From the NCBI GenBank assembly GCA_965223325.1, contig CBDCWI010000002.1, forward strand, positions 2,688,001 through 2,752,000: a DNA stretch of 64,000 nucleotides, written 5' to 3'. The stretch's first letter is position 1, and the number at the start of each line of letters is the position of its first letter. The position numbers and the translations under genes are program-made. Positions 1 through 64,000 of the stretch are shown here, in pieces. This stretch comes from Candidatus Multivoradales bacterium. GTDB taxonomy: Bacteria; Acidobacteriota; Thermoanaerobaculia; Multivoradales; Multivoraceae. The notes beneath the pieces were generated by a model. It made no database searches. It saw only the letters and a list, made by a program, of their open reading frames with translations, and had not been told where the DNA came from.

Positions 1-1904
1 GGGGTGGTGATGCGCTGTAGCGGATCAGGAAGGATCGGAGTCGCGCGGTAGCCGTCGAGTACGAATTCACGCGCGTCGGTGCGAAAAGCGCGCGCCGCCC
101 GCAGAGCACCCTCCGGCGGTCGGTACTCGATGACCGACCGAACGAACGGCCCCCACCAGCGTGCGAGGCCGTCCTGGGTGCGCTCGACGAGCGCGTACTC
201 GAGGGTTTCACCCGACGGAGCCCGGTTGTCGCGCAGGCTGTAGGTCGCGCCGCTGCTCGCCTCGGGAACCGCCGGTTGCGGTTCTTCTGTCACCGCCACC
301 CATTCTCCAGCGTCGCGCCGCCAGAGTTCCCAGCTCTGGGTTCCGACCTCGGAGGCGGTGCGCCAACGAACCTCGATGCCATCCTCGTTGTAAACGTCGA
401 AGGAGGTCACCGGAGCGTGGGTCAAGGTCGCCGTCTGAATGGTGAGCTGACAGAGTTCGCCAGTCGACAGAGTCGCGGGGCCGAGTTGTGCCGCGCCGCA
501 TAAAGCGCCGGTACACGTGCCGTCGACCCATGTGGCACGGGTGCCGTTGCTGGTTCCGGGCGCCGGGGTGACGTCAACCGGCGTCGCCGCCGTGGGCGTC
601 ACCGTCACGCGATAGGACAGGAGGGCGGCGGAGCCGGCCGCGACGGTTCCCGGGTTCCACTGCACATTCCCGGCGCCACCAGCAGCGGGTTGTGCCACCA
701 CCGTGCCTTGTGACACCGACTGAATCGCCGAGTACAAGACTTGACCACCCGGCACGTTGGCGGTTACAAGGTTGGTGGCGCTGAAGGAGATTGGCAGACT
801 GGTCGGGTTGACCACCCGTACCGTCACGACGAAGTCGCTCGCGACTCCAATCACCGGCGGATTGGGACCAGCGCCGGTCGCCGCCAGGCGTTGCTCGAGG
901 AAGGGGCGCACCGGCACGCCACCACCGTCAATCGGGAGATAGAGGCGGCTGGAGTTGGCATAGGGCTGCCCGGTCGGCGCCGCGGGGCCGGCCAGGTCTT
1001 CGCCGAGGTAGAACACCGACCAGTTGTCTTTGACGCCGTTCGGGGAATCGAGCACCGCCGTCCAACTACCGTAGTCGACGGCCACTGAAGCGGACGTGAA
1101 CCCGGTCATCGCAACGTCCCCCCAGGCCTGATTCCCCGACGGCGGATTGGTCGCCGAGAAGGCTCCCGTACGACTGCTGATGACGTTGTTCCCCAGGTTG
1201 TCCTGGTCGTAGGTTCGATCGCGGACGGTGCAGCCATTGGTGACGTGCGGGTAGACCGTGAGATTGGGCTGCGGCGAACCGACGGTGTTGCCCCACATCA
1301 CGAAGCTATGGGCATAGACCGGTAGCTCGGTTCCACCGGCCGTGGGGTCGGAATCGTGGGCGCGCAACCCGAAGCCGTTCAGGTACCTCTTGGTGCCACC
1401 GGTCGAATCGGTGCGAATCTCCCAATGACCCGGAGCCGGCGCGTTCTGACCGAAGAGCTGGATCCACTGGTTGTTGCAGGGTCCGGTCGCACACAGCTGG
1501 ACGGCAGTAACCGGTCCAGCCGCACCCGCTCCGTTGAGAAGCACCGGCGCTCCGAAGGGGTCGAGCACCGTGATCTGAAACAGGCTGGCGGTCCCGGTAT
1601 CCCAGGCGGCGCCGATGTCAGGATCGAAGAGATCGATCTCGAGACGCGCCAGTCCTGGTGGGACCTCAACAAAGAAACTGTAGTGGGTACCCAGCGCCTT
1701 GGTCACGTAGTCGCCGCTCGACAGCGCCACCTTGGCGCTCAGCTGCCGGAACAGTTCTCCGGGTGCGGCGCCGCCCGAGGTGCCGGCCGCAAACGCTCGT
1801 GTACCCGATAGAAGCACCGTCGCGCTCAGCAAGATCAAACCAAGCTGAGCGTAGCGGGGCCGAATGGACGGCCGAGTCGTTCGGGCTTCGCGAAAGAAGA
1901 GCAT
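1..1904 (-). CDS. Large secreted protein, partial (runs off left edge); possibly the N-terminal part of a C25-peptidase-associated surface protein
   Basis: Absent from the ORF track because it has no stop in the window. Hand translation of both ends (same frame; middle not checked codon by codon) gives MLFFREARTTRPSIRPRYAQLGLILLSATVLLSGTRAFA (signal peptide), then beta-rich sequence and 'VTSFDVYNEDGIEVRWRTASEVGTQSWELWRRD'. The C25 link is inference. Confidence 0.7.
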   Translation of the reverse strand, partial: MLFFREARTTRPSIRPRYAQLGLILLSATVLLSGTRAFAAGTSGGAAPGELFRQLSAKVALSSGDYVTKALGTHYSFFVEVPPGLARLEIDLFDPDIGAAWDTGTASLFQITVLDPFGAPVLLNGAGAAGPVTAVQLCATGPCNNQWIQLFGQNAPAPGHWEIRTDSTGGTKRYLNGFGLRAHDSDPTAGGTELPVYAHSFVMWGNTVGSPQPNLTVYPHVTNGCTVRDRTYDQDNLGNNVISSRTGAFSATNPPSGNQAWGDVAMTGFTSASVAVDYGSWTAVLDSPNGVKDNWSVFYLGEDLAGPAAPTGQPYANSSRLYLPIDGGGVPVRPFLEQRLAATGAGPNPPVIGVASDFVVTVRVVNPTSLPISFSATNLVTANVPGGQVLYSAIQSVSQGTVVAQPAAGGAGNVQWNPGTVAAGSAALLSYRVTVTPTAATPVDVTPAPGTSNGTRATWVDGTCTGALCGAAQLGPATLSTGELCQLTIQTATLTHAPVTSFDVYNEDGIEVRWRTASEVGTQSWELWRRDAGEWVAVTEEPQPAVPEASSGATYSLRDNRAPSGETLEYALVERTQDGLARWWGPFVRSVIEYRPPEGALRAARAFRTDAREFVLDGYRATPILPDPLQRITT

Positions 1905-2023
1905 TTGAAGTTTTACATGCAATCAACAGGCCACGCGAGCAGATAAATCCTATCATTTACAGTTTTAAAATTCTACAAATCGATCGGCAGGGTCACCGCC
2001 AGGACGCCAGAGGGCCGGTCGTC

Positions 2024-4360
2024 CTACCCCACGACCCTGGACCACGAGCTCGTCCCGGCTGATTCGAAGTCGTCCACAAACAGCGGCTTGGGGAGAATGG
2101 TCTGCGAGAACTGCGCTTCGTTGTCCAGCGTGCTGGACTCGGCGGTCGAGGCAGAGGACGATGCCCCGAGGTCGAAGGACTGTCCCGGCTCTCCGGTGAC
2201 CATGACCGTGAGCACGACCGTCTGGACGCTGCCCGCCGGCAGCGAAGCGAAGTCGCAGATGTTGCCACCACCAGGCGTTGCGGGGCTACCGCCGGCGCAG
2301 TCGACGCTTGTGATGACGCCCGCCGACAGCGAGTCGATCGCCAACTGCACGGCCTGCGCATCGGAAGGCCCCTCGTTGGTGAGCTCGAGGGTGAGCTCGA
2401 ACTGCTCGTCCATCTCCTCGGGACCCTCAGGTGCCGAGGCCGTCAGGGCCAGGTTGGCCAGCGGATTGACCGAGAAGGCCAGATCACGTGCATTGTCTAA
2501 AGAAACCGGATCGAACCCTGCGACCGAAGCACTCGTCGGCATGAGAACCTCGCCCACCACATCGGATGCGATTCCGCACATGAAGTCGTAGCGAAACTCG
2601 CTGGATCCGCCGAGCACCAGATCAGCCTCCGAGACACCTCCCGAAACCGGCCCAGGCGAGCACGCGGCCACGCCTCGCCCACCATCTCCGCCAAAGCTGG
2701 TTGGCACACACGTCCACTCGCACCCGTCTAGACCAGCCGGCAGCCCAACCGAGACGTCGACGGTCTGCGGAAAGTAGCCATAGTTGGTGACATGAATCGA
2801 GAACGTCGTCGCTGACCCCGGCGTCGTCCCCGCCACTGCACCGAGATCGACCGCTACGTTCTCAGTCACCTCATAGGCGCCGAGATCGCAGTCTCCGGCG
2901 ATCGAACGATCGAAGCCGCGGCCGTCGCTCTGATCGCAGAAGGCCAGACCCCGCGCCTCGGCCGGCGCGGCATTGATCGCCGGACTGCCTGCCAGCAGTC
3001 GATGAGTCCTCGTGCTGCCGCCGTTGTCGGCCAGCGGCCCGAGATAACTCACGGCGGCGGAAACGGCCTGGTCTGACGAGGCGGTTGGACACTCGGACTC
3101 GGTGTCCTCGAAGAGGTTGTACCCCAGAGTCGAGACGCCGGCCGCCGCCGAGCAATTGGAACCGCCGGGTGCGGAGTTCGACAACACGATCGAACGCCCG
3201 ATCTCGAGCGCCCCGGCAAGGCCACCAGCCTCCGACGACGCTTGGTTCTCCACCACCGTGACGAAGTCCAGCGTGACGGCCACCTCAGGAGGCGCCACGC
3301 CGCGCACATCGGGTGCCAGAAACTCGGCGAACACTCCTCCGCCAACACCAGCGGCGGTCTCGACGCCGACAGCCTGGTTGCCCGACACCGTCACGTTGCT
3401 GAGGGTAAGTCCCGAGCCCAGGGCGAAGACCGCACCTCCGCGGGCATAAGTCTCCACCACTTGCGAGTGAATCTCGGCCACGTTGCCCTCGAACGATGAC
3501 TCTTCGACCGTACCGGCCCCACCGAACCACAGCCCACCGCCCTCGACTTGACCTTCATCGCTGAGGTCGTCGATCATCTCGGCGTGGTTGTTGCTGAAAG
3601 TCGTTCCACGCACCGCAAGCGACCCGGCGCTGTAGATGCCTCCTCCTTGAAATCGTGGTCCACCGAGCTCACGAAGTTCTTCGAAGTCCTGAGGACGCAC
3701 CAGGTTGTCTTCGATGAGGCTGTCGATGATGACCAGCGTCGGTACCGGGTCAAGTGGCCCGGGGGCCGGAGCGTTGAAAATCCCGCCACCGCGCTCAGCC
3801 TCGTTGTCGGCAACTCGAACGTTGCGTAGCACGAGCCGACCACGGTTGTAGATTCCTGCGCCCTCGTTGGCGCGCCCGCCCTCGATCGCAAGACCATGGA
3901 GTGCTGGACTGCCGCCCAACTGGTCGGTGTAAGTGCACTCGAGGACGCGGTGATCACCGACCGCGCTGATCACCGTCTGGTCGCTCCCAACACCCTCCAG
4001 AACGAGCCGGCTCTCAATGAAGAGCGAGCCGAACTCGACCTCGTAGGTGCCGGCTGCGAGCTGGATCAAGTCCTCCGCGGGCCCATCGGGACCGGGACCT
4101 GGCGTACCCGAGGGACATGTATCGACGGCACTTTTGCTGCGCGCCGCGAGCAGGGCCTCGCGCAACGAACACTCGCCGTCACTGCCTTGCGCCGGAGTCC
4201 AGTCTGAGAACGTCGTCACCACAATCGCACCAGCACCGCGGGTGACCTCGCCGTTTAGAGAATCGTCTGCGGCTTCTGCGGTCTGCGCAACGAGCAGGGC
4301 TGCCAACAGAGGCCCGATGCGTAGAGCGGAAGCGAGGCGGCCGGAGAGAGAAGGGTTCAA
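2024..4360 (-). CDS. Secreted CSLREA-domain / beta-helix / choice-of-anchor Q / DUF11 protein
   Basis: Signal peptide, 'ECSLREAL' motif, GGGI/GGAV beta-helix repeats, 'LGPLADNGGSTRTHRLLAGSPAINA', DUF11-like 'TNEGPSDA', C-terminal 'LFVDDFESAGTSSWSRVVG'. Confidence 0.85.
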   Translation of the reverse strand: MNPSLSGRLASALRIGPLLAALLVAQTAEAADDSLNGEVTRGAGAIVVTTFSDWTPAQGSDGECSLREALLAARSKSAVDTCPSGTPGPGPDGPAEDLIQLAAGTYEVEFGSLFIESRLVLEGVGSDQTVISAVGDHRVLECTYTDQLGGSPALHGLAIEGGRANEGAGIYNRGRLVLRNVRVADNEAERGGGIFNAPAPGPLDPVPTLVIIDSLIEDNLVRPQDFEELRELGGPRFQGGGIYSAGSLAVRGTTFSNNHAEMIDDLSDEGQVEGGGLWFGGAGTVEESSFEGNVAEIHSQVVETYARGGAVFALGSGLTLSNVTVSGNQAVGVETAAGVGGGVFAEFLAPDVRGVAPPEVAVTLDFVTVVENQASSEAGGLAGALEIGRSIVLSNSAPGGSNCSAAAGVSTLGYNLFEDTESECPTASSDQAVSAAVSYLGPLADNGGSTRTHRLLAGSPAINAAPAEARGLAFCDQSDGRGFDRSIAGDCDLGAYEVTENVAVDLGAVAGTTPGSATTFSIHVTNYGYFPQTVDVSVGLPAGLDGCEWTCVPTSFGGDGGRGVAACSPGPVSGGVSEADLVLGGSSEFRYDFMCGIASDVVGEVLMPTSASVAGFDPVSLDNARDLAFSVNPLANLALTASAPEGPEEMDEQFELTLELTNEGPSDAQAVQLAIDSLSAGVITSVDCAGGSPATPGGGNICDFASLPAGSVQTVVLTVMVTGEPGQSFDLGASSSASTAESSTLDNEAQFSQTILPKPLFVDDFESAGTSSWSRVVG

Positions 4361-4375
4361 AGTGCTGCCTCCTCG

Positions 4376-7300
4376 CTAGCGTGAGCGGATTCTCTGACGC
4401 CGACCAGAACTGGTTGAGTACTCGATGTGAAGAAGCGGAGCACCGCTCGACGAGCCGTTGTACGAGTCGGCAACACGTTTCCCGGTCCCGGTCACTACGA
4501 AAGCGATGGCGTTACCACTCACCCAGTCGGGACGTGAAACGACCGACTGGACCACCGGAGCGAGGTTCGGGGTTTGCTGGGCCGGACCGGCATCGAGCTT
4601 GGTTTGCCAGGGAGCTGGGTTCCACACCACCGCCGCCTGCGTGCGCGGACGACTCGAGATATTGCCGTCGCTAGTCGTGAATCCAGGCGCGGAACCGGTG
4701 TCGTGGGCCTCGAACGTGAGGCTGGTGGCCTCACTGTTGACTTCGTCGGCCTGGAACTGAATCCAGGCGTTGATGATCGTGGCCCCCGGGGGTATCGCAA
4801 CTCCCTGGAAGCGCATACCGACAAGCTGCACCGCACCATCGTCGATCATCTCGAGATCGCTGCTGGTGACGTTCATCGAGCCATCGGAGAGGGTCTCCTC
4901 GGCATCGTCGGCGCCGGTGCTGACTCGCACCTCGAAGGTCTGCGGCGTATCGACAACCTCGACTGTCATGTCGTCGGAAGAGTCGAGCTCACCATCCGAC
5001 GCGGTCAACCGGATGACAAAGGTCCCGCTGGTGCCGAAGGTCGCGTCCGTCGACAGTTGGTTGGGAGTGCCGAAGGTCACGGAAGCGGGGCCACTCACCA
5101 AGGACCAGCTGACAGCGATCGGCCCGGGCTGGCCGTCGTCGCTGGCCGAGCCTTGAAGTTGGAGCGCCACCCCGACACCGACAACCGCGTCGGCACCGGC
5201 CGCGACCACCGGCGCCTGGTTTGGCCCCAGCGGTTCGACGACAACCTCCACGTCGTCGGAAACGGTGAACTCACCGTCGTCGGCGCTGAGACGGAGGACG
5301 TAGGTTCCATCGATCGGGAACGACACGCCAGTGGTCTCCGCGTCGGGGCTGGTGAAGGTCGCCGTGCCGGGCCCTCCGACCTGACTCCAGGCGAGCACAA
5401 CCGGCGTTTCTCGGCCGTCATCAGAGACACTGCCAGCCAGCGTTAGAGACTGGGCGATCGAGACCGTCTGATCGGTGCCGGCAAAGACGACCGGCGGCTG
5501 GTTCGGAGGCGGAGGCCCCGTCGTGTACTCAACGTGCAGAAGTGGCGCCTTCTCGCTTCCACCCTCGTAGGAGTCGGCGGTGCGCTTGCCGGTGCCGTCG
5601 ATCAGGAAGGCAACTGCGTTGCCACTCACCCAGTCGGAACGGGAAACGACGGTCTGCAAGAGCGTCTTCAACTCCGTGGTGCGCTCGGCAGACCCAGCGG
5701 CGCCGACAGACGTCCAGGGCTCGGGTGACCAGGACACGGCAAGGGTCGAGAGAGCTCGCGACGACAGGTCACCGTTGGAGCTGGAAAAGGGCGCCGCCGA
5801 ACCAACGTTCTCGATGCGAATCGAGAGATCGGTCACAACGCTGTCGGTTTCATCGGCAACGAACTGCACCCACGCAGTGTGAATCGTGGCGTTCTGGGGC
5901 ACATCGAGGTTCGCGAACCTCACACCGACAAGCTGGTTGACCGACTCCTCGACCATCTCGAGATCGCTGCTGGTCACCGAGACCGACCCGCCAGGGTTGT
6001 CTTCTTCGGCATCGTCGCTGCCAGCGGCAACCCGAACCTCGACCGTCGTGGGCTGTGACACCACGGTCACGGTCAGTTCGTCGTTGACCTGGAACTCACC
6101 GTCGTCGGCCTCGAGCCGCAGCTCATAGTCGCCCACCGCCGAGAACACAACCGTTGTACTGGCGCTCTCTGGGTTGGCAAACGTCGCCGCCCCGGGGCCA
6201 GCGACCTGGCTCCAGGCGAGTGCCAATGGGCCCGGCTGGCCGTCGTCCGCCACCGTCGCCACCAGAACAGCTGGCGAGCTGATCGCAACGGTGCGATCTT
6301 CACCCACATCGACGGTCGGGCCCTGGTTGGGCGGCATGGGTGCCACAGTCACCGTGAGCTCGTCGAACGAGGAGAGCTCGCCGTCAAAAGCTGTCAGGCG
6401 CAAGACATAGACACCGTCGGCTGAGAACGACACGCTCGTGCCTGCGGCGGTGTGATCTGCGAAGACCACCGTTCCCGGCCCAATGACCATCGTCCAGGCC
6501 AGCGATACGGGCGACGGTTGCCCGTCGTCATCGATGAAGGCGCTGAGTGCAACGTGCGCCGGAAGGGTCACATTCTTGTCGGCGCCGACGTCGACGGTGG
6601 GAGCCTGGTTCGGCGGCGGTGGCGCAACCGTCACCGCAACCTCGTCGAACGCTGCGAGCTCACCGTCCGAGACCTCGGCGCGCAAGACATAGCCACCTTC
6701 GGCGCTGAAGGAAGCATTGGTGCTGGCGCTCGCGGGGGCGCTGAAGGTGACGCTACCCGGGCCGCTCACCTTCGACCACTGGATCGTCAACGGCCCCGGC
6801 TGACCGTCATCGGATGTGTTGGCTACGAGCTGCACAGTGTCGGTGAGTTCAATGGAGAGGTCGGTACCGACGTCAACGGTCGGCGCCTGGTTCGGGGCCG
6901 GCGGACCGAAGCCGAACTCGACGTGCAGGGTCGGAGCGTTAGAACTCGATCCATCCCAGGAGTCGGCGACTCGCTTGCCGCTGCCCGAAACCAGGAGCAG
7001 AACCGAGTTGCCGCTCGCCCATGAAGGAAGGTCGATGACCTCCTGGAGAACATCGCTCAGGTTGGGAGTGCGCTCGGCGATCCCTCGATTGCCCACTGCC
7101 GTCCACGGCTCTGGCGACCAGGTTGCGACAGCAGTGGTCGTTTGGCGCGACGAAAGGCCAAAGGCGCTCGAAGTGATCGGTGGGGCATCGGCGATCTTCT
7201 CGGCACGCACTTCGAGTGAAGTCGCACCGCTATCGACCTCGTCGACCTGGAACTGCACCCAAGCGTTCAAGATGGTCGCCGCGGGTGGCACTGCGACACC

Positions 7301-10300
7301 TTCGAAGCGCAGACCGACGAGCTGCAGCTTGCCCTTGTCGTCGATGAGTTCGAGATCACTGCTGGTGCGCGAGACCGATCCGGAGGCCACGCGCTCCTCG
7401 GCATCGTTGTTGCTCTGGTCAATTGAAACTTCGATCACCGTCGGTGCATCGACGACTTCGACCGAAACATCGTCGCTCATCGTGAACTCACCATCGTCAA
7501 CGGTAAGTCGCAAGACATAGTCGCCGGGTGCACTGAAGGTCGCAGAAGTCGACAACGCCGACGCGTCGCCGAAGACCACCGCTCCGAGGCCTGAGACTTT
7601 CGACCAGAGCGTCACCGGCGGGGCCACCAGGCCGTCGTCCTGGACCGAGCCCGAGAGTTGACCGGCGACACCGAGCGCGACCATGAAGTCGCCACCGGCG
7701 TTCACCGCTGGGGGCTGATTGGGCGGCTGCGGCGCAACGTCAACCGTCAGCTCCGAGAACGACGACAACTCGCCGTCGTCGGCGGTGATGCGCAAGGTGT
7801 AGAGGCCGGCGGCGGCAAACCAGGCGGTCGTCGCGGAGGCTGCGTTGTCGTCGAAAGTCACAGCACCCGGACCGCTTTGAACCGTCCAGAGAACCGACAC
7901 CGGACCGGGTTGGCCGTCGTCGGACACCGATGCTGTGAGACTCGCACCGCTCGGCAAGGCAATCATCTGATTCGGGCCGGCTGAAACGACGGGAGCTTCG
8001 TTCGGCGGTGGCGGGTCGACTTGTACCGTCAGATCGTCGGTCGTCGTGTACTCGCCGTCATAGGCGGCGATGCGCAGCGTGTAGAGGCCATTGACACTGA
8101 AGGTCGCGTCGGTCTGTTCAGCCGTTGCATCCTGGAAAGTCACCGTACCCGGCCCCGCAACCTTGCTCCAGAGGACCGTGACCGGTGAGGGTTGCCCGTC
8201 ATCACTGACCGTCGCAGCGAGCGAGACGCTCTGTGCCTGATGAATCGTCTGATCCGCTCCAGCCGCAACCACCGGCGCCTGGTTGGGGGGCGGCGGGCCG
8301 AGGCTGTACTCGACGTGCAGTAGCGCGGCGGCCGAAGATTCTCCGTCGTAGGACTCGGCGACTCGCGACCCACTACCCGTCAGAAGGATCGCCAGGGCGT
8401 TGCCTTCGGCCCAGCCCTCTCGGTCAACGACCTCTTGAAGAACCGGCGCGAGGTTCGGGGTCCGTTGGTCGGCGCCGGCATCACCGACCGACTGCCACGG
8501 CGCCGGCGTCCAGGCCACCGACTGAACCGTTCGCGGTCGAGCCGAGAAGTCGCCCGTCGAGCTACTGAGGGACGGGGCATCATCGCTGGCCTGTGCTTCG
8601 ATTTGCAGCTGGGTGGTGCCACTCGAAGACTCATCGGCCTGGAACTGAACCCAGGCTTCAACGATCTGAGCTCCCTGCGGGACCGAAACGCCACCAAAAC
8701 GCAGCGCCACGACCTGCTCGGTGCCCTTGTCGCTGATCATCTCGAGGTCACTGCTCGAGAGGCTGATCGAACCACCAGGCAAACGTTCCTCGCCGTCGTC
8801 GTTCGACCCTGCAATCCGAGTCTCGAACACCTGCGGCGCGTCTTCGACGGTGACGGCCAGGTCTGCGTAGCTGGAAAGCGCACCGTCGGAGACGCTGAAG
8901 CGCAGAACGTAGGCGCCCGGAAGCGAGAAGATCGCACCGGTCGACGGGCTCGACGGGTTGCTGAACACCACCGTGCCGGGGCCGGAAATCTTCGCCCAGC
9001 TGAAGGTCATGCCCATCGACTGCGGCAGGCCGTCGTCGCTGTAGGACCCTTCGAGGCTCGCGGTCTGGGTGACGAACAGAGTCAGCGGCGGTCCGGCCGA
9101 GACCGAAGGCGCCTGATTGGTCGTGCCCTCGGGATAGACCGTCACCTCGACGTCGTCGGTGGCAGTGAACTCGCCGTCGTCGGCCAGAAGGCGCAGGACG
9201 TAGGTGCCTTCCAGGCTGAACGAGACCGACGATTCGAGGGCGGCGGGAGTCGTGAAGGTGGCGGTTCCCGGCCCGCTGACCTGGCTCCAAGTGTGGGAAA
9301 GCGGCAGGCTCAGGCCATCGTCGGTGACCGAACCGGTGAGCGTGACGCTCGCGGGTAGAACGACCCCGAGATCAGCCCCCGCGGAGACCACCGGGGCGGC
9401 GTTCGGGGGCGGGCCCTTGAGTAAGGTGAACTCATCATCCACCGCACCGTTCTCGCGCAGAAACACGACATACATCTCATTGCCGGTGACATCGATCACC
9501 AGTGAGCCGAGCTCAGACAGGCCCAGGTACATCGCCGGGTGATCGAAGTCCCCTGACGACCTCTTCCCGGAGCTCCCGGCCACGATATAGACCGCACCCG
9601 GTCCATCGGCGTCGTACTCACCGTCACCAGACGCGCGTCCGTCACCGCCGTCAATCAACATGGTGCCGGGATCGAACGAACTCGATGAACCATAGTGGCC
9701 GTCGATCAGGAAGGACCGTTCATAGGAGTGACTGTGGCCAGTCAGGATGAGATCGGTGCCGTAGGCCTCGAGGATGGGGACAGCGTTCTGGCGGATCTCT
9801 TCGAGCGAGCTCGAACTGTCGGAATCGTGCGACCCCTTCGAGTACGGGGGGTGATGGAAGAAGGCGACGATCCAGGTCTGATCGGTCGAGGCGAGATCAT
9901 TCTCGAGCCACGTGAGCATCGGCCCGGTCGGAGAGTTGTCGCTGTCGTAGGAGTCCAGACAGACGTAGTGCACGTTGCCGACATCGAACGAGTAGTAGGC
10001 CTCCGTGCCTGAAGCCACACCCCCCGCCTCGCCTTGACGCGGCAGCGTGAAGAGGTCGTAGTAGACGCCACTCTGCGAGTCTGAGCTGGCGCTCCTTCCA
10101 TCATGGTTGCCGAGCGTCGACCAGAGCACAGACTTCTGCAACGTCGACGGATACATGTCGAAGACAGCCCTCTGGTACTCGCTGTCGCGGCCGTCGCTGT
10201 AGGCGTTGTCTCCGAGCATCAGCCAGGTCTGGGTGTGCATGTTGCCGGTATAGCCGAGGTAGGCATCGCGCACCGCTCGGGCCCGGTCGTCTGCGGTCCC

Positions 10301-10708
10301 CGAGTCTCCGAGCACCCAGATGCGCTGCGGCTCGGTACTGCCAACGACGGGTGAGGTGCGGAAATAGTGTTCCGCGTCACCACCGGCGAGCGTCTGACTG
10401 GTCGTACCAACGGTGTAGTAGTAGACCGTCGCCGGGTCGAGACCGGTGAGCAGAACGGCGTGATCGGTTGCCAGGTTGAGGCTCGTCGCCTGCCCATCCA
10501 CCACTCCGGGCGCCGCACCATAGGTCACTCGACTGTCGGTGGCGTAGTTCGTTCGCCAGCGCACGACAACGCTATCGGGGGTGCCGCGTTGAAGATAGGG
10601 ACCCCGGGTCACCGTCTGCGCCGCAACCGGCGCTACGGTCGTGACCCCTGAGAAGAGAGCCAGAGCCAACAGAAACGGCATGCTTCGATCAAACGGCAGG
10701 CACTTCAT
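4376..10708 (-). CDS. Secreted purple-acid-phosphatase-type metallophosphoesterase with 10 K319L/PKD-like repeats and 4 'DDAEE' modules
   Basis: Motifs GDSG, GDNAY, GNHD, GHSHSYER; repeated 'NQAPxVxAG...YVLRL.A.DGE' units. Start placed at ATG 10708, just after the upstream stop; the ORF track extends to 10852. Confidence 0.88.
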   Translation of the reverse strand: MKCLPFDRSMPFLLALALFSGVTTVAPVAAQTVTRGPYLQRGTPDSVVVRWRTNYATDSRVTYGAAPGVVDGQATSLNLATDHAVLLTGLDPATVYYYTVGTTSQTLAGGDAEHYFRTSPVVGSTEPQRIWVLGDSGTADDRARAVRDAYLGYTGNMHTQTWLMLGDNAYSDGRDSEYQRAVFDMYPSTLQKSVLWSTLGNHDGRSASSDSQSGVYYDLFTLPRQGEAGGVASGTEAYYSFDVGNVHYVCLDSYDSDNSPTGPMLTWLENDLASTDQTWIVAFFHHPPYSKGSHDSDSSSSLEEIRQNAVPILEAYGTDLILTGHSHSYERSFLIDGHYGSSSSFDPGTMLIDGGDGRASGDGEYDADGPGAVYIVAGSSGKRSSGDFDHPAMYLGLSELGSLVIDVTGNEMYVVFLRENGAVDDEFTLLKGPPPNAAPVVSAGADLGVVLPASVTLTGSVTDDGLSLPLSHTWSQVSGPGTATFTTPAALESSVSFSLEGTYVLRLLADDGEFTATDDVEVTVYPEGTTNQAPSVSAGPPLTLFVTQTASLEGSYSDDGLPQSMGMTFSWAKISGPGTVVFSNPSSPSTGAIFSLPGAYVLRFSVSDGALSSYADLAVTVEDAPQVFETRIAGSNDDGEERLPGGSISLSSSDLEMISDKGTEQVVALRFGGVSVPQGAQIVEAWVQFQADESSSGTTQLQIEAQASDDAPSLSSSTGDFSARPRTVQSVAWTPAPWQSVGDAGADQRTPNLAPVLQEVVDREGWAEGNALAILLTGSGSRVAESYDGESSAAALLHVEYSLGPPPPNQAPVVAAGADQTIHQAQSVSLAATVSDDGQPSPVTVLWSKVAGPGTVTFQDATAEQTDATFSVNGLYTLRIAAYDGEYTTTDDLTVQVDPPPPNEAPVVSAGPNQMIALPSGASLTASVSDDGQPGPVSVLWTVQSGPGAVTFDDNAASATTAWFAAAGLYTLRITADDGELSSFSELTVDVAPQPPNQPPAVNAGGDFMVALGVAGQLSGSVQDDGLVAPPVTLWSKVSGLGAVVFGDASALSTSATFSAPGDYVLRLTVDDGEFTMSDDVSVEVVDAPTVIEVSIDQSNNDAEERVASGSVSRTSSDLELIDDKGKLQLVGLRFEGVAVPPAATILNAWVQFQVDEVDSGATSLEVRAEKIADAPPITSSAFGLSSRQTTTAVATWSPEPWTAVGNRGIAERTPNLSDVLQEVIDLPSWASGNSVLLLVSGSGKRVADSWDGSSSNAPTLHVEFGFGPPAPNQAPTVDVGTDLSIELTDTVQLVANTSDDGQPGPLTIQWSKVSGPGSVTFSAPASASTNASFSAEGGYVLRAEVSDGELAAFDEVAVTVAPPPPNQAPTVDVGADKNVTLPAHVALSAFIDDDGQPSPVSLAWTMVIGPGTVVFADHTAAGTSVSFSADGVYVLRLTAFDGELSSFDELTVTVAPMPPNQGPTVDVGEDRTVAISSPAVLVATVADDGQPGPLALAWSQVAGPGAATFANPESASTTVVFSAVGDYELRLEADDGEFQVNDELTVTVVSQPTTVEVRVAAGSDDAEEDNPGGSVSVTSSDLEMVEESVNQLVGVRFANLDVPQNATIHTAWVQFVADETDSVVTDLSIRIENVGSAAPFSSSNGDLSSRALSTLAVSWSPEPWTSVGAAGSAERTTELKTLLQTVVSRSDWVSGNAVAFLIDGTGKRTADSYEGGSEKAPLLHVEYTTGPPPPNQPPVVFAGTDQTVSIAQSLTLAGSVSDDGRETPVVLAWSQVGGPGTATFTSPDAETTGVSFPIDGTYVLRLSADDGEFTVSDDVEVVVEPLGPNQAPVVAAGADAVVGVGVALQLQGSASDDGQPGPIAVSWSLVSGPASVTFGTPNQLSTDATFGTSGTFVIRLTASDGELDSSDDMTVEVVDTPQTFEVRVSTGADDAEETLSDGSMNVTSSDLEMIDDGAVQLVGMRFQGVAIPPGATIINAWIQFQADEVNSEATSLTFEAHDTGSAPGFTTSDGNISSRPRTQAAVVWNPAPWQTKLDAGPAQQTPNLAPVVQSVVSRPDWVSGNAIAFVVTGTGKRVADSYNGSSSGAPLLHIEYSTSSGRRQRIRSR

Positions 10709-10709
10709 C

Positions 10710-11612
10710 TCAGCAACCCTCCCTGACCGAGCCATCGAGAGCGGCATCGCGCCCTCGACATCCCTTGGGTCTAACCCACGGGCCAGAGCCGGCGCGTAGA
10801 CGCTCGGCGAGTCGCTCGGCGAGTTCCGCTCGGGCCGGGGCGTTGCGGCCATCCCCGCGCTGCTCGAGCGATTGCAAGGCCCCTCGGTAGGCAGCCTCCG
10901 CTTCGCGGTTGCGTCCGAGACGCAGGAGGATCTCGCCCCGCTTCACCATCCACTTCTCGGCTCGGGGCGCCATCCCAAGGACCCGGTCGACGTGTTCTAG
11001 CGCCGCTTCGTCATCGCCTCGGGCCTGCTGGTAATCAAGCGCCCGCACCTCGAGAACCAACAGAGTTCCCAGAGTGTCGGTCGCCGCATCGAGCACCGCG
11101 ATCGCATCCTCGACCCGACTGGGCTCCGCTTCGATGTAAGCCTCGGCCAGCTCGAGGTAGTACGTCGGCCCGGCCATCGGATCAGCCGTGATGACGTCGG
11201 TGTAGTCAACGGCAGCTTCGAGCGGTCGGTCGAGGGCCAAGAGCGCCCGGGCGCGCAGGATCCTGGCGAACAAATGATGGGGTTCAACCTCGAGCGATCG
11301 ATTGAGCTCGGAAAGGGCTGCCTCCACATCGCCAGATTCGAGCAACACCCTGCCAAGCAGAAAGTGAGCCTCCCAGGCGCCAGGTTCTAGCGCGAGGAAG
11401 CGCTCGAGATCGAGTCGCGCCTCTTCGAAATGGTCCACCTGGCGGAGTAGTTCGGCGCGCTGGAGGTAGAGGTCAGCCGCATCGGGGGCCAGTGCGATCT
11501 TGAAGGCCAGCGACGAAATCGCCTCGCTCGGTGCCTCGTGAGCGAAGGCACCCGGTGCAGCCGGCAAGAGAAGCAGAGCCCCGAGAACAAGGGAGCGTGT
11601 TTGAAAGGACAT
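10710..11612 (-). CDS. Tetratricopeptide-repeat protein with signal peptide
   Basis: Hydrophobic leader ending AFA-HE, multiple TPR helices ('LYLQRAELL', 'AHFLLGRVLL'); abuts the phosphatase gene. Confidence 0.8.
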   Translation of the reverse strand: MSFQTRSLVLGALLLLPAAPGAFAHEAPSEAISSLAFKIALAPDAADLYLQRAELLRQVDHFEEARLDLERFLALEPGAWEAHFLLGRVLLESGDVEAALSELNRSLEVEPHHLFARILRARALLALDRPLEAAVDYTDVITADPMAGPTYYLELAEAYIEAEPSRVEDAIAVLDAATDTLGTLLVLEVRALDYQQARGDDEAALEHVDRVLGMAPRAEKWMVKRGEILLRLGRNREAEAAYRGALQSLEQRGDGRNAPARAELAERLAERLRAGSGPWVRPKGCRGRDAALDGSVREGC

Positions 11613-11793
11613 GAAGAGGGCATCCAGCGTTGTTGGTAGGCGGCGGATCTGGCTCGCAGCCCGCAAATCGAATCTTTGAATCTTATCTATATATCCAGAA
11701 AACTCCAACTTCTAAGAATTCAGCAACCCGCGCTCAAAGAGCGTGGGCAACGGCCGAAAACACGGCCACGGCCGGCCTTGGCAACGACAGCAA

Positions 11794-11841
11794 AGCCAGG
11801 AAGCTAGGAAGCTAGGAGGCTAGGAGGCCAGGAGGCCAGGC
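11794..11841. repeat. Six tandem copies of the 8-bp unit RGCYAGGA immediately after the polA stop
   Basis: agccagga agctagga agctagga ggctagga ggccagga ggccaggc, read directly. Confidence 0.85.
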
Positions 11842-11843
11842 TT

Positions 11844-14489
11844 TCAGCTCTTGGCGTCGTACCAGGTTTCGCCGAGCGCCGCGTCAACCACCAACGGCAC
11901 AGCCAGCTCGGCCACGCCGACCATCCGAGCGACCACCATGTCGAGCACGGCCGAGGCCTCGGCCTCGGGGACCTCGAGTACCAGCTCGTCATGCACGGTG
12001 AGCAGCAGACGAGTGTTGGGATGCTCGCGTTGCAACACGCCGTCGACTTCGATCATTGCCTTCTTGAGCAGATCGGCAGCCGTTCCCTGAACGCGGGCGT
12101 TGATCGCCATGCGCTTGGCGTTCTCGCGCAGGTTCCAGTTACGACTCTGGATGTCGGGTAGCCAACGGGTACGACCGTAAAGCGTTGTCACGCAGAGGTT
12201 CTCGCGCGCCGCTTCGAGGGTGGTCTCGGTGTACTCGGCGACCTTGGGGAAGCGCTCGAAGTAGGCCTCGATGAACTGCTTGGCCTCCGCGTTGGTGATG
12301 CCGAGATTGTTGGCGAGGCCGAAGGGGCTCATGCCGTAGATGATGCCGAAGTTGATGACCTTGGCGGCCCGGCGCTGGTCGGGCGACACCAAGGCCGGCG
12401 ACACGCCGAAGACGCTGGCTGCGGTTGACTGGTGGATGTCGCCGCCCCTCTGGAAGGTCTCGATCAGTTCCGACTCTTGGGCAATGTGGGCCAGCACTCG
12501 CAGTTCGATCTGGCTGTAGTCAGCGACCAACAGTTGATGCCCAGAAGCGGCACGAAACGCTCGCCGGATCTCGGCACCGCCGTCGGTTCGCACGGGTATG
12601 TTCTGCAGGTTGGGGTTCGCCGAAGACAGCCGTCCGGTCGCAGCCACGGCTTGATTGAAGCGCGTGTGCAGGCGGCCGTTCGAGTCGACCAGCCCCGGCA
12701 GCGCATCGACGTAGGTCGACTTGAGCTTGGTGAGCTCGCGGTAGCGCAGAATGCGCTCCGGCAGGTCGTAACCGCGTGCCGCCAGCTCTTCGAGGGTCTC
12801 GGCGTTGGTCGAGTACTTCTTGGTCTTGCGAGTTTTCTTGACCACCGGATACTCGAGCTTCTCGATCATGATCTGGCCGAGCTGCGCCGGCGAGTTGATG
12901 TTGAACTCCTCGCCGGCGATCTCGTAGATCTCACCTTCGAGCCCGCCGATCCTTTCGGCCAGGTCTTTCGACATGGTCTCGAGGAACTCCGTGTCGAGCT
13001 CGATGCCAGCTTCTTCCATGCGCATGAGCACCGGCATGAGGGGCTCTTCGATCGAGTGGTAGACCGAGGCGGGGTCACCTGGGTCACCGGTACCGGCCTC
13101 GAGTTGTTCAAAGAGCGACGGAGCCATCATGGCGGGGAGGAGGGCGCGTTCCGCGGCGTAGCCGAGCAGGTTGGGATCGCTGGACTCGGGGGGCTTCCCC
13201 TTCATCCAGCCAGCGTCTTTCTCGGTCGTTGCTTTGTAGTCGAGTCGCTCGATCGTCACGTCGCCGAGGCCGAAACTGCGCACCGCGGTACGCAGGAGGT
13301 ACGCCAGCAGCATCGTGTCGACCAGCCCAGCGCGTACGTCGACGCCGCGGCCAGAGAGGCGCAGAACCTCCTTGAGGTCATGCCCGACCAGGTCACGTTT
13401 CGGATCGCCGACCCATTCGCGAAGCGACACAATGACTGCCTTGCGAAGCGCTTCATCGCGAAAGTCTGCGAACACCGATTCACCTTCGCCGGTAGCGAGT
13501 GAGAGGCCGACTGGCTCCTGTTCCCCGATCACTCCCAGTTCGACTCTCTGGCCAACATCCTTTGCGACCGTCTTCCAGGCAGCGACACTGTCGATGAGCA
13601 TCGCCGGTTCGATGGTGACCCGGGTCGGTACAGCGCCCTGCGCATCGAGCTCTTCAACCAGTGAGAAGAAGTCGAGCTCGCGGTACAGCTCACGCAGCGC
13701 CTCCGCGTCAGGCTCTTCGAGGCGCAGGCTTTCGGGGTCGAAAGCCATGTCGAGCTCGGTCTGGATAGTGACGAGCTCTTTGGACAAGAGCGCCTGCTCG
13801 CGGTTGTTCAAAAGACCTTCGCGATAGTTCTTGCGCTTGATCTCTTCGGCGTGATCGAGCAGCTTCTCGACCGTGCCGTACTCCTCGATCAGCTTCTTGG
13901 CCCCCTTTTCGCCGATGCCCGGCACACCTGGAACATTGTCGACGGAGTCGCCCATCAGCGCCAAGACGTCGATGACCTGCTCTGGCGGCACCCCGAAGTC
14001 TTCCTTGACCAGCGCCGGATCGTAGAGCTTCTCGCGGAAGGTGTGCCACACGTTGACCTTGTCAGAGACCAGCTGGAAGAAGTCTTTGTCGGCGGTGACC
14101 AGGACGACTTCGAACCCCGCCGCCACGGCCTGCCTGGTGATCGTCCCCACGACGTCGTCGGCCTCCCACTCCTCGATCTCGAGCATCGGAATGCGGAAGC
14201 CCTCGATGGCACGCCGAATCGCCGGCATCTGCGCCTTGAGGTCGTCGGGCATGGCGCTGCGGTTGGCCTTGTACTCGGCGTACTGTTCCTTGCGCGCTCC
14301 GTGACCGCCGGTGTCGAGCGCGATGCCGATGAGGTCTGGCCGCTCCTCGCGCAGCAGCTTGCGCAACATGTTGACGAAGCCGTATACCGCGTTGGTCGGC
14401 TCACCCCGGGCGTTCGATAGGCCGTGAATGGCGTAGAACGCCCGAAAGATGTTCGAGTAGCCGTCGATCAGGAATAGACGCTCGGCCAA
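11844..14489 (-). CDS. polA: DNA polymerase I
   Basis: 5'-3' exonuclease N-terminus 'LFLIDGYSNIFRAFYA'; polymerase motifs 'TGRLSS.NPNLQNIP', 'DYSQIELR', 'AKVINFGIIYG', 'VHDELV'; TTG start at 14489 after a GAGG RBS. Confidence 0.97.
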   Translation of the reverse strand: MAERLFLIDGYSNIFRAFYAIHGLSNARGEPTNAVYGFVNMLRKLLREERPDLIGIALDTGGHGARKEQYAEYKANRSAMPDDLKAQMPAIRRAIEGFRIPMLEIEEWEADDVVGTITRQAVAAGFEVVLVTADKDFFQLVSDKVNVWHTFREKLYDPALVKEDFGVPPEQVIDVLALMGDSVDNVPGVPGIGEKGAKKLIEEYGTVEKLLDHAEEIKRKNYREGLLNNREQALLSKELVTIQTELDMAFDPESLRLEEPDAEALRELYRELDFFSLVEELDAQGAVPTRVTIEPAMLIDSVAAWKTVAKDVGQRVELGVIGEQEPVGLSLATGEGESVFADFRDEALRKAVIVSLREWVGDPKRDLVGHDLKEVLRLSGRGVDVRAGLVDTMLLAYLLRTAVRSFGLGDVTIERLDYKATTEKDAGWMKGKPPESSDPNLLGYAAERALLPAMMAPSLFEQLEAGTGDPGDPASVYHSIEEPLMPVLMRMEEAGIELDTEFLETMSKDLAERIGGLEGEIYEIAGEEFNINSPAQLGQIMIEKLEYPVVKKTRKTKKYSTNAETLEELAARGYDLPERILRYRELTKLKSTYVDALPGLVDSNGRLHTRFNQAVAATGRLSSANPNLQNIPVRTDGGAEIRRAFRAASGHQLLVADYSQIELRVLAHIAQESELIETFQRGGDIHQSTAASVFGVSPALVSPDQRRAAKVINFGIIYGMSPFGLANNLGITNAEAKQFIEAYFERFPKVAEYTETTLEAARENLCVTTLYGRTRWLPDIQSRNWNLRENAKRMAINARVQGTAADLLKKAMIEVDGVLQREHPNTRLLLTVHDELVLEVPEAEASAVLDMVVARMVGVAELAVPLVVDAALGETWYDAKS

Positions 14490-14653
14490 GCCAATTACCT
14501 CAACGGGGAACGACGAACAGATCCCGAAACAAGAGGGTTCTAGATGGAACGCGGAGGAACGCCGCAAGGTATCACGCACCCTGGAGGCTTATCGCCCAGA
14601 GCGGCCCCCTCCCGGCTGCCCCCCGCGCTCCTCGTTAGAGCTAGACTCCTCTG

Positions 14654-17600
14654 ATGCGTTTCATAGCCGTTTCGTTCGCGCTCAGCGGGGTGCTCGCGGC
14701 ATCCCTCCAGGCAGCTCCTCCGAGTGCCGAGGCGGTAGAACTCCGCAACCTCGGCATCGCCCTGCTCGAGAACGAGAAGGAACTCGAGGCCGCCGACACC
14801 TTTCGCAAGCTGGCAACGCTGGTTCCCGAGGACCCGCTACCGTGGGCCAACCTCGCCGTCGCTCTCTTGCGCACTTCGAAGACCGACGAAGCCAAAGAAG
14901 CGATCGCCAAGGCGCTCTCCATCGCGCCCGAACGGGCCGACCTGATCGGAATCGATGCCGAGATCATGCAATGGAGTGGCGAACTCGAGGCATCGGTTGG
15001 CCGTTGGGCCGAAGCCGCTTCCCTGGCGCCGCGTGACGTCGAGCTGCAGTACAAGCTCTGGGACACCGCCTCGAGTGCAAGTAGTGAGACAGCAAGGGAG
15101 CACCTCGAGACCGCGATCGAACGCCTGGCGGATCTGCGGCCCGAAAACCCGCTGGTGCTCCTTCAGCTCGGTGAGATCGCACTCCGAAACGGCGATGCCA
15201 AACGTGCCACCCGCGCCTACAAGCGCCTGCGCGAACTGACGTGGGTAGACCCTGAGACGAGCGCCCAGGCAGACCGCATGTTCGACCTGATCTTTCCGCT
15301 CCTCGAGACCGGAGACCTCGACAAAGCCATCCGGCCGGCGCGCGGTCTCGGCAACATCTTCAATGCCCCCCCCAGGTCGAACACCACCCGCGCCGATCTG
15401 ACTCCCCCCATCCAAGGCATCCCCGTTGACCGATTCGTTGACGAGCCCCCTCCGACAGATTTCGGCAACCCCCTCGAGGTGTCGTTCAAGCTCGGGAAGC
15501 TCGCCGACGGTGCGACCTCCGGCCGCGCCTTGGCAGTGGCCGACTTCGACGGCGACCACATGCCCGACACCGCGCGCATCCTGGCGGGAAACGAACCGCA
15601 GCTCGAAGTACGTCTGGCAAGCGGCAAACGACAGCTCCTCGCTGGCCAGTCGCACCACGGCCTCTTGTCGATCGACCTCGACAATGACGGACACCTCGAT
15701 CTGATCGGTTTCGGTGCCCCAGGCGACGACGCGGCGATGCAGGGCTGGTCCGGAGCCGCCAGCGGCACCATGACCGACGCCACCGAAACCTTCGGCATCG
15801 GGAAGGTCAACGCCACCGCTATCGCGGCGGTCGACTTCGATGCTGAAGGCGATCTCGATCTGTTGGTTGCCAAACGAGGCAGCGACCTCGAGCTTCTTCG
15901 CAACAACCTGGCGGGCCCGCTCGAAAGCGTTGGCGAGAAGTCACTGCCGCCGCTGCGCGACCGCAGCGTCACCGATATCCACGCCTCCGATCTCGACCTC
16001 GACGGTGATCTCGACGTGCTGGTGGCGCATGAAGGTGGCGTGACCTGGCTTCAGAACCTGCGTCAAGGACGCTTTGGCAACGAAACAGCGATCGGTGGCC
16101 TCCGGCAACGGCCGGCGGCCAGCGCCCTCGTCACCGCCGACCTCGACGACGATGGCCGCATCGACATCCTGTCGGTGGGTTCCGGAGTTGACTTCATGCG
16201 CTCGCTGGGCCGGCGTTTTGAGCCCGCAGCGTCCGAAGGACTCGATGTCAAGGGCGGCCAGGACGCAGTCGCGGCAGACTTCGATAACGACGGCGTGCTC
16301 GACCTGGCGGTCGCTGAAGCGCGCGGCGTCAGTGTGTTCCTTCGTCGCGGCCCGAAGTACGAGAAGCTCGAAGTGGCGCTCAAGGCCGCCACCCTCGAAG
16401 CTGCCGACATCGATCGCGACGGCGACCTCGACATCGTCGCTACCGGCCCCGAAGGCCTGCACCTGCTCACCAACGAAGGCGGCAACCAGAACCACTGGTT
16501 GCGAGTGCGCCTACGCGGTCTCGACGCCGACAACCAGAAGAACAACCACTTCGGGCGCGGCGCACTGGTCGAAGTCAAGAAGGGGCGCGCACGTCAGGTT
16601 CGCGAAGCCAACAGCGATGAACTGCACTTTGGCGTCGGCCGCTTCCGTGAGGTCGATCTTCTGCGCGTGGTGTGGAACAACGGAGTACCGCAAAACCGGC
16701 TCGAACCGAAGGCCGATCAAGAGATCGTCGAAGAACAGCTGCTCAAAGGTAGCTGCCCGTTTCTCTACACCTGGAACGGTGAGGAGGTCGTGTTTGTCAC
16801 CGATCTTCTGTGGGGCGCACCGCTCGGAATGCCGCTCGCCGATGGGGTGTGGAACGTTTTCGATCCCGAAGAACTGGTGCGCATCGACGGTGCGGCGCTG
16901 CGCGACGGCCGCTGGGACCTGCGCATCACCGAAGAGCTCTGGGAAACGGCCTACTTCGATCGCGTCAGACTGTGGGTGGTCGACCACCCCAAAGATGTCG
17001 AGGTCGCCAGCAGCCTCCGAATCGTCCCCGGGGCCTCTGGCGACCATCCGGCGTTGGTTGATCGGGTGCTCGGCACGCGCGCGGTCCGTCCGGTCGCCCA
17101 GGCAGTCGACGGCCAGGGTCGAGACGTCACCGCGCGCGTCGCCCGTCGTGACGACATCTACGCCGACGGCTACCCGTCGGGGCGCTACCAGGGGGTGACC
17201 CCCGCGCCATGGTCGGTCGAGTTCGACCTCGGTGAAGCACCCGTGGCTCCCGTTCGCCTGCTCCTCGACGGCTGGGTCTTCCCAGCCGACGCCAGCCTGA
17301 ACATCGCCACCTCACAGCGCACAGACCTCAACTGGACGTTTACGCGACTCGAAGCGCTCACCGAAGATGGTTGGCAAACGCTACTCGACCCGATGGGTTT
17401 CCCGGCTGGCAAGACCAAAACGATGGTGGTCGACACGCCGGCGCTTCCCGCCGGAACGACGCGCCTGCGCATCGTCTCTTCACGCTGGCTGCACTGGGAC
17501 CGCATCGCCTGGAGCCTCGAGCCGGCCGACGACGCACCGGTGGTAGCGGCTCGTCTTTCCCCCGACACTGCCGAGCTCGGCTATCGCGGTTTCTCGAAGC

Positions 17601-18007
17601 TCGTGCAGAGCGCTCCGAACGCACCGCACACTTTCGAGTACTCGCAAGTGAGCGAAGCTTCCCCCTGGCTCAGCATCGGCGGCGCCGCAACGCGCTACGG
17701 CGATGTGTCGCCACTCCTTACTGATGTCGAAGACGAGATGGTAGTGCTCAAGCCTGGCGACGAAATGCGTCTCACCTTCGACGCCGGCAAGGTTGCGCCA
17801 GTCGCCCACGGCTATCGGCGCACCCTGTTTCTCGAGAGCCACGGCTACGACAAGGATGCAGACCGCAATACCTGGGAAGCCGACAGCACCGAGCCGTTTC
17901 CCTTCCGGGGCATGACCTCGTACCCACTTCCCGAGGGCGAAGCCTGGCCAGACGACGCCCGCTACCGTCGCTACCTCGAGGAGTGGCAGACGCGCGATGA
18001 CGGTTGA
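14654..18007 (+). CDS. TPR + FG-GAP/VCBS repeat + ASPIC/UnbV (CRTAC1-like) secreted protein
   Basis: Signal peptide, TPRs, many DxDxDGxxD repeats, 'NHWLRVRLRG...LHFGVG', 'LKGSCPFLYTWNG'. Confidence 0.88.
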   Translation: MRFIAVSFALSGVLAASLQAAPPSAEAVELRNLGIALLENEKELEAADTFRKLATLVPEDPLPWANLAVALLRTSKTDEAKEAIAKALSIAPERADLIGIDAEIMQWSGELEASVGRWAEAASLAPRDVELQYKLWDTASSASSETAREHLETAIERLADLRPENPLVLLQLGEIALRNGDAKRATRAYKRLRELTWVDPETSAQADRMFDLIFPLLETGDLDKAIRPARGLGNIFNAPPRSNTTRADLTPPIQGIPVDRFVDEPPPTDFGNPLEVSFKLGKLADGATSGRALAVADFDGDHMPDTARILAGNEPQLEVRLASGKRQLLAGQSHHGLLSIDLDNDGHLDLIGFGAPGDDAAMQGWSGAASGTMTDATETFGIGKVNATAIAAVDFDAEGDLDLLVAKRGSDLELLRNNLAGPLESVGEKSLPPLRDRSVTDIHASDLDLDGDLDVLVAHEGGVTWLQNLRQGRFGNETAIGGLRQRPAASALVTADLDDDGRIDILSVGSGVDFMRSLGRRFEPAASEGLDVKGGQDAVAADFDNDGVLDLAVAEARGVSVFLRRGPKYEKLEVALKAATLEAADIDRDGDLDIVATGPEGLHLLTNEGGNQNHWLRVRLRGLDADNQKNNHFGRGALVEVKKGRARQVREANSDELHFGVGRFREVDLLRVVWNNGVPQNRLEPKADQEIVEEQLLKGSCPFLYTWNGEEVVFVTDLLWGAPLGMPLADGVWNVFDPEELVRIDGAALRDGRWDLRITEELWETAYFDRVRLWVVDHPKDVEVASSLRIVPGASGDHPALVDRVLGTRAVRPVAQAVDGQGRDVTARVARRDDIYADGYPSGRYQGVTPAPWSVEFDLGEAPVAPVRLLLDGWVFPADASLNIATSQRTDLNWTFTRLEALTEDGWQTLLDPMGFPAGKTKTMVVDTPALPAGTTRLRIVSSRWLHWDRIAWSLEPADDAPVVAARLSPDTAELGYRGFSKLVQSAPNAPHTFEYSQVSEASPWLSIGGAATRYGDVSPLLTDVEDEMVVLKPGDEMRLTFDAGKVAPVAHGYRRTLFLESHGYDKDADRNTWEADSTEPFPFRGMTSYPLPEGEAWPDDARYRRYLEEWQTRDDG

Positions 18008-18208
18008 GTTCGAGAGACAGCCACAGGCCGGGCCCGCGGTCGCGTGTTATCTTGAAGCCTCAACCTGAACAACTTCTGACGCGTACCTCGAAGCCTGGAA
18101 CTGAGCCCCCGACCAGCACTCCACCTTCTCGAGGGATCTCTGAACCCAAGAATCTCTCTGCCCGGCTGCGGGTTGCCCGGGCAGATCCAAGAACGGAGCG
18201 CACCGTCC

Positions 18209-19606
18209 ATGGCAGCTGATCGAGGAACGTTTGGAAAGCTGGGTTTCATCCTCGCTGCGGTCGGCTCGGCGATCGGCCTCGGGAACATCTGGAAGTTCCC
18301 CTACATCACCTATGCCAACGAGGGCGGTACCTTCGTGCTGGTCTACCTGGCGGCGATCGTCCTGATCGGCGGGCCCATCATGGTCGCCGAGATCGTCGTC
18401 GGTCGACGCACCCAGCTCAGTCCGATCGCGGCCTTTACGCGCCTTCGCGACGAGGAGGGAACGTCGGGCTTCTGGCGCGTGGCCGGCGCACTCGGCGTGG
18501 TCACCGCCTTCGTGCTGCTTTCGTACTACGCAATGATCGCCGGCTGGACCGTGTTCTATATCGGCAAGTGCCTGACCTGGTCGCTGAGCGGCTTCCCCAC
18601 CGACTCGACCGCCGTCGCCACCGAGTTCGGTGCCTTCCTCGGTGACGGCGGAATGCAACTGGTCTTCCAGGGCCTGTTCATGGTCATCACCACCCTGGTG
18701 GTCATTCTCGGCATCAAGGCGGGGATCGAACGCGTCACCCGCATCCTCATGCCCTGCCTCGGTGTGATGCTGGTGCTCCTGGCAGCCAACTCCTTCTTTC
18801 AACCTGGGTTCAGCGACGCGATCCGTTTTCTGTTCAGCGTCGGGCCAATCGACGCCGACGGCGTTCTCGAGGCCGTGGGTCACTCGTTCTTCACGCTGTC
18901 GCTCGGCATGGGCGCGATGATCACCTACGGCTCCTATATGGAACGCGGCGCGTCGATCCCCAGGTCAGCGATTGCAATCTGCATCCTCGACACCCTGGTT
19001 GCAATTCTCGCCTGCATCATCATGTTCTCGATCATCTTCTCGGTGCCTGCCGGCGAGCGTGACGCGACCTTCAGCCAGAGCGCAACGATCCTGTTCACGA
19101 CGTTGCCGCAGATGTTCTACGCCATGCCCTTCGGTAGGTTCCTGGCACCGTTCTTCTACACCCTGGTCGGCTTCGCGGCGTTGACATCAACGATCTCGCT
19201 ACTCGAGGTTGCCGTTTCCTACTTCATCGACTCGCGGGGCTGGGGGCGCAAGAAGGCCGCCCTCATTGTCGGCGCCAGCATCTTCGCTCTCGGTGTCCCA
19301 GCCGCGCTGTCGCTCGGCGCCTCTTCCTGGTTCTCGAACTTCGAGATTCCCGGAGTTCCCTCCGGCCCCGGATTCTTCAGCCTCTACGACTACACGGTCT
19401 CGAACTGGTTCCTGCCGGTGGGCGGGCTGTTGATCGCAATCTTCGTCGGTTGGATCTTGAGTTCGGGCGTCTCGCGCCGCGAGATCGACATCGGTCACGG
19501 CCGCTTCCGGCTCCATGCGGTATGGCTGTGGTTCCTGCGGGTCTTCGCCCCGGCGGCAATCATTTGGATCCTGATCGCCGTGATCAGTGGGCGCACCTTT
19601 AACTAG
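18209..19606 (+). CDS. Sodium-dependent transporter, neurotransmitter:sodium symporter (NSS/SNF) family
   Basis: 'GFILAAVGSAIGLGNIWKFPY', 'SFFTLSLGMGAM', 'AALTSTISLLE'; many TM helices; ends ...TFN-TAG. Confidence 0.95.
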   Translation: MAADRGTFGKLGFILAAVGSAIGLGNIWKFPYITYANEGGTFVLVYLAAIVLIGGPIMVAEIVVGRRTQLSPIAAFTRLRDEEGTSGFWRVAGALGVVTAFVLLSYYAMIAGWTVFYIGKCLTWSLSGFPTDSTAVATEFGAFLGDGGMQLVFQGLFMVITTLVVILGIKAGIERVTRILMPCLGVMLVLLAANSFFQPGFSDAIRFLFSVGPIDADGVLEAVGHSFFTLSLGMGAMITYGSYMERGASIPRSAIAICILDTLVAILACIIMFSIIFSVPAGERDATFSQSATILFTTLPQMFYAMPFGRFLAPFFYTLVGFAALTSTISLLEVAVSYFIDSRGWGRKKAALIVGASIFALGVPAALSLGASSWFSNFEIPGVPSGPGFFSLYDYTVSNWFLPVGGLLIAIFVGWILSSGVSRREIDIGHGRFRLHAVWLWFLRVFAPAAIIWILIAVISGRTFN

Positions 19607-20380
19607 CGCGACGCGTGGTTTACGGCCCTCGGTTGGTGAGCCGCGATTCGGCTCGCTGTGCTGGTGAGTGCCGGTTTCTCAGGGTCGTTGGGTCGTTACC
19701 ACGCGCCGCGCTAGCGTCACTCTCGCCGCGCAAGCGGTCCGTTGGGCGGGCCGGGTGCGCCAGCGCTCGCCCTGCACTTGCGGCTCAGCACTGCGATCAT
19801 CCCTCGCGCGCGGCGGATTCCTGCCTCCGATGAAACGAACGACTCCGGATCCAGGACTGCGGGTGAGCGGCGCGCGCCGCTCGAGCCTTGGCTGATGGAA
19901 CGAATTCTCAAACCTGATCACCCGCCTCCAGGTGCAGGCGTGGTTTACGGCCCTCGGTTGGTGAGCCGCGATTCGGCTCGCTGTGCTGGTGAGTGCCGGT
20001 TTCTCAGGGTCGTTGGGTCGTTACCACGCGCCGCGCTAGCGTCACTTTTGCCGCGCAAGCGGTCCGTTGGGCGGGCCGGGTGCGCCAGCGCTCGCCCTGC
20101 ACTTGCGGCTCAGCACTGCGATCATCCCTCGCGCGCGGCGGATTCCTGCCTCCGATGAAACGAACGACTCCGGATCCAGGACTGCGGGTGAGCGGCGCGC
20201 GCCGCTCGAGCCTTGGCTGATGGAACGAATTCTCAAACCCGATCACCCGCCTCCAGGTGCAGGCGTGGTTTACGGCCCTCGGTTGGTGAGCCGCGATTCG
20301 GCTCGCTGTGCTGGTGAGTGCCGGTTTCTCAGGGTCGTTGGGTCGTTACCACGCGCCGCGCTAGCGTCACTTTTGCCGCG

Positions 20381-22290
20381 ATCGCGGTAGGAGCGCCGGT
20401 TGCCCGGCGCCCCCCGCACAGATCCCAGCGTGCACTGCTAATGCACTGGGCTCCTGCCTCAGGTATTGACGACAAGTCGCTCATCAGGCCAGGGATGTTG
20501 GACTCGGGCTTTGGGTAGGTAGTGGGCCACCAGGGCCCACATCCGTTTCCAGGACGTGCGGTCTTTGTCACTGCGTCGGCGCAGAGCGCGCATCCAGTGC
20601 CGAATGACCTCCTGTCGAAAGGCGTTCAACGCCGCTGAGTTGCCGGGTACGCCGTAGTAGGCATTGAAGCCTCGCACCACGGATCCCAGCCAGAGACCTT
20701 GCTCTGGTAGCGGCGAGTGTCGGTGTCCCAGAAGGGCCGTACCGACAGCCTTCAGTGTCCTGCGGATTCGGTGGCGGCTCGTGATGCGCTTCAGCAAGAA
20801 CCTCCCTCGACTAGACTGCGCACAGCAGTGCGTAAAGCCTAGAAACTCGAAGGTCTCCGGCCGCCCGAGACCTCGCGCGCGTCGGTTGTAGGCCGCAAAG
20901 CGGCCAAACTCCAGCAGGCGCGTCTTCTCGGGTTGGATCTCCAACGAGAAGTCACGGAGTCGCAGGTTCAGTTCCTCGAGGAATCGTTCTGCCTCCTCCT
21001 GCCTCTCAAATCCAACGATGAAGTCATCCGCGTAGCGCACGAAGATCATGTCCCCAAGCGCGTTGCGTTTCCTCCACTGCTGGACCCAGAGATCGAGCAC
21101 GTAGTGCAGGTACACGTTCCCGAGGAGAGGCGAAATCGTCGCCCCCTGAGGAGTCCCCCGCGTGCTCGCGTGCCACTTACCGTCTTCCATCACTCCGGAC
21201 CTCAGCCATTTCTGGATGAGGCGAAGGATCCTACGGTCTCCGATACGGTGCTCGAGAAACTTCACCAGCCACTCGTGGTCCAGGGCATCGAAGAACCCAC
21301 GAATGTCTGCGTCGAGCACCCAGTTCACCTTCCGCTTTGTGATTCCAACGAATAGCGCATCCAAAGCATCGTGCTGGCTGCGGCCTCGCCTGAATCCGTA
21401 TGAGTACCCGAGAAAGTCTTCCTCGTAGATCGCATCCAACACCGAGACGACGGCGCGCTGAAGGATCTTGTCCTCCAACGTGGCGATGCCAAGCGGTCGG
21501 AACCGCCCATCCGATTTCTCGATGTAGACGCGACGAGTCGCACTCGCCCGGTAGCTCCCACGGTGGACACGAGAGTGCAGGTCCTCGAGATTGCTCAGCA
21601 AAGATTCTGCGTACTCGCTCCATGACACTCCGTCCACTCCTGCCGCTGCGTCTCGGTGCAACACGTCAAATGCGCTCCGGAGTCGCTCGACCGTGATGTG
21701 GTGAAGAAGCGCTGTGAACTTCACTTCCTTGCCCCTGCGGGCGGCTTCTCGTACACGGCCCAGCGCATTGCTCGCACTCTCCATCCGGCTCTGTGTCCGG
21801 GGTGCGTTTTGCTTGCCCGTGTTCCCCTTGGCCAGGCCCCTTCCCTCCACCGCCTCCGCCGCTGGTCTCCCACCGTTGTTCGACGACTTCGCAGGTACTA
21901 CGGGCCTGTCTGACTTCCGCCATCCGTGCGTCATCGGCTTACGGCCTCTAGCCTTCCCGATGCGGACCAGATACCCAACTGGCCAGATCGCGGATCTCCC
22001 GGTTCTCGCGCATGGAGATTCCACACATGCACAGGGTCTACGACCGCGGGGAGTCGCCGCAGAGCTCGCGATAGCGCGCTACGGAGTCTCGCCTTCCGCT
22101 TCGCTTGACAGCGTCGGCACTCCCAAATTCTTATTTCGCGGCTCAATACCCGGCCTGTGTGTGCCCCTGTCAACGCTTCACCGCACCCTCGCGGGAGCCG
22201 GCGCATGACTCGGGGACCCTCTGGGTCGCTACCCCTTCGAGGGTGGGACTCTCTCATTCCTTTCTCCATGCCGGTTTATCCCGGCGTATC
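20381..22290 (-). mobile_element. Group II intron (1910 bp), resembling bacterial class E, no endonuclease domain
   Basis: Removing 20381-22290 restores the repeat unit exactly (gccgcg|caagcggtcc). On the minus strand there is a DV-like hairpin 'GAGCCCAGTGC...GCACGCTGGGATC' and DVI ending 'CCTACCGCGAT'. Putative EBS1 CAAGCG (22102-22107) is complementary to the 5' exon end CGCTTG. Class assignment is inferred from the IEP termini. Confidence 0.93.
20459..21934 (-). CDS. ltrA: Group II intron reverse transcriptase/maturase
   Basis: RT motifs 'RPLGIATLEDKILQ', 'SYGFRRGRSQHDA', 'DADIRGFFD', 'GTPQGATISPLLGNVYLH', 'RYADD', 'FLGF'; ends 'HPWPDERLVVNT' with no HNH domain. Likely start MTHGWRKSD; the ORF is open to 22024. 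Confidence 0.95.
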   Translation of the reverse strand: MTHGWRKSDRPVVPAKSSNNGGRPAAEAVEGRGLAKGNTGKQNAPRTQSRMESASNALGRVREAARRGKEVKFTALLHHITVERLRSAFDVLHRDAAAGVDGVSWSEYAESLLSNLEDLHSRVHRGSYRASATRRVYIEKSDGRFRPLGIATLEDKILQRAVVSVLDAIYEEDFLGYSYGFRRGRSQHDALDALFVGITKRKVNWVLDADIRGFFDALDHEWLVKFLEHRIGDRRILRLIQKWLRSGVMEDGKWHASTRGTPQGATISPLLGNVYLHYVLDLWVQQWRKRNALGDMIFVRYADDFIVGFERQEEAERFLEELNLRLRDFSLEIQPEKTRLLEFGRFAAYNRRARGLGRPETFEFLGFTHCCAQSSRGRFLLKRITSRHRIRRTLKAVGTALLGHRHSPLPEQGLWLGSVVRGFNAYYGVPGNSAALNAFRQEVIRHWMRALRRRSDKDRTSWKRMWALVAHYLPKARVQHPWPDERLVVNT

Positions 22291-22494
22291 CAAGCGGTCC
22301 GTTGGGCGGGCCGGGTGCACCAGCGCTCGCCCTGCACTTGCGGCTCAGCACTGCGATCATCCCTCGCGCGCGGCGGATTCCTGCCTCCGATGAAACGAAC
22401 GACTCCGGATCCAGGACTGCGGGTGGGCGGCGCGCACCGCTCGAGCCTTGGCTTCGATAGAACGGTTCTACCCCCCTTTTCGGCAAGCCGGAGT

Positions 22495-23652
22495 TCAGAG
22501 TCCGGGTTGGGGCTCGTCGGTCTCTGTCTCGGTGGCCTCGCCTTCGGCGAGCCGGCCTAGAGTTGTGAGTTCGCCGGGGTTCTCGAGCCATAGGGCGGCG
22601 CGGAAACTGGCCCAGGCGAGGAGTGCACCGGCGTAGCCGTCGATGGCGTAGTGCCACCCGGTGGCGACTGAGCCAAAGAAGGTCAGGGCGACGCCTACGA
22701 CTGCGAGGGCCCAGAGGGGGCGCATGGTGCGACGGATCCAGAGCATCAGGAGGACGTGTGCTCCGACGTGCAGGCTTGGCATCGCAGCTACCCCGAGCAG
22801 GGGGTTGAACTGTCTGAGGTTGCCTTGGTCGCGACCGCGCACGATGCGCTGGTAGTTGCTCCACAACCCCTGCTGCATGTTGGTCGCCCTCGGTAGGTCT
22901 GCGCGAGAGGCCTCGACCGAGTCCGGATATGCGTAACAGGGGCCGACGGCTGGCAGCGCCATGTACATCCAGGCGCCCAACATCCAAAGCAGCGCGCAGG
23001 AAAGAATGAAGCTGCGTCGCAGACGCTCCCGCCGCGCACAGGTCAGGAAGGCGACTAGCCACACCACCGTGGTCAACCAGAGGCCGTACCAGCTATCGAG
23101 GAACCCGGCGAGACTCGTTCCGCCGAGGAGGTTGGCGAAGAACACGTTCGGCTGCACGCCGAGATGAAGGACTCGATCGATCGACCAGAAGCTGGCGTCG
23201 TAGAGATCGCTTCGCACCAGCGGCACCGACACCTTCACCCATGTGTAGGTGTAGAAGAGAAGCGCATAGCAAACGTAGAGCCTGAGCCAGGCGAGGTACC
23301 AACGCGGCGTTCGCAACACCTCCAGGTAACGTTCGACCGGTAACGGACTCCTCTGCCAGACCGACGCAGCGACCATCCAGGCGAAATGTGCGAGAACACC
23401 CAGCAAGATGAGACGCGGTGCCGCGTTCACGAACGGCCCGAGTGTGTAGCGGAAGGTGACCCAGTCGACGTTCAGCCCTTGACTGCGAAGGAACAGCACC
23501 GAACCCAGGAAGATGGTCCACACCACGATCTCGAGCGGCCACGGCCGCAGCCAGCGCCGAAGGCTCAGCGCCTCAGGATCCGTCGGCTCCGTCGAGTCAT
23601 GCGACGAGCGGACCCCTACGTCGGGTGCAGCACCGTTTTCGTCAGGCGTCAT
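22495..23652 (-). CDS. PAP2-superfamily membrane protein (AUR1/inositolphosphotransferase-like)
   Basis: 'PAVGP', 'AAMPSLHVG', 'GWHYAIDG' motifs, multiple TMs. Confidence 0.82.
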   Translation of the reverse strand: MTPDENGAAPDVGVRSSHDSTEPTDPEALSLRRWLRPWPLEIVVWTIFLGSVLFLRSQGLNVDWVTFRYTLGPFVNAAPRLILLGVLAHFAWMVAASVWQRSPLPVERYLEVLRTPRWYLAWLRLYVCYALLFYTYTWVKVSVPLVRSDLYDASFWSIDRVLHLGVQPNVFFANLLGGTSLAGFLDSWYGLWLTTVVWLVAFLTCARRERLRRSFILSCALLWMLGAWMYMALPAVGPCYAYPDSVEASRADLPRATNMQQGLWSNYQRIVRGRDQGNLRQFNPLLGVAAMPSLHVGAHVLLMLWIRRTMRPLWALAVVGVALTFFGSVATGWHYAIDGYAGALLAWASFRAALWLENPGELTTLGRLAEGEATETETDEPQPGL

Positions 23653-23802
23653 GGGTCGACTCAGAAGGAAGGGGGGAGAACGGAGGGGCGTACGGAGGGG
23701 AGCGCCGAACAGCGCCGGGCGAGTATGGCGCAAGGCGCGCGCGCACGTCGAGCGCATACGTTCCACAGTCGAGCCACCTGGCTGCCACAATCATCGCCCA
23801 CC

Positions 23803-25134
23803 ATGGCGAGCATGAGCACAAGACCGAAGTACTGCGCCGGGGCGCTCGTCGCCTGCCTTGCGGCTCTCGCGCTCCTCTCCTGCCGAGCTACCGAAGAAGC
23901 GACCGAGCGCTCGCTAGCGCGCGCCCCGGTCGCCGCGACCACACCCGCAGATCCTTCGACTTCTCATACGGGATTTCTCCATGGCCGCATCACCACCCGT
24001 GACGGCTCGTCCATCACCGGCCGCCTGCGCTGGGGCGGCGACGAGGAAGCCTTCTACGACAACTACTTCAACGGCTGGAAGGCCGAGAACCCTTGGGCGC
24101 ATTTCGTTCCGCCGGAACGACTCACCGAACGAACCGTCGTCGAGATCTTTGGCATTCAGGTCAGAGAGCGAGAACGCCCCCTGAAGCTCGAACGACCGTT
24201 CATGGTGCGCTTCGGCGACCTTTCTCACATTGAAGTCGAAGGCAACGACATTCGGGTGACCGCAAAGAACGGCACGACCTTCACTCTCGACCGCCTCAAT
24301 GCAGATGACATTGCAGACGGCGTACGCGTCTGGGACAGTGGGGGCCGCTCGACCGACCTCTCGGAACCTCAGATCCGCAGGGTCGAGATTCTGCCCGCCG
24401 TAACGACCGGTCCGGTGCCCACTCGCTTGCATGGCACGGTGGACACCAGCGAAGGCGACTTCACTGGCTTCATCCATTGGAACCGGAGAGCCTCCGTCGA
24501 CACAGACGAGCTCACCGGGCAAGGCGACGACGGCGATCTCACTCTTGCCTTCAAGGCCATCCGTTCGATCAGCCGCCTCTCCAGTGCCAGCGCGCGCGTG
24601 ACGCTACGTAACGGAAGCGAGGTCACACTTTCGGGTACCGAGGATGTTGGTCAGGGCAATCGCGGCATCGAAGTAGAAGATTCTCGCTTCGGCACCGTGC
24701 GGATCTCCTGGCAGGCCTTCTCTCGCCTCACCCTGAACGCCGCCGGCAGTGGACGCGCCTATGCCGATTTCCCGCCCGGCCAGGCACTCCAGGGCAACGT
24801 TGAGCTGGCTGACGGCGGTAGTCTGAGCGGGCGCCTGGTCTACGACCTTGATGAGAGCACGACCTTCGAGACTCTCGACGCGCCCTGGCGCGGCCTGCAC
24901 TTCAGCATTCCGTTCGGGTTGATCGCCACGATCACCCGCGATCCTGGGACCCCCGGGCACACCCGGATCAGCCTTCATGGCGGAGAAGAGCTTGAACTCG
25001 AAAACCACGGCGATCTTGCAGAAGACATCGCTGGGATCCTGGTCTTCACCACAGAAGACGCAGAGCCCGAGTACCTCGCCTGGAGCGACGTCACGAGAGT
25101 CGACTTCTCCTCGCCGGTTCAGGAAAACCGGTAG
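23803..25134 (+). CDS. Hypothetical lipoprotein with three internal repeats
   Basis: Lipobox-like 'ALLSC'; repeats 'HGRITTRDG..ITGRLRW', 'HGTVDTSEG.FTGFIHW', 'QGNVELADG..LSGRLVY'. Confidence 0.72.
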   Translation: MASMSTRPKYCAGALVACLAALALLSCRATEEATERSLARAPVAATTPADPSTSHTGFLHGRITTRDGSSITGRLRWGGDEEAFYDNYFNGWKAENPWAHFVPPERLTERTVVEIFGIQVRERERPLKLERPFMVRFGDLSHIEVEGNDIRVTAKNGTTFTLDRLNADDIADGVRVWDSGGRSTDLSEPQIRRVEILPAVTTGPVPTRLHGTVDTSEGDFTGFIHWNRRASVDTDELTGQGDDGDLTLAFKAIRSISRLSSASARVTLRNGSEVTLSGTEDVGQGNRGIEVEDSRFGTVRISWQAFSRLTLNAAGSGRAYADFPPGQALQGNVELADGGSLSGRLVYDLDESTTFETLDAPWRGLHFSIPFGLIATITRDPGTPGHTRISLHGGEELELENHGDLAEDIAGILVFTTEDAEPEYLAWSDVTRVDFSSPVQENR

Positions 25135-25183
25135 CCTCATCTCTGCCGAGAACTCCCCGCCCACAACCTCTGGGAGCAAGGCC

Positions 25184-25642
25184 ATGCGAACAACAAGCCT
25201 CCTGCTTGTCGCACTCCTCTCCTCGTCGGCCGTCGCCTGCTCAGACAACGCAACCAAACTGTCCTTTGCGATCGAACGTGCCGCTCAGGCTCACAGCGAC
25301 GGTGCGAACGACAACCAGCAGTCGATCGTCTACACACCGCGCAACGCTCCAAACGAACCGTACTTTCTGGTCTTCTTTCCAGATCGCGCCACTTCAGAGG
25401 TTCAACTGGAAGCTGCCGGACTGCCCCGCCCGCTGGTAGCGCGCATCTTCACTGAGATGGCCTACCTTCCCATCGGCCGATCACCCTTCCTGATCTTCGT
25501 GCGCGAAGGAGGGGACCTGTACTTCACGACCCATTGGACGCGGTTCGCTTCCGTCCCAGAGCCGCTGGTCGTCAACGCCAGCGGTCCGGTCGAGCTCACC
25601 ATCACGCACTCGGCCGATGGTGCCACCATCGGCTTGCCGTGA
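25184..25642 (+). CDS. Hypothetical lipoprotein
   Basis: 'MRTTSLLLVALLSSSAVAC' lipobox; GGAG RBS upstream. Confidence 0.65.
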   Translation: MRTTSLLLVALLSSSAVACSDNATKLSFAIERAAQAHSDGANDNQQSIVYTPRNAPNEPYFLVFFPDRATSEVQLEAAGLPRPLVARIFTEMAYLPIGRSPFLIFVREGGDLYFTTHWTRFASVPEPLVVNASGPVELTITHSADGATIGLP

Positions 25643-25819
25643 GCCGCTACCATCACCATCGACGATACCGGAGACCGGCTACGGGTCGCCTCCGAGCAGT
25701 GCAGGCGGAGGCATCGCGGCAGAGCTCGAGCCACTGCGCCTGGTGAACCTCCCTACCGAAGCTGGTTGACCGGAGGGCCTTGATCTCATGGCCGCGGCGT
25801 GGCCGGCGACGGAGACGAC

Positions 25820-26788
25820 ATGAAAGCAATCGAAATCGAAGCGGGCGAGCTCGTCTGGCGAAGTGTTGACCCGCCGGCAATGGACAACGGTGACGTCCGA
25901 ATTCGCGTCCATGCTACCGCCGTCAACCGTGCCGACCTTTCCCAACGCGCCGGTGCCTACCCTCCGCCACCTGGAGCCAGCCCGATTCTCGGCCTGGAGT
26001 GCGCCGGTGAGATCATCGAAGTAGGCGCCGAGGTTCAGGGTTGGAAGGTCGGGCAGACGTGTTGCGCGCTGCTCGCCGGTGGGGGCTACGCCGAAGAGGT
26101 CGTTGTACCAGCTGGACAGGTCCTCTCGATTCCCGCCGGCTCGAGCATGGAGGAAGCGGCGGCACTGCCGGAGGTCTTCTCCACCGCCTGGCTCAACCTC
26201 TACCGCGAAGCCGCCTTGCAACCCGGCGAGCGCGTAGTGCTCCATGCCGGCGCTAGCGGTGTCGGCACCGCGGCGCTACAACTCTGCCGCATGACCGGGA
26301 ACCCGACCTTCGTCACCGTCGGCTCAGAAGCCAAGATCGAGGCCTGCCGCAACTATGGTGCCGACGCCGGATGGAACCGCCACGAGGGCTCGTTCGCTGA
26401 AGCTGTCCGTGAGTGGAGCGGCGAAAAGGGGGTCGACGTCATTCTCGACCCGGTTGGCGCGGGCTACCTCGCCGACAACTTGCAGGTCCTCGGCAGCGAC
26501 GGGCGGCTGGTGGTCATCGGGCTCCTGGGAGGCACCAGCGCCGAGGTCAACCTCGGGCTGATGATGGTGAAGCGTGTACGGGTGATCGGATCGACCCTGC
26601 GCGCCCGTCCCGTTGCCGCCAAGGCTGCGATCATTCGCGACCTCCGAGAGCGCGTTTGGCCAGCGATCGAAGCCGGCGAGATCAAGCCGGTGATCGAAGA
26701 GGTGCTGCCGATCGTGGAGGCCAACCGCGCCCACGAGGTCATCGCCGGCAATCAGACGGTCGGCAAGGTCATTCTGAAAGTGACCTAG
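25820..26788 (+). CDS. NAD(P)H-quinone oxidoreductase, PIG3 family (MDR)
   Basis: 'AVNRADLSQRAGAYPPPPGASPILGLEC', 'HAGASGVG', 'GSTLRARP'. Confidence 0.93.
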   Translation: MKAIEIEAGELVWRSVDPPAMDNGDVRIRVHATAVNRADLSQRAGAYPPPPGASPILGLECAGEIIEVGAEVQGWKVGQTCCALLAGGGYAEEVVVPAGQVLSIPAGSSMEEAAALPEVFSTAWLNLYREAALQPGERVVLHAGASGVGTAALQLCRMTGNPTFVTVGSEAKIEACRNYGADAGWNRHEGSFAEAVREWSGEKGVDVILDPVGAGYLADNLQVLGSDGRLVVIGLLGGTSAEVNLGLMMVKRVRVIGSTLRARPVAAKAAIIRDLRERVWPAIEAGEIKPVIEEVLPIVEANRAHEVIAGNQTVGKVILKVT

Positions 26789-26882
26789 AGAGCCGCTGTG
26801 ATCAAAAAGTGAGATCCGCGTGACCGACGTGAGATCTGGCTACCGAAGACTGTTGACCCCGACCACCTCCCAAGGAGTCTTC

Positions 26883-27587
26883 ATGACCAAGCGCACCCCT
26901 TTCGTTCTCTTCACCCTGTTCCTTGGCCTGATGGCGATGATCGCTGCCCCGGCCACCGCCCAGGAAGATGCCACCACCAACCACCACTCCTGGAAGAAGG
27001 CCAAGTTCCGCGTCACGATCACCAACCTCACGCGCGCCCAGGTGTTCTCACCGCCGGTGGTCGTCTCCCATAACTCCTCCGTGGCGCTCTTCGCGGCAGG
27101 CGACGCAGCGTCCGATGCCCTGGTGGCCATGGCCGAAGACGGTCAAACCGCTCCGCTCGTAGCCCTCGCGGAAGGCACGGCCGGAGTCAGCGGTGTCGCA
27201 GCCGCCAGCGGTCCCGTCCTCCCCGGAGCCTCGCTGAGCGTCGAAGTCTCCGGCCGGGTGAACCACCGCATCACTGCAGTCGGCATGCTGGTGAACACCA
27301 ACGACACCTTCTTCGGTCTCAGCGGAGCGGCAGCCCCCTGGAGTCGCCGCGCCGCCTACCGCTACGACGTGCCGGCCTACGACGCTGGCAGCGAAGCCAA
27401 CAACGAAGAGTGCGGGTTCATCCCCGGCCCAGCGTGCGGTGGCGCCGGGGCCGGCGTGCGTGCGCCCGAGGGCGCAGAGGGCTACGTCTACATCTCGAAC
27501 GGCGTGCACGGCATTGCCGACCTCGATGAAGCCGCCTACGACTGGCGCAACCCGGTCGCCAGAATCGTCGTCGAGCGCATTCGCTAG
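26883..27587 (+). CDS. Secreted spondin_N-domain protein
   Basis: Signal peptide; 'VTITNLT...FSPP', 'MAEDG', 'MLVNTNDTF', 'YDAGSEANNE'. Confidence 0.85.
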   Translation: MTKRTPFVLFTLFLGLMAMIAAPATAQEDATTNHHSWKKAKFRVTITNLTRAQVFSPPVVVSHNSSVALFAAGDAASDALVAMAEDGQTAPLVALAEGTAGVSGVAAASGPVLPGASLSVEVSGRVNHRITAVGMLVNTNDTFFGLSGAAAPWSRRAAYRYDVPAYDAGSEANNEECGFIPGPACGGAGAGVRAPEGAEGYVYISNGVHGIADLDEAAYDWRNPVARIVVERIR

Positions 27588-27617
27588 ATCGACAGACACG
27601 AAGTCGTCGGCCCAGGA

Positions 27618-27657
27618 GCCCCGGTATCGCCCCGCCGATGCCGGGGCCTTTCCCTTT
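27618..27657 (+). terminator. Probable intrinsic terminator
   Basis: Stem gccccggtatcg / cgatgccggggc followed by ctttcccttt, 30 bp after the spondin gene. Confidence 0.6.
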
Positions 27658-27801
27658 CGAGTCATTCCACGTCTACGCTCGACGGCGTCGGGCTTTCGAA
27701 TCCGAAGCAACGCCCACAGGCGATCGGCACGGTCGACTACACTGCCCTTGATCGGCCCTTCCTGGGGTTTGGACAGAACGACAACGGAAGGCAGGAACGG
27801 C

Positions 27802-28491
27802 ATGACCCTTCGCACTGCAACAACCGGCAAAGGCCACTTCGCGGCCCTGGTCCTCCTGTTGATTCTCACTCCGGGAGTGGCAACGGCGACGGACGATGCG
27901 GTCGAGTTCGAGGGAGTCGATGGGTCTGTCTACCAGGGCACAGCGTGGAACGCGGGAGGCAGCGCGGGTTTCATTCTGCTGCCCCAGTGCGAACGCGACC
28001 GCTCGATGTTCGGTGACCTCGGTGAGCAAATCGCTGCGGCTGGGTTTCGTGTGCTCGCGGTCGACCTGCCGAACAACACCGAGAGTGACGATTCCAGGGC
28101 TCTCCTCGACCAGGCCGCTGAAGCCGCCTTCGCGCACCTCGGTCAGGCCACGGCTGTCCTCGGTGCCGGTTGCGGCGGCGGCGCTGCCGTTCGTCTCTCG
28201 AAGGCACACCCTGAGATCACCCACGTCGGCTTGCTTTCGGCCGGGCTGTCGGCGCACGAGGAGCGCGATGCCCTGCAGCTTTCGGGGCGCCAGCTCCTGC
28301 TGGTTGCCAGCAAGGGAGACGGCCCTGCAATCCGCCCCGCGGGAACTATCGCCTACCGAAAGGGCCGCCGCTCAGCCAAACTCAAAACCTACGACGGCGA
28401 CCTCCGCGGCGCCGCCCTGCTCGAGGAAGACCCGCAACTGATCGAATTCATTTCCCGATGGTTCGCGCCGGCACTCGAAGACACTCCCTGA
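27802..28491 (+). CDS. Secreted alpha/beta-hydrolase-fold protein, catalytic residues apparently degenerate
   Basis: 'AAAGFRVLAVDLP', elbow 'LGAGCGG', 'LLLVASKGD'. Confidence 0.65.
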   Translation: MTLRTATTGKGHFAALVLLLILTPGVATATDDAVEFEGVDGSVYQGTAWNAGGSAGFILLPQCERDRSMFGDLGEQIAAAGFRVLAVDLPNNTESDDSRALLDQAAEAAFAHLGQATAVLGAGCGGGAAVRLSKAHPEITHVGLLSAGLSAHEERDALQLSGRQLLLVASKGDGPAIRPAGTIAYRKGRRSAKLKTYDGDLRGAALLEEDPQLIEFISRWFAPALEDTP

Positions 28492-28513
28492 CCCGCTGCA
28501 GCGCTACCTTCCG

Positions 28514-29902
28514 CTAGTACCACTCGGGAGCTTCCAGAGCTTCGTCCGGGTCGCTTCTGGCAACGAGCATGGCTTCGAGATCGGCGTCGAGTTCGGCCGC
28601 CAGCGGCGCGGGAACAAGCCGCGGCGCTCTACGGGCGAGCAAGGTGCGAATGCGTTCGAACCATCCGGCTGGTCGGGGTTCGGCCGGGGGAAACTCGCGC
28701 GCCAGTTCAGAAGCGGCTTCTGGCGCGAAGTCGAGCCCGCCGAACGCAGCGAGACGGGCCAGGCACGCCTGCGGTTCTTGCTCGAGCTCCCGGCGGGTTA
28801 GAGGGAGAACCCCGCTTGCTACCCGGTCCAGGGTTCGGTCGGTCATGGCCTCGAGGAGCGCTCTCCAGGCGGCGGCCAGGCGCGCTTCTCCGTAGACCGG
28901 GTGCGCTACGAGATCGCGCGCTTCGGACAACGCTAGCGACTCATCTTCGAGACACGTCAGGCGAAACCTGTCGAACGCCTGTGACGGCTGGTCGAGGAAA
29001 ACGAGTACACGCTTCTCACTGTAGTCCTCGAGGGCAAGCTCGGGCGGGCTGGGATCGTGGAGGTGGAGATCCAACGAGCCCGCCGACCTAACGATCGCCG
29101 GCGCAGCCTCCGCCGACGTCGGCAAGGCATTGCGCTCGAGGCACGAGGCCAGAGCGTGCCCGCCGCAGCCCGGCTGCGAGAGCACGACGAGGTGGGCGCC
29201 CCGAAGGGCCGCTCGACGCTCGGCAGTGCGCGTCTTCAGGTCGTGCGGGCGCCAGCGATGATAGGGGTTGTCGCGCACATCTAGATCGATGCGCGAAGGT
29301 TCGATGCCATGCTTCCAGGCCACATAGTGAAAGCTCACCTGGTCGCGCGAGCTTCCGGCTTCGATCTCGCTCCACCATTCTTCCGAGAGGGCCACGACGG
29401 CTGGATCGTGGTGGCGTCTTAGAATCACCATGCAAGCTGGAATGGAGAGCCCGTCGGGATAGCCCGCTTCGCGATAGCGGCTGACCTGCGCTCGCAGAAT
29501 CTCTGGGTCGTCTTTCCCGAGGCGAGCGCACGCCTCGGCCTCCTGATAGATGCTGCCGCGCCTCTCGGGATGTTCGAACATCACCACCGACTGCCCGCTG
29601 AGCTGGCTGGCGGCAAAGGCACCGAGGTCACCGCGAAGCTCGAGGTTGCCGTCGACCCAGACACTCCAGTCGTAAGACGGCAGGAAACGATGCGGCAGGA
29701 TCTTGGGTGCCTTGGCGCGCCGGACCGGAACGCCGCCCGCCGCGGCGGCGGGCAGCAAGCGCACATCCCAACCCTCGATCTGTCGGTCGGGGTTGTCAGA
29801 GAAGCACACCAGGTCACAGCCGCTCTGTTGGGCACGCGGCGGGCGCAGGTCATCGCAGCTACCGGCAACGGCGGTGTAGATCACACCGCGCTCTTCGGTC
29901 AC
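28514..29902 (-). CDS. DUF616 (TOD1/MUCI70-like) glycosyltransferase domain fused to a degenerate sulfotransferase-like domain
   Basis: 'VIYTAVAG..DDL', 'KILPHRFLP.YD.SVWVDGN', 'HPERRGSIYQEA', 'SSRDQVSF'; C-terminal 'VLSQPGCGGHAL...ELEQEPQACLARLAAF'. Confidence 0.75.
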   Translation of the reverse strand: MTEERGVIYTAVAGSCDDLRPPRAQQSGCDLVCFSDNPDRQIEGWDVRLLPAAAAGGVPVRRAKAPKILPHRFLPSYDWSVWVDGNLELRGDLGAFAASQLSGQSVVMFEHPERRGSIYQEAEACARLGKDDPEILRAQVSRYREAGYPDGLSIPACMVILRRHHDPAVVALSEEWWSEIEAGSSRDQVSFHYVAWKHGIEPSRIDLDVRDNPYHRWRPHDLKTRTAERRAALRGAHLVVLSQPGCGGHALASCLERNALPTSAEAAPAIVRSAGSLDLHLHDPSPPELALEDYSEKRVLVFLDQPSQAFDRFRLTCLEDESLALSEARDLVAHPVYGEARLAAAWRALLEAMTDRTLDRVASGVLPLTRRELEQEPQACLARLAAFGGLDFAPEAASELAREFPPAEPRPAGWFERIRTLLARRAPRLVPAPLAAELDADLEAMLVARSDPDEALEAPEWY

Positions 29903-30741
29903 GGGATCTTCCGTGAGAGGTCATCGGCGAGCGCGGCGAGATTCCACTCGTAGCCCAGCCTCTCCGCCGCCGGCCTCACATTGACCTCGAACTCCCGCTG
30001 CTCGGTCGGCGACCAATCGAGAGTGGTCTGCGCAGGGTTTCTGCTGTTGGGCTTGGTAGCGATCAAGTCTTCCAGACCCGAGCGATCGTAGCTGGGGGTC
30101 ACTTCGAGCCACTCACAGAAGTCAGAGTAGGCAGCGAAATCGAACGTCTCGATGGGGATGACCCGCTTGTGAGACTCCGGAACACGCTCGAGCAGTGCCA
30201 GACAGTCGATATTGAGACGGTTCCAGAACCACGCCAACTGACCAGTTCGCGATTGCTCTTCCCAGTGCCGCCCCTCCTCGCCGCGCGGCACGATGCGACT
30301 GAAGCTGTGATGGTCCAGATGGAGCTCGGGCTGAAAGCCTGCCGCCAAACTCGGGTCGTCTCGCACCAGCGGAGCGCGGTACCAACCCTTGTCGAGATAC
30401 GAGATCACCACCCGATGCGGGGCACGGACAAGCAAGACCACGCGCGCCTCCAGCTCTTCCCAGAGACGATGCACCGCATAGGACAGGTAGGCGCTGGCCT
30501 CGAACGACACCGCTGCGCGATCGAGGTCGGCCTCGACGTCGCGGCGCTTCGTCGCCAGGAACCCGCGCTCGTCGACCGGCAGCCGGTTGAAGCGGCAGTA
30601 ACGATCGAAGGCATCGATCAGCGGGCGTCGCTCATGGCACGACTGAACGTTCGCGTGGCGCGACATCAGCTCGTGCATGAACTTGGTGCCGCAACGCCCG
30701 GTGCCAACGGCGAAGACGGCTTTTCCATTCAAGAGTTGCAT
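29899..30741 (-). CDS. Sulfotransferase-family (P-loop) protein
   Basis: 'VFAVGTGRCGTKF' (5'-PSB-like), 'VVLLVRAPHRVVISY' (3'-PB-like), C-terminal 'AERLGY'; stop overlaps the next start. Confidence 0.75.
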   Translation of the reverse strand: MQLLNGKAVFAVGTGRCGTKFMHELMSRHANVQSCHERRPLIDAFDRYCRFNRLPVDERGFLATKRRDVEADLDRAAVSFEASAYLSYAVHRLWEELEARVVLLVRAPHRVVISYLDKGWYRAPLVRDDPSLAAGFQPELHLDHHSFSRIVPRGEEGRHWEEQSRTGQLAWFWNRLNIDCLALLERVPESHKRVIPIETFDFAAYSDFCEWLEVTPSYDRSGLEDLIATKPNSRNPAQTTLDWSPTEQREFEVNVRPAAERLGYEWNLAALADDLSRKIP

Positions 30742-30807
30742 TGGGGTTCCGTTGGCGACGCCTCGATCTGATCGGAGAGGAAGGGCGCTTGGCAATAGAG
30801 TACCCCG

Positions 30808-31695
30808 ATGATCGAACCCCTGATCGCCGAACGAGCCGCCTCCCAGGTCACCGTGGTCGTGCGCACGGTAGGCGAGCGCACCGAGACTCTGTGTCTCGAG
30901 ATCCTCCACTCCCAGCTGCCGCTAGAGAACGTGATCGTCATTCGGCAACGCCCCTTCGCCAGAGCCCATCGAGATTCGGTGGAGGCTGCAATCGAGACCG
31001 GCCGGCCGTGGGCCATGGTCACAGACTCCGACAAGCTGGTGCGCCCCGGGGCAGTCCTGGAGATGCTCCGTCGTGCCCAGAAGGCGCCGCCCCAGACTTT
31101 CATGGTGCACACCTTGATGGTCGATAAGTTCTTCGGCGGCGAGCGCTACGTCGGGCCGAAGCTCTACCGCACCGAGCTTCTCGACGAGGCGCTCTCTTAC
31201 GTTCCGGAGTCTGCCAACGTGCACCGACCAGAGACCGAGATGAGCAAGGCGATGAGAAAGAAGGGCTACCCCTGGTATCTCACGCGCTACGTCTCCGGCG
31301 TCCACGACTTCGAGCAGGCCTACGGCGACATCCTTCGCAAGGGCTTCACCCATGGCAAGAAGAGTGCCCGCTGGGCACCCACCCTCGAGCCCTACTGGCA
31401 ACGCGCCGCGCGGTTCGATCCCGACTTCGCCGTTCTTCTGGAGGGAATCGCTCTGGCTGCCGACGACAGCCGCGAGCTTCAGCTGGACATCGAAGAGACC
31501 GCCGCCGAACGCCACGAGGTGTTCGAACGACTGCACCTCGAAGAGAAGCCACCCTTGACACCCGGCGACGGGGCGCTGCAGCTGGTTGAGAAACTGCTCG
31601 CTGAGCACGAGCCACCGCCCGAGTACCTGCCGGTCAAACGCGATCTCGACGCCTCGACCGTACAGGCCGCTTCGAATGTCATCGTCGAACACTGA
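30808..31695 (+). CDS. Glycosyltransferase family A (GT2-like) protein
   Basis: 'VTVVVRTVGERT', DxD-like 'TDSD', 'HDFEQAYGDI'. Confidence 0.65.
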   Translation: MIEPLIAERAASQVTVVVRTVGERTETLCLEILHSQLPLENVIVIRQRPFARAHRDSVEAAIETGRPWAMVTDSDKLVRPGAVLEMLRRAQKAPPQTFMVHTLMVDKFFGGERYVGPKLYRTELLDEALSYVPESANVHRPETEMSKAMRKKGYPWYLTRYVSGVHDFEQAYGDILRKGFTHGKKSARWAPTLEPYWQRAARFDPDFAVLLEGIALAADDSRELQLDIEETAAERHEVFERLHLEEKPPLTPGDGALQLVEKLLAEHEPPPEYLPVKRDLDASTVQAASNVIVEH

Positions 31696-31710
31696 AGCTC
31701 TGCGTCACCC

Positions 31711-32439
31711 ATGAGCGCTGGCGACTACTTCATCGACGTAGCGGGCTACCAGTGCAACCCGGAGACCAGCTTCGACTCAAGCGAGAGCCGTGAGTATTGG
31801 ACCGACGAGCGCATCGCGCAGTCACTCGAGTTCCAATACGACGTCTACGCTCTCGCCGCCCAGCTAGCAGCCGAGACCTCGGCAAGTCGTGTGCTCGATC
31901 TCGGCTGCGGAGCACCCGGCAAGCTGGGCCTCTTCTTCTCGCCCAACAGTCCCGAGGAGATCGCGCTGGTGGACCAACCGAACACCCGCGAACTAGCTGC
32001 GAGGATCCTGCCCGATGCGAGATTCATCGATGCCGACCTGAACCAAGAAGTCCCAGCGATCGACGGCCAGCGCTTCGATCTGGTGATCTGTGCGGACGTC
32101 ATCGAGCACCTGGGACGACCCGACGCCCTCCTCGCCTCGGTACGCAACAACCTGGCACCCGACGGCCTGGCCGTCATTTCGACGCCGAATCGAGACGTTC
32201 GCCGGGGGCCCGGCAATCTACGACCGAACAACCGTGCCCACGTCCGTGAGTGGAACATGGTGGAGTTCAGGAGGCTGCTCGAAAGCGCCGGCCTCGCCGT
32301 CCAGCGCCACGAAGCGACCCCGATCCGCCGCGTCTACGGCTGGCGCGACATCGCCCGTCGTCATCTCGGCCTCTTCAAGCGCCACCCGATGATCTCCGGC
32401 GGTCAGGTCGCCGTGTGCGTGCACCAGGCCCGCGGCTGA
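31711..32439 (+). CDS. Class I SAM-dependent methyltransferase
   Basis: 'VLDLGCG', 'FDLVICADVIEHL', 'ISTPNR', 'HVREW'. Confidence 0.9.
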   Translation: MSAGDYFIDVAGYQCNPETSFDSSESREYWTDERIAQSLEFQYDVYALAAQLAAETSASRVLDLGCGAPGKLGLFFSPNSPEEIALVDQPNTRELAARILPDARFIDADLNQEVPAIDGQRFDLVICADVIEHLGRPDALLASVRNNLAPDGLAVISTPNRDVRRGPGNLRPNNRAHVREWNMVEFRRLLESAGLAVQRHEATPIRRVYGWRDIARRHLGLFKRHPMISGGQVAVCVHQARG

Positions 32440-32440
32440 G

Positions 32441-34172
32441 ACACAACGGACCGCTTGCGCCGCAAATGTGATGACTAGTGATCCCCGTGGTAAACGACCC
32501 ACCGGCATCCCGACGCCATCACTCTGTACACACCCTACCTTTCGAGGCCCGCCTGTGGAGGGCGTTAACCACGGGCTGCGGCGCAAGGGAAAAGCCCGTT
32601 CGGGTCTGCTCTGCCTTCCCGGCGGCTCAGGCGGCCCAATCCCGATCGAAAAAAGTCGTTCCATCGAAGGCACGATCCGCGGCGCGCGACCGATCACCGC
32701 AGTCCACGATCACGACTGCAGGGCGAGCGCCTTCGAAGACGGCACACACGACGGACCGCTTGCGCCGCAAATGTGATGACTAGTGATCCCCGTGGTAAAC
32801 GACCCACCGGCATCGCGACGCCATCACTCTGTACACACCCTACCTTTCGAGGCCCGCCTGTGGAGGGCGTTAACCACGGGCTGCGGCGCAAGGGAAAAGC
32901 CCGTTCGGGTCTGCTCTGCCTTCCCGGCGGCTCAGGCGGCCCAATCCCGATCGAAAAAAGTCGTTCCATCGAAGGCACGATCCGCGGCGCGCGACCGATC
33001 ACCGCAGTCCACGATCACGACTGCAGGGCGAGCGCCTTCGACAACGGACCGCTTGCGCCGCAAATGTGATGACTAGGGATCCCCGTGGTAAACGACCCAC
33101 CGGCATCGCGACGCCATCACTCTGCACACACAACGGACACACCGCAAATGTGATGACTAGGGATCCCCGTGGTAAACGACCCACCGGCATCGCGACGCCA
33201 TCACTCTGTACACACCCTACCTTTCGAGGCCCGCCTGTGGAGGGCGTTAACCACGGGCTGCGGCGCAAGGGAAAAGCCCGTTCGGGTCTGCTCTGCCTTC
33301 CCGGCGGCTCAGGCGGCCCAATCCCGATCGAAAAAAGTCGTTCCATCGAAGGCACGATCCGCGGCGCGCGACCGATCACCGCAGTCCACGATCACGACTG
33401 CAGGGCGAGCGCCTTCGAAGACGGCACACACAACGGACCGCTTGCGCCGCAAATGTGATGACTAGGGATCCCCGTGGTAAACGACCCACCGGCATCCCGA
33501 CGCCATCACTCTGTACACACCCTACCTTTCGAGGCCCGCCTGTGGAGGGCGTTCACCACGGGCTGCGGCGCAAGGGAAAAGCCCGTTCGGGTCTGCTCTG
33601 CCTTCCCGGCGGCTCAGGCGGCGCAATCCCGATCGAAAAAAGTCGTTCCATCGAAGGCACGATCCGCGGCGCGCGACCGATCACCGCAGTCCACGATCAC
33701 GACTGCAGGGCGAGCGCCTTCGAAGACGGCACACACGACGGACCGCTTGCGCCGCAAGTGTGATGACTAGTGATCCCCGTGGTAAACGACCCACCGGCAT
33801 CGCGACGCCATCACTCTGTACACACCCTACCTTTCGAGGCCCGCCTGTGGAGGGCGTTAACCACGGGCTGCGGCGCAAGGGAAAAGCCCGTTCGGGTCTG
33901 CTCTGCCTTCCCGGCGGCTCAGGCGGCGCAATCCCGATCGAAAAAAGTCGTTCCATCGAAGGCACGATCCGCGGCGCGCGACCGATCACCGCAGTCCACG
34001 ATCACGACTGCAGGGCGAGCGCCTTCGAAGACGGCACACACAACGGACCGCTTGCGCCGCAAGTGTGATGACTAGTGATCCCCGTGGTAAACGACCCACC
34101 GGCATCGCGACGCCATCACTCTGTACACACCCTACCTTTCGAGGCCCGCCCGTGGAGGGCGTTAACCACGGG
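32441..34172 (+). repeat. Tandem array B: 305-bp units (five full-length or near-full, one ~87-bp truncated, one terminal 135-bp partial)
   Basis: Unit starts at 32441, 32746, ~33041, 33128, 33428, 33733 and 34038; near-identical, with only a few SNPs and small indels. Confidence 0.95.
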
Positions 34173-34177
34173 GATCA

Positions 34178-34564
34178 CTAGTTCGTGATGTCGGAGGTCA
34201 CGCTGCCACCGCGCGCCTTCATGTACACCTCGTACCACTTCTTCTGGGCATCGCTGCCGGCGTAGTCCTTGAGCGCCTGCTCACTGTCGAATTCCATGAC
34301 GAAGGCGGCGTCTTTGGTCTGCGACTTGATGCTGCGCAGCCACACTCGCGAAATGCCGTCGTACGACTCGGCCATGGTCTCAACGCCCTTGAGGGCGGCG
34401 GCGATGTCAGCCTCTGAAGCGTCAGGCGCCCAGTCGACAGTCACCACGTGGATGACGGAGGACGGCTTCTCGACACCTTCTCCACCAACGACGACACCGG
34501 CAGCGAAAATGGCGAGGGTTGCGATGCAAACGAAAACGGTCTTGGCGAGTTTCGACTGAACCAT
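34178..34564 (-). CDS. Dabb family (stress-responsive A/B barrel) secreted protein
   Basis: Signal peptide; 'SVIHVVTV.W', 'AFVMEFDSEQALKDYA'; ends ...DITN-TAG. Confidence 0.75.
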   Translation of the reverse strand: MVQSKLAKTVFVCIATLAIFAAGVVVGGEGVEKPSSVIHVVTVDWAPDASEADIAAALKGVETMAESYDGISRVWLRSIKSQTKDAAFVMEFDSEQALKDYAGSDAQKKWYEVYMKARGGSVTSDITN

Positions 34565-34731
34565 GATTCAGGTCTCCTTGTCTCAGGGGGATCTCGTATG
34601 AAGAATGGGTACTGCCCGGAACCAGAACCGGCTCCGGATTCGGCAGAGGGAGGAGCTTGGATTCTAGCTGCCCTGGAACGCTCCTGCTCGGCACCGCTCT
34701 GAAGCGCTCGGCGACCGCGACCGGGCGCGTC

Positions 34732-35529
34732 TCAAGCCGGTGCCCAGGCCGATCCGCCGTCGATCTTGAGAACCGCACCGGTGGTGTAGCTCGAGGCGTC
34801 ACTCGCCAGGTAGAGCGCCGCACCCACCACTTCGTGTGGCAGCCCTCCGCGCTGTAGCGGAATCGACTGCCTGGCGTTTTCCTCGAAGGCTTCCAGGTCC
34901 CAGGCCTTGCTGATGTCGGTCAGGAACGGGCCCGGCATGATGCAGTTCGAGCGCACTTTCGGGCCGAATGCGTGCGCCAGCGCCACTGTCAGGGTGTTGA
35001 GGCCCGACTTCGCCATCGCATACGGCACTTCGTTGGCACTGGGTTTGACAGCCGCAATGCTCGAGACATTGATGATCGAACCGCCCGTTCCTTCTGCCAT
35101 GCGCGTCGCGATGAGCGACGAGAGCCGGAAAGGCCCGCGCAGGTTCACCGCCATCACCTTGTCGTAGAGCTGCTCGCTGACCTGATCGAGCGCTTCGTAA
35201 AGCGGCGACATGCCGGCGTTGTTGACCAGGATGTCGACTTTGCCGAAACGTTCGTAGGCAACGTCGACCAAGCGGTCACAGTCCTGCCAGCTGCCAACGT
35301 GGCAGGCCGCACCAATGCACTCACTTCCCGAAAGCTCGGCGATTTCAGCTGCCGCCTTTTCGCAAGCCTCGAGCTTGCGGCTCGCCACGACAACCTGGGC
35401 ACCCGAGAGGGCGAAGGCGCGAGACATCTCGAAACCCAGACCACGACTGCCACCGGTTACGACGGCGACCTTCCCCGTCAGGTCGAAGTTCATACCGGGT
35501 AGTTGGCTACCTCCCTCGTTCTCGGCCAC
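34732..35529 (-). CDS. Short-chain dehydrogenase/reductase
   Basis: 'TGGSRGLG', 'NNAG', 'YAMAK', 'PGPFLT'; start uncertain (35493-35544). Confidence 0.93.
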   Translation of the reverse strand: MAENEGGSQLPGMNFDLTGKVAVVTGGSRGLGFEMSRAFALSGAQVVVASRKLEACEKAAAEIAELSGSECIGAACHVGSWQDCDRLVDVAYERFGKVDILVNNAGMSPLYEALDQVSEQLYDKVMAVNLRGPFRLSSLIATRMAEGTGGSIINVSSIAAVKPSANEVPYAMAKSGLNTLTVALAHAFGPKVRSNCIMPGPFLTDISKAWDLEAFEENARQSIPLQRGGLPHEVVGAALYLASDASSYTTGAVLKIDGGSAWAPA

Positions 35530-35564
35530 CGCAACTCTCCTCACATCTCGCTAACGTTTCTCTA

Positions 35565-36767
35565 CTATGCCTCAATGGTGGGGTCGGCGAAGACGGGGTC
35601 GGCCTGGGCCATGGCGCGCGTCGCTGCCGGGTTGGCGGCGAGGCCGTCAAAGCGCTCGTGCGGCCGGCTCTGGCGATAGCTCTGCACGATCGGTGCGAGT
35701 TGCTCCGGGGTCGAACCGTGCAGGATCACCCCGTCGACACCGAGATCGAACTGCGCGCTGATCTTCTCGACGCACTCTTCTTTGCTGCCGTTGGCAGCCG
35801 GCGCCAGCCACGCTTCGGGAATCAGGGTGCTGATGTGCTCGAGCTGCTGGGTCGTCGCGCGAGCATCGATGGCACCCGAGAACCCGGCCACCATCTCGTC
35901 GGCGCGGAAGCGTTCTAGAACGCCGACATCCCAACCGTTCGTGCGTACCAACAGGTCTCCATAGGCCTGCAGGTAGGTCGCCATGCGCCCGACGGTCTTC
36001 TTGAGTCGCAGGGGTTCGGGCAGGTGATCGCCGACTGTTGCGAAACACGACCACACCCGCACATCGTCGGGATCACGACCCGCCTCCTCAGCGGCCCGCT
36101 TCACCGCGAGCACCGCACGCCGGGTGGTCTCATCGGTGAAAAAGGTGTGCAGGACGACCGCGTCAAAGACGCGACCGCCGAGGGCCAGCGAATTGGGGCC
36201 GAAGGCGGTGAAGGTCATGGGAATGTGTTCGTCGTACTCGACCCCGAGGCTCAAGTACGGGTACGCCCCGGCCGGACCATGGTGCGCCAGGACCGGTTCG
36301 CCACGCCACAGCCGGCGCATGATGCCGACGAAGTCTTCGATCTGCGCCGTGGTGATGCGCGATAGCCCGAAGGCGTCGAAGAGCTGCGGGATCCCACGCC
36401 CCAAGCCAAGCGAGAACCGGCCACCCGTCAAGGTATGCATGGTCATGGCGTAGGCCGCGGTCACCATCGGGTGGCGCGTATTGTGATTGGTCGCGGCCGT
36501 CGCGACGCCGAGAGTTTCGGAAACTGCGCCCACCGCTCCCGACACGGTGGCCGCTTCCTTGTGATTGAAACGTTCCGAGATGAAGACCGAACCCAGCCCG
36601 AGGTGTTCGGCTCGCTTGATCTCTGCGATCAGCTCACGGGGGCTCTCGGGGTGTCCCGCAAGTGTGTAAAAGGCAAGTTCATTGAGCTGGCGCTGCGCCA
36701 AAAGATCCTCCAAACGAGAGTTTCGGCGGTGCCCACGACAGGATACAGCCCTCTGGAGCGAGCGCAA
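35565..36767 (-). CDS. LLM-class oxidoreductase, probable F420-dependent TIGR03857-like family
   Basis: 'ELAFYTLAGH', 'FISERFNHKEA', 'ATAATNHNTRHP', 'VVLHTFFTDE'; the true start is probably downstream of the ORF start. Confidence 0.8.
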   Translation of the reverse strand: MRSLQRAVSCRGHRRNSRLEDLLAQRQLNELAFYTLAGHPESPRELIAEIKRAEHLGLGSVFISERFNHKEAATVSGAVGAVSETLGVATAATNHNTRHPMVTAAYAMTMHTLTGGRFSLGLGRGIPQLFDAFGLSRITTAQIEDFVGIMRRLWRGEPVLAHHGPAGAYPYLSLGVEYDEHIPMTFTAFGPNSLALGGRVFDAVVLHTFFTDETTRRAVLAVKRAAEEAGRDPDDVRVWSCFATVGDHLPEPLRLKKTVGRMATYLQAYGDLLVRTNGWDVGVLERFRADEMVAGFSGAIDARATTQQLEHISTLIPEAWLAPAANGSKEECVEKISAQFDLGVDGVILHGSTPEQLAPIVQSYRQSRPHERFDGLAANPAATRAMAQADPVFADPTIEA

Positions 36768-36798
36768 GTCGTCGTGGCTCGCGGCGGAACAATGAGTC

Positions 36799-38742
36799 TC
36801 AGCGCGGCAGCACGATCGGGAATCGGCGCTCGAAGTCCACTAGCACCGACCGGAGAGCCGCCAGCACGACCTGGTCGCCCTCGAGGAGGACCCGTCCGTC
36901 GACTGCCAGCTCGGCCGGATCGGCGAGGCCGAGCATCAGCCGCTTGAAGTCGAGCTCGCTGGCCCTGATCGCCAGGCCAGGAGCATCGCTCACCCGGCCG
37001 ATCCAGGCATGCAGGACGGAGTTCTCGAGCACCATCGAAACGTCGCGCTCGGGCTCTGTGAGATGGACGTTGATCACCAGGTGAAGCCCTTCGGCAGCCG
37101 GACCATCGACGCGCACCGCCAGCGCCTGGAAGAGGTGTTCGAGGGGCATGCCGCGCGCCATGCCTTCACTCGCTCGGTAGCTCGAGCCGCGGGGCGTTCC
37201 CTCACGGAGCTCCTTGGCTCCCGAAAGGTAGATGTTGCGCCACGGGCCGGACTCGGCCTGGTAGCCGAGCTGTTCGAGTGCGTCGGCACATAGCGCACGG
37301 GCCCTCTGGTGATGCGGCTCGCTCATCACCACGTGGTTGAGCACCTCCGCGACCCAACGGTAGTCGCCCGCGTCGAACGAAGCCTGGGCCTTGGCCACCA
37401 CCTCATCGGCCCCGCCCATGAACTCGACGTAGCGGGCACCCGCCTCCGAGGGCTCGAGCGGTGCGAGGTTGGCCGGATTGCCATCGAAGAAGCCGAGGTA
37501 CTTGACGTACACCGCCCGCGTGTTGTGATGCACGGTGCCGTAGTAGTCGCGGTTGTAGAACTCACGCCTAAGACTGTCGGGAAGACGCACCCGCTCCGCA
37601 ACCTCGTCAATGGTGTAACCCTGGTTGGCGAGTCGCAGGGTCTGGTCGTGGATGTACTTATAGAGGTCGCGCTGCTTCCGCATGTAGCCGAGCGCTTCGG
37701 AGCGGCCCCAGGTCGGCCAGTGGTGGCAACCAAACTGCACCTCGAGCCGGTCGCCAAAGCGATCGATTGCCTCGTCGATCTGCTGTGCCCAGGCCAGGGC
37801 GTCGCGCACCTGAGCGCCGCGCGGCGTGTAGACGTTGTGCAGGTGGTGTGACGTGATCTCCGCCATGCAGAGTGCCGCGAACTGCGGTAGCAGAAAGACC
37901 ATCTCGACCGGCGCCTCGGTACCGGGCGTCATCATGAACTCGAACTCGACGCCGTCGAGAGTGCGGGTCTCGCCAGTCTCGCCGATGAAGTCCGTCGGCA
38001 CGGCGAAACCGGTCGTGCCCATGGCCAGGGCGGCACCCAAACCGTTGCCCACGAACCCCTCAGGCGACGGCTCGAGAAGGTTGCCGAACATGTAGGTCGC
38101 ACGGCGGCCCATGACGTTGCCGGCCAGGACGTTCTCATGCAGCGCCTCCTCGACGTAACCCTCGGGGGCCAGCACGGCGACCTTGCCAGTCGCTATGTCG
38201 CCAGGCGACACCACTCCGTAGACTCCACCGAAGTGGTCGGCGTGGCTATGGGTGTGAACGACCGCCTTGACTTCGCGATGACCGAGGTGCTGGTTGGCGA
38301 GTTCGAGAGCCGCGCGGGAAGTCTCCGCACAGGTCAACGGGTCGATCAGCACCCACCCCGTGTCGCCGCGAATCAAGGTCATGTTGGCGAGGTCGTAGGA
38401 CCGCACCTGGTAGATGCCATCGACCACCTCGAACAGACCGTGATGGAGAGCGTTGAGCTGCGCCTGGCGCCAGAGGCTCGGATTGACCGTCTCGGTCGCC
38501 TCGCCCTCGAGGAAGGCGAGCTCTGTCAAGTCGAAGACCGGCTTCTTGTCCCTCTCCCGCACGATCCTGACCGGGTCCATGCTGGCCAGAAACCCGCGTG
38601 CCGCGTTCTCGAAACTCGTGCGGTCAGAAAAGTCGAGATCGCCTGTGTTGTCGGCAATCGCCTGCCGTGTTGCCGCAGTAGCAGGCTTGGCGCCCGAAAG
38701 CTCTGGCACCAACCCGCCGGGGCGGTTGTTTGTGTCCGTCAC
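36799..38742 (-). CDS. Alkyl/aryl sulfatase (SdsA1-like MBL fold, dimerisation and SCP2-like domains)
   Basis: 'VNPSLWRQAQLN', 'THSHADHFGG', 'PGTEAP.EM', 'HHWP.WG', 'FFDGNPANL'. Confidence 0.92.
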   Translation of the reverse strand: MTDTNNRPGGLVPELSGAKPATAATRQAIADNTGDLDFSDRTSFENAARGFLASMDPVRIVRERDKKPVFDLTELAFLEGEATETVNPSLWRQAQLNALHHGLFEVVDGIYQVRSYDLANMTLIRGDTGWVLIDPLTCAETSRAALELANQHLGHREVKAVVHTHSHADHFGGVYGVVSPGDIATGKVAVLAPEGYVEEALHENVLAGNVMGRRATYMFGNLLEPSPEGFVGNGLGAALAMGTTGFAVPTDFIGETGETRTLDGVEFEFMMTPGTEAPVEMVFLLPQFAALCMAEITSHHLHNVYTPRGAQVRDALAWAQQIDEAIDRFGDRLEVQFGCHHWPTWGRSEALGYMRKQRDLYKYIHDQTLRLANQGYTIDEVAERVRLPDSLRREFYNRDYYGTVHHNTRAVYVKYLGFFDGNPANLAPLEPSEAGARYVEFMGGADEVVAKAQASFDAGDYRWVAEVLNHVVMSEPHHQRARALCADALEQLGYQAESGPWRNIYLSGAKELREGTPRGSSYRASEGMARGMPLEHLFQALAVRVDGPAAEGLHLVINVHLTEPERDVSMVLENSVLHAWIGRVSDAPGLAIRASELDFKRLMLGLADPAELAVDGRVLLEGDQVVLAALRSVLVDFERRFPIVLPR

Positions 38743-38852
38743 TCCTTAGCTCCTTCGTGCGATGTTGGAAGCCAGTACATCACGCACCCGCACCGCTTTC
38801 AGCGGCCCATGCGACGCCACCTGGAACAGGACAGCCGGAGGCCACCGGAACG

Positions 38853-39977
38853 CTACAGAACCAGCCCTGCTAAGTGTTTGCGATGGTGCTGCGCGTCACC
38901 GAACTGAAACTGCGACCACATGGCCCGACGCAAGAAGAGCTGCGCATCGCATGCGTAGGTGAAACCAAAGCCACCGTGAAACTGAATCGCACGGTCACCG
39001 GCAAAAACGAACGAATCGCTGGCTTCGGCCTTGGCCATACGCAAGGCGACCTCGGCGCGACTGGTTCCGAAGACGGTTGCCGCATGGTAGAGATGCGAGC
39101 GCGCCCGCTCGAGGCCAGTGAGGATGTCGACGGTCGGGTGCTTGAGCGCCTGGTAGCCGCCGATCAAACGCCCGAACTGCTGGCGTGACTTGAGGTACTC
39201 GAGCACCACGTCGAGGACGCCGGCGATCCCACCGCAGGCTTCGGCAGAGTAAAGGAGAAGCGCCGCGTCCCGAGCCGCCAGAAGCGCTCTCTCTGCCTCC
39301 TCGCCGACTACGAGGCGCCCTCTCGGAATCTCGAGACCGTCGAGATCCAGGCGGTAACAACAGCGGGTCTCGTCGATCACCGTTTCTCGCTGGCGACGGC
39401 TCTCACCGAGATCGGCCTTGGTAAAGAGAGCCAGTGCCGGCTCGCCCTCCGCCAGAACACTCGCTACCACATAGTCAGCCACCGCAAGGTCCTGCACCAG
39501 ACAGCGCGTACCGGCCAGCTCGACGGCGTCTCCTGAAACGGTCGCCTCCGCACCTTCCGGAGCAAGCAGGTTCCAGTCGCCGCCTGGGCCTACGAACGCA
39601 ACGGTTGCCGTGGCACCGCCCGCGATCTGGGCCAACCAACCTGCCGGCTCGTCGCTCGCCTCTACTTCCAGGAGAGCCTGGGCCGCGATCTGGGTAGGGA
39701 CGAAGGGAGAGGCCAGAAGAGCGCGCCCCATGCGTTCCACGATCGGCACCAGATCCGAAAGGCTGAAGCCATCGCCGCCGTAGTCTTCAGGAATCGCCAG
39801 GCCGCACCAGCCAGCATCTCGCATGTCCTGCCAGACCGCGAGGTCGTAGCCCGGCTCCGCCGCGAGATGCTCGCGCACGTTCTCGATTGGCCACTTGTCC
39901 TTCATGAAGCGGGCGGCGATATCGAGCAGCATGCTCTGTTCGTCGCTCCATGCGATCGCGGAAGACTCCTGACTCAT
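38853..39977 (-). CDS. Acyl-CoA dehydrogenase, short partner-type subunit
   Basis: 'EYLKSRQQFGRLIGGYQALKH', 'AIQFHGGFGFT'. Confidence 0.9.
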   Translation of the reverse strand: MSQESSAIAWSDEQSMLLDIAARFMKDKWPIENVREHLAAEPGYDLAVWQDMRDAGWCGLAIPEDYGGDGFSLSDLVPIVERMGRALLASPFVPTQIAAQALLEVEASDEPAGWLAQIAGGATATVAFVGPGGDWNLLAPEGAEATVSGDAVELAGTRCLVQDLAVADYVVASVLAEGEPALALFTKADLGESRRQRETVIDETRCCYRLDLDGLEIPRGRLVVGEEAERALLAARDAALLLYSAEACGGIAGVLDVVLEYLKSRQQFGRLIGGYQALKHPTVDILTGLERARSHLYHAATVFGTSRAEVALRMAKAEASDSFVFAGDRAIQFHGGFGFTYACDAQLFLRRAMWSQFQFGDAQHHRKHLAGLVL

Positions 39978-39997
39978 GCCTCAGATCCTTCCGATTC

Positions 39998-41206
39998 TCA
40001 TGACTTCGGCAGGCCGAGCACACGCTCGCCGACGATGTTGGCCTGCACCTGACTGGTGCCACCACCGATGGTGGCCGAGAAGGCATTGAAGTAGGAACGC
40101 GGCCAACGACCGTGGTCGATCGCCCAGGGGTCACCGACCCAGCGGACGCCATTGGCACCCTGGAGCGAAACCGCGAACTGAAAAAGCCGGCGACGGTGTT
40201 CGGTGGTGCGCAGCTTGCGCGACATCGCGATCGAGTGGGGCCGCTCGGCAATCAACCCCGGGTGTTGCTCGCGCGCTCCACAGAGACGGTCGCCCCGCGC
40301 CTCGATGAGAAACCGCACGAGCTGATCGCGCACCAAGGGGTCTTCGATCGCTGGCCGACCGTCACGCTCTACCCGGCGCGCGAGCTCGACGACGTCCTCG
40401 ACACCGATGTAGACCGAGCTCAAGCCACCGGCCTGCCCGCCACTTACGCCGCGCTCGAAGGTGAGCGTCGTCATCGCGATCTGCCACCCCTGGCCTTCTT
40501 CGCCCATCAAGCAGTCAGCCGGAATGCGCGCATTGTCGAAGAAGGTCTGCACGAAACCATACTCGCCGGTGAGCTTCCTGATCGGCTCGGTCGACACGCC
40601 GTCGGCGGTCATCGGAGCCAGGAAGTACGACAAGCCAGCGTAGCGATTGGGCGCATGAGGGTTGGTGCGTGCGAGAAGGATCATGTACTTGGCATAAGAC
40701 CCGAGACTCGTCCAGATCTTGCTGCCATTGATCACGTACTCATCGCCGTCACGCTCGGCGCGCGTTTGCACGCTCCCTAAGTCGGAGCCATGGTCGGGCT
40801 CTGAGAACCCCTGGCACCAGATGTCCTCAGCCGAGAGGATGCCGGGGATGTAGCGCTTCTTTTCTTCTTCGGTCCCGATATGCAGGATGAGCGGCCCGGC
40901 CCAGTTGAGACCAATCGTGTTGGGCACGAAGGGCGCGCCCCGACGGGCCATCTCAGCGTCGACGATGTCCTGGTAGACCTGCGGCTTCCCGCCACCACCG
41001 TACTCCGCCGGCCAGGCCATTCCGAGGTAGCCGGCTTCGTAGAGCTGCCGCTGCCAGTCGCGCAGGTACTCGAACTGCTGGTCGGTACCAACCTCCATGA
41101 AGGTCTCGGGAAGGAGAAAGTCGGGCTCGGGTGGCTGGTTGGCCTCGAGCCAGGCAACGACCTCGGTGCGGAAGTCTTCGAGGGCCCCGCGGTTTGGTTC
41201 ACTCAT
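39998..41206 (-). CDS. Acyl-CoA dehydrogenase
   Basis: 'WCQGFSEPDHGSDL', 'NGSKIWTS', 'TLTFER', 'TIGGGTSQVQANIVGERVLGLP'. Confidence 0.93.
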   Translation of the reverse strand: MSEPNRGALEDFRTEVVAWLEANQPPEPDFLLPETFMEVGTDQQFEYLRDWQRQLYEAGYLGMAWPAEYGGGGKPQVYQDIVDAEMARRGAPFVPNTIGLNWAGPLILHIGTEEEKKRYIPGILSAEDIWCQGFSEPDHGSDLGSVQTRAERDGDEYVINGSKIWTSLGSYAKYMILLARTNPHAPNRYAGLSYFLAPMTADGVSTEPIRKLTGEYGFVQTFFDNARIPADCLMGEEGQGWQIAMTTLTFERGVSGGQAGGLSSVYIGVEDVVELARRVERDGRPAIEDPLVRDQLVRFLIEARGDRLCGAREQHPGLIAERPHSIAMSRKLRTTEHRRRLFQFAVSLQGANGVRWVGDPWAIDHGRWPRSYFNAFSATIGGGTSQVQANIVGERVLGLPKS

Positions 41207-41248
41207 GGCGCGATCGTCCCATGCAGCTCGCGCCGCCGCAAGCGGCCC

Positions 41249-42520
41249 TCAGTCCCAGCCGTAGACCAGCCGAATCCGCCTGGGCAACTCCGCAAAGACG
41301 ATTGGGTTGGCGTCGTCGCTGTTGGCCATGATGATGTAGCCGTTGCCCCCTTCGAGATGGCCGTCGAAGTTCGCTCGGAAACCCCAGTTGCCGCCGGTAT
41401 GGCCGAAGAAACGCGGCGCTTCGCCGGCTCTAGCGGGACGATGGGCCGTTTCTGACCCTACGGTGAAACCAAGCGCGTAGTGGCCGAGCCCACCCGGGGT
41501 CACCATCTTCCTGGCCATCTCCTGGCTGAGAACCTTGTTCGAGCGACCCTCGAGGGACAGCTGGACCTCGATCATGAACTTCGCCAGGTCGGTTGGCGTC
41601 GTCCATAGACCCGCCGCATAGAGCTCGGGATAGACATGCCACTTCGCCGACCGGCCGATGAAGGTGTCCTGGCGGACTTCCCAACCGGAAGCCCCGGCGG
41701 CATTGCTGGCCAGCTCTTCGGGCAGCGGTTGGCAAAAGCAACTGTTCGCCATCGCGAGTGGATCGAGCACCGTCTCTTGCAGAATCTCGGCGAAGGACTG
41801 ATCGAGCACATCAGAAAGCGCTAGCTGCATGATGGTCGAACCTCCGCCGGAGTACTCGTACTTGCTGTTGGGCTCCCAGTCGACGATCACGGGCGGGGTG
41901 TTGGCGGGGGTCTTGCCCAGCGCATCGCCATAGCCGAGGACCTGGGGAACCGTCGGAAGCGGCTCCGTTGGCAGGTATCCGGGGAATCCGCCGACCGTGG
42001 TGCCTGCTGTCATGCTCATCAGGAGACGCGGCGTGACGGTGGCATCCGCCAGGTATTCCTGCGACTGGATCAGCTTCCACGACTCGAGCAGCGAGTTGAT
42101 GTCGTCATCGAGCGCGAAGCGCTTGTCCTGTACAGCTCGAAGCACCGCCATCGCCGACACCGGCTTGCTGATCGACGCTGCCTGAAACAGGGTCTCGACA
42201 TCCGCTGCCACCTCGGCATCGACGTCCGCATGGCCGTAGGCCCTGGCCCAGAGCAGCTTGTAGTCCGCAACGACCGCAACACTGACGGCGGGCGTTGTGT
42301 GCTTCTCCATCAACTCGAGGAGAGTGAGCCCGGCGTCGCCGTCTGAAGCCGGGTCCCGTGGCTCTTCGATGCGCTGGATCGAACTGGCGTTTTGTTCGAG
42401 ACCTGTGCCCACGCCGGGCGCTTGCGCGAACGCCAAGCGCGGGCCGCACCAAGGAGCGAGGAAGTAGGCAACCACCAACAGCCAGGCAAACGCTTCAAAT
42501 CGTCGACTGAACATCGTCAT
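41249..42520 (-). CDS. Serine hydrolase, beta-lactamase (AmpC-like) family, secreted
   Basis: SxxK 'QAASISK', 'YEYSGGG', 'AAGLWTTPTDLAKF', 'GHTG'. Confidence 0.9.
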   Translation of the reverse strand: MTMFSRRFEAFAWLLVVAYFLAPWCGPRLAFAQAPGVGTGLEQNASSIQRIEEPRDPASDGDAGLTLLELMEKHTTPAVSVAVVADYKLLWARAYGHADVDAEVAADVETLFQAASISKPVSAMAVLRAVQDKRFALDDDINSLLESWKLIQSQEYLADATVTPRLLMSMTAGTTVGGFPGYLPTEPLPTVPQVLGYGDALGKTPANTPPVIVDWEPNSKYEYSGGGSTIMQLALSDVLDQSFAEILQETVLDPLAMANSCFCQPLPEELASNAAGASGWEVRQDTFIGRSAKWHVYPELYAAGLWTTPTDLAKFMIEVQLSLEGRSNKVLSQEMARKMVTPGGLGHYALGFTVGSETAHRPARAGEAPRFFGHTGGNWGFRANFDGHLEGGNGYIIMANSDDANPIVFAELPRRIRLVYGWD

Positions 42521-42737
42521 CTCCTCCTCGAGCCAGAAAGGGCGCCGTCACCGCTGGCCTCCCTCCCCTCTCCTCGTCGAGCAATTGTCCCACGCCACTC
42601 CTTAGGCCTTTGGCGCCCGTGCCAGCGGCAGCTGGTGAGCTGTTTCGATCCCTTTTTGGTACCGGCCGTCGAATGGGCGTATCCCTATTCGTCTCCTGAA
42701 CGTGACACCCAGGAACAAACCCACGCAAGGAGTTCCC

Positions 42738-43367
42738 ATGAACCTTTCACGTTTCGCGAGGCTTTTACTCGTCGTTCTCTCGTCGACTCTCAATCTCGGC
42801 GCCACCGGTGCCGACCAGCCTGACGGTTCGTTCGCTCTCGAACTCGCACCAGGCGAGGAAGAACGCCTGGCGCGTACTGCTCTGCCCGAACACCTCCAGG
42901 CAAACGCCAGCGTCTGGATCCTCGGTGCGAAGGGCTATGAGCTCGCCAGCCTCGGAACCAACGGCTTCAACTGCCTGGTGAGCCGCGACGGTGCCGCAGT
43001 GCTGGCTCCCCTTTGCTACGACCAGGTGGGGAGTAAGACCCTCCTTCAGGCTGATCTCAAACGAGCCGCCGCCGTGATGTCTGGCAAGACCCTCGAGGAA
43101 GCCAAGAAGCTGGTCGACGCTGCCTACGAGAGCGGCGAACTGACGGCTCCTGCCGAGCCGGGCCTTGCCTACATGCTGTCGGAGGAGTTCTTCGACCATT
43201 CCGATCGCGAGCCCAGGCAGGTCTACCCACCACATGTGATGTTCTACGCCCCGTACAAGACTCCAGAAGACTTCGGCTTCTCTCCAGACTCACGCGGAAG
43301 CACGACCCAGCCCTGGATCTTGAACGGCGGTACACCAAAGGCCTACGTGATCGTCGTCCCGCAGTAG
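42738..43367 (+). CDS. Hypothetical secreted protein
   Basis: Signal peptide; 'GTNGFNCLV', 'APLCYD', 'LAYMLS', 'PPHVMFYAPY'. Confidence 0.7.
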   Translation: MNLSRFARLLLVVLSSTLNLGATGADQPDGSFALELAPGEEERLARTALPEHLQANASVWILGAKGYELASLGTNGFNCLVSRDGAAVLAPLCYDQVGSKTLLQADLKRAAAVMSGKTLEEAKKLVDAAYESGELTAPAEPGLAYMLSEEFFDHSDREPRQVYPPHVMFYAPYKTPEDFGFSPDSRGSTTQPWILNGGTPKAYVIVVPQ

Positions 43368-43415
43368 GTAGCCCGCGTTCTCGATTCCACTGTCGGTTTC
43401 CACTACAGTAGAGCC

Positions 43416-44327
43416 GTGCACTTCGGCGACGAGTTGATTCAACGCACCCGCGCGCTCGGTCACCCCCTTTGCGTCGGTATCGACCCGCACATCGACCGCA
43501 TCCCGGCGCTCTTCGGCCGCGTCGACGGCGTCCGCTCCGCCAACGAAAACGAACGCGACCAGGCAGCTGCCACCGTCGAGAGCTTCTGCATGGCAATCCT
43601 CGAGCGAGTGGTCGGTCGCGTCGCCGCAATCAAGCCGCAGATCGCCTTCTTCGAGCAGTTCGGCTGGCGCGGGCTGCGAGTGCTCGAAACGGTGGTTCAG
43701 GCCGCCCACCTGGCCGACGTCCTGGTCATCCTCGACGCCAAACGCTCCGATATCGGCTCGACGGCGCGCGGCTACGCCGCCGCCTACCTCCAACCAGGGG
43801 CACCTCTCGAAGTCGACGCCATGACCCTCAACCCTTATCTCGGCATCGACACCATCGAGCCCTACCTCAGAGACGCTGAGCGCGGGGTCTTCGTCCTCGT
43901 CAAGACCAGCAACCCGGGCTCGGCAGATTTTCAGGACCTCGATGTCAACGGCGAGCCGCTCTTTACCCAGGTCGCTAACGCTCTCTCGCCCGTCGCGGAA
44001 CGCTTCGTCGGTGAGACCGGTTGGTCATCGATCGGCGTCGTCGTCGGTGCAACCTGGGCAGGGCCACATCAGGCGGTGCGCGAGCGACTCCCCAACAGCC
44101 CTTTTCTCGTTCCGGGCTACGGTGCCCAGGGAGGTACCGCAGCCGACGCGCTGGGCGGCTTCACCCCCGGCCCCCAGGGTCTCGAGGGCGGCGTCGTCAG
44201 CTCCTCGCGCGGGGTCCTTTTCCCCGAGCAGGCAGACGCGGCTAGCGATGTGGCAGGCTGGGAGAGCGCCATCGACCGCGCCATCGACAGTGCGATCGCT
44301 GAAATGACGGCTGCAGTCGGCAACTGA
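43416..44327 (+). CDS. pyrF: Orotidine-5'-phosphate decarboxylase (type 2)
   Basis: 'LCVGIDP', 'KPQIAFFE', 'DAKRSDIGST', 'KTSNPGS', 'LVPGYGAQGG', 'SSSR'. Confidence 0.95.
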   Translation: MHFGDELIQRTRALGHPLCVGIDPHIDRIPALFGRVDGVRSANENERDQAAATVESFCMAILERVVGRVAAIKPQIAFFEQFGWRGLRVLETVVQAAHLADVLVILDAKRSDIGSTARGYAAAYLQPGAPLEVDAMTLNPYLGIDTIEPYLRDAERGVFVLVKTSNPGSADFQDLDVNGEPLFTQVANALSPVAERFVGETGWSSIGVVVGATWAGPHQAVRERLPNSPFLVPGYGAQGGTAADALGGFTPGPQGLEGGVVSSSRGVLFPEQADAASDVAGWESAIDRAIDSAIAEMTAAVGN

Positions 44328-44547
44328 CCGGTCGACCAACAGCCAGCGACGCCTCTCGGCCCGTTTCGGTAGGCTGAAGCGTCCGTCACTCACAGACAAA
44401 TCGGCGTCTTTCGCCGCGGCACCCGATCCGCTCGGCGCACCGGGCACGTAACACTGCCTTTAGAGACACTGCCGGTAGATGCCAAACAACCCTCACGATT
44501 CCCAAGCCCCTGGCCGACATACGGAGCAGCGGGCACGGAGGAGCACC

Positions 44548-45153
44548 ATGACTACGAAACGAATTCTGTTTATCGCTCTCTTGGCTTTCGGCCTCGCAAT
44601 ATCGACCGTTGCGATGGTCGGCGCCCAGGACAAGCCTGCCAGCCCGCCCGGATCCACCGCCACCCAGATCGGTGATGGATGGATCGAAGTCGAGTACAGC
44701 CGCCCGATCCTGCGCGGCCGAACCGACATCTTCGGCAGCGGCGACGAGTACGGCAAGAAACTCAACGCGGGCGCACCCGTGTGGCGTGCTGGCGCCAACG
44801 CCACCACCCGCATCAAGACCGAGCACGACCTCGAGATCAACGGTGTCAAGGTCCCAGCCGGTGAGTACAGTTTCTTCATCGAGCTCGGGGCCGAGGGCTG
44901 GAACGCCATCCTCTCGACGCAGGAGTTCATGAAAACACCCGATCGCGCCAAGATCGCCGAAGGAGTTCTCTGGGGTTCCTACGGCTACGACGCCTCGAAG
45001 AATGTCGTCACTGCGCCAATGACCGTTCAAACCGGTGAGCAGTCGATCGACCAGCTGACCTACGTCTTCATTGACGTCTCCGAAGAGGGCGGGGCTCTCG
45101 CCGTCGCCTGGCATGACCAGGTCGGGGTTCTGCCGTTCACGATCGCCAAGTAG
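44548..45153 (+). CDS. DUF2911 domain secreted protein
   Basis: 'ASP', 'VEYSRP..RGR..IFG', 'VWRAGANATT', 'VPAGEYSF'. Confidence 0.85.
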   Translation: MTTKRILFIALLAFGLAISTVAMVGAQDKPASPPGSTATQIGDGWIEVEYSRPILRGRTDIFGSGDEYGKKLNAGAPVWRAGANATTRIKTEHDLEINGVKVPAGEYSFFIELGAEGWNAILSTQEFMKTPDRAKIAEGVLWGSYGYDASKNVVTAPMTVQTGEQSIDQLTYVFIDVSEEGGALAVAWHDQVGVLPFTIAK

Positions 45154-45313
45154 CTCCAGCACCCGGCGGCCGTGGTCGCCGTGGATCTCCCGAGACCCGT
45201 CCAGCCACCCGGCCAGGCGGGTCTTCTTGTTTCTACGCCCTTCGTTCTCCGGGTTGGCCGTCGTGAGATGCTTTCGACCCCGCCCCACCGACCGAGCGAG
45301 AAGGAGTCGTACG

Positions 45314-46093
45314 ATGGCCAACGACGAGGCAACCCTCTACGAAGTGAGAGACGGTGCCGCCTGGATCACCCTCAACCGTCCAGAGGTACGCAACGCAATC
45401 TCGGCGCAGTTGGTGGCTGAGCTCGATCATCATCTCGAGCAGGCCTTCGCCGATGACCAGGTGCGCACGGTCGTGCTCACCGGGGCAGGCAAGGGCTTTT
45501 GTGCGGGCGCCGATCTCAAGAACCCGCCCGGCCGGGCAACCGCCGACGGTCGCGTGGTTCCCTACCCTGACCTCTTGATGCGCATGTGGAACGGGCCGAA
45601 GCCGGTGATCGGAATGATCAACGGCGCCGCCTATGCGGGTGGCCTCGGCATGGTGGCGGCATGCGACATCGTGGTCACTGACGAGGACGCCGGCTTTGCC
45701 TTCAGCGAAGTGAAGATCGGCGTTATCCCGGCCATCATCGCGGTGGTCTGCCTGCGCAAACTCGGCGAGCATCACGGCATGAAGCTCTTTCTCACCGGTG
45801 AACGCTTCACTGGCAAACAAGCCGTCACGTTCGGCCTGGCCCATCGTGCGGTTCCCGCCGATCAGCTCGAGGCGGCGGTGCAGGAGGAGATCGACCTCAT
45901 CCGCCTGGCGGGGCCCAATGCAGTTGCGGAAGCGAAGAAGCTGGTGCGCCAGGTGCCGCACGTTTCGATGGCCGAAGGCTTCGAGCTCACCCAGAAGTGG
46001 AGCCGCGACATGTTCCAGACCGAGGAAGCAGCCGAAGGCATGGCGGCGTTTCGCGAGAAGCGCCCGCCGGCCTGGGTCAGTGAGAGCGAGTAG
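45314..46093 (+). CDS. Enoyl-CoA hydratase/isomerase (methylglutaconyl-CoA hydratase-like)
   Basis: 'LNRPEVRNA', 'FCAGADL', 'AYAGGLG', 'FSEVKIGVIPAII', 'EGMAAFREKR'. Confidence 0.92.
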   Translation: MANDEATLYEVRDGAAWITLNRPEVRNAISAQLVAELDHHLEQAFADDQVRTVVLTGAGKGFCAGADLKNPPGRATADGRVVPYPDLLMRMWNGPKPVIGMINGAAYAGGLGMVAACDIVVTDEDAGFAFSEVKIGVIPAIIAVVCLRKLGEHHGMKLFLTGERFTGKQAVTFGLAHRAVPADQLEAAVQEEIDLIRLAGPNAVAEAKKLVRQVPHVSMAEGFELTQKWSRDMFQTEEAAEGMAAFREKRPPAWVSESE

Positions 46094-46185
46094 GCAACGA
46101 CGAAGTCGAGTTCAGCGCTGCGATGTCGAGAGGGTAGGCTGACCCGCCACCTGAACCCGAGAAAGATACCGAGCCGGAGAACCAG

Positions 46186-46851
46186 ATGAAGACCTCCCAC
46201 GACAGCCGAATCCTCTGCGTTCTCTTGATCGCACTGACGATATGCCTGCCTCACTCCGCCGCAACCGCTCAGAACGGCGAGCCGACCTTGAGCGACACCG
46301 AGCGCTCCGATCTGCTCTCGCTGATGCACGAGTCGGAGTCGCTCTACCTCGGGCTCCTGGCCAGCGCCACCGACGAGCAGTGGTCATGGAAGCCAGCGCC
46401 AGACCGGTGGTCGGTCGGAGAGTGCGCCGAACACATCATGCGCTCGAACCAGGCGCTCCTCGAGGCAGCCAAGGCGGCGCTTGCCAGCGACCCAAACCCG
46501 GAGTGGGCCGAGCAAACCAAAGGCAAGGCTGATCTGTTGCTGCAGGTCATGCCCAACCGCAACCCGGGCGGTCAGGGTGGAGCCACCGCACCGCAGGAGA
46601 TCCGCCCTACCGGCGAACTAAGTCGCGGCGAGATCGTCGAACAGTTTCGCGCCCTCTATGTCGAACTGAGCCACCTGATCGAAACCACCAGAGACCCGCT
46701 CAAGGAGCACACTTCTGAACACCCCTTTCCGATCTTCGGCACCCTGAGCGCCTACGACTGGATCCTCTATGTTCCGCTCCACACCGTGCGGCACAGCCGT
46801 CAGATGGTCGAAGTGATGGAGACCGAGGGCTATCCCTCGGGCGAAAGCTAA
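46186..46851 (+). CDS. DinB-family protein with signal peptide
   Basis: 'QWSWKPAPDRWSVGECAEH', 'HPFPIFG', 'HTVRHSRQM'. Confidence 0.85.
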   Translation: MKTSHDSRILCVLLIALTICLPHSAATAQNGEPTLSDTERSDLLSLMHESESLYLGLLASATDEQWSWKPAPDRWSVGECAEHIMRSNQALLEAAKAALASDPNPEWAEQTKGKADLLLQVMPNRNPGGQGGATAPQEIRPTGELSRGEIVEQFRALYVELSHLIETTRDPLKEHTSEHPFPIFGTLSAYDWILYVPLHTVRHSRQMVEVMETEGYPSGES

Positions 46852-46957
46852 GGCGACACTGGCGATTAGTCGAGCGAGGGTTGGCCCCAAGCCCTTTCAC
46901 GACTCTATGCGACGAGGCTCGCGACTCACTCCACAACCAGCTCCCCGGAGACTCCCA

Positions 46958-49060
46958 ATGAACAGAGGCCACGCCAAGCATCTCGTCCTCTCAACCATCG
47001 CGCTCGCCCTGTTCGTCGTGGGCAGCCCTTCCCTGGCGGCGTCGCCGGCTGAAGACTCGCCGGCTGGAAAGAACAGCAACACCGCGGTCTTCGAACCCGC
47101 CGACGTCTTCCAGCTCGAGTTCGCCGCCGACCCGCAGATCTCGCCCGACGGGAAAACGATCGTCTACGCCCGACGAGGCTTCGACATCCAGAAGGACAGG
47201 ACGCTCTCGGAGCTGTGGACCATCAGCACCGAGAAGGACAGCAACGAGCGCTTCGATCATCGGCCATTGGGGGCTGTTGGCACGAGCCACGCGTCGCCGC
47301 GCTGGTCGGCTGACGGTCGTGAACTGGTCTACCTGGCGCGCGACGAAGGGACCGGCGGCACGCAGATTCACCGCATGTGGCTCGATACCGGGCAGAGCGC
47401 CGTGCTCACGCGTCTCGAGCACTCGCCAAGCGCACCGTCATGGTCACCCGACGGCCAGTGGATCGCCTTCACCAGTTTTGTCCCCGCTAGAGAGGCTTCG
47501 CCGCCGAGCATGCCGAAGCCACCCAAGGGTGCCGAATGGGCACCGGCGCCGAAGTACATCGACAGTTTGATCTACCGGCGTGACGGCGGCGGCTTTACCG
47601 AGCCCGGTCACCAACACGTTTTCGTCGTCCCGAAGAGCGGTGGCACTCCACGTCAAGTCACTTCTGGTGACTTCAACCACGGCTCGGTCTCATGGACACC
47701 CGACGGCCGCCAGCTCTTGCTTTCGGCCAACCGTACAAAAGACTGGGAGTACAACGGCCAGAACAGCGAGGTCCATCTCGTCGACGTCGCCAGCGGTGAG
47801 ATCACCACGTTGACCGATCGGTTTGGCCCCGACGCCTCGCCGACAATGTCGCCGGACGGGAAGAGAATCGCCTACCTCGGCTACGACGATCGCTACCTCG
47901 GCTTCCAGGTCACCGAGCTCTACGTCATGGATCACGACGGTCAGAACAAGCGCCGCGTCGACACCGGCCTCGACCGCAGCGTCGGCGGCCCCGTCTGGGA
48001 CAAGGATTCGCGCCATCTCTGGGTCCAGTACAGCGACCAGGGAAACGGCAAGATCGCGCGCGTCGATACCAGGACCGGCAAGACCACCCGCATCACTGGC
48101 GATCTCGGCGGGCTGTCCCTGGGGCGCCCCTACGGAGGCGGCGCGTTCTCGGTGTCCGCGAACGGTGTGGTCGCCTTTACGCACACGCGGCCCGACCACC
48201 CCTCCGACCTGGCCGTGGTGCGCTCGCCCGGTGAGGCGGTGCGCCTGACCCGTCTCAATGACGACCTGTTCGCTCACAAGGAACTCGCCAAGGTCGAAGA
48301 GATCTGGTTCGAGTCCAGCCACGATAGCCGTCGCATTCAGGGTTGGATCGCGACCCCGCCAGGGTTCGACCCCGAGAAGAAGTACCCGCTGCTTCTCGAG
48401 ATCCATGGCGGGCCATTCTCAGACTACGGCGACCGTTTCGCCGCCGAGATTCAGCTCTATGCAGCCGCCGGCTACATCGTGCTCTACACCAACCCGCGCG
48501 GCTCGTCGAGCTACGGCGCCGAGTTCGGCAATCTCATCCACCATGCCTACCCCAGCCACGACTACGACGACTTGATGTCCGGCGTCGACGCCGTGATCGC
48601 CCAAGGGTCGATCGACGAGGAGCGGCTGTTCGTTACCGGTGGCAGTGGCGGCGGTGTCCTCACGAGTTGGATCGTCGGGCACACCGAGCGCTTCGCCGGT
48701 GCCGCGGTGCAGAAGCCGGTGATCAACTGGTACAGCTGGGCGCTCACCGCCGACATTGCAACGACCTACAAGTACTGGTTCCCAGGCGTCCCCTGGGAAC
48801 ACCTCGAGCACTACATGGAGCGCTCACCGATCTCCTACGTCGGCAACGTGACCACCCCGACTCTGGTGATTACCGGTGAAGTCGACTACCGCACGCCGAT
48901 GTCGGAGAGCGAGCAGTACTACCAGGCGCTCAAGATCCAGAAGGTGCCGTCGGCGCTGGTCCGCATTCCCGAAGCGTCGCACGGCATCGCCGCCCGCCCG
49001 AGCCACCTGATCGGCAAGGTGGCTTACATCCTCGACTGGTTCGCGCGGAGCGAACGGTAG
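46958..49060 (+). CDS. S9 family (acylaminoacyl/dipeptidyl) peptidase with PD40 propeller
   Basis: 'IHGGP', 'NPRGSSSYG', nucleophile 'GGSGGG', 'GEVDYRTP', 'ASHGI'. Confidence 0.94.
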   Translation: MNRGHAKHLVLSTIALALFVVGSPSLAASPAEDSPAGKNSNTAVFEPADVFQLEFAADPQISPDGKTIVYARRGFDIQKDRTLSELWTISTEKDSNERFDHRPLGAVGTSHASPRWSADGRELVYLARDEGTGGTQIHRMWLDTGQSAVLTRLEHSPSAPSWSPDGQWIAFTSFVPAREASPPSMPKPPKGAEWAPAPKYIDSLIYRRDGGGFTEPGHQHVFVVPKSGGTPRQVTSGDFNHGSVSWTPDGRQLLLSANRTKDWEYNGQNSEVHLVDVASGEITTLTDRFGPDASPTMSPDGKRIAYLGYDDRYLGFQVTELYVMDHDGQNKRRVDTGLDRSVGGPVWDKDSRHLWVQYSDQGNGKIARVDTRTGKTTRITGDLGGLSLGRPYGGGAFSVSANGVVAFTHTRPDHPSDLAVVRSPGEAVRLTRLNDDLFAHKELAKVEEIWFESSHDSRRIQGWIATPPGFDPEKKYPLLLEIHGGPFSDYGDRFAAEIQLYAAAGYIVLYTNPRGSSSYGAEFGNLIHHAYPSHDYDDLMSGVDAVIAQGSIDEERLFVTGGSGGGVLTSWIVGHTERFAGAAVQKPVINWYSWALTADIATTYKYWFPGVPWEHLEHYMERSPISYVGNVTTPTLVITGEVDYRTPMSESEQYYQALKIQKVPSALVRIPEASHGIAARPSHLIGKVAYILDWFARSER

Positions 49061-49066
49061 ACGGAA

Positions 49067-49975
49067 TCAGCCGTAGTCGTTGAAGCGCTGCACCGCCTCG
49101 ACAATCTCCGAAAGCCAGGACTCCTCGCCGGCGAAAGGGGCGCTCGCGCGCGGCCAATGGACGACCAGGTCGGTGACTCCAACGGACGCGTAGCTCGAGA
49201 GGGCGGCGGCGAGGGCGGTCTTTGAAGCCCGGATCCGTTTTGAGTAGAGGCTTTCTAGGTAGATCCCGGTCAGCACCAGCCGGTCGAGAGCACCAGCGTC
49301 CCGCTGCTCACTCTCACAGGCTCTCTCGAGCCGAGCGATCTGCTCAGCGATCACCTGGACGCTCTCATCCAGCGGCACCGGTTCCGCAACGGTGCGGTCA
49401 CCGTTCGACACCCAGGTCGCCGCCTGGCGCGCAGCCAGCCGCAGCCCACGAGGACCGGTGGCGGCGATGGCGAAGGGCAGACGCGGCTTCTGCACACAAC
49501 CCGGGTGGTTGGGGAATGAAACCGAGCTGTAGTACTCGCCGCGAAAGGTGCTCTCGCCGCTACGCAGCGCGCGATCGAGAACCTCGACGAACTCCTCCAA
49601 ACGTGAGAAGCGCTCCGCGTTCGACCACCGTGTCTGCCCAAGGATCTCGGCATCCCAGCCGCTCGATCCCGCGCCGACACCGAGCGTCATGCGACCACCC
49701 GAAATCTCGTCGAGCGTCATCAGATCGCGCGCGAACGGTACTGGATGGCGAAAGTTCGGCGAGGCCACCAGGGTGCCCAATCGCATCCGTTGGGTAGCGA
49801 GCGCCGCCGCAGTCAGGGTCGGGACGGTTCCGTACCAGGGTCCATCCCGGAGGGTTCGCCAGGCCAGATGATCGTAGGTCCAGGCGTGGTCAAAGCCCAT
49901 CTCCTCCGCACGCACCCACCGGCCGCGGTCTTCTGACCAGCGGCGTTCGGGAAGAATGAGAACTCCGATTCGCAT
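49067..49975 (-). CDS. LLM-class flavin-dependent oxidoreductase
   Basis: 'GFDHAWTYDHL', 'LGTLVASPNFRHP', 'SGGRMTLGVGAG'. Confidence 0.9.
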   Translation of the reverse strand: MRIGVLILPERRWSEDRGRWVRAEEMGFDHAWTYDHLAWRTLRDGPWYGTVPTLTAAALATQRMRLGTLVASPNFRHPVPFARDLMTLDEISGGRMTLGVGAGSSGWDAEILGQTRWSNAERFSRLEEFVEVLDRALRSGESTFRGEYYSSVSFPNHPGCVQKPRLPFAIAATGPRGLRLAARQAATWVSNGDRTVAEPVPLDESVQVIAEQIARLERACESEQRDAGALDRLVLTGIYLESLYSKRIRASKTALAAALSSYASVGVTDLVVHWPRASAPFAGEESWLSEIVEAVQRFNDYG

Positions 49976-50056
49976 AGCGCATCGATGGTAGCCCTGGAGG
50001 GCTGATCGTCGCGGCAGTAGAAGGGACGCTCAAATAGAAGCGAGCTCTGAGCCGGT

Positions 50057-50602
50057 CTAGCCAGCCTCTTCCTGCACGGTGACGTTGATGACGTGGCAAA
50101 GGCCCGGATCGTCGAGCGTCACATGGGCACCGTCGCCAACTTGAAGAGCGAGTTTGTGCGCGCCGGGCTCGAGGGTGAGCTCGATCATGTTCGATCCGTC
50201 ACCGAAATGGATCCATGGATCGGCGGTGGGGATGACGATGCCGGGCGCGAGGCACTCCGTGTCGACACCGATGTGAAAGTGTCCGGCGCCCTCATGGATC
50301 ATGCCGTCACCAACGGGTTCGATGACGTAGTCGGAGTGCCCGAACTCGAGCTCGACGATGGGCGGAACGGTGGCACCGTCTTCGAGCCCCACGAACCACA
50401 CTTTGGGGCCCTCGGGAGAGTTCTGGGCGGCGATCTGGTCGAGGTCTGCGGCTGCCGGCTCGGCAACTCCCTCGCGATCACTGGTGCATCCAACGAGCAG
50501 TAGGCCGAGGCCGATGACGGCGACGAGCAAGGCTCGCCTCAAAGGCAACCTGGAGGGCGCCGCGCGCGTGGTTAACGGAGAGTCGATCGACTGTACGTGC
50601 AT
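50057..50602 (-). CDS. DUF4399-domain lipoprotein
   Basis: Lipobox 'LLVGC'; 'GHFHIGVD', 'IHFGDG', 'LEPGAHKLALQVGDGAH'. Confidence 0.8.
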   Translation of the reverse strand: MHVQSIDSPLTTRAAPSRLPLRRALLVAVIGLGLLLVGCTSDREGVAEPAAADLDQIAAQNSPEGPKVWFVGLEDGATVPPIVELEFGHSDYVIEPVGDGMIHEGAGHFHIGVDTECLAPGIVIPTADPWIHFGDGSNMIELTLEPGAHKLALQVGDGAHVTLDDPGLCHVINVTVQEEAG

Positions 50603-50822
50603 GCTATTCCCACCAAAGAAGTCTGTGCCACTGAAGAGTCCGTGCAACTCGGCCCAGCAAACGGTGCTGTCCCGTGAGTTGACCGGAGTTCGATCGACTA
50701 GAGACTAGCGCAACTCGGTGTCCCTGGGCCCTTTAAGGCGCCACCGGCAACCGACTTGACCGATTGGTCAGTACGGTGGGAAGATGGTTCTTCACAGTCA
50801 ACTCATGACGGAGTACCGAAGT

Positions 50823-51695
50823 ATGAAGTCGTTCCTCGGGTACGCGACGGTTCTCATCACCGTTCTCGCGCTCACGCTCGCCTCAGCACCTGCCCTCGCC
50901 CAGTCCGGCGAAGGCTCATCGTTTGAACCCACACGGCTCGCCAATGGCAAGCCGGATCTGAACGGCGTCTGGCAGGTCATGAACACCGCCAACTACAACG
51001 TCGAGCGGCACATGGCAAGCCACGCCCTCCAGCTGCGCGAAGGCCCGCATGGGCCGCTCCCGGCAGCCGAAGTCCTGGCGCTCGGCGCCGTGGGCGCCGT
51101 ACCAGGCGGCATGGGAGTTGTGGTCGGCGGCAAGATCCCGTACAAGCCCGAAGCGCTCGCCAAACGCGATGAGAACCGGGCGAACTACCTGGAGCGCGAT
51201 CCTGAGGTCAAGTGCTACCTCCCCGGCGTGCCCCGCGCGACCTACATGCCGTACCCGTTCCAGATCGTCCAGAACGAGCACTCGATGCTGATCGCCTACG
51301 AGTACGCCGGTGCGGTGCGTGAGATCTACATGGACGACCCGGGCCCCGCCCCCGTCGACTCCTGGATGGGCTGGTCGCACGGCACCTGGGACGGCGACAC
51401 CCTGGTGGTCCAGGTCACCGGCCTGCGCGAAGACACCTGGTTCGACCGCGCCGGTAACCATCACGGCCCGATGATGAAGGTCACCGAGCGCTACACGATG
51501 ATCTCGCCGTACCACATGGAGTACGAGGCGACCATTGAGGACCCGGACACGTTTACCGAGCCCTGGACCATGAAGATGCCTCTCTATCGCCGCATGGAAG
51601 AGACCGCACAGCTCATGGACTTCCGTTGCGTCGAGTTCGTCGAAGAGCTGCTCTACGGCGAATGGCGCAAGAACCCACTACCGCGCTTCAAGTAG
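50823..51695 (+). CDS. Conserved secreted hypothetical protein (type found beside DUF6152 genes)
   Basis: 'GKPDLNGVWQ', 'DPEVKCYLPGVPR', 'WMGWSHGTWDGDTLVV', 'TIEDPDTFTEPWT', 'FRCVE'. Confidence 0.75.
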   Translation: MKSFLGYATVLITVLALTLASAPALAQSGEGSSFEPTRLANGKPDLNGVWQVMNTANYNVERHMASHALQLREGPHGPLPAAEVLALGAVGAVPGGMGVVVGGKIPYKPEALAKRDENRANYLERDPEVKCYLPGVPRATYMPYPFQIVQNEHSMLIAYEYAGAVREIYMDDPGPAPVDSWMGWSHGTWDGDTLVVQVTGLREDTWFDRAGNHHGPMMKVTERYTMISPYHMEYEATIEDPDTFTEPWTMKMPLYRRMEETAQLMDFRCVEFVEELLYGEWRKNPLPRFK

Positions 51696-51947
51696 GCCGA
51701 GCCGCTCGGCGGAAAAGGAGCCGGCGGCAGCCACCTCCTTTGGGTGTCAGCCGCAACCCGAACGCTAGAATCGCAAGCCCTGACAGGAAAAAGAGGGAAT
51801 ACAGCGCCGGCAGGCAGCCTTACTCTCTTGCCAACCACCGACAGATCCTTGGATCCTGACCACCGAAACATCTCCGAGATCACCTTCAGATCGTAAGACC
51901 CATCACTCCCGCCAGTTCAGTTGACAGGAGACGAAAGGACACACACC

Positions 51948-52397
51948 ATGAACAAGAGAGTTCTCATCATCCTCGCCGTCATCGGCGTCCTCGCGGCCGT
52001 TTCCGTGCCGGTCGTCGCGCACCACGCCTTTGGTGCCGAGTTCGACCCCAACCGCCCACTCATTCTCAAGGGCCCGGTGACCAAGGTCGAGTGGGTCAAC
52101 CCTCACGCCTGGATCCACCTCGAAGTGACCAAGGACGACGGCACCAAGGAAGCCTGGATGGTCGAAGGCGGCACGCCGAACACCCTCCTGCGTCGCGGCC
52201 TGACCCGCGACTCCCTAAAGCCCGGCACCTTCATCGTGGTCGACGGCTACCAGGCCAAGGATCGCTCCAACCGCGCCAACGGCCGTGACGTCACCTTCGA
52301 AGACGGCACCAAGCTCTTCATGGGCTCCTCCGGCACCGGCGCCCCGAAGGACGGCCGCGATCCCACCGAGCGCAAGCGCAACAGCGGTCGCCGCTAG
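51948..52397 (+). CDS. DUF6152 family protein
   Basis: Signal peptide then 'AHHAFGAEFD', 'VEWVNPHAWIHL', 'WMVEGG.PN.L.RRG'. Confidence 0.88.
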   Translation: MNKRVLIILAVIGVLAAVSVPVVAHHAFGAEFDPNRPLILKGPVTKVEWVNPHAWIHLEVTKDDGTKEAWMVEGGTPNTLLRRGLTRDSLKPGTFIVVDGYQAKDRSNRANGRDVTFEDGTKLFMGSSGTGAPKDGRDPTERKRNSGRR

Positions 52398-52435
52398 CAC
52401 TTGAGTTCGGGAAAACCGCTCCGGCGGAATGACTG

Positions 52436-52465
52436 AAAAGGGTGGCCCGAGGGCCACCCCTTTTT
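52436..52465. terminator. Probable bidirectional intrinsic terminator
   Basis: aaaag-ggtggccc-ga-gggccacc-ccttttt between convergent genes. Confidence 0.75.
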
Positions 52466-52525
52466 GTGCCTGGGCTTTCCCCTGAGAGCTGCTGGTTCGT
52501 TCCCTCGCGTTCCCGGTGAGCTCGC

Positions 52526-53080
52526 TCAATCGGTCGTCGCATGGCCAAGGAGCAACGCCGCGAAACCAGGCAGGAAGGCAAACGCCCAGAGAGCGCTGCG
52601 CACGACATAGTTGATCGGTTGGTCCTGGGCAGTCGTCCAGATCCCTGAGATCGCCCAGAACCCTGCACCCGACAGGACGGCGGCGAGCCCAGAACGGAGG
52701 AGCGTCCTGGCAACAGCCTCGCGATTCCCGCAGGACCAACGAAACAAGAGCGCGATCACGACCCACATCGCACACCACGAAACCAGAAGCGCGCCAAGGT
52801 AGCCGACGACCGAGGCGACCGGGTAGAAGACCGCGGCAATCAATAGACCCGCCAACGGTAGTGTCGCCACGAGCCGGCGGCAAGCCACCCGTACGTCGGC
52901 GCCTGCGACGCCGGCAGAGCACCCCAGCACAGCGGCAATCAAGAGGAAGACCAGGACCCCATGAACGACCGCCGGCACGAGAGCACCGTCAGTCAGGAAG
53001 TTGGCCCACAACCAGTCGCCAAAAGCGGAGGCGAATCCCAGGGTGAGTGCGCCGAGAGTCGCCGCGATCAGCGCACGCAC
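52526..53080 (-). CDS. Hypothetical integral membrane protein
   Basis: About six hydrophobic segments; follows the DUF6644 genes on the same strand. Confidence 0.65.
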   Translation of the reverse strand: MRALIAATLGALTLGFASAFGDWLWANFLTDGALVPAVVHGVLVFLLIAAVLGCSAGVAGADVRVACRRLVATLPLAGLLIAAVFYPVASVVGYLGALLVSWCAMWVVIALLFRWSCGNREAVARTLLRSGLAAVLSGAGFWAISGIWTTAQDQPINYVVRSALWAFAFLPGFAALLLGHATTD

Positions 53081-53126
53081 GCTTGCACCTCGGCACCGCG
53101 CAGCTGGAGGGGGGACGCCTCCAGCC

Positions 53127-53624
53127 TCAGCCCCAGAAACCGATCCAGCGACCGCCCCAGGCCGCGGTTCCCCAGAGCAACAACGAAACGATCGCCACCA
53201 CCCTGCCCCAGATCGGACCGACCTTCTCGGGATCAGCCATGGTCACCTTGCGGTGAACCGTATAAGTGAAGGGGATCGCGATCGCAATCGCAATCATCTT
53301 CCGCCAGAAGGGCATGTTGAAGTAGAGCTTCAATGACTCGGAGAAAAACAGGAGAACGCCGGTGATGATCATGACGACCAGGCCAATGGTCAGGTACCTG
53401 CGAGTGTTCGCCGCGACCACTGCGACCGGCTGAGAGGTAAAGACAATGCCGAGGTGGCGCAGGTCAGTGACCAGAATCGCACCTCCCATGAGGGCGAAGC
53501 CTAGAAGATGCACGGCTTCAATTGCCGGGAAGAGCCACAGCGACTCGAGGATCCAGCTGGCCACTGCTGTGCCCTCGGCCCATTCGAAGAACGGATACAG
53601 GGCGTCGTAGATGGTGTCGATCAC
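53127..53624 (-). CDS. DUF6644 family membrane protein
   Basis: 'FPAIEAVHLLG', 'DLRHLG', 'ITGVLLF', 'F..KM', 'GRWIGF'. Confidence 0.82.
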   Translation of the reverse strand: MIDTIYDALYPFFEWAEGTAVASWILESLWLFPAIEAVHLLGFALMGGAILVTDLRHLGIVFTSQPVAVVAANTRRYLTIGLVVMIITGVLLFFSESLKLYFNMPFWRKMIAIAIAIPFTYTVHRKVTMADPEKVGPIWGRVVAIVSLLLWGTAAWGGRWIGFWG

Positions 53625-53627
53625 CTC

Positions 53628-54203
53628 TTAGCCTCCCAGCCCGTGTTCGACGGCGATGTGTTCACACCCTGCGGCCCAGGTCACGAAAGCGCCCTGCGGC
53701 ATGTCGCAGTCAAACCAGTTGTAGGCGATCATGCGACCGGTGATGATGATGCCCGCCCAGAGAACCAGCGAAGCAATCCCGGCGAGACGGGCCTTCTTCG
53801 GCGGTTTCGGGTCGCGATCCCATTCCGCCACCCGGCGCCAGATGCCGTTGTGGAAAAGGAACACGTTGAGCCCAGCAAGAAGGAGCATGATGACCTTGAC
53901 ACGGAACCAGATGCTGTGGGTTGTACGCACCGGAATGGCATAGAAGAGCAGGAACCCGGTGATCACCATGATCACAAAGCCCACGATCATCCACGGCAAG
54001 AGGCGCTTCGAGAGCTCCGAAACCGGAACGCTGGTAAACGTCACGCCAATCAATCTCAGGTCAAGCAGAATCGCGAAGCCCACGAAGAGCGTAAGGGTCC
54101 ACACGTGGATCGCCTCAACGAGGGGATAGCCCAACAAGGACTCATGCAAGGCGGTACTCCACGCCTGCGAGTCCAGCCACTCGGCAAATCTATGTAGGTA
54201 CAT
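53628..54203 (-). CDS. DUF6644 family membrane protein (paralogue)
   Basis: 'YPLVEAIHVWT', 'DLRLIG', 'ITGFLLF', 'FRVK', 'GRMIAY'. Confidence 0.82.
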   Translation of the reverse strand: MYLHRFAEWLDSQAWSTALHESLLGYPLVEAIHVWTLTLFVGFAILLDLRLIGVTFTSVPVSELSKRLLPWMIVGFVIMVITGFLLFYAIPVRTTHSIWFRVKVIMLLLAGLNVFLFHNGIWRRVAEWDRDPKPPKKARLAGIASLVLWAGIIITGRMIAYNWFDCDMPQGAFVTWAAGCEHIAVEHGLGG

Positions 54204-54391
54204 GGTGTGCGGGCATTATCCCCTAGTCACCACCGGTCGCAAGCGCAGCAACTCCAGATCCAGAGATGCCTCCGCATCTCTCCCAGCCGAACGCAACGCC
54301 AACGTTCAGTGCGACAGGCTGTAGCTCGTTTCACAAGGCGTTCGAATTGCCCCATGGCCAGATGCGACTCGGAAACGACCCCGAGAAGGGC

Positions 54392-54991
54392 TCAGCTGTC
54401 GCCGGCCGACGTCCGCGGCTTCGATTTCGCCTTCGACTCCTCGTCCTCGAACCGCGGTGCCGTCTCGGGCGGCTCGAAGTCCGCGGTCCAGTACTCGGCG
54501 TGGCAACCGGCACAGGTGTTGTAGATCTCCTCGCCGACGTCAAAGACTCGTTGCGAATCCCTCGCGTCGGCTGCGAACATCGCAGCCTCCGCCGCATCCG
54601 TCAGGTCGCGAGCCCACAGGTCCCAGTTGCCTGGCTGGGAACGCGGTTTCATGAGCAGCAGATTGCCGGCCTCGGCCAGTACGACCGCGTTGTTGCGCAC
54701 CAGGACCCACTCCTCGTCGGTCTCCGGGCGGTACTCATGCAGCCCGTCCTCATCGTAGATATCGTGGACCGCGTCCCAGATGAAGTCAGCAGCCGGGTCG
54801 AGCATCGAGGACATCAGGAGCTTGGTCCCCGCAACCGGACGGTAGTCGACCGCCAGGCCAGGATCGTCTTCGGGTACCGCATCGGACGCACACCCGGCGA
54901 TTACACAACCGGCAGCGAGTACCAAGAGCAACGACAATCGTGACAGGCCCGGCGTTCTCGGAGAAGTCGGTGAAAGGGCAAGGTAGACCAT
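54392..54991 (-). CDS. Cytochrome c'-like lipoprotein
   Basis: Lipobox 'VIAGC', four-helix pattern, C-terminal heme motif 'CAGCH'. Confidence 0.75.
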   Translation of the reverse strand: MVYLALSPTSPRTPGLSRLSLLLVLAAGCVIAGCASDAVPEDDPGLAVDYRPVAGTKLLMSSMLDPAADFIWDAVHDIYDEDGLHEYRPETDEEWVLVRNNAVVLAEAGNLLLMKPRSQPGNWDLWARDLTDAAEAAMFAADARDSQRVFDVGEEIYNTCAGCHAEYWTADFEPPETAPRFEDEESKAKSKPRTSAGDS

Positions 54992-55083
54992 GGTGCGGTT
55001 CCCGGGAGTCGAAATAAGGACGGCAAGGATCTACTGATCGTAGCGCAGCCTCACCGCCCCGTTTTTCCCAGAAGGCCCGCCGA

Positions 55084-56529
55084 TCAATCCTCAGGACGCT
55101 CACCGGCAGGCGCCATCTTGACCAGGCGCGGTGCGAAACGAGCCAACGGCTCGACCAGGTCCTCCTGCTGCGCCATGACGGCCTCGATGTTCTTGTAGAC
55201 CATCGGCACCTCGTCGAGCCCAGCAGACATCAGAACCACCTGGCGCTTCTCGAGGTAGCGCTTGGCGTCTTGCCAGTCGAGTGTCTTCTTGGCCTGAGTC
55301 CTGCTCATGACACGACCGGCACCGTGCGCTGCCGACTCGAGCGATGCCGGGTTTCCCAGCCCACGCACGAGGTATGCATGATCGGCCATCGAGCCTGGAA
55401 TCACTCCCAGGACACCCTCGCCGGCCGGCGTTGCGCCTTTTCGATGGACGATCACCTCCTCGCCGTCGTGGATCTCCTTCCAGGCAAAGTTGTGATGGTT
55501 CTCCACATCGAGCATCACCTCTACACCGAGATTCCTCGCGATCTCGCGGTGAATACATGCGTGGTTGGCCGCAGCGTAGTGCCCCATGAGCGACATCGCC
55601 TGCCAGTACTCCTGGCCAGCCTCAGACTCGAGATCGAGCCATGCGAGGTGGCGGAGTTCGCGCGGCAGCTCCTTGTGGTTCTCCATCGCCAGCTTGCTGT
55701 AGTGGTTGGCAACATTGGCGCCGGTCCCACGGCTTCCGCTGTGTGAGAGAAGCGCGAGGTAGTCACCCGGCTCGAGCCCGCAGCGATCGTCGTCACAGGT
55801 GAAGACGCCGAACTCGACGAAATGGTTGCCCGAGCCGCTGGTACCCAGCTGCGCCCACGCCTTGTTCTTCAAGCGCTTGGTGATCGCGGTGACATCCCAG
55901 TCCCGGTCCATGACGTCATGCTCGCGACGACGCTTGAACTTCGCTCCGATGCCAAAGCGCGTCTCGCGGTCAATCGCACTACGTAGGCGCGGCTCCTGGT
56001 CATCGAGAGTCCCCACCGGCAGGTCGAGAACCGTCAGCTTCATACGGCAAGCGATGTCGACTCCGACGGCATAGGGAATGACCGCCCCGCGCGTCGCCAG
56101 AACGCCACCGATCGGAAGCCCGTAGCCGCGATGCGCATCGGGCATCAGGGCACCGCGGACTGCGACTGGCAAGCGCGAAGCGTTCTCGAGCTGCTGGATC
56201 GACGCCGAGTCGAGGTCTTCGCCCCACTGCTGGTAGGGCGCCGGCTCGGCACGTTCTTCCCAGGCCGGCCCGCGACGACTCTCGAGGGCAACGGCAAGAG
56301 GACCGAGAGCGTCATCCTCGAGAAAGAGCGAGGGGTCTGCAACCGCCCTCTCGATCAGAGAACGCGCCTCGTCTTCGCTTGCGCCGCCGGCAACCAGCGC
56401 CCGCGCCGCCTCGAGCGCCATCCGCCGCTCCGGTCCGTGCGGCACCCCGCTTGCCTTCCAGGTCTTGCCGCTCCAGCTCAGCTGCCGGGCCAGTGTCTGC
56501 TCTCCGTTGTCTGTTTCGTCCTTGTTCAT
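55084..56529 (-). CDS. rtcB: RtcB family RNA ligase
   Basis: 'MPDAHRGYGLPIG', 'VGVDIAC', 'LGTSGSGNHF', 'HSGSRG', 'HHNFA', 'HRKGAT', 'HGAGR', 'DEVP.VYK'. Confidence 0.94.
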   Translation of the reverse strand: MNKDETDNGEQTLARQLSWSGKTWKASGVPHGPERRMALEAARALVAGGASEDEARSLIERAVADPSLFLEDDALGPLAVALESRRGPAWEERAEPAPYQQWGEDLDSASIQQLENASRLPVAVRGALMPDAHRGYGLPIGGVLATRGAVIPYAVGVDIACRMKLTVLDLPVGTLDDQEPRLRSAIDRETRFGIGAKFKRRREHDVMDRDWDVTAITKRLKNKAWAQLGTSGSGNHFVEFGVFTCDDDRCGLEPGDYLALLSHSGSRGTGANVANHYSKLAMENHKELPRELRHLAWLDLESEAGQEYWQAMSLMGHYAAANHACIHREIARNLGVEVMLDVENHHNFAWKEIHDGEEVIVHRKGATPAGEGVLGVIPGSMADHAYLVRGLGNPASLESAAHGAGRVMSRTQAKKTLDWQDAKRYLEKRQVVLMSAGLDEVPMVYKNIEAVMAQQEDLVEPLARFAPRLVKMAPAGERPED

Positions 56530-56669
56530 GGCAATCTCCTCGACCACACCCGAGCGCTGTCAGAGGACTTGGTCTCGCAATCGACCAGGACGCTGAACTC
56601 GCCATCTTTGGTCGCTGCATCGAAGGGCAGTAACCCACCAACGACTGAGGCGTTGATCTCTATTCCACC

Positions 56670-57586
56670 TCAGAACCGCAACGACAGCACCGGGCATGCC
56701 GCCTCTCGCATCACCCGTTCCGCCGTCGTTCCGAGCAGTGCCTGGCTGAATCCGCGTAGTCCACGGCTCCCGAGCACGATCATGTCGACCTCGTTAGCTT
56801 CTGCCATCGCGAGAATCTCCTCGTGGGCCACTCCTCGTAGCGTCCAGGGCGTGATCGAGACATCGGTCTTCGGAAGACCATCCACCAGGCCGGCGAGTGT
56901 GCTCTCAGCTTCCTCGAGCGTCAATCCATCGCGGGTCGTTTCCCCCTCGACGATGCTCAACACGGTGACTGAAGCACCGCTGCACTTCGCAATGGAAACG
57001 GCCGAGCGAAGGACGAGCGATGCGACCTTGCTCAGGTCAACCGCCACGAGAATCCGGCGCAGTGAGCGCTCGCGCTCAGGCTCGAGAGGACAGATCAGCA
57101 CAGACCCGCTTGCTTTCCTGACCACCTCGTCGGCCACGTTGCCAAGGAAGAGGCGCCGGAAACCGCGGTGACCGTGGGTTCCGACGACGATGACGTCGGC
57201 GCCGAGGGCGACGGCATGTTCGGTGATGCCGTCGGCGACCGACGTCGCGGTGATGACCTCTCCGCTGAGTTCGAATCCCAGTTGGTCACGGGCCCAGGCC
57301 ACTTCTTCCTCCATCCGCGCCCTGGTTCCCTTCATGAACGCCCTCATGTACTTCTCTGCCAGCGTCGCCGACGTGAAAACCGGGTAGACCGGGACCGAGC
57401 CCGAGAGGCGCTTCCATAGTTGGGGACCACCGCCACCAGTTCGGCGACGGCTCCGAACTCACCGGCCAGGAGGACTCCTTCTTCGAGGGCCGCCCGACTG
57501 CCATCGGAGAAGTCCGTTGCAATCAACACCCTGTCGGGAGAGAACACCTCTCCTTCGGCCTTCGTCGTTTCGTTTCGATCGGTCAT
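56670..57586 (-). pseudogene. Tandem-domain universal stress protein, frameshifted near 57420 (real lesion or sequencing error)
   Basis: The USP N-terminus 'VLIATDFSDGS' lies in one frame and 'IVVGTHGHRG...LGNVA', 'IVLGSRG...LGTTAERV' in another. One extra C in the C4 run (57422-57425 on +) would join them. Confidence 0.8.
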
Positions 57587-57790
57587 GGTTGTTGAACCTC
57601 CGGTTGATCGGTAGTCGTTGCGAAGCAACCCGGCCCGGGCCCCAGCGGCGAATTCTCATGCCTAACATAACCCCCGGAGCAGGCCGCAGGGACATCGGGA
57701 GAAGCCTGGTCGAATGTAGTTGGTTTGCGGAGCCTCCTTTTGGAGGGATCACCGCCGTCTCGGGTGCTCGGGCTCTGGCCGGGGGAAACG

Positions 57791-59389
57791 TCAAGGGAGA
57801 GCTGCTGGAAGAGCACCGAGGTGCCGAGCGATCTGCCCAACGGTTTCGTCCAGGTCGATCGTCGTGCTGACTGTCATGTGCTCACAGGAGAGAAGCTCGA
57901 CAACTGGCTCCCAGCGTGCCATGAACTGATCGAGAATCTCGAGGCGGCCGTCCGAGACCCCGGTGCGCTGCTGGCGCTCCTCGAGACGCTCTACCAGCAC
58001 CCGGCGCGGGGCATGACACTCGGCGAAGTGGAACGGAACTCCCTCGACACGGGCCAGGTGCCGCGCAGCTGTCCTCTCTGCCGCGCCGCGGAACGACGCA
58101 TCGATGACGACCGGGCGGCCAGACCGCAGCACGACGCGAGCGCGCCGCAGGACTTCGCGGTAGGTCTTCTCGGTCATCTTCGATGAGTAGGCACCTTCGA
58201 AGGCAGGGACGTGAATCGGTTGCTCAGGCTCGACCCCAAGGAGGTGCTTGCGGGTGGGGTCGGCGCTCACCACTGCACCTCCCAGCCGAAAGGCGAGCTC
58301 GTTCGCGACGGTGCTCTTACCGGAAGCGATGAGCCCCCCCACGGCCACCACCATCGGCGCCTGCAGGGACCGCCGCTCCGAGGCGAGAGCGAGCAGGAAG
58401 AAGCGCCGGGCCTCAGCCTCGGCGCGTTGCCGGGTTGCGGCCGAAATGGAGGGGTCCTCGGCCGTGAGGAGCGCGACCTTGCCGCGGACGAAGGCCCGGT
58501 AGCTCTCGTAGAAGTCGATCAGTTCGTAGAGGTCGTAGTCATTGCTCGCTCGGCTGTACTGACTGAGGAAGCGCTCAGCGAGGAGTGCCGCGCCGTGCCA
58601 GGTGAGGTCCATGGCGAGGAACGTGATGTCCGCGCAGACGTCACTGAAGCGGAAGCGCTCGTTGAACTCGATGCAGTCGATCACGCGGATGTTAGACCCT
58701 CGTTCCTGGGCCTCGTCGTTCGAACCGCTCTCCTGTCGGGTGTCGAGGGTTTGCTCCAGGTCGTCGTAGTAGACGTGCTCGAGCCGCAGGTCGCCATGAC
58801 AGTCCCGGACGCGTCCCTGCTCGGTTCGTGTTCGGAAGGCGCTTTCGTGGTCAGCGAGGAACTCCAGTTGCCGGGTCTCGATCTCAGTTAGTTCGGCCGG
58901 CGTCAGGAACGAAAGGATCGCATCCGCAGTCTGCGAAAGGTTCTCGATCACGTTCTGCTCGATTACCTCGAGCGCACCGAAGCGAGTCGTTTCCTCGTCG
59001 CAACGTGCTCGGCGGTGGAAGTCAGCGAGCAGTGCAGCCAGACCATCGATCTCGGCAGAGCCGAGGCGGCCCGCCTCGAGGAGCAGATCCGCTCGTCGGT
59101 TCTCGGCGAGACGGCGCATCACCACGACCCAATCGATGATCTCGCCGTCGCTACCTTCGATCGCATCGACCCCGAGATAGACCTCTCTTGCGAGCCGGCG
59201 GTTGAGTCTTACCTCCTCTCGACAGGCAGCAGCGCGTCGTTCGAGCGTCGTGAAGTCGAGGAACCCGAGATCCACTGGCTTTTTGCGTTTGTAGACCAGC
59301 CGGTCGTCTAGGTAGACCTTCGAGATGTGGGTCTCGACGGCTGGAAGCCGTTCGAGCTGCTCTAGGGTGAGGGGAGCCATCGCTGCCAT
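57791..59389 (-). CDS. Aminoglycoside-phosphotransferase-like + P-loop kinase (AAA_33) fusion, Rv2004c-like
   Basis: 'ETHIS', 'KKPVDLGFLDFTT', 'CHGDLRLEH', 'IDCIEFNERFR', Walker A 'GLIASGKST', 'VIDASF'. Confidence 0.9.
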   Translation of the reverse strand: MAAMAPLTLEQLERLPAVETHISKVYLDDRLVYKRKKPVDLGFLDFTTLERRAAACREEVRLNRRLAREVYLGVDAIEGSDGEIIDWVVVMRRLAENRRADLLLEAGRLGSAEIDGLAALLADFHRRARCDEETTRFGALEVIEQNVIENLSQTADAILSFLTPAELTEIETRQLEFLADHESAFRTRTEQGRVRDCHGDLRLEHVYYDDLEQTLDTRQESGSNDEAQERGSNIRVIDCIEFNERFRFSDVCADITFLAMDLTWHGAALLAERFLSQYSRASNDYDLYELIDFYESYRAFVRGKVALLTAEDPSISAATRQRAEAEARRFFLLALASERRSLQAPMVVAVGGLIASGKSTVANELAFRLGGAVVSADPTRKHLLGVEPEQPIHVPAFEGAYSSKMTEKTYREVLRRARVVLRSGRPVVIDASFRGAAERTAARHLARVEGVPFHFAECHAPRRVLVERLEERQQRTGVSDGRLEILDQFMARWEPVVELLSCEHMTVSTTIDLDETVGQIARHLGALPAALP

Positions 59390-59472
59390 CGTCGGTCGTT
59401 CTCCCGTGCAGATGAGTCGTCCTCGAAAAGGATTTCCCGCCGCGCCACGCGGCACTATCGTGGAAAACCAGG

Positions 59473-59751
59473 ATGACCCCGGTCGATGCGCCGGGCGACA
59501 CTGGGGTCGCTACGAGGTCCGCTACGGGGAACCCGGGGTTCCTCGATCGCCTTCACGGCCATTCTCGGGCGACGGCAGGCATCGCGTTCGCGTTGGTCTT
59601 GCGCTATGGGCTGGACTTGCTCCTCGAGACCCCATATGCCTACATCGTCATGGCGCTGGGCATGAGCCTGGTAGTTGGCCTGGCCTCAGGGGTCCTTCCG
59701 GCCGAGAAGGCGGCTGCTCTCGCGCCGATCGACGCGGCGCGCGCCGAATAA
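59473..59751 (+). pseudogene. Remnant of an ABC-transporter permease (FtsX/MacB-type C-terminus)
   Basis: Ends 'SLVVGLASGVLPAEKAAALAPIDAARAE', typical of the last TM and tail of MacB/FtsX permeases; no upstream domains. Confidence 0.6.
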
Positions 59752-59819
59752 AGCGAACCGCCATTGGCAGCGCCATAGCTCCCCGGCCCGCGCGGCCTCG
59801 TGGGGCCTCCCCGTTCGGA

Positions 59820-62800
59820 TCATTCTCCGAGCCAACGGTGCGGTAGCGGTTGGCGGTGACTTCGGCTCTCGACCAGGAAGTGCAGCACCGGAACCACCAG
59901 CAGAGTGAGCGCGGTCGAAGCCAGGGCGCCGAACATGAGAGCAATCGCCAGTCCCTGGAAGATCGGGTCGAACAGAATCACCACCGCGCCAACGACCACG
60001 GTGCCAGCAGTCAGGAGAATCGGTCGCAAGCGGGTCGCTCCGGCTGCGACGACCGCTTCGCCGAGCGTCATGCCCCCGGCCTCCGAGAGGTGGACGAAAT
60101 CGATCAGCAGAACCGAGTTGCGCACCATGATCCCGGCGAGAGCGATGAAGCCGATCATCGAGGTGGCGGTGAAGAAGGCACCGAAAACGAAGTGGCCCGG
60201 GAGCACGCCGACCAGACCTAGAGGGATCGCAACCATCATCACCAGTGGCGTCCGGAATGAGCGGAACCAGCCGATGAGTAGCACGTAGATCAGCACCAGG
60301 ACGAGTCCGAAGGCGGCGCCGAGATCGCGGAAGACTTCATAGGTGATCTGCCATTCACCGTCCCATTTGAGGGCCGGGCGATCGGTGTTCTCGGGCTCGG
60401 CGCGATAGTGCTGTGTGACGGAGCCCCCAAACTCCTTTTCGATCTCGCGGCTCATCTCGAGGATCGCGTACACCGGGCTCTCCGACTCTCCAGCGACGTC
60501 CGATAGGACGTACACCACCGGCCGGAGATTCTTGCGATGCCGGCTGCGCTCGCGCGGCCGCTCCTCGAGCGTCGTCAACTCGCTCACCGGCACCAGGGAT
60601 CCCCCTTCCGAAGCGAGCCGCAAAGCGCCAAGACGCTCGGGACTCGACCGTGCCGATCGTGGGACCCGGAGTTCGACAGGGACCGGTTCCTCCGCGGCTT
60701 CACGGTGGAGTAGCCCGACCTTCTCGCCAGCGACGGCGAGGCGTAGCGCGCGGGCAACCCGCGCCTCCGGAACGCCGGCCAGCGCAGCCTTCTGTGGATC
60801 GACCGCATAGCTCAGCTTGCGCTGCTCGGCCTCTGGGGTCCAGTCGACGTCGACCACATCGGCGGCCCGGGCGAAGATCGACAAGACTCCCTCGGCGGTT
60901 ACCAGACGTTCCTCCTGGCTTGGGCCGTAGATCTCGGCCACCACGGTCGAAAGTACGGGCGGCCCGGGCGGTACCTCGAGTACCTTGATCGCCGCGCCGT
61001 GCTTCGAGGCGACCTCCTGGAGGGGGGCACGCAGTCTTCGGGCAATGGTGTGGCTCTGGGCGCTTCGTCTTGACTTGTGCGACAGGTTGACCTGGAGATC
61101 CGCGACGTGGGCACCACGACGCAGGTCGTAGTGCCGCACCAGGCCACTGAATCCGATCGGCGCTGCAACACCGCTGTAGATCTGCACATCAGTGACCTCG
61201 GGCGACGCGACGAGGACCTCGGCGAGGTCAGTACCCACCGCGTGCGTCGTGGCTAGCGTGGTTCCCTCCGGCATGTCCACGATTACCTGGAACTCACTCT
61301 TGTTGTCGAACGGCAGCATCTTGACGTTCACCAGGCCTAGCGGGACCATCGCCACTGAGACCAGAAGGGCTGCGACGACCAGCGCGAGCATCATGAACGA
61401 GCGTCGGCGATGCACCAGCAAGGGCACCAGCAGACGCTCGTAGAGACGGTAGAGACGGCTTTCGGAGCCGATCTCGTGGTCGGCGTCCGCGCCGCGGGTT
61501 CCCTCGTCGGTGGCGGCCACCGCCGCGTCCGGCTCCCGTTCGCGGACCAGAATGCGGTAGGCGAACCAGGGCGTAACCACCAGCGCGACGAGCAGGGAAA
61601 AGCCCATCGCCAGCGACGCACCGGTGGGCATAGGCTCCATGTAGGGACCCATCAAACCGCGGACGAAAGCCATCGGAAGCACGGCAACAATCACCGTGAG
61701 GGTCGCGAGGATGGTCGGGTTGCCGACCTCCTGAACCGCGGCGACCGCGACATCGCGCACGGCCGAGCCCTGCATTGCTACGCCCTTGGCGCGTGCCCGC
61801 GCGACATGGCGCACGATATTCTCGACGACAATGATCGAGTCGTCGACGACGATCCCGGTGACGAAGATGAGTGCGAACAGCGTCACCCGGTTCAGGGTGT
61901 AGCCGAAGGTGTAGTAGACGAATAGGGTGAGTGCGAACGAAACCGGCACCGAGATAAACACCACCAACGCGCCGCGCCATCCCAGCGCCAGTCCGATGAG
62001 GATCGAAACCGAGACGATGGCGAGGACGAGATGCCGTAGCAGTTCCATCGCCTTCTCGTTCGCCGTTTCACCGTAGTTGCGGGTGATGGCGACCTCGATC
62101 TCGTCCGGAATCAGAATGCCCCGTGCCTGCTCGACGGCCTGGAGCACCCGGTTGGCGACCTTGTAGGCGTCGGCGCCCTTGCGCTTGGCGAGGGTGAGAG
62201 TGACCGCGGGGTAGAGCGGCGAGATACCCTCGGGGTGGGCGGCGCCCCGGCGAGTCATGACGAGGTTGTCAGTGTCGGTTGGCCCCTCGAGCACGCTCGC
62301 TACCTGGTCGAGAGCGATCGGTCGCGGTCCTGAGGCTGACGGTTTCACACCGAGGATTCGCTCGCCGACCTCCTCTGGAGTCTCGAAAAGCGCGCCTCCC
62401 TCGATCAACACCTCCTGATTGGCACGCGAGACCGCTCCCGCCACCACGGCCCGGTTGCCGACCATGAGCCGATCGGCGACCTGGGTAGGTCCGAGTCCGG
62501 AGGCCGCCAGTGCTTCAGGGTCGAGTTCGAGTCGCAACGCCCGCGGATGACCGCCGATGATCTCGACCCTGGCAACGTCGTCGAGGGCGCTCAGGCGCCG
62601 GCGAAGTTCGCCGGCGAGCCTGCGCAAAGAATCCGAGTCCCAGCGTTCGGGCGCCTCCGGACTCGACAGGGTGAGCGCAAGAATCGGCACGTCGTCGATG
62701 CTGCGGGAACGCACAAGCGGCACGGTCGCTCCGGGAGGCACGGCGTCGAGCCCTCTGATCAGCTTCTCGTAGACCTTGACCAGGCTGCGCTCGAGATCCT

Positions 62801-63110
62801 CACCGACCTCGAAGCGCACCGTCAGCAACGACTTCTCGAGCATCGAGGTGGAGTACACGTATTCGACGCCGGGTACTGCCCACAAGCGACGCTCGAGCGG
62901 CAACGTGATGCGGCTCTCGACCTCGAGCGGGCTCGCGCCCGGCATGCCCACCATGACGTCCACCATGGGGACGACGATCTGAGGCTCTTCCTCGCGCGGC
63001 GTCAGGATCACCGCGAGAACACCGAGTGCCAGGGCCACTGTGACCAGGAGCGGGGTCAACTTGGAGTCGACAAAGGCGGCCGCCAGCCGGCCCGCCGGAC
63101 CCGACCTCAT
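59820..63110 (-). CDS. RND efflux transporter permease (AcrB/CzcA superfamily)
   Basis: 'PREEEPQI', 'GIVVDDSIIVVENI', 'GIMVRNSVLLIDF', 'RLRPILLT'. Confidence 0.94.
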   Translation of the reverse strand: MRSGPAGRLAAAFVDSKLTPLLVTVALALGVLAVILTPREEEPQIVVPMVDVMVGMPGASPLEVESRITLPLERRLWAVPGVEYVYSTSMLEKSLLTVRFEVGEDLERSLVKVYEKLIRGLDAVPPGATVPLVRSRSIDDVPILALTLSSPEAPERWDSDSLRRLAGELRRRLSALDDVARVEIIGGHPRALRLELDPEALAASGLGPTQVADRLMVGNRAVVAGAVSRANQEVLIEGGALFETPEEVGERILGVKPSASGPRPIALDQVASVLEGPTDTDNLVMTRRGAAHPEGISPLYPAVTLTLAKRKGADAYKVANRVLQAVEQARGILIPDEIEVAITRNYGETANEKAMELLRHLVLAIVSVSILIGLALGWRGALVVFISVPVSFALTLFVYYTFGYTLNRVTLFALIFVTGIVVDDSIIVVENIVRHVARARAKGVAMQGSAVRDVAVAAVQEVGNPTILATLTVIVAVLPMAFVRGLMGPYMEPMPTGASLAMGFSLLVALVVTPWFAYRILVREREPDAAVAATDEGTRGADADHEIGSESRLYRLYERLLVPLLVHRRRSFMMLALVVAALLVSVAMVPLGLVNVKMLPFDNKSEFQVIVDMPEGTTLATTHAVGTDLAEVLVASPEVTDVQIYSGVAAPIGFSGLVRHYDLRRGAHVADLQVNLSHKSRRSAQSHTIARRLRAPLQEVASKHGAAIKVLEVPPGPPVLSTVVAEIYGPSQEERLVTAEGVLSIFARAADVVDVDWTPEAEQRKLSYAVDPQKAALAGVPEARVARALRLAVAGEKVGLLHREAAEEPVPVELRVPRSARSSPERLGALRLASEGGSLVPVSELTTLEERPRERSRHRKNLRPVVYVLSDVAGESESPVYAILEMSREIEKEFGGSVTQHYRAEPENTDRPALKWDGEWQITYEVFRDLGAAFGLVLVLIYVLLIGWFRSFRTPLVMMVAIPLGLVGVLPGHFVFGAFFTATSMIGFIALAGIMVRNSVLLIDFVHLSEAGGMTLGEAVVAAGATRLRPILLTAGTVVVGAVVILFDPIFQGLAIALMFGALASTALTLLVVPVLHFLVESRSHRQPLPHRWLGE

Positions 63111-64000
63111 CGTGCCTCCGGTCCATCGGCCACCGTGTCGAGAGAGGCGCGTCGCGTGCGGGCTCCGTCGAGGAGACCGGAGGGCGGTTCGACCGCATAG
63201 AGGTCGCCAGGTTCGAGCCCCGCGAGGATCGACACGAACTCCCCGTCCGCGGTGGTCTGGCCGGTTTCGACATAGCGCAGGGCGACGCGGTCTGGGCTCT
63301 TGTTCTCTCCAGGCCGGAGAAGGAAAAGCGCTTCGAGCTGGCCTCGCCTGACCACTGCACTGCGGCGAACCAGGAGCTCCTCAGAACCCTCGCTGGCCTC
63401 CCCGGGAGCGGCCCGTCTCGCAAAGAAGAGGCGCGCGAAAGCCCCCGAGCGCAGCTCCGTGGCCCGTGGGGCAGAGGCTTCGAGATCCTCGGGGGGTTCA
63501 AGGCGGGCTTTCACGGTGACCGTACGCGATCCAGGGTCGGCGACCCCGACGATCTGGGAGATCTCTGCCGGCCACTCTGTTCCCGCAATCTCGGCGGTCA
63601 CTTTGTCGCCGATCGCCAGCGCGCCGACCGTCGCCGTGGCGACCTCGGCAATCACCTCGAGCTCACGAGGGTCTTCGACAACGAAAGCGGGAGTTCCGGG
63701 CACCGTCGTGTCGCCGACTTCGACGAACTTCTCGACCACGATTCCTTCGAGCGGGCTCAGGATCTCGGCGTCCTTGCGCCGCGAGCGCGCCGCCGCCAGG
63801 CCGGAGCGGGCGGCCTCGAGCGCTGCAGCGGCGGTGAGCAACCGCGCTGCCGCGTCTTCGCGCGCCCTGTCGGTCACCGACCCTCGTTGGTGAAGGGAAC
63901 GCATCCGTCGGTCGTGGGTCTGTGCGTTGGTGTGCTCGGCCTCGGCCATCGCGACGGCCGCTGTGGCCTGGCCGACCATCGCGTCGAGGTCTCCCGTGTC
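63107..64000 (-). CDS. RND periplasmic adaptor (membrane fusion protein), N-terminus outside the window
   Basis: Coiled-coil hairpin, 'EILSPLEGIV...VEVGD', 'ADPGSRTV.VK', 'LRSGAFAR', 'AGLEPGD'; stop overlaps the permease start. Confidence 0.9.
   Translation of the reverse strand, partial: DTGDLDAMVGQATAAVAMAEAEHTNAQTHDRRMRSLHQRGSVTDRAREDAAARLLTAAAALEAARSGLAAARSRRKDAEILSPLEGIVVEKFVEVGDTTVPGTPAFVVEDPRELEVIAEVATATVGALAIGDKVTAEIAGTEWPAEISQIVGVADPGSRTVTVKARLEPPEDLEASAPRATELRSGAFARLFFARRAAPGEASEGSEELLVRRSAVVRRGQLEALFLLRPGENKSPDRVALRYVETGQTTADGEFVSILAGLEPGDLYAVEPPSGLLDGARTRRASLDTVADGPEAR

Follow-up and report, generated by a model that had tools for sequence, protein, structure and literature searches.

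Stop-codon-associated palindromic repeats, tandemly amplified and of a proposed REP/BIME-like kind, in a Candidatus Multivoradales genome

Two tandem arrays at gene ends

The window analysed here, i.e. the whole stretch of 64,000 nucleotides, contains two tandem arrays, A and B. Array A lies between a sodium:neurotransmitter symporter (NSS) gene and a PAP2-family gene. The TAG stop codon (19604-19606) of the NSS gene (ORF 18173..19606, plus strand; Pfam SNF, E 6.6e-43) is located inside the left arm of a gene-proximal hairpin (19603..19714, plus strand). This left arm (19603-19619, ctagcgcgacgcgtggt) reads CTAG-CGCGACG-CGTGGT and the right arm (19698-19714, accacgcgccgcgctag) reads ACCACG-CGCCGCG-CTAG; 16 of the 17 positions are paired, the single mismatch being A.C on the plus strand, that is G.T on the minus strand. 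Structure prediction gives one long stem, and the arms enclose a branched loop of ~78 nt. The first two units and the beginning of the third span 19613..20380 (plus strand; TRF period 325, 2.4 copies), the units being 99-100% identical to each other by BLAST. In unit 1, a box (CGTCAC) and the conserved core occupy 19715..19844 (plus strand), with a helix GCCGCGC...GCGCGGC that covaries in alignment A1. The array is interrupted by a 1910-nt group II intron, which the original prediction had missed; the core then picks up again at caagcggtcc, and the rest of unit 3 covers 22291..22464 (plus strand). The convergent PAP2-family gene (22495-23790, minus strand) is found ~30 nt beyond the array end. 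A 633-nt contig from a public run matched 19010-19642 with 0 differences and thus supports the gene/hairpin junction; this read-level support covers the array A junction, the copy numbers of both arrays being those of the assembly.

Array B (32440..34172, minus strand in element orientation) consists of ~5.5 units of 305 nt (TRF period 305), one of them with an internal deletion, and its distal end touches the TGA stop codon (32437-32439) of a methyltransferase gene. At the other end, the TAG stop codon (34178-34180) of a Dabb-domain gene (34178..34564, minus strand; Pfam Dabb) is found within the gene-proximal hairpin (34071..34182, minus strand), whose arms, 34165-34182 (accacggggatcactagt) and 34071-34088 (actagtgatccccgtggt), form 18 perfect base pairs. 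An inverted-repeat search gave longer arms of 26 nt, 34071-34096 and 34157-34182, with 92% complementarity. Internal units of this array go on with ctgcggcg.

The complementary segments of the original prediction, perfect over 18 nt in array B and paired at 16 of 17 nt with a G-T wobble in array A, were recovered at the same positions. Its internal junction common to both arrays was not supported, the unit junctions varying between arrays, and it had overlooked that both arrays begin on the TAG stop of a gene and belong to a genome-wide family.

Size and anatomy of the repeat family

When the whole genome was searched with the core, as had been proposed, arrays A and B proved to be two of 61 loci of a single repeat family, totalling 174 units and 186 core matches, with 42 multi-unit loci. 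Hairpin, box and core were found at nearly all 61 loci, with the layout STOP(TAG)-N7-CGTGGT ... ACCACG-N7'-CTA, followed by a (G/A)TCAC box and a core of ~145 nt, mostly tandem-amplified. The palindrome loop measures 3-4 nt in a minimal form and ~75-80 nt in an expanded form; minimal palindromes of 35-40 nt occur in the source genome (C1:1559012) as well as in relatives. Unit lengths vary from 128 to 325 nt, and arrays with a period of 128-130 nt have no hairpin. Within an array, the right-arm segment is identical across all units, and the internal left arms are absent or decayed. The inner stem CGTGGT/ACCACG is conserved across the family; its conserved non-Watson-Crick pairs, as read from the array A sequence, are G.T on the sense strand. 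Concerning the core, compensatory swaps were found in alignment A1 at columns 41/130 (GC 24, CG 10) and 43/128 (CG 31, GC 3, UA 1); this covariation concerns one helix, the wider covariation scan of A1 being too noisy.

At the gathering threshold, Rfam identified the group II intron in the whole window and nothing for the repeats. With E values up to 10, array A had no match, and array B had only sub-threshold ones (radC, mycobacterial sRNA and WT1-AS), the radC RNA (RF01754), matched by array B only, reaching 13.9-16.3 bits (E 0.35-4.2) vs. a gathering threshold of 40 bits. A scan for promoters and terminators found 0 promoter-like and no terminator-like sites inside the arrays. As for replication, 32 loci are co-oriented and 29 anti-oriented, i.e. 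there is no strand bias with replichores inferred from GC skew. The orientation of downstream genes (31 convergent, 30 co-directional) was not considered, since the ORF proxy is noisy. CRISPR or type III toxin-antitoxin arrays, self-cleaving ribozyme satellites and mini group II introns were rejected as identities of the repeats, no matching features or Rfam hits having been obtained for any of them.

Stop codons and upstream genes

As a whole, ~50 genes have a stop codon occupied by repeats of the family. At every locus the element points the same way as the upstream gene, the stop codon lying at stem offset 0-4, and the terminal TAG of the element is either the stop codon of this gene or directly follows it. 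Among 55 upstream ORFs, 45 end with TAG, eight with TGA and two with TAA, the TGA and TAA stops being mirrored by TCA and TTA in the right arm. In 3-5 loci, the hairpin's own TAG stands beside the real stop codon (e.g. TGATAG, TGAGTAG, TTCTAGGGGTCTAG). In 34 of 48 hairpins, TAG sits at one and the same index. It is paired with the CTA of the opposite arm, and the base preceding it varies between hairpins. The enrichment at true stop codons exceeds what a plain TAG target would give, and would need selection or an RNA-level role.

Phe or Trp is overrepresented as the last residue of the upstream ORFs; Phe (TTC-TAG, which yields TCTAG/CTAGA) ends 16 of the 55, vs. a background of 3.2%. At least eight of the 20 upstream ORFs tested belong to outer-membrane beta-barrel families. 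Judging from sequence comparison, the gene ends are native, since the C-termini of the NSS and Dabb proteins match those of orthologs and the Pfam matches to Omp85 and OMP_b-brl_4 extend to the profile end. The NSS ortholog of relative G001 has the same terminal residue and also a TAG stop, and the Dabb orthologs of five out of five relatives share an identical ...TSDITN C-terminus. At the corresponding place, the Dabb ortholog of G010 carries a minimal hairpin, TAG-ATACC-CGTGGT-loop-ACCACG-GGCAT-CTAG.

Stem complementarity and origin of N7

The complementarity of the stems is far beyond chance. A perfect gene-proximal stem of 16-19 bp was found in 39 of the 61 loci, and 36 of 49 distinct hairpins pair without error over 17 bp; in all, 15 of 833 pairs are mismatched. 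Each of the ten mismatches of the transition type reads A.C on the gene-sense strand, i.e. G.T antisense (p = 0.002), and two further mismatches from G010 obey the same rule. N7 varies between loci, yet it is complementary to the opposite arm in nearly all of them. The co-variation of segment and flank, originally seen in two arrays, is therefore general, including in G001 and G010.

The flank had nevertheless been taken for unique host DNA, and here the original prediction has to be modified. In the source genome, the hairpins display 33 distinct 12-mers with a weak consensus (N7 begins with C in 23 of 33 and has G at position 2 in 22 of 33), and the composition of N7 departs from that of native post-TAG sequence. 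CGAGGGG recurs in four of the 33 (expected identical pairs, 0.06), and conservation along the 12-nt slot declines from TAG to CG and then to variable positions. Because N7 recurs between loci and is unlike native post-TAG sequence, most of the stem must be owned by the element; TAG-N7 palindrome families with related N7 in other genera likewise indicate that the hairpin is largely element-derived, which the original prediction had itself named as an outcome speaking against it. The two arms are part of the element as far as N7, and they evolve together.

Only the stop codon and the 1-4 preceding coding bases are host DNA, and pairing there is far above chance: counting upstream from the stop codon, the first base has a partner in 34 of 35 loci and the second in 22 of 34, vs. 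25% by chance, so some true host bases are matched. What stands of the idea of a guide matched to a unique flank is therefore this pairing of the stop and 1-4 coding bases, N7 being mostly the element's own arm. This pairing may reflect either a match to the flank of the IS200/IS605 type, over ~5 nt, or an extension of the palindrome.

In a crude count, the slot has three variable sites out of 168 vs. 412 out of 3276 in loop and core; as four of 18 arrays were left out as messy and truncated units inflate variability, the lower variability of the slot within arrays is suggestive only. Between loci, stems are perfect although loops and cores are only 50-78% identical, which requires some active maintenance. 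A paralogous duplicate (C1:291484) has four uncorrected stem mismatches, and imperfect internal hairpins also remain uncorrected.

Distribution in relatives and other genomes

The TAG-N7-CGTGGT..ACCACG-N7'-CTA palindrome, with related N7 types, is also present in several related genera. Minimal palindromes outnumbered a reversed-pattern control in G002 (40 vs. 10), G015 (36 vs. 1), G014 (16 vs. 5), G010 (15 vs. 3) and G001 (8 vs. 3). The palindromes of these genera are arranged in tandem with a spacing of 62-300 nt; N7 is conserved in G002, and few N7 types occur in G015. In G001 and G010, the first unit has the full hairpin and later units the right arm only.

On the evidence of sequence searches, the core is confined to the source genome among the genomes searched. 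Its covariance model R1 matched 0 of 60 relatives at E ≤ 0.001, under strict filters that passed 49 candidates per genome on to scoring, and a relaxed search of five relatives gave only E values of 0.09-0.7. A core 17-mer pattern had 58 matches in the source genome; the 400 further genomes searched in the phylum had 0-1 each, which is the control level. A 17-mer scan of metagenomes gave at least 120 single matches; 80 of these became loci, all 80 were tested with R1 and none was real, the best of these 80 scoring 22.7 bits vs. 132-155 bits for family members. Neither an empty site nor a relative was found in the contigs of public runs X1, X5, X6 and X7, those of X5-X7 being few 151-nt pieces at 100% identity. 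In G001, the gene after NSS is not the PAP2 ortholog, so synteny yields no clean empty site.

A group II intron in the core

The intron of array A (20381..22290, minus strand) interrupts the core of the third unit and runs antisense to the array. It contains a reverse transcriptase (RT) ORF (20459-22024, minus strand; Pfam RVT_1, E 9e-39) and matches RF02005 with 180.6 bits (minus strand, 22034-22252). Together with the boundaries shared by 14 copies, the ribozyme match and the RT ORF identify it as a group II intron. The 14 genomic copies, all of 1910 nt with identical ends, are 99.95-100% identical and 13 of them occupy one core position, the homing site being the conserved core sequence ...CGGACCGCTTG|CGCCGC; the intron has been active very recently. 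Its 5' end reads GAUACG, the usual group II intron 5' end being GUGYG. Bacterial IIC introns home behind stem-loops, as presented in PMC1702495. The insertion of 13 of the 14 copies at a fixed distance after a GC-rich core stem-loop resembles this behaviour as described there, but the target here is a repeat family and not the terminators of unrelated genes.

Search for a cognate enzyme

The original prediction saw no cognate enzyme in the window, and none is linked to the family genome-wide either: at the 61 loci, no array borders an IS110, HUH or RT gene of its own, a search for such copies having been suggested by the original prediction. The genome contains 28 Y1_Tnp (RAYT-like) matches. 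The Y1 genes examined (group 1) are flanked by a different REP, GTCGGGGGGACTTTCCC; no family hairpin flanks a Y1 gene, and in relatives the Y1 gene copy number does not track hairpin abundance. Of four IS110 (PF01548) matches, 0 are at an array.

Relation to known systems and origin of the arrays

The family consists of selfish-looking palindromic repeats and is best regarded as a variant of the REP/BIME kind. GTAG-tagged REPs, REPINs and BIMEs are known (Di Nocera et al. 2013, PMC3733652; Bertels & Rainey 2011, PMC3116915), and the REP behaviour outlined in PMC3733652 fits the family: location downstream of ORFs, supply of the TAG stop and tandem reiteration with flanking DNA. As in GTAG REPs, REPINs and BIMEs as characterised in these papers, the repeats are palindromic, extragenic and present in many copies, with a (G/C)TAG end that often supplies the stop; inverted halves form a larger hairpin, tandem reiteration includes adjoining DNA, families are spread over related genera and Y1 (RAYT-like) genes exist in the genome. 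By contrast, classical GTAG REPs have an unpaired tag and a conserved stem, whereas here TAG is paired and N7 is hypervariable next to a conserved inner stem, the hairpin comes in every case with a structured core of 145 nt, in units of 128-325 nt, and the RAYT-like genes examined are flanked by another REP.

Our preferred but tentative explanation is that each array arose by local tandem amplification of a composite repeat which is non-autonomous and REP/REPIN/BIME-like and lands on stop codons. Landing at NN-TAG would rely on a few bases at the outer end of the element's 3' arm (CTA-NN) that match the flank, in a way akin to left-flank recognition by IS200/IS605 or to GTAG-REPs supplying TAG stops; the paired bases before the stop codon and the excess of terminal Phe point to such a match. 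Once the element has landed, intrastrand template switching, or selection acting on the single-stranded hairpin, could lengthen the stem at its outermost pairs or keep these perfect. Finally, the unit would be multiplied by unequal exchange or slippage at the hairpin, which would account for the presence of the same right arm in every unit and of the full left arm in the first one only. PMC3820800, PMC8604942 and PMC7202029 document template switching by which the arms of inverted repeats are lengthened or made alike. Against this explanation stand the missing link to an enzyme, the lack of lagging-strand bias, the paired TAG and diverse N7 unlike those of GTAG REPs, the enrichment at true stop codons, and the active maintenance that the perfect stems require.

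In IS200/IS605 elements, a short flank at the left end is complementary to an internal guide at the foot of a hairpin. This guide/cleavage-site pairing is cited in PMC6006769. The present repeats likewise have a subterminal hairpin and a short left flank complementary to the hairpin-foot sequence, and re-insertion at a retained target could yield tandem copies. They differ by having no transposase in the element, by Watson-Crick pairing within a long stem and, unlike non-autonomous elements of the IS200/IS605 type (PATE), by the absence of lagging-strand orientation bias. Compared with an IS200/IS605 guide, NN-TAG is matched by CTA-NN in the proportions given above, with only 1-4 nt beyond TAG, and this would be a guide match only if read by a transposase.

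Alternatively, the main reason for retention of the element may be a role in cis at gene ends, where it would act as a structured nucleic acid that encloses the stop codon, either as a 3'-UTR/antisense RNA module or as a single-stranded DNA hairpin, and affects termination, mRNA decay or convergent transcription. It would perhaps be most relevant to outer-membrane protein genes, tandem copies would act through dosage, and a mobile origin would be compatible with it. The compensatory swaps in the core helix, the constant orientation and stem offset at all loci, stems perfect despite old divergence between loci, the A.C sense/G.T antisense rule, the antisense intron, which must be transcribed, and the terminal Phe/Trp and beta-barrel genes upstream all fit this idea. 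We nevertheless hold it to be unlikely: no Rfam family matches (radC, the best, has 16 bits vs. a gathering score of 40), the arrays are devoid of promoter-like or terminator-like sites, the core is limited to the source genome among those searched, and the G.T pairs on the sense strand of the inner stem make the strand signal a mixed one.

The next possibility is guide-directed self-homing, in which the 12-nt slot between ACCACG and the box would be a programmable guide for an HUH, IS110-like or other enzyme, arrays would grow gene-proximally and new loci would arise from rare off-target hits anchored on TAG(CG). An identical slot in all units of an array with internal left arms absent or decayed, its lower variability in the crude count, its graded conservation, the matched host coding bases, the full hairpin confined to the first unit in G001 and G010 too, and the existence of Y1 and IS110 genes in the genome are in its favour. 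As with the bridge RNA of IS110/IS1111, a segment encoded by the element would be complementary to its target, but there is no adjoining IS110 gene and no two-loop bridge, and the segment pairs mostly with the element's own arm. Self-homing appears improbable in view of at least 33 unrelated slots without intermediates, of loci with shared N7, which would demand many identical 10-mers at gene ends, of unit junctions scattered from the outer stem base to the loop with no conserved 3' end, of the 128-130 nt period arrays lacking a hairpin, and of the absence of both an adjacent enzyme gene and a replication-strand bias, the latter also speaking against the guide-directed insertion first proposed. 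Equally doubtful is a broader form, in which the slot would be a working, rewritable guide kept complementary to the stop-codon region, native coding bases included, its pairing, read on one strand, directing repeated insertion and letting the units act on mRNA termination or decay, with outer-membrane beta-barrel genes as preferred hosts.

Target pairing by HUH transposons involves 4-5 nt. If the rewritable guide were true, a non-autonomous element, conserved in several genera of one Acidobacteriota family, would have its target set by base-pairing over more than these 4-5 nt. If the short flank match is functional, guide-type target recognition would be extended to small non-autonomous elements; if it is not, the repeats represent a well-documented BIME-like family in a poorly studied phylum, the Acidobacteriota. 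In either case, the family fills a noticeable share of intergenic DNA, the 3' ends of ~50 genes have been rewritten with stop codons placed in stems of 17-18 bp, and its core is the landing pad of an active group II intron. With these repeats one could study, in a natural setting, how REP-like palindromes pick gene ends, how their arms diverge yet stay complementary, and why tandem amplification accompanies this.

A transfer of all 12 nt of host flank into the element by fold-back (snap-back or quasi-palindrome) synthesis, either during insertion or later, would explain complementarity extending into native coding bases and the mirrored TGA/TAA stops, and inverted-repeat arms are known to be lengthened by template switching, as reported in the papers cited above. 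It is quite improbable, however, given that N7 is not sampled from native post-TAG sequence and recurs between loci, that palindromes with related N7 form a family in other genera, and that mismatches stay uncorrected in the C1:291484 duplicate and in internal hairpins. Copying of the whole 12 nt, as first envisaged, is not needed, although a template-switch extension of the outermost 1-4 bp is possible.

Lastly, the genome encodes an integron-type integrase (C2:3807261-3808190; full-length TIGR02249 match, 422.7 bits vs. a cut-off of 265 passed by 0 of 14 control genomes), which might treat the hairpins as attC-like sites and insert ORF-less cassettes at secondary sites. IIC-attC introns are inserted antisense, as is the intron here. 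Like attC sites, the repeats form a structured hairpin at an ORF end, with the stop in or near it, a variable terminal loop and an outer stem partly derived from neighbouring DNA. Integron-like recombination is nonetheless hardly credible, because the R/L boxes (RYYYAAC/GTTRRRY) are absent, the outer ends being TAG/CTA plus variable bases, the conserved part is the inner one and the variable part the outer one, the reverse of attC, internal units lack the full hairpin, and the 61 loci are dispersed with none beside the integrase: the nearest array is ~11 kb away and the repeats adjoining the integrase gene are selC 3'-end repeats.

The repeat family and its structure

Arrays A and B belong to a family of TAG-tagged palindromes that resemble REP/BIME repeats and are joined to a structured core specific to this lineage; the unit is tandemly amplified at gene ends, and a group II intron parasitises it. 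The original prediction, in which each array carries a segment complementary to its unique flank, was confirmed and generalised as an observation, while its interpretation as a guide or as a copy of the flank held only in part.

All strings and coordinates given for the two arrays proved correct on re-reading the sequence. The hairpin arms lie at 19603-19619 and 19698-19714 in array A (16/17 paired, the mismatch being A.C on the + strand) and at 34071-34096 and 34157-34182 in array B (26 nt, 92% complementary, by repeat search). Three features had been overlooked: the family is genome-wide, array A is split by a group II intron, and both arrays start on the TAG stop of a gene that runs in their own direction. 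Array A (19613-20380, period 325 by TRF) starts on the stop of an SNF-family transporter gene (18173-19606, + strand), whose closest homologs (61% identity) come from Acidobacteriota MAGs that bear the label Thermoanaerobaculia or Ca. Multivorans, and array B (32440-34172, period 305 by TRF, with an internal deletion in one unit) on that of a Dabb-domain gene (34178-34564, - strand). In the unit tail of array A (19845-19937), the 3' part of the core occurs a second time as a partial copy (ggactgcg...gcgcgcgccgc...ggctgatggaacg), and the unit itself is therefore the product of a nested duplication. Elsewhere in the window, positions 11793-11840 carry a short tandem repeat of the 8-nt unit GCCAGGAG (5.8 copies, or alternatively three copies of a 16-nt period).

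The suggested genome-wide search for the core, conducted on the whole 6.69-Mb genome (64% GC, contigs C1 and C2) with an iterated nhmmer profile of the shared segment, gave 186 matches at 61 loci. Once intron-split pieces were joined, these correspond to 174 units, with 42 multi-unit and 19 single-unit loci. Unit periods span 128-325 nt, and unit identity is 95-100% inside an array vs. only about 50-78% between loci. Oriented by the core, the near-universal start of a locus consists of a stop codon, 5-8 variable bases (mostly seven, hereafter N7), CGTGGT, a loop (~74-83 nt long, but 3-4 nt at the three minimal loci), and a right arm in which ACCACG leads into the complement of the variable bases and then CTA (TCA or TTA where the stop is TGA or TAA), followed by a (G/A)TCAC box and the ~145-nt core. 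Checked locus by locus, the predicted complementarity takes the form of a perfect 16-19 bp stem in 39/61 loci, and 36 of the 49 distinct hairpins are perfect over 17 bp. A long ORF lies upstream, with its stop codon at stem offset 0-4. Among 55 such ORFs, including a few short and doubtful ones, the stop is TAG in 45, TGA in eight and TAA in two, vs. a TAG background of 39% in 5034 ORF proxies (p = 1e-10).

Several variants were observed. Two hairpins (C2:2426766 and C1:1559012) are reduced: one (CTAGTGAGG/CCTCACTAG) is devoid of both CGTGGT and loop, and the other has a loop of 3 nt. Both resemble palindromes that lost their centre by symmetric deletion. A sub-family with a C-rich insert (GTCTTCTCCCCCCTTGG...) between box and core is found at C2:510634, 3795036, 3962379, 4065333, 4105379, 4113473 and 85297; a similar C-rich module (GGTATTTTCCCCCCCAGG...) lies behind hairpins of the related genome G001 (L305).

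Palindromes in related genomes

TAG-tagged palindromes are enriched in several genera of the host's family. Searching for TAG-N5-8-CGTGGT-short loop-ACCACG, with the reversed pattern as control, gave 40 vs. 10 matches in G002, 36 vs. 1 in G015, 16 vs. 5 in G014, 15 vs. 3 in G010 and 8 vs. 3 in G001; no enrichment over this control was found in 26 genomes of genus g11. The relatives' palindromes display related N7 types (CGGGKCC; CGAAGCC, GGAAGCC, AGAAGCC, CGAAACC) and are often tandem, with spacings of 62-300 nt. The loci of G001 and G010 share the layout of the host genome, the first unit being a full hairpin on the gene stop and later units retaining only the right arm, with a genus-specific module after the hairpin. 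In this they behave like GTAG-tagged REPs and BIME-like clusters: as described in PMC3733652, REP termini frequently supply flanking ORFs with their TAG stop codon, and clusters are reiterated in tandem together with neighbouring DNA that varies in length.

The core itself was not detected in 60 relatives, in 400 genomes of the phylum, or in 80 metagenome contigs taken as loci among at least 120 pattern matches. It had no Rfam match, the best being radC with 16 bits vs. a gathering score of 40. When 35 representatives were aligned, one long-range helix with compensatory substitutions emerged: columns 41/130 are GC in 24 members and CG in ten, and columns 43/128 are CG in 31, GC in three and UA in one.

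Origin of the matched segment

Several results say that most of the matched segment, initially read as unique flank, belongs to the element. The TAG-to-CGTGGT distance is fixed at 7 nt in 34/48 hairpins; N7 has C at position 1 in 23/33 and G at position 2 in 22/33, and it differs from the native sequence after TAG stops (per-position tests, p = 1e-4 to 0.02). CGAGGGG recurs in four of 33 distinct 12-mers, with 0.06 identical pairs expected. At a few loci the true stop stands just ahead of a hairpin having its own TAG (e.g. TGATAG, TGAGTAG, TTCTAGGGGTCTAG). The decisive evidence is supplied by relatives, through the palindromes described above and the Dabb locus: in G010, from a different genus, the TAG of the Dabb ortholog begins a minimal palindrome, TAG-ATACC-CGTGGT-GGTT-ACCACG-GGCAT-CTAG.

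About 5 nt of the match, stop included, are nevertheless true host sequence. The transporter ends with the same residue and TAG in G001, the Dabb orthologs share the ...TSDITN end in 5/5 relatives, and Pfam matches of the upstream Omp85 and OMP_b-brl_4 proteins reach the profile end; the gene ends are thus native, with C-termini conserved or complete. Immediately before the stop, one base is paired in 34/35 loci and its 5' neighbour in 22/34, vs. 25% by chance, so that these host bases complement the outermost part of the 3' arm of the element. The right arm mirrors TGA and TAA stops too, and in G010 pairing extends to four coding bases (GAACTAG/CTAGTTC and GATTTGA/TCAAATC). This pattern fits target choice by a short match, by analogy with left-end recognition in IS200/IS605; it also fits outward extension of the palindrome with homogenisation by template switching, a process documented for inverted-repeat arms in PMC3820800, PMC8604942 and PMC7202029.

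Upstream ORFs end in Phe in 16/55 cases vs. a background of 3.2% (p = 9e-12) and in Trp in 3/55 vs. 1.4%. TTC-TAG provides TCTAG, which pairs with CTAGA, and short-match target choice at NN-TAG would also explain the Phe bias. At least eight of 20 upstream proteins tested belong to outer-membrane beta-barrel families, with matches to Omp85, Autotransporter (2), TonB_dep_Rec (3), OMP_b-brl_4 and DUF481.

Stems stay perfect despite 22-50% divergence between loci, and one paralogous duplicate has four uncorrected mismatches; stem maintenance therefore exists and is not automatic. All ten transition-type mismatches of the outer stem are A.C on the gene-sense strand, i.e. G.T on the antisense strand, and G.T on the gene-sense strand does not occur among them (p = 0.002); two more in G010 obey the same rule. 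The antisense strand, which is the intron's sense strand, may therefore be the one that folds; against this, the inner stem has conserved non-Watson-Crick pairs that read G.T on the sense strand. Four features are worth experiments: the short end matched to the host, stems that are perfect yet hypervariable, the strand asymmetry of the mismatches, and the bias to Phe-terminal and outer-membrane protein genes.

Group II intron, array growth and candidate enzymes

The intron within array A (20381-22290, - strand, 1910 nt; Rfam RF02005, 180.6 bits) carries an RVT_1 ORF and is one of 14 full copies in the genome, 99.95-100% identical. Thirteen occupy one core position (...CGGACCGCTTG/CGCCGC), a short distance past a stem-loop rich in GC, and each lies antisense to its array; the core thus serves as homing site for a retroelement that was active very recently. 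The ectopic copy (C2:2349730-2351639) has only GCGCTTG/C in common with the normal target. The 5' end is GATACG, that of group II introns usually being GUGYG.

Intron homing does not account for the arrays, and no cognate IS110, HUH or RT gene was found bordering them. None of the four genomic IS110 matches is at an array. Y1_Tnp has 28 matches (~320-aa RAYT-like ORFs, several groups), at C1:205198, 970216, 1242634 and 1917362, at C2:784807 and 1927922, and in two dense clusters, one at an end of each contig (C1:2.126-2.144 Mb; C2:4.455-4.487 Mb). The dispersed Y1 group I has its own REP, GTCGGGGGGACTTTCCC, in inverted copies on its flanks. No family hairpins flank an enzyme gene in this genome, and Y1 copy number does not correspond to hairpin abundance in five relatives.

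Unit junctions vary in place among arrays. They lie 0-6 nt ahead of CGTGGT in most, inside the loop in some, and at the outer base of the stem in others, where internal units retain a decaying left arm (C1:774475, C1:823244, C2:3962379); some arrays of 128-209-nt units are without any hairpin, and distal ends often have an extra loop and right arm. These variable junctions fit hairpin-stimulated tandem duplication with unequal exchange better than exact insertion of an element with set ends; self-homing of units is a less likely alternative.

A full-length integron-type integrase (C2:3807261; TIGR02249, 422.7 bits, cut-off 265) has no array nearby. At C2:3806467-3808190, it stands beside a tRNA-Sec (aragorn, C2:3806946-3807045, minus strand) and 3.3 tandem 134-nt units, each repeating the 3' end of the tRNA-Sec, as if a tiny element had integrated repeatedly. 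With replichores inferred from GC skew, the 61 loci have no orientation bias relative to replication (32 vs. 29). Along C1 the cumulative GC skew declines monotonically, and on C2 it turns at 0.35 and 3.5 Mb, a pattern that fits one circular 6.69-Mb chromosome in two contigs, C1 being inverted relative to C2.
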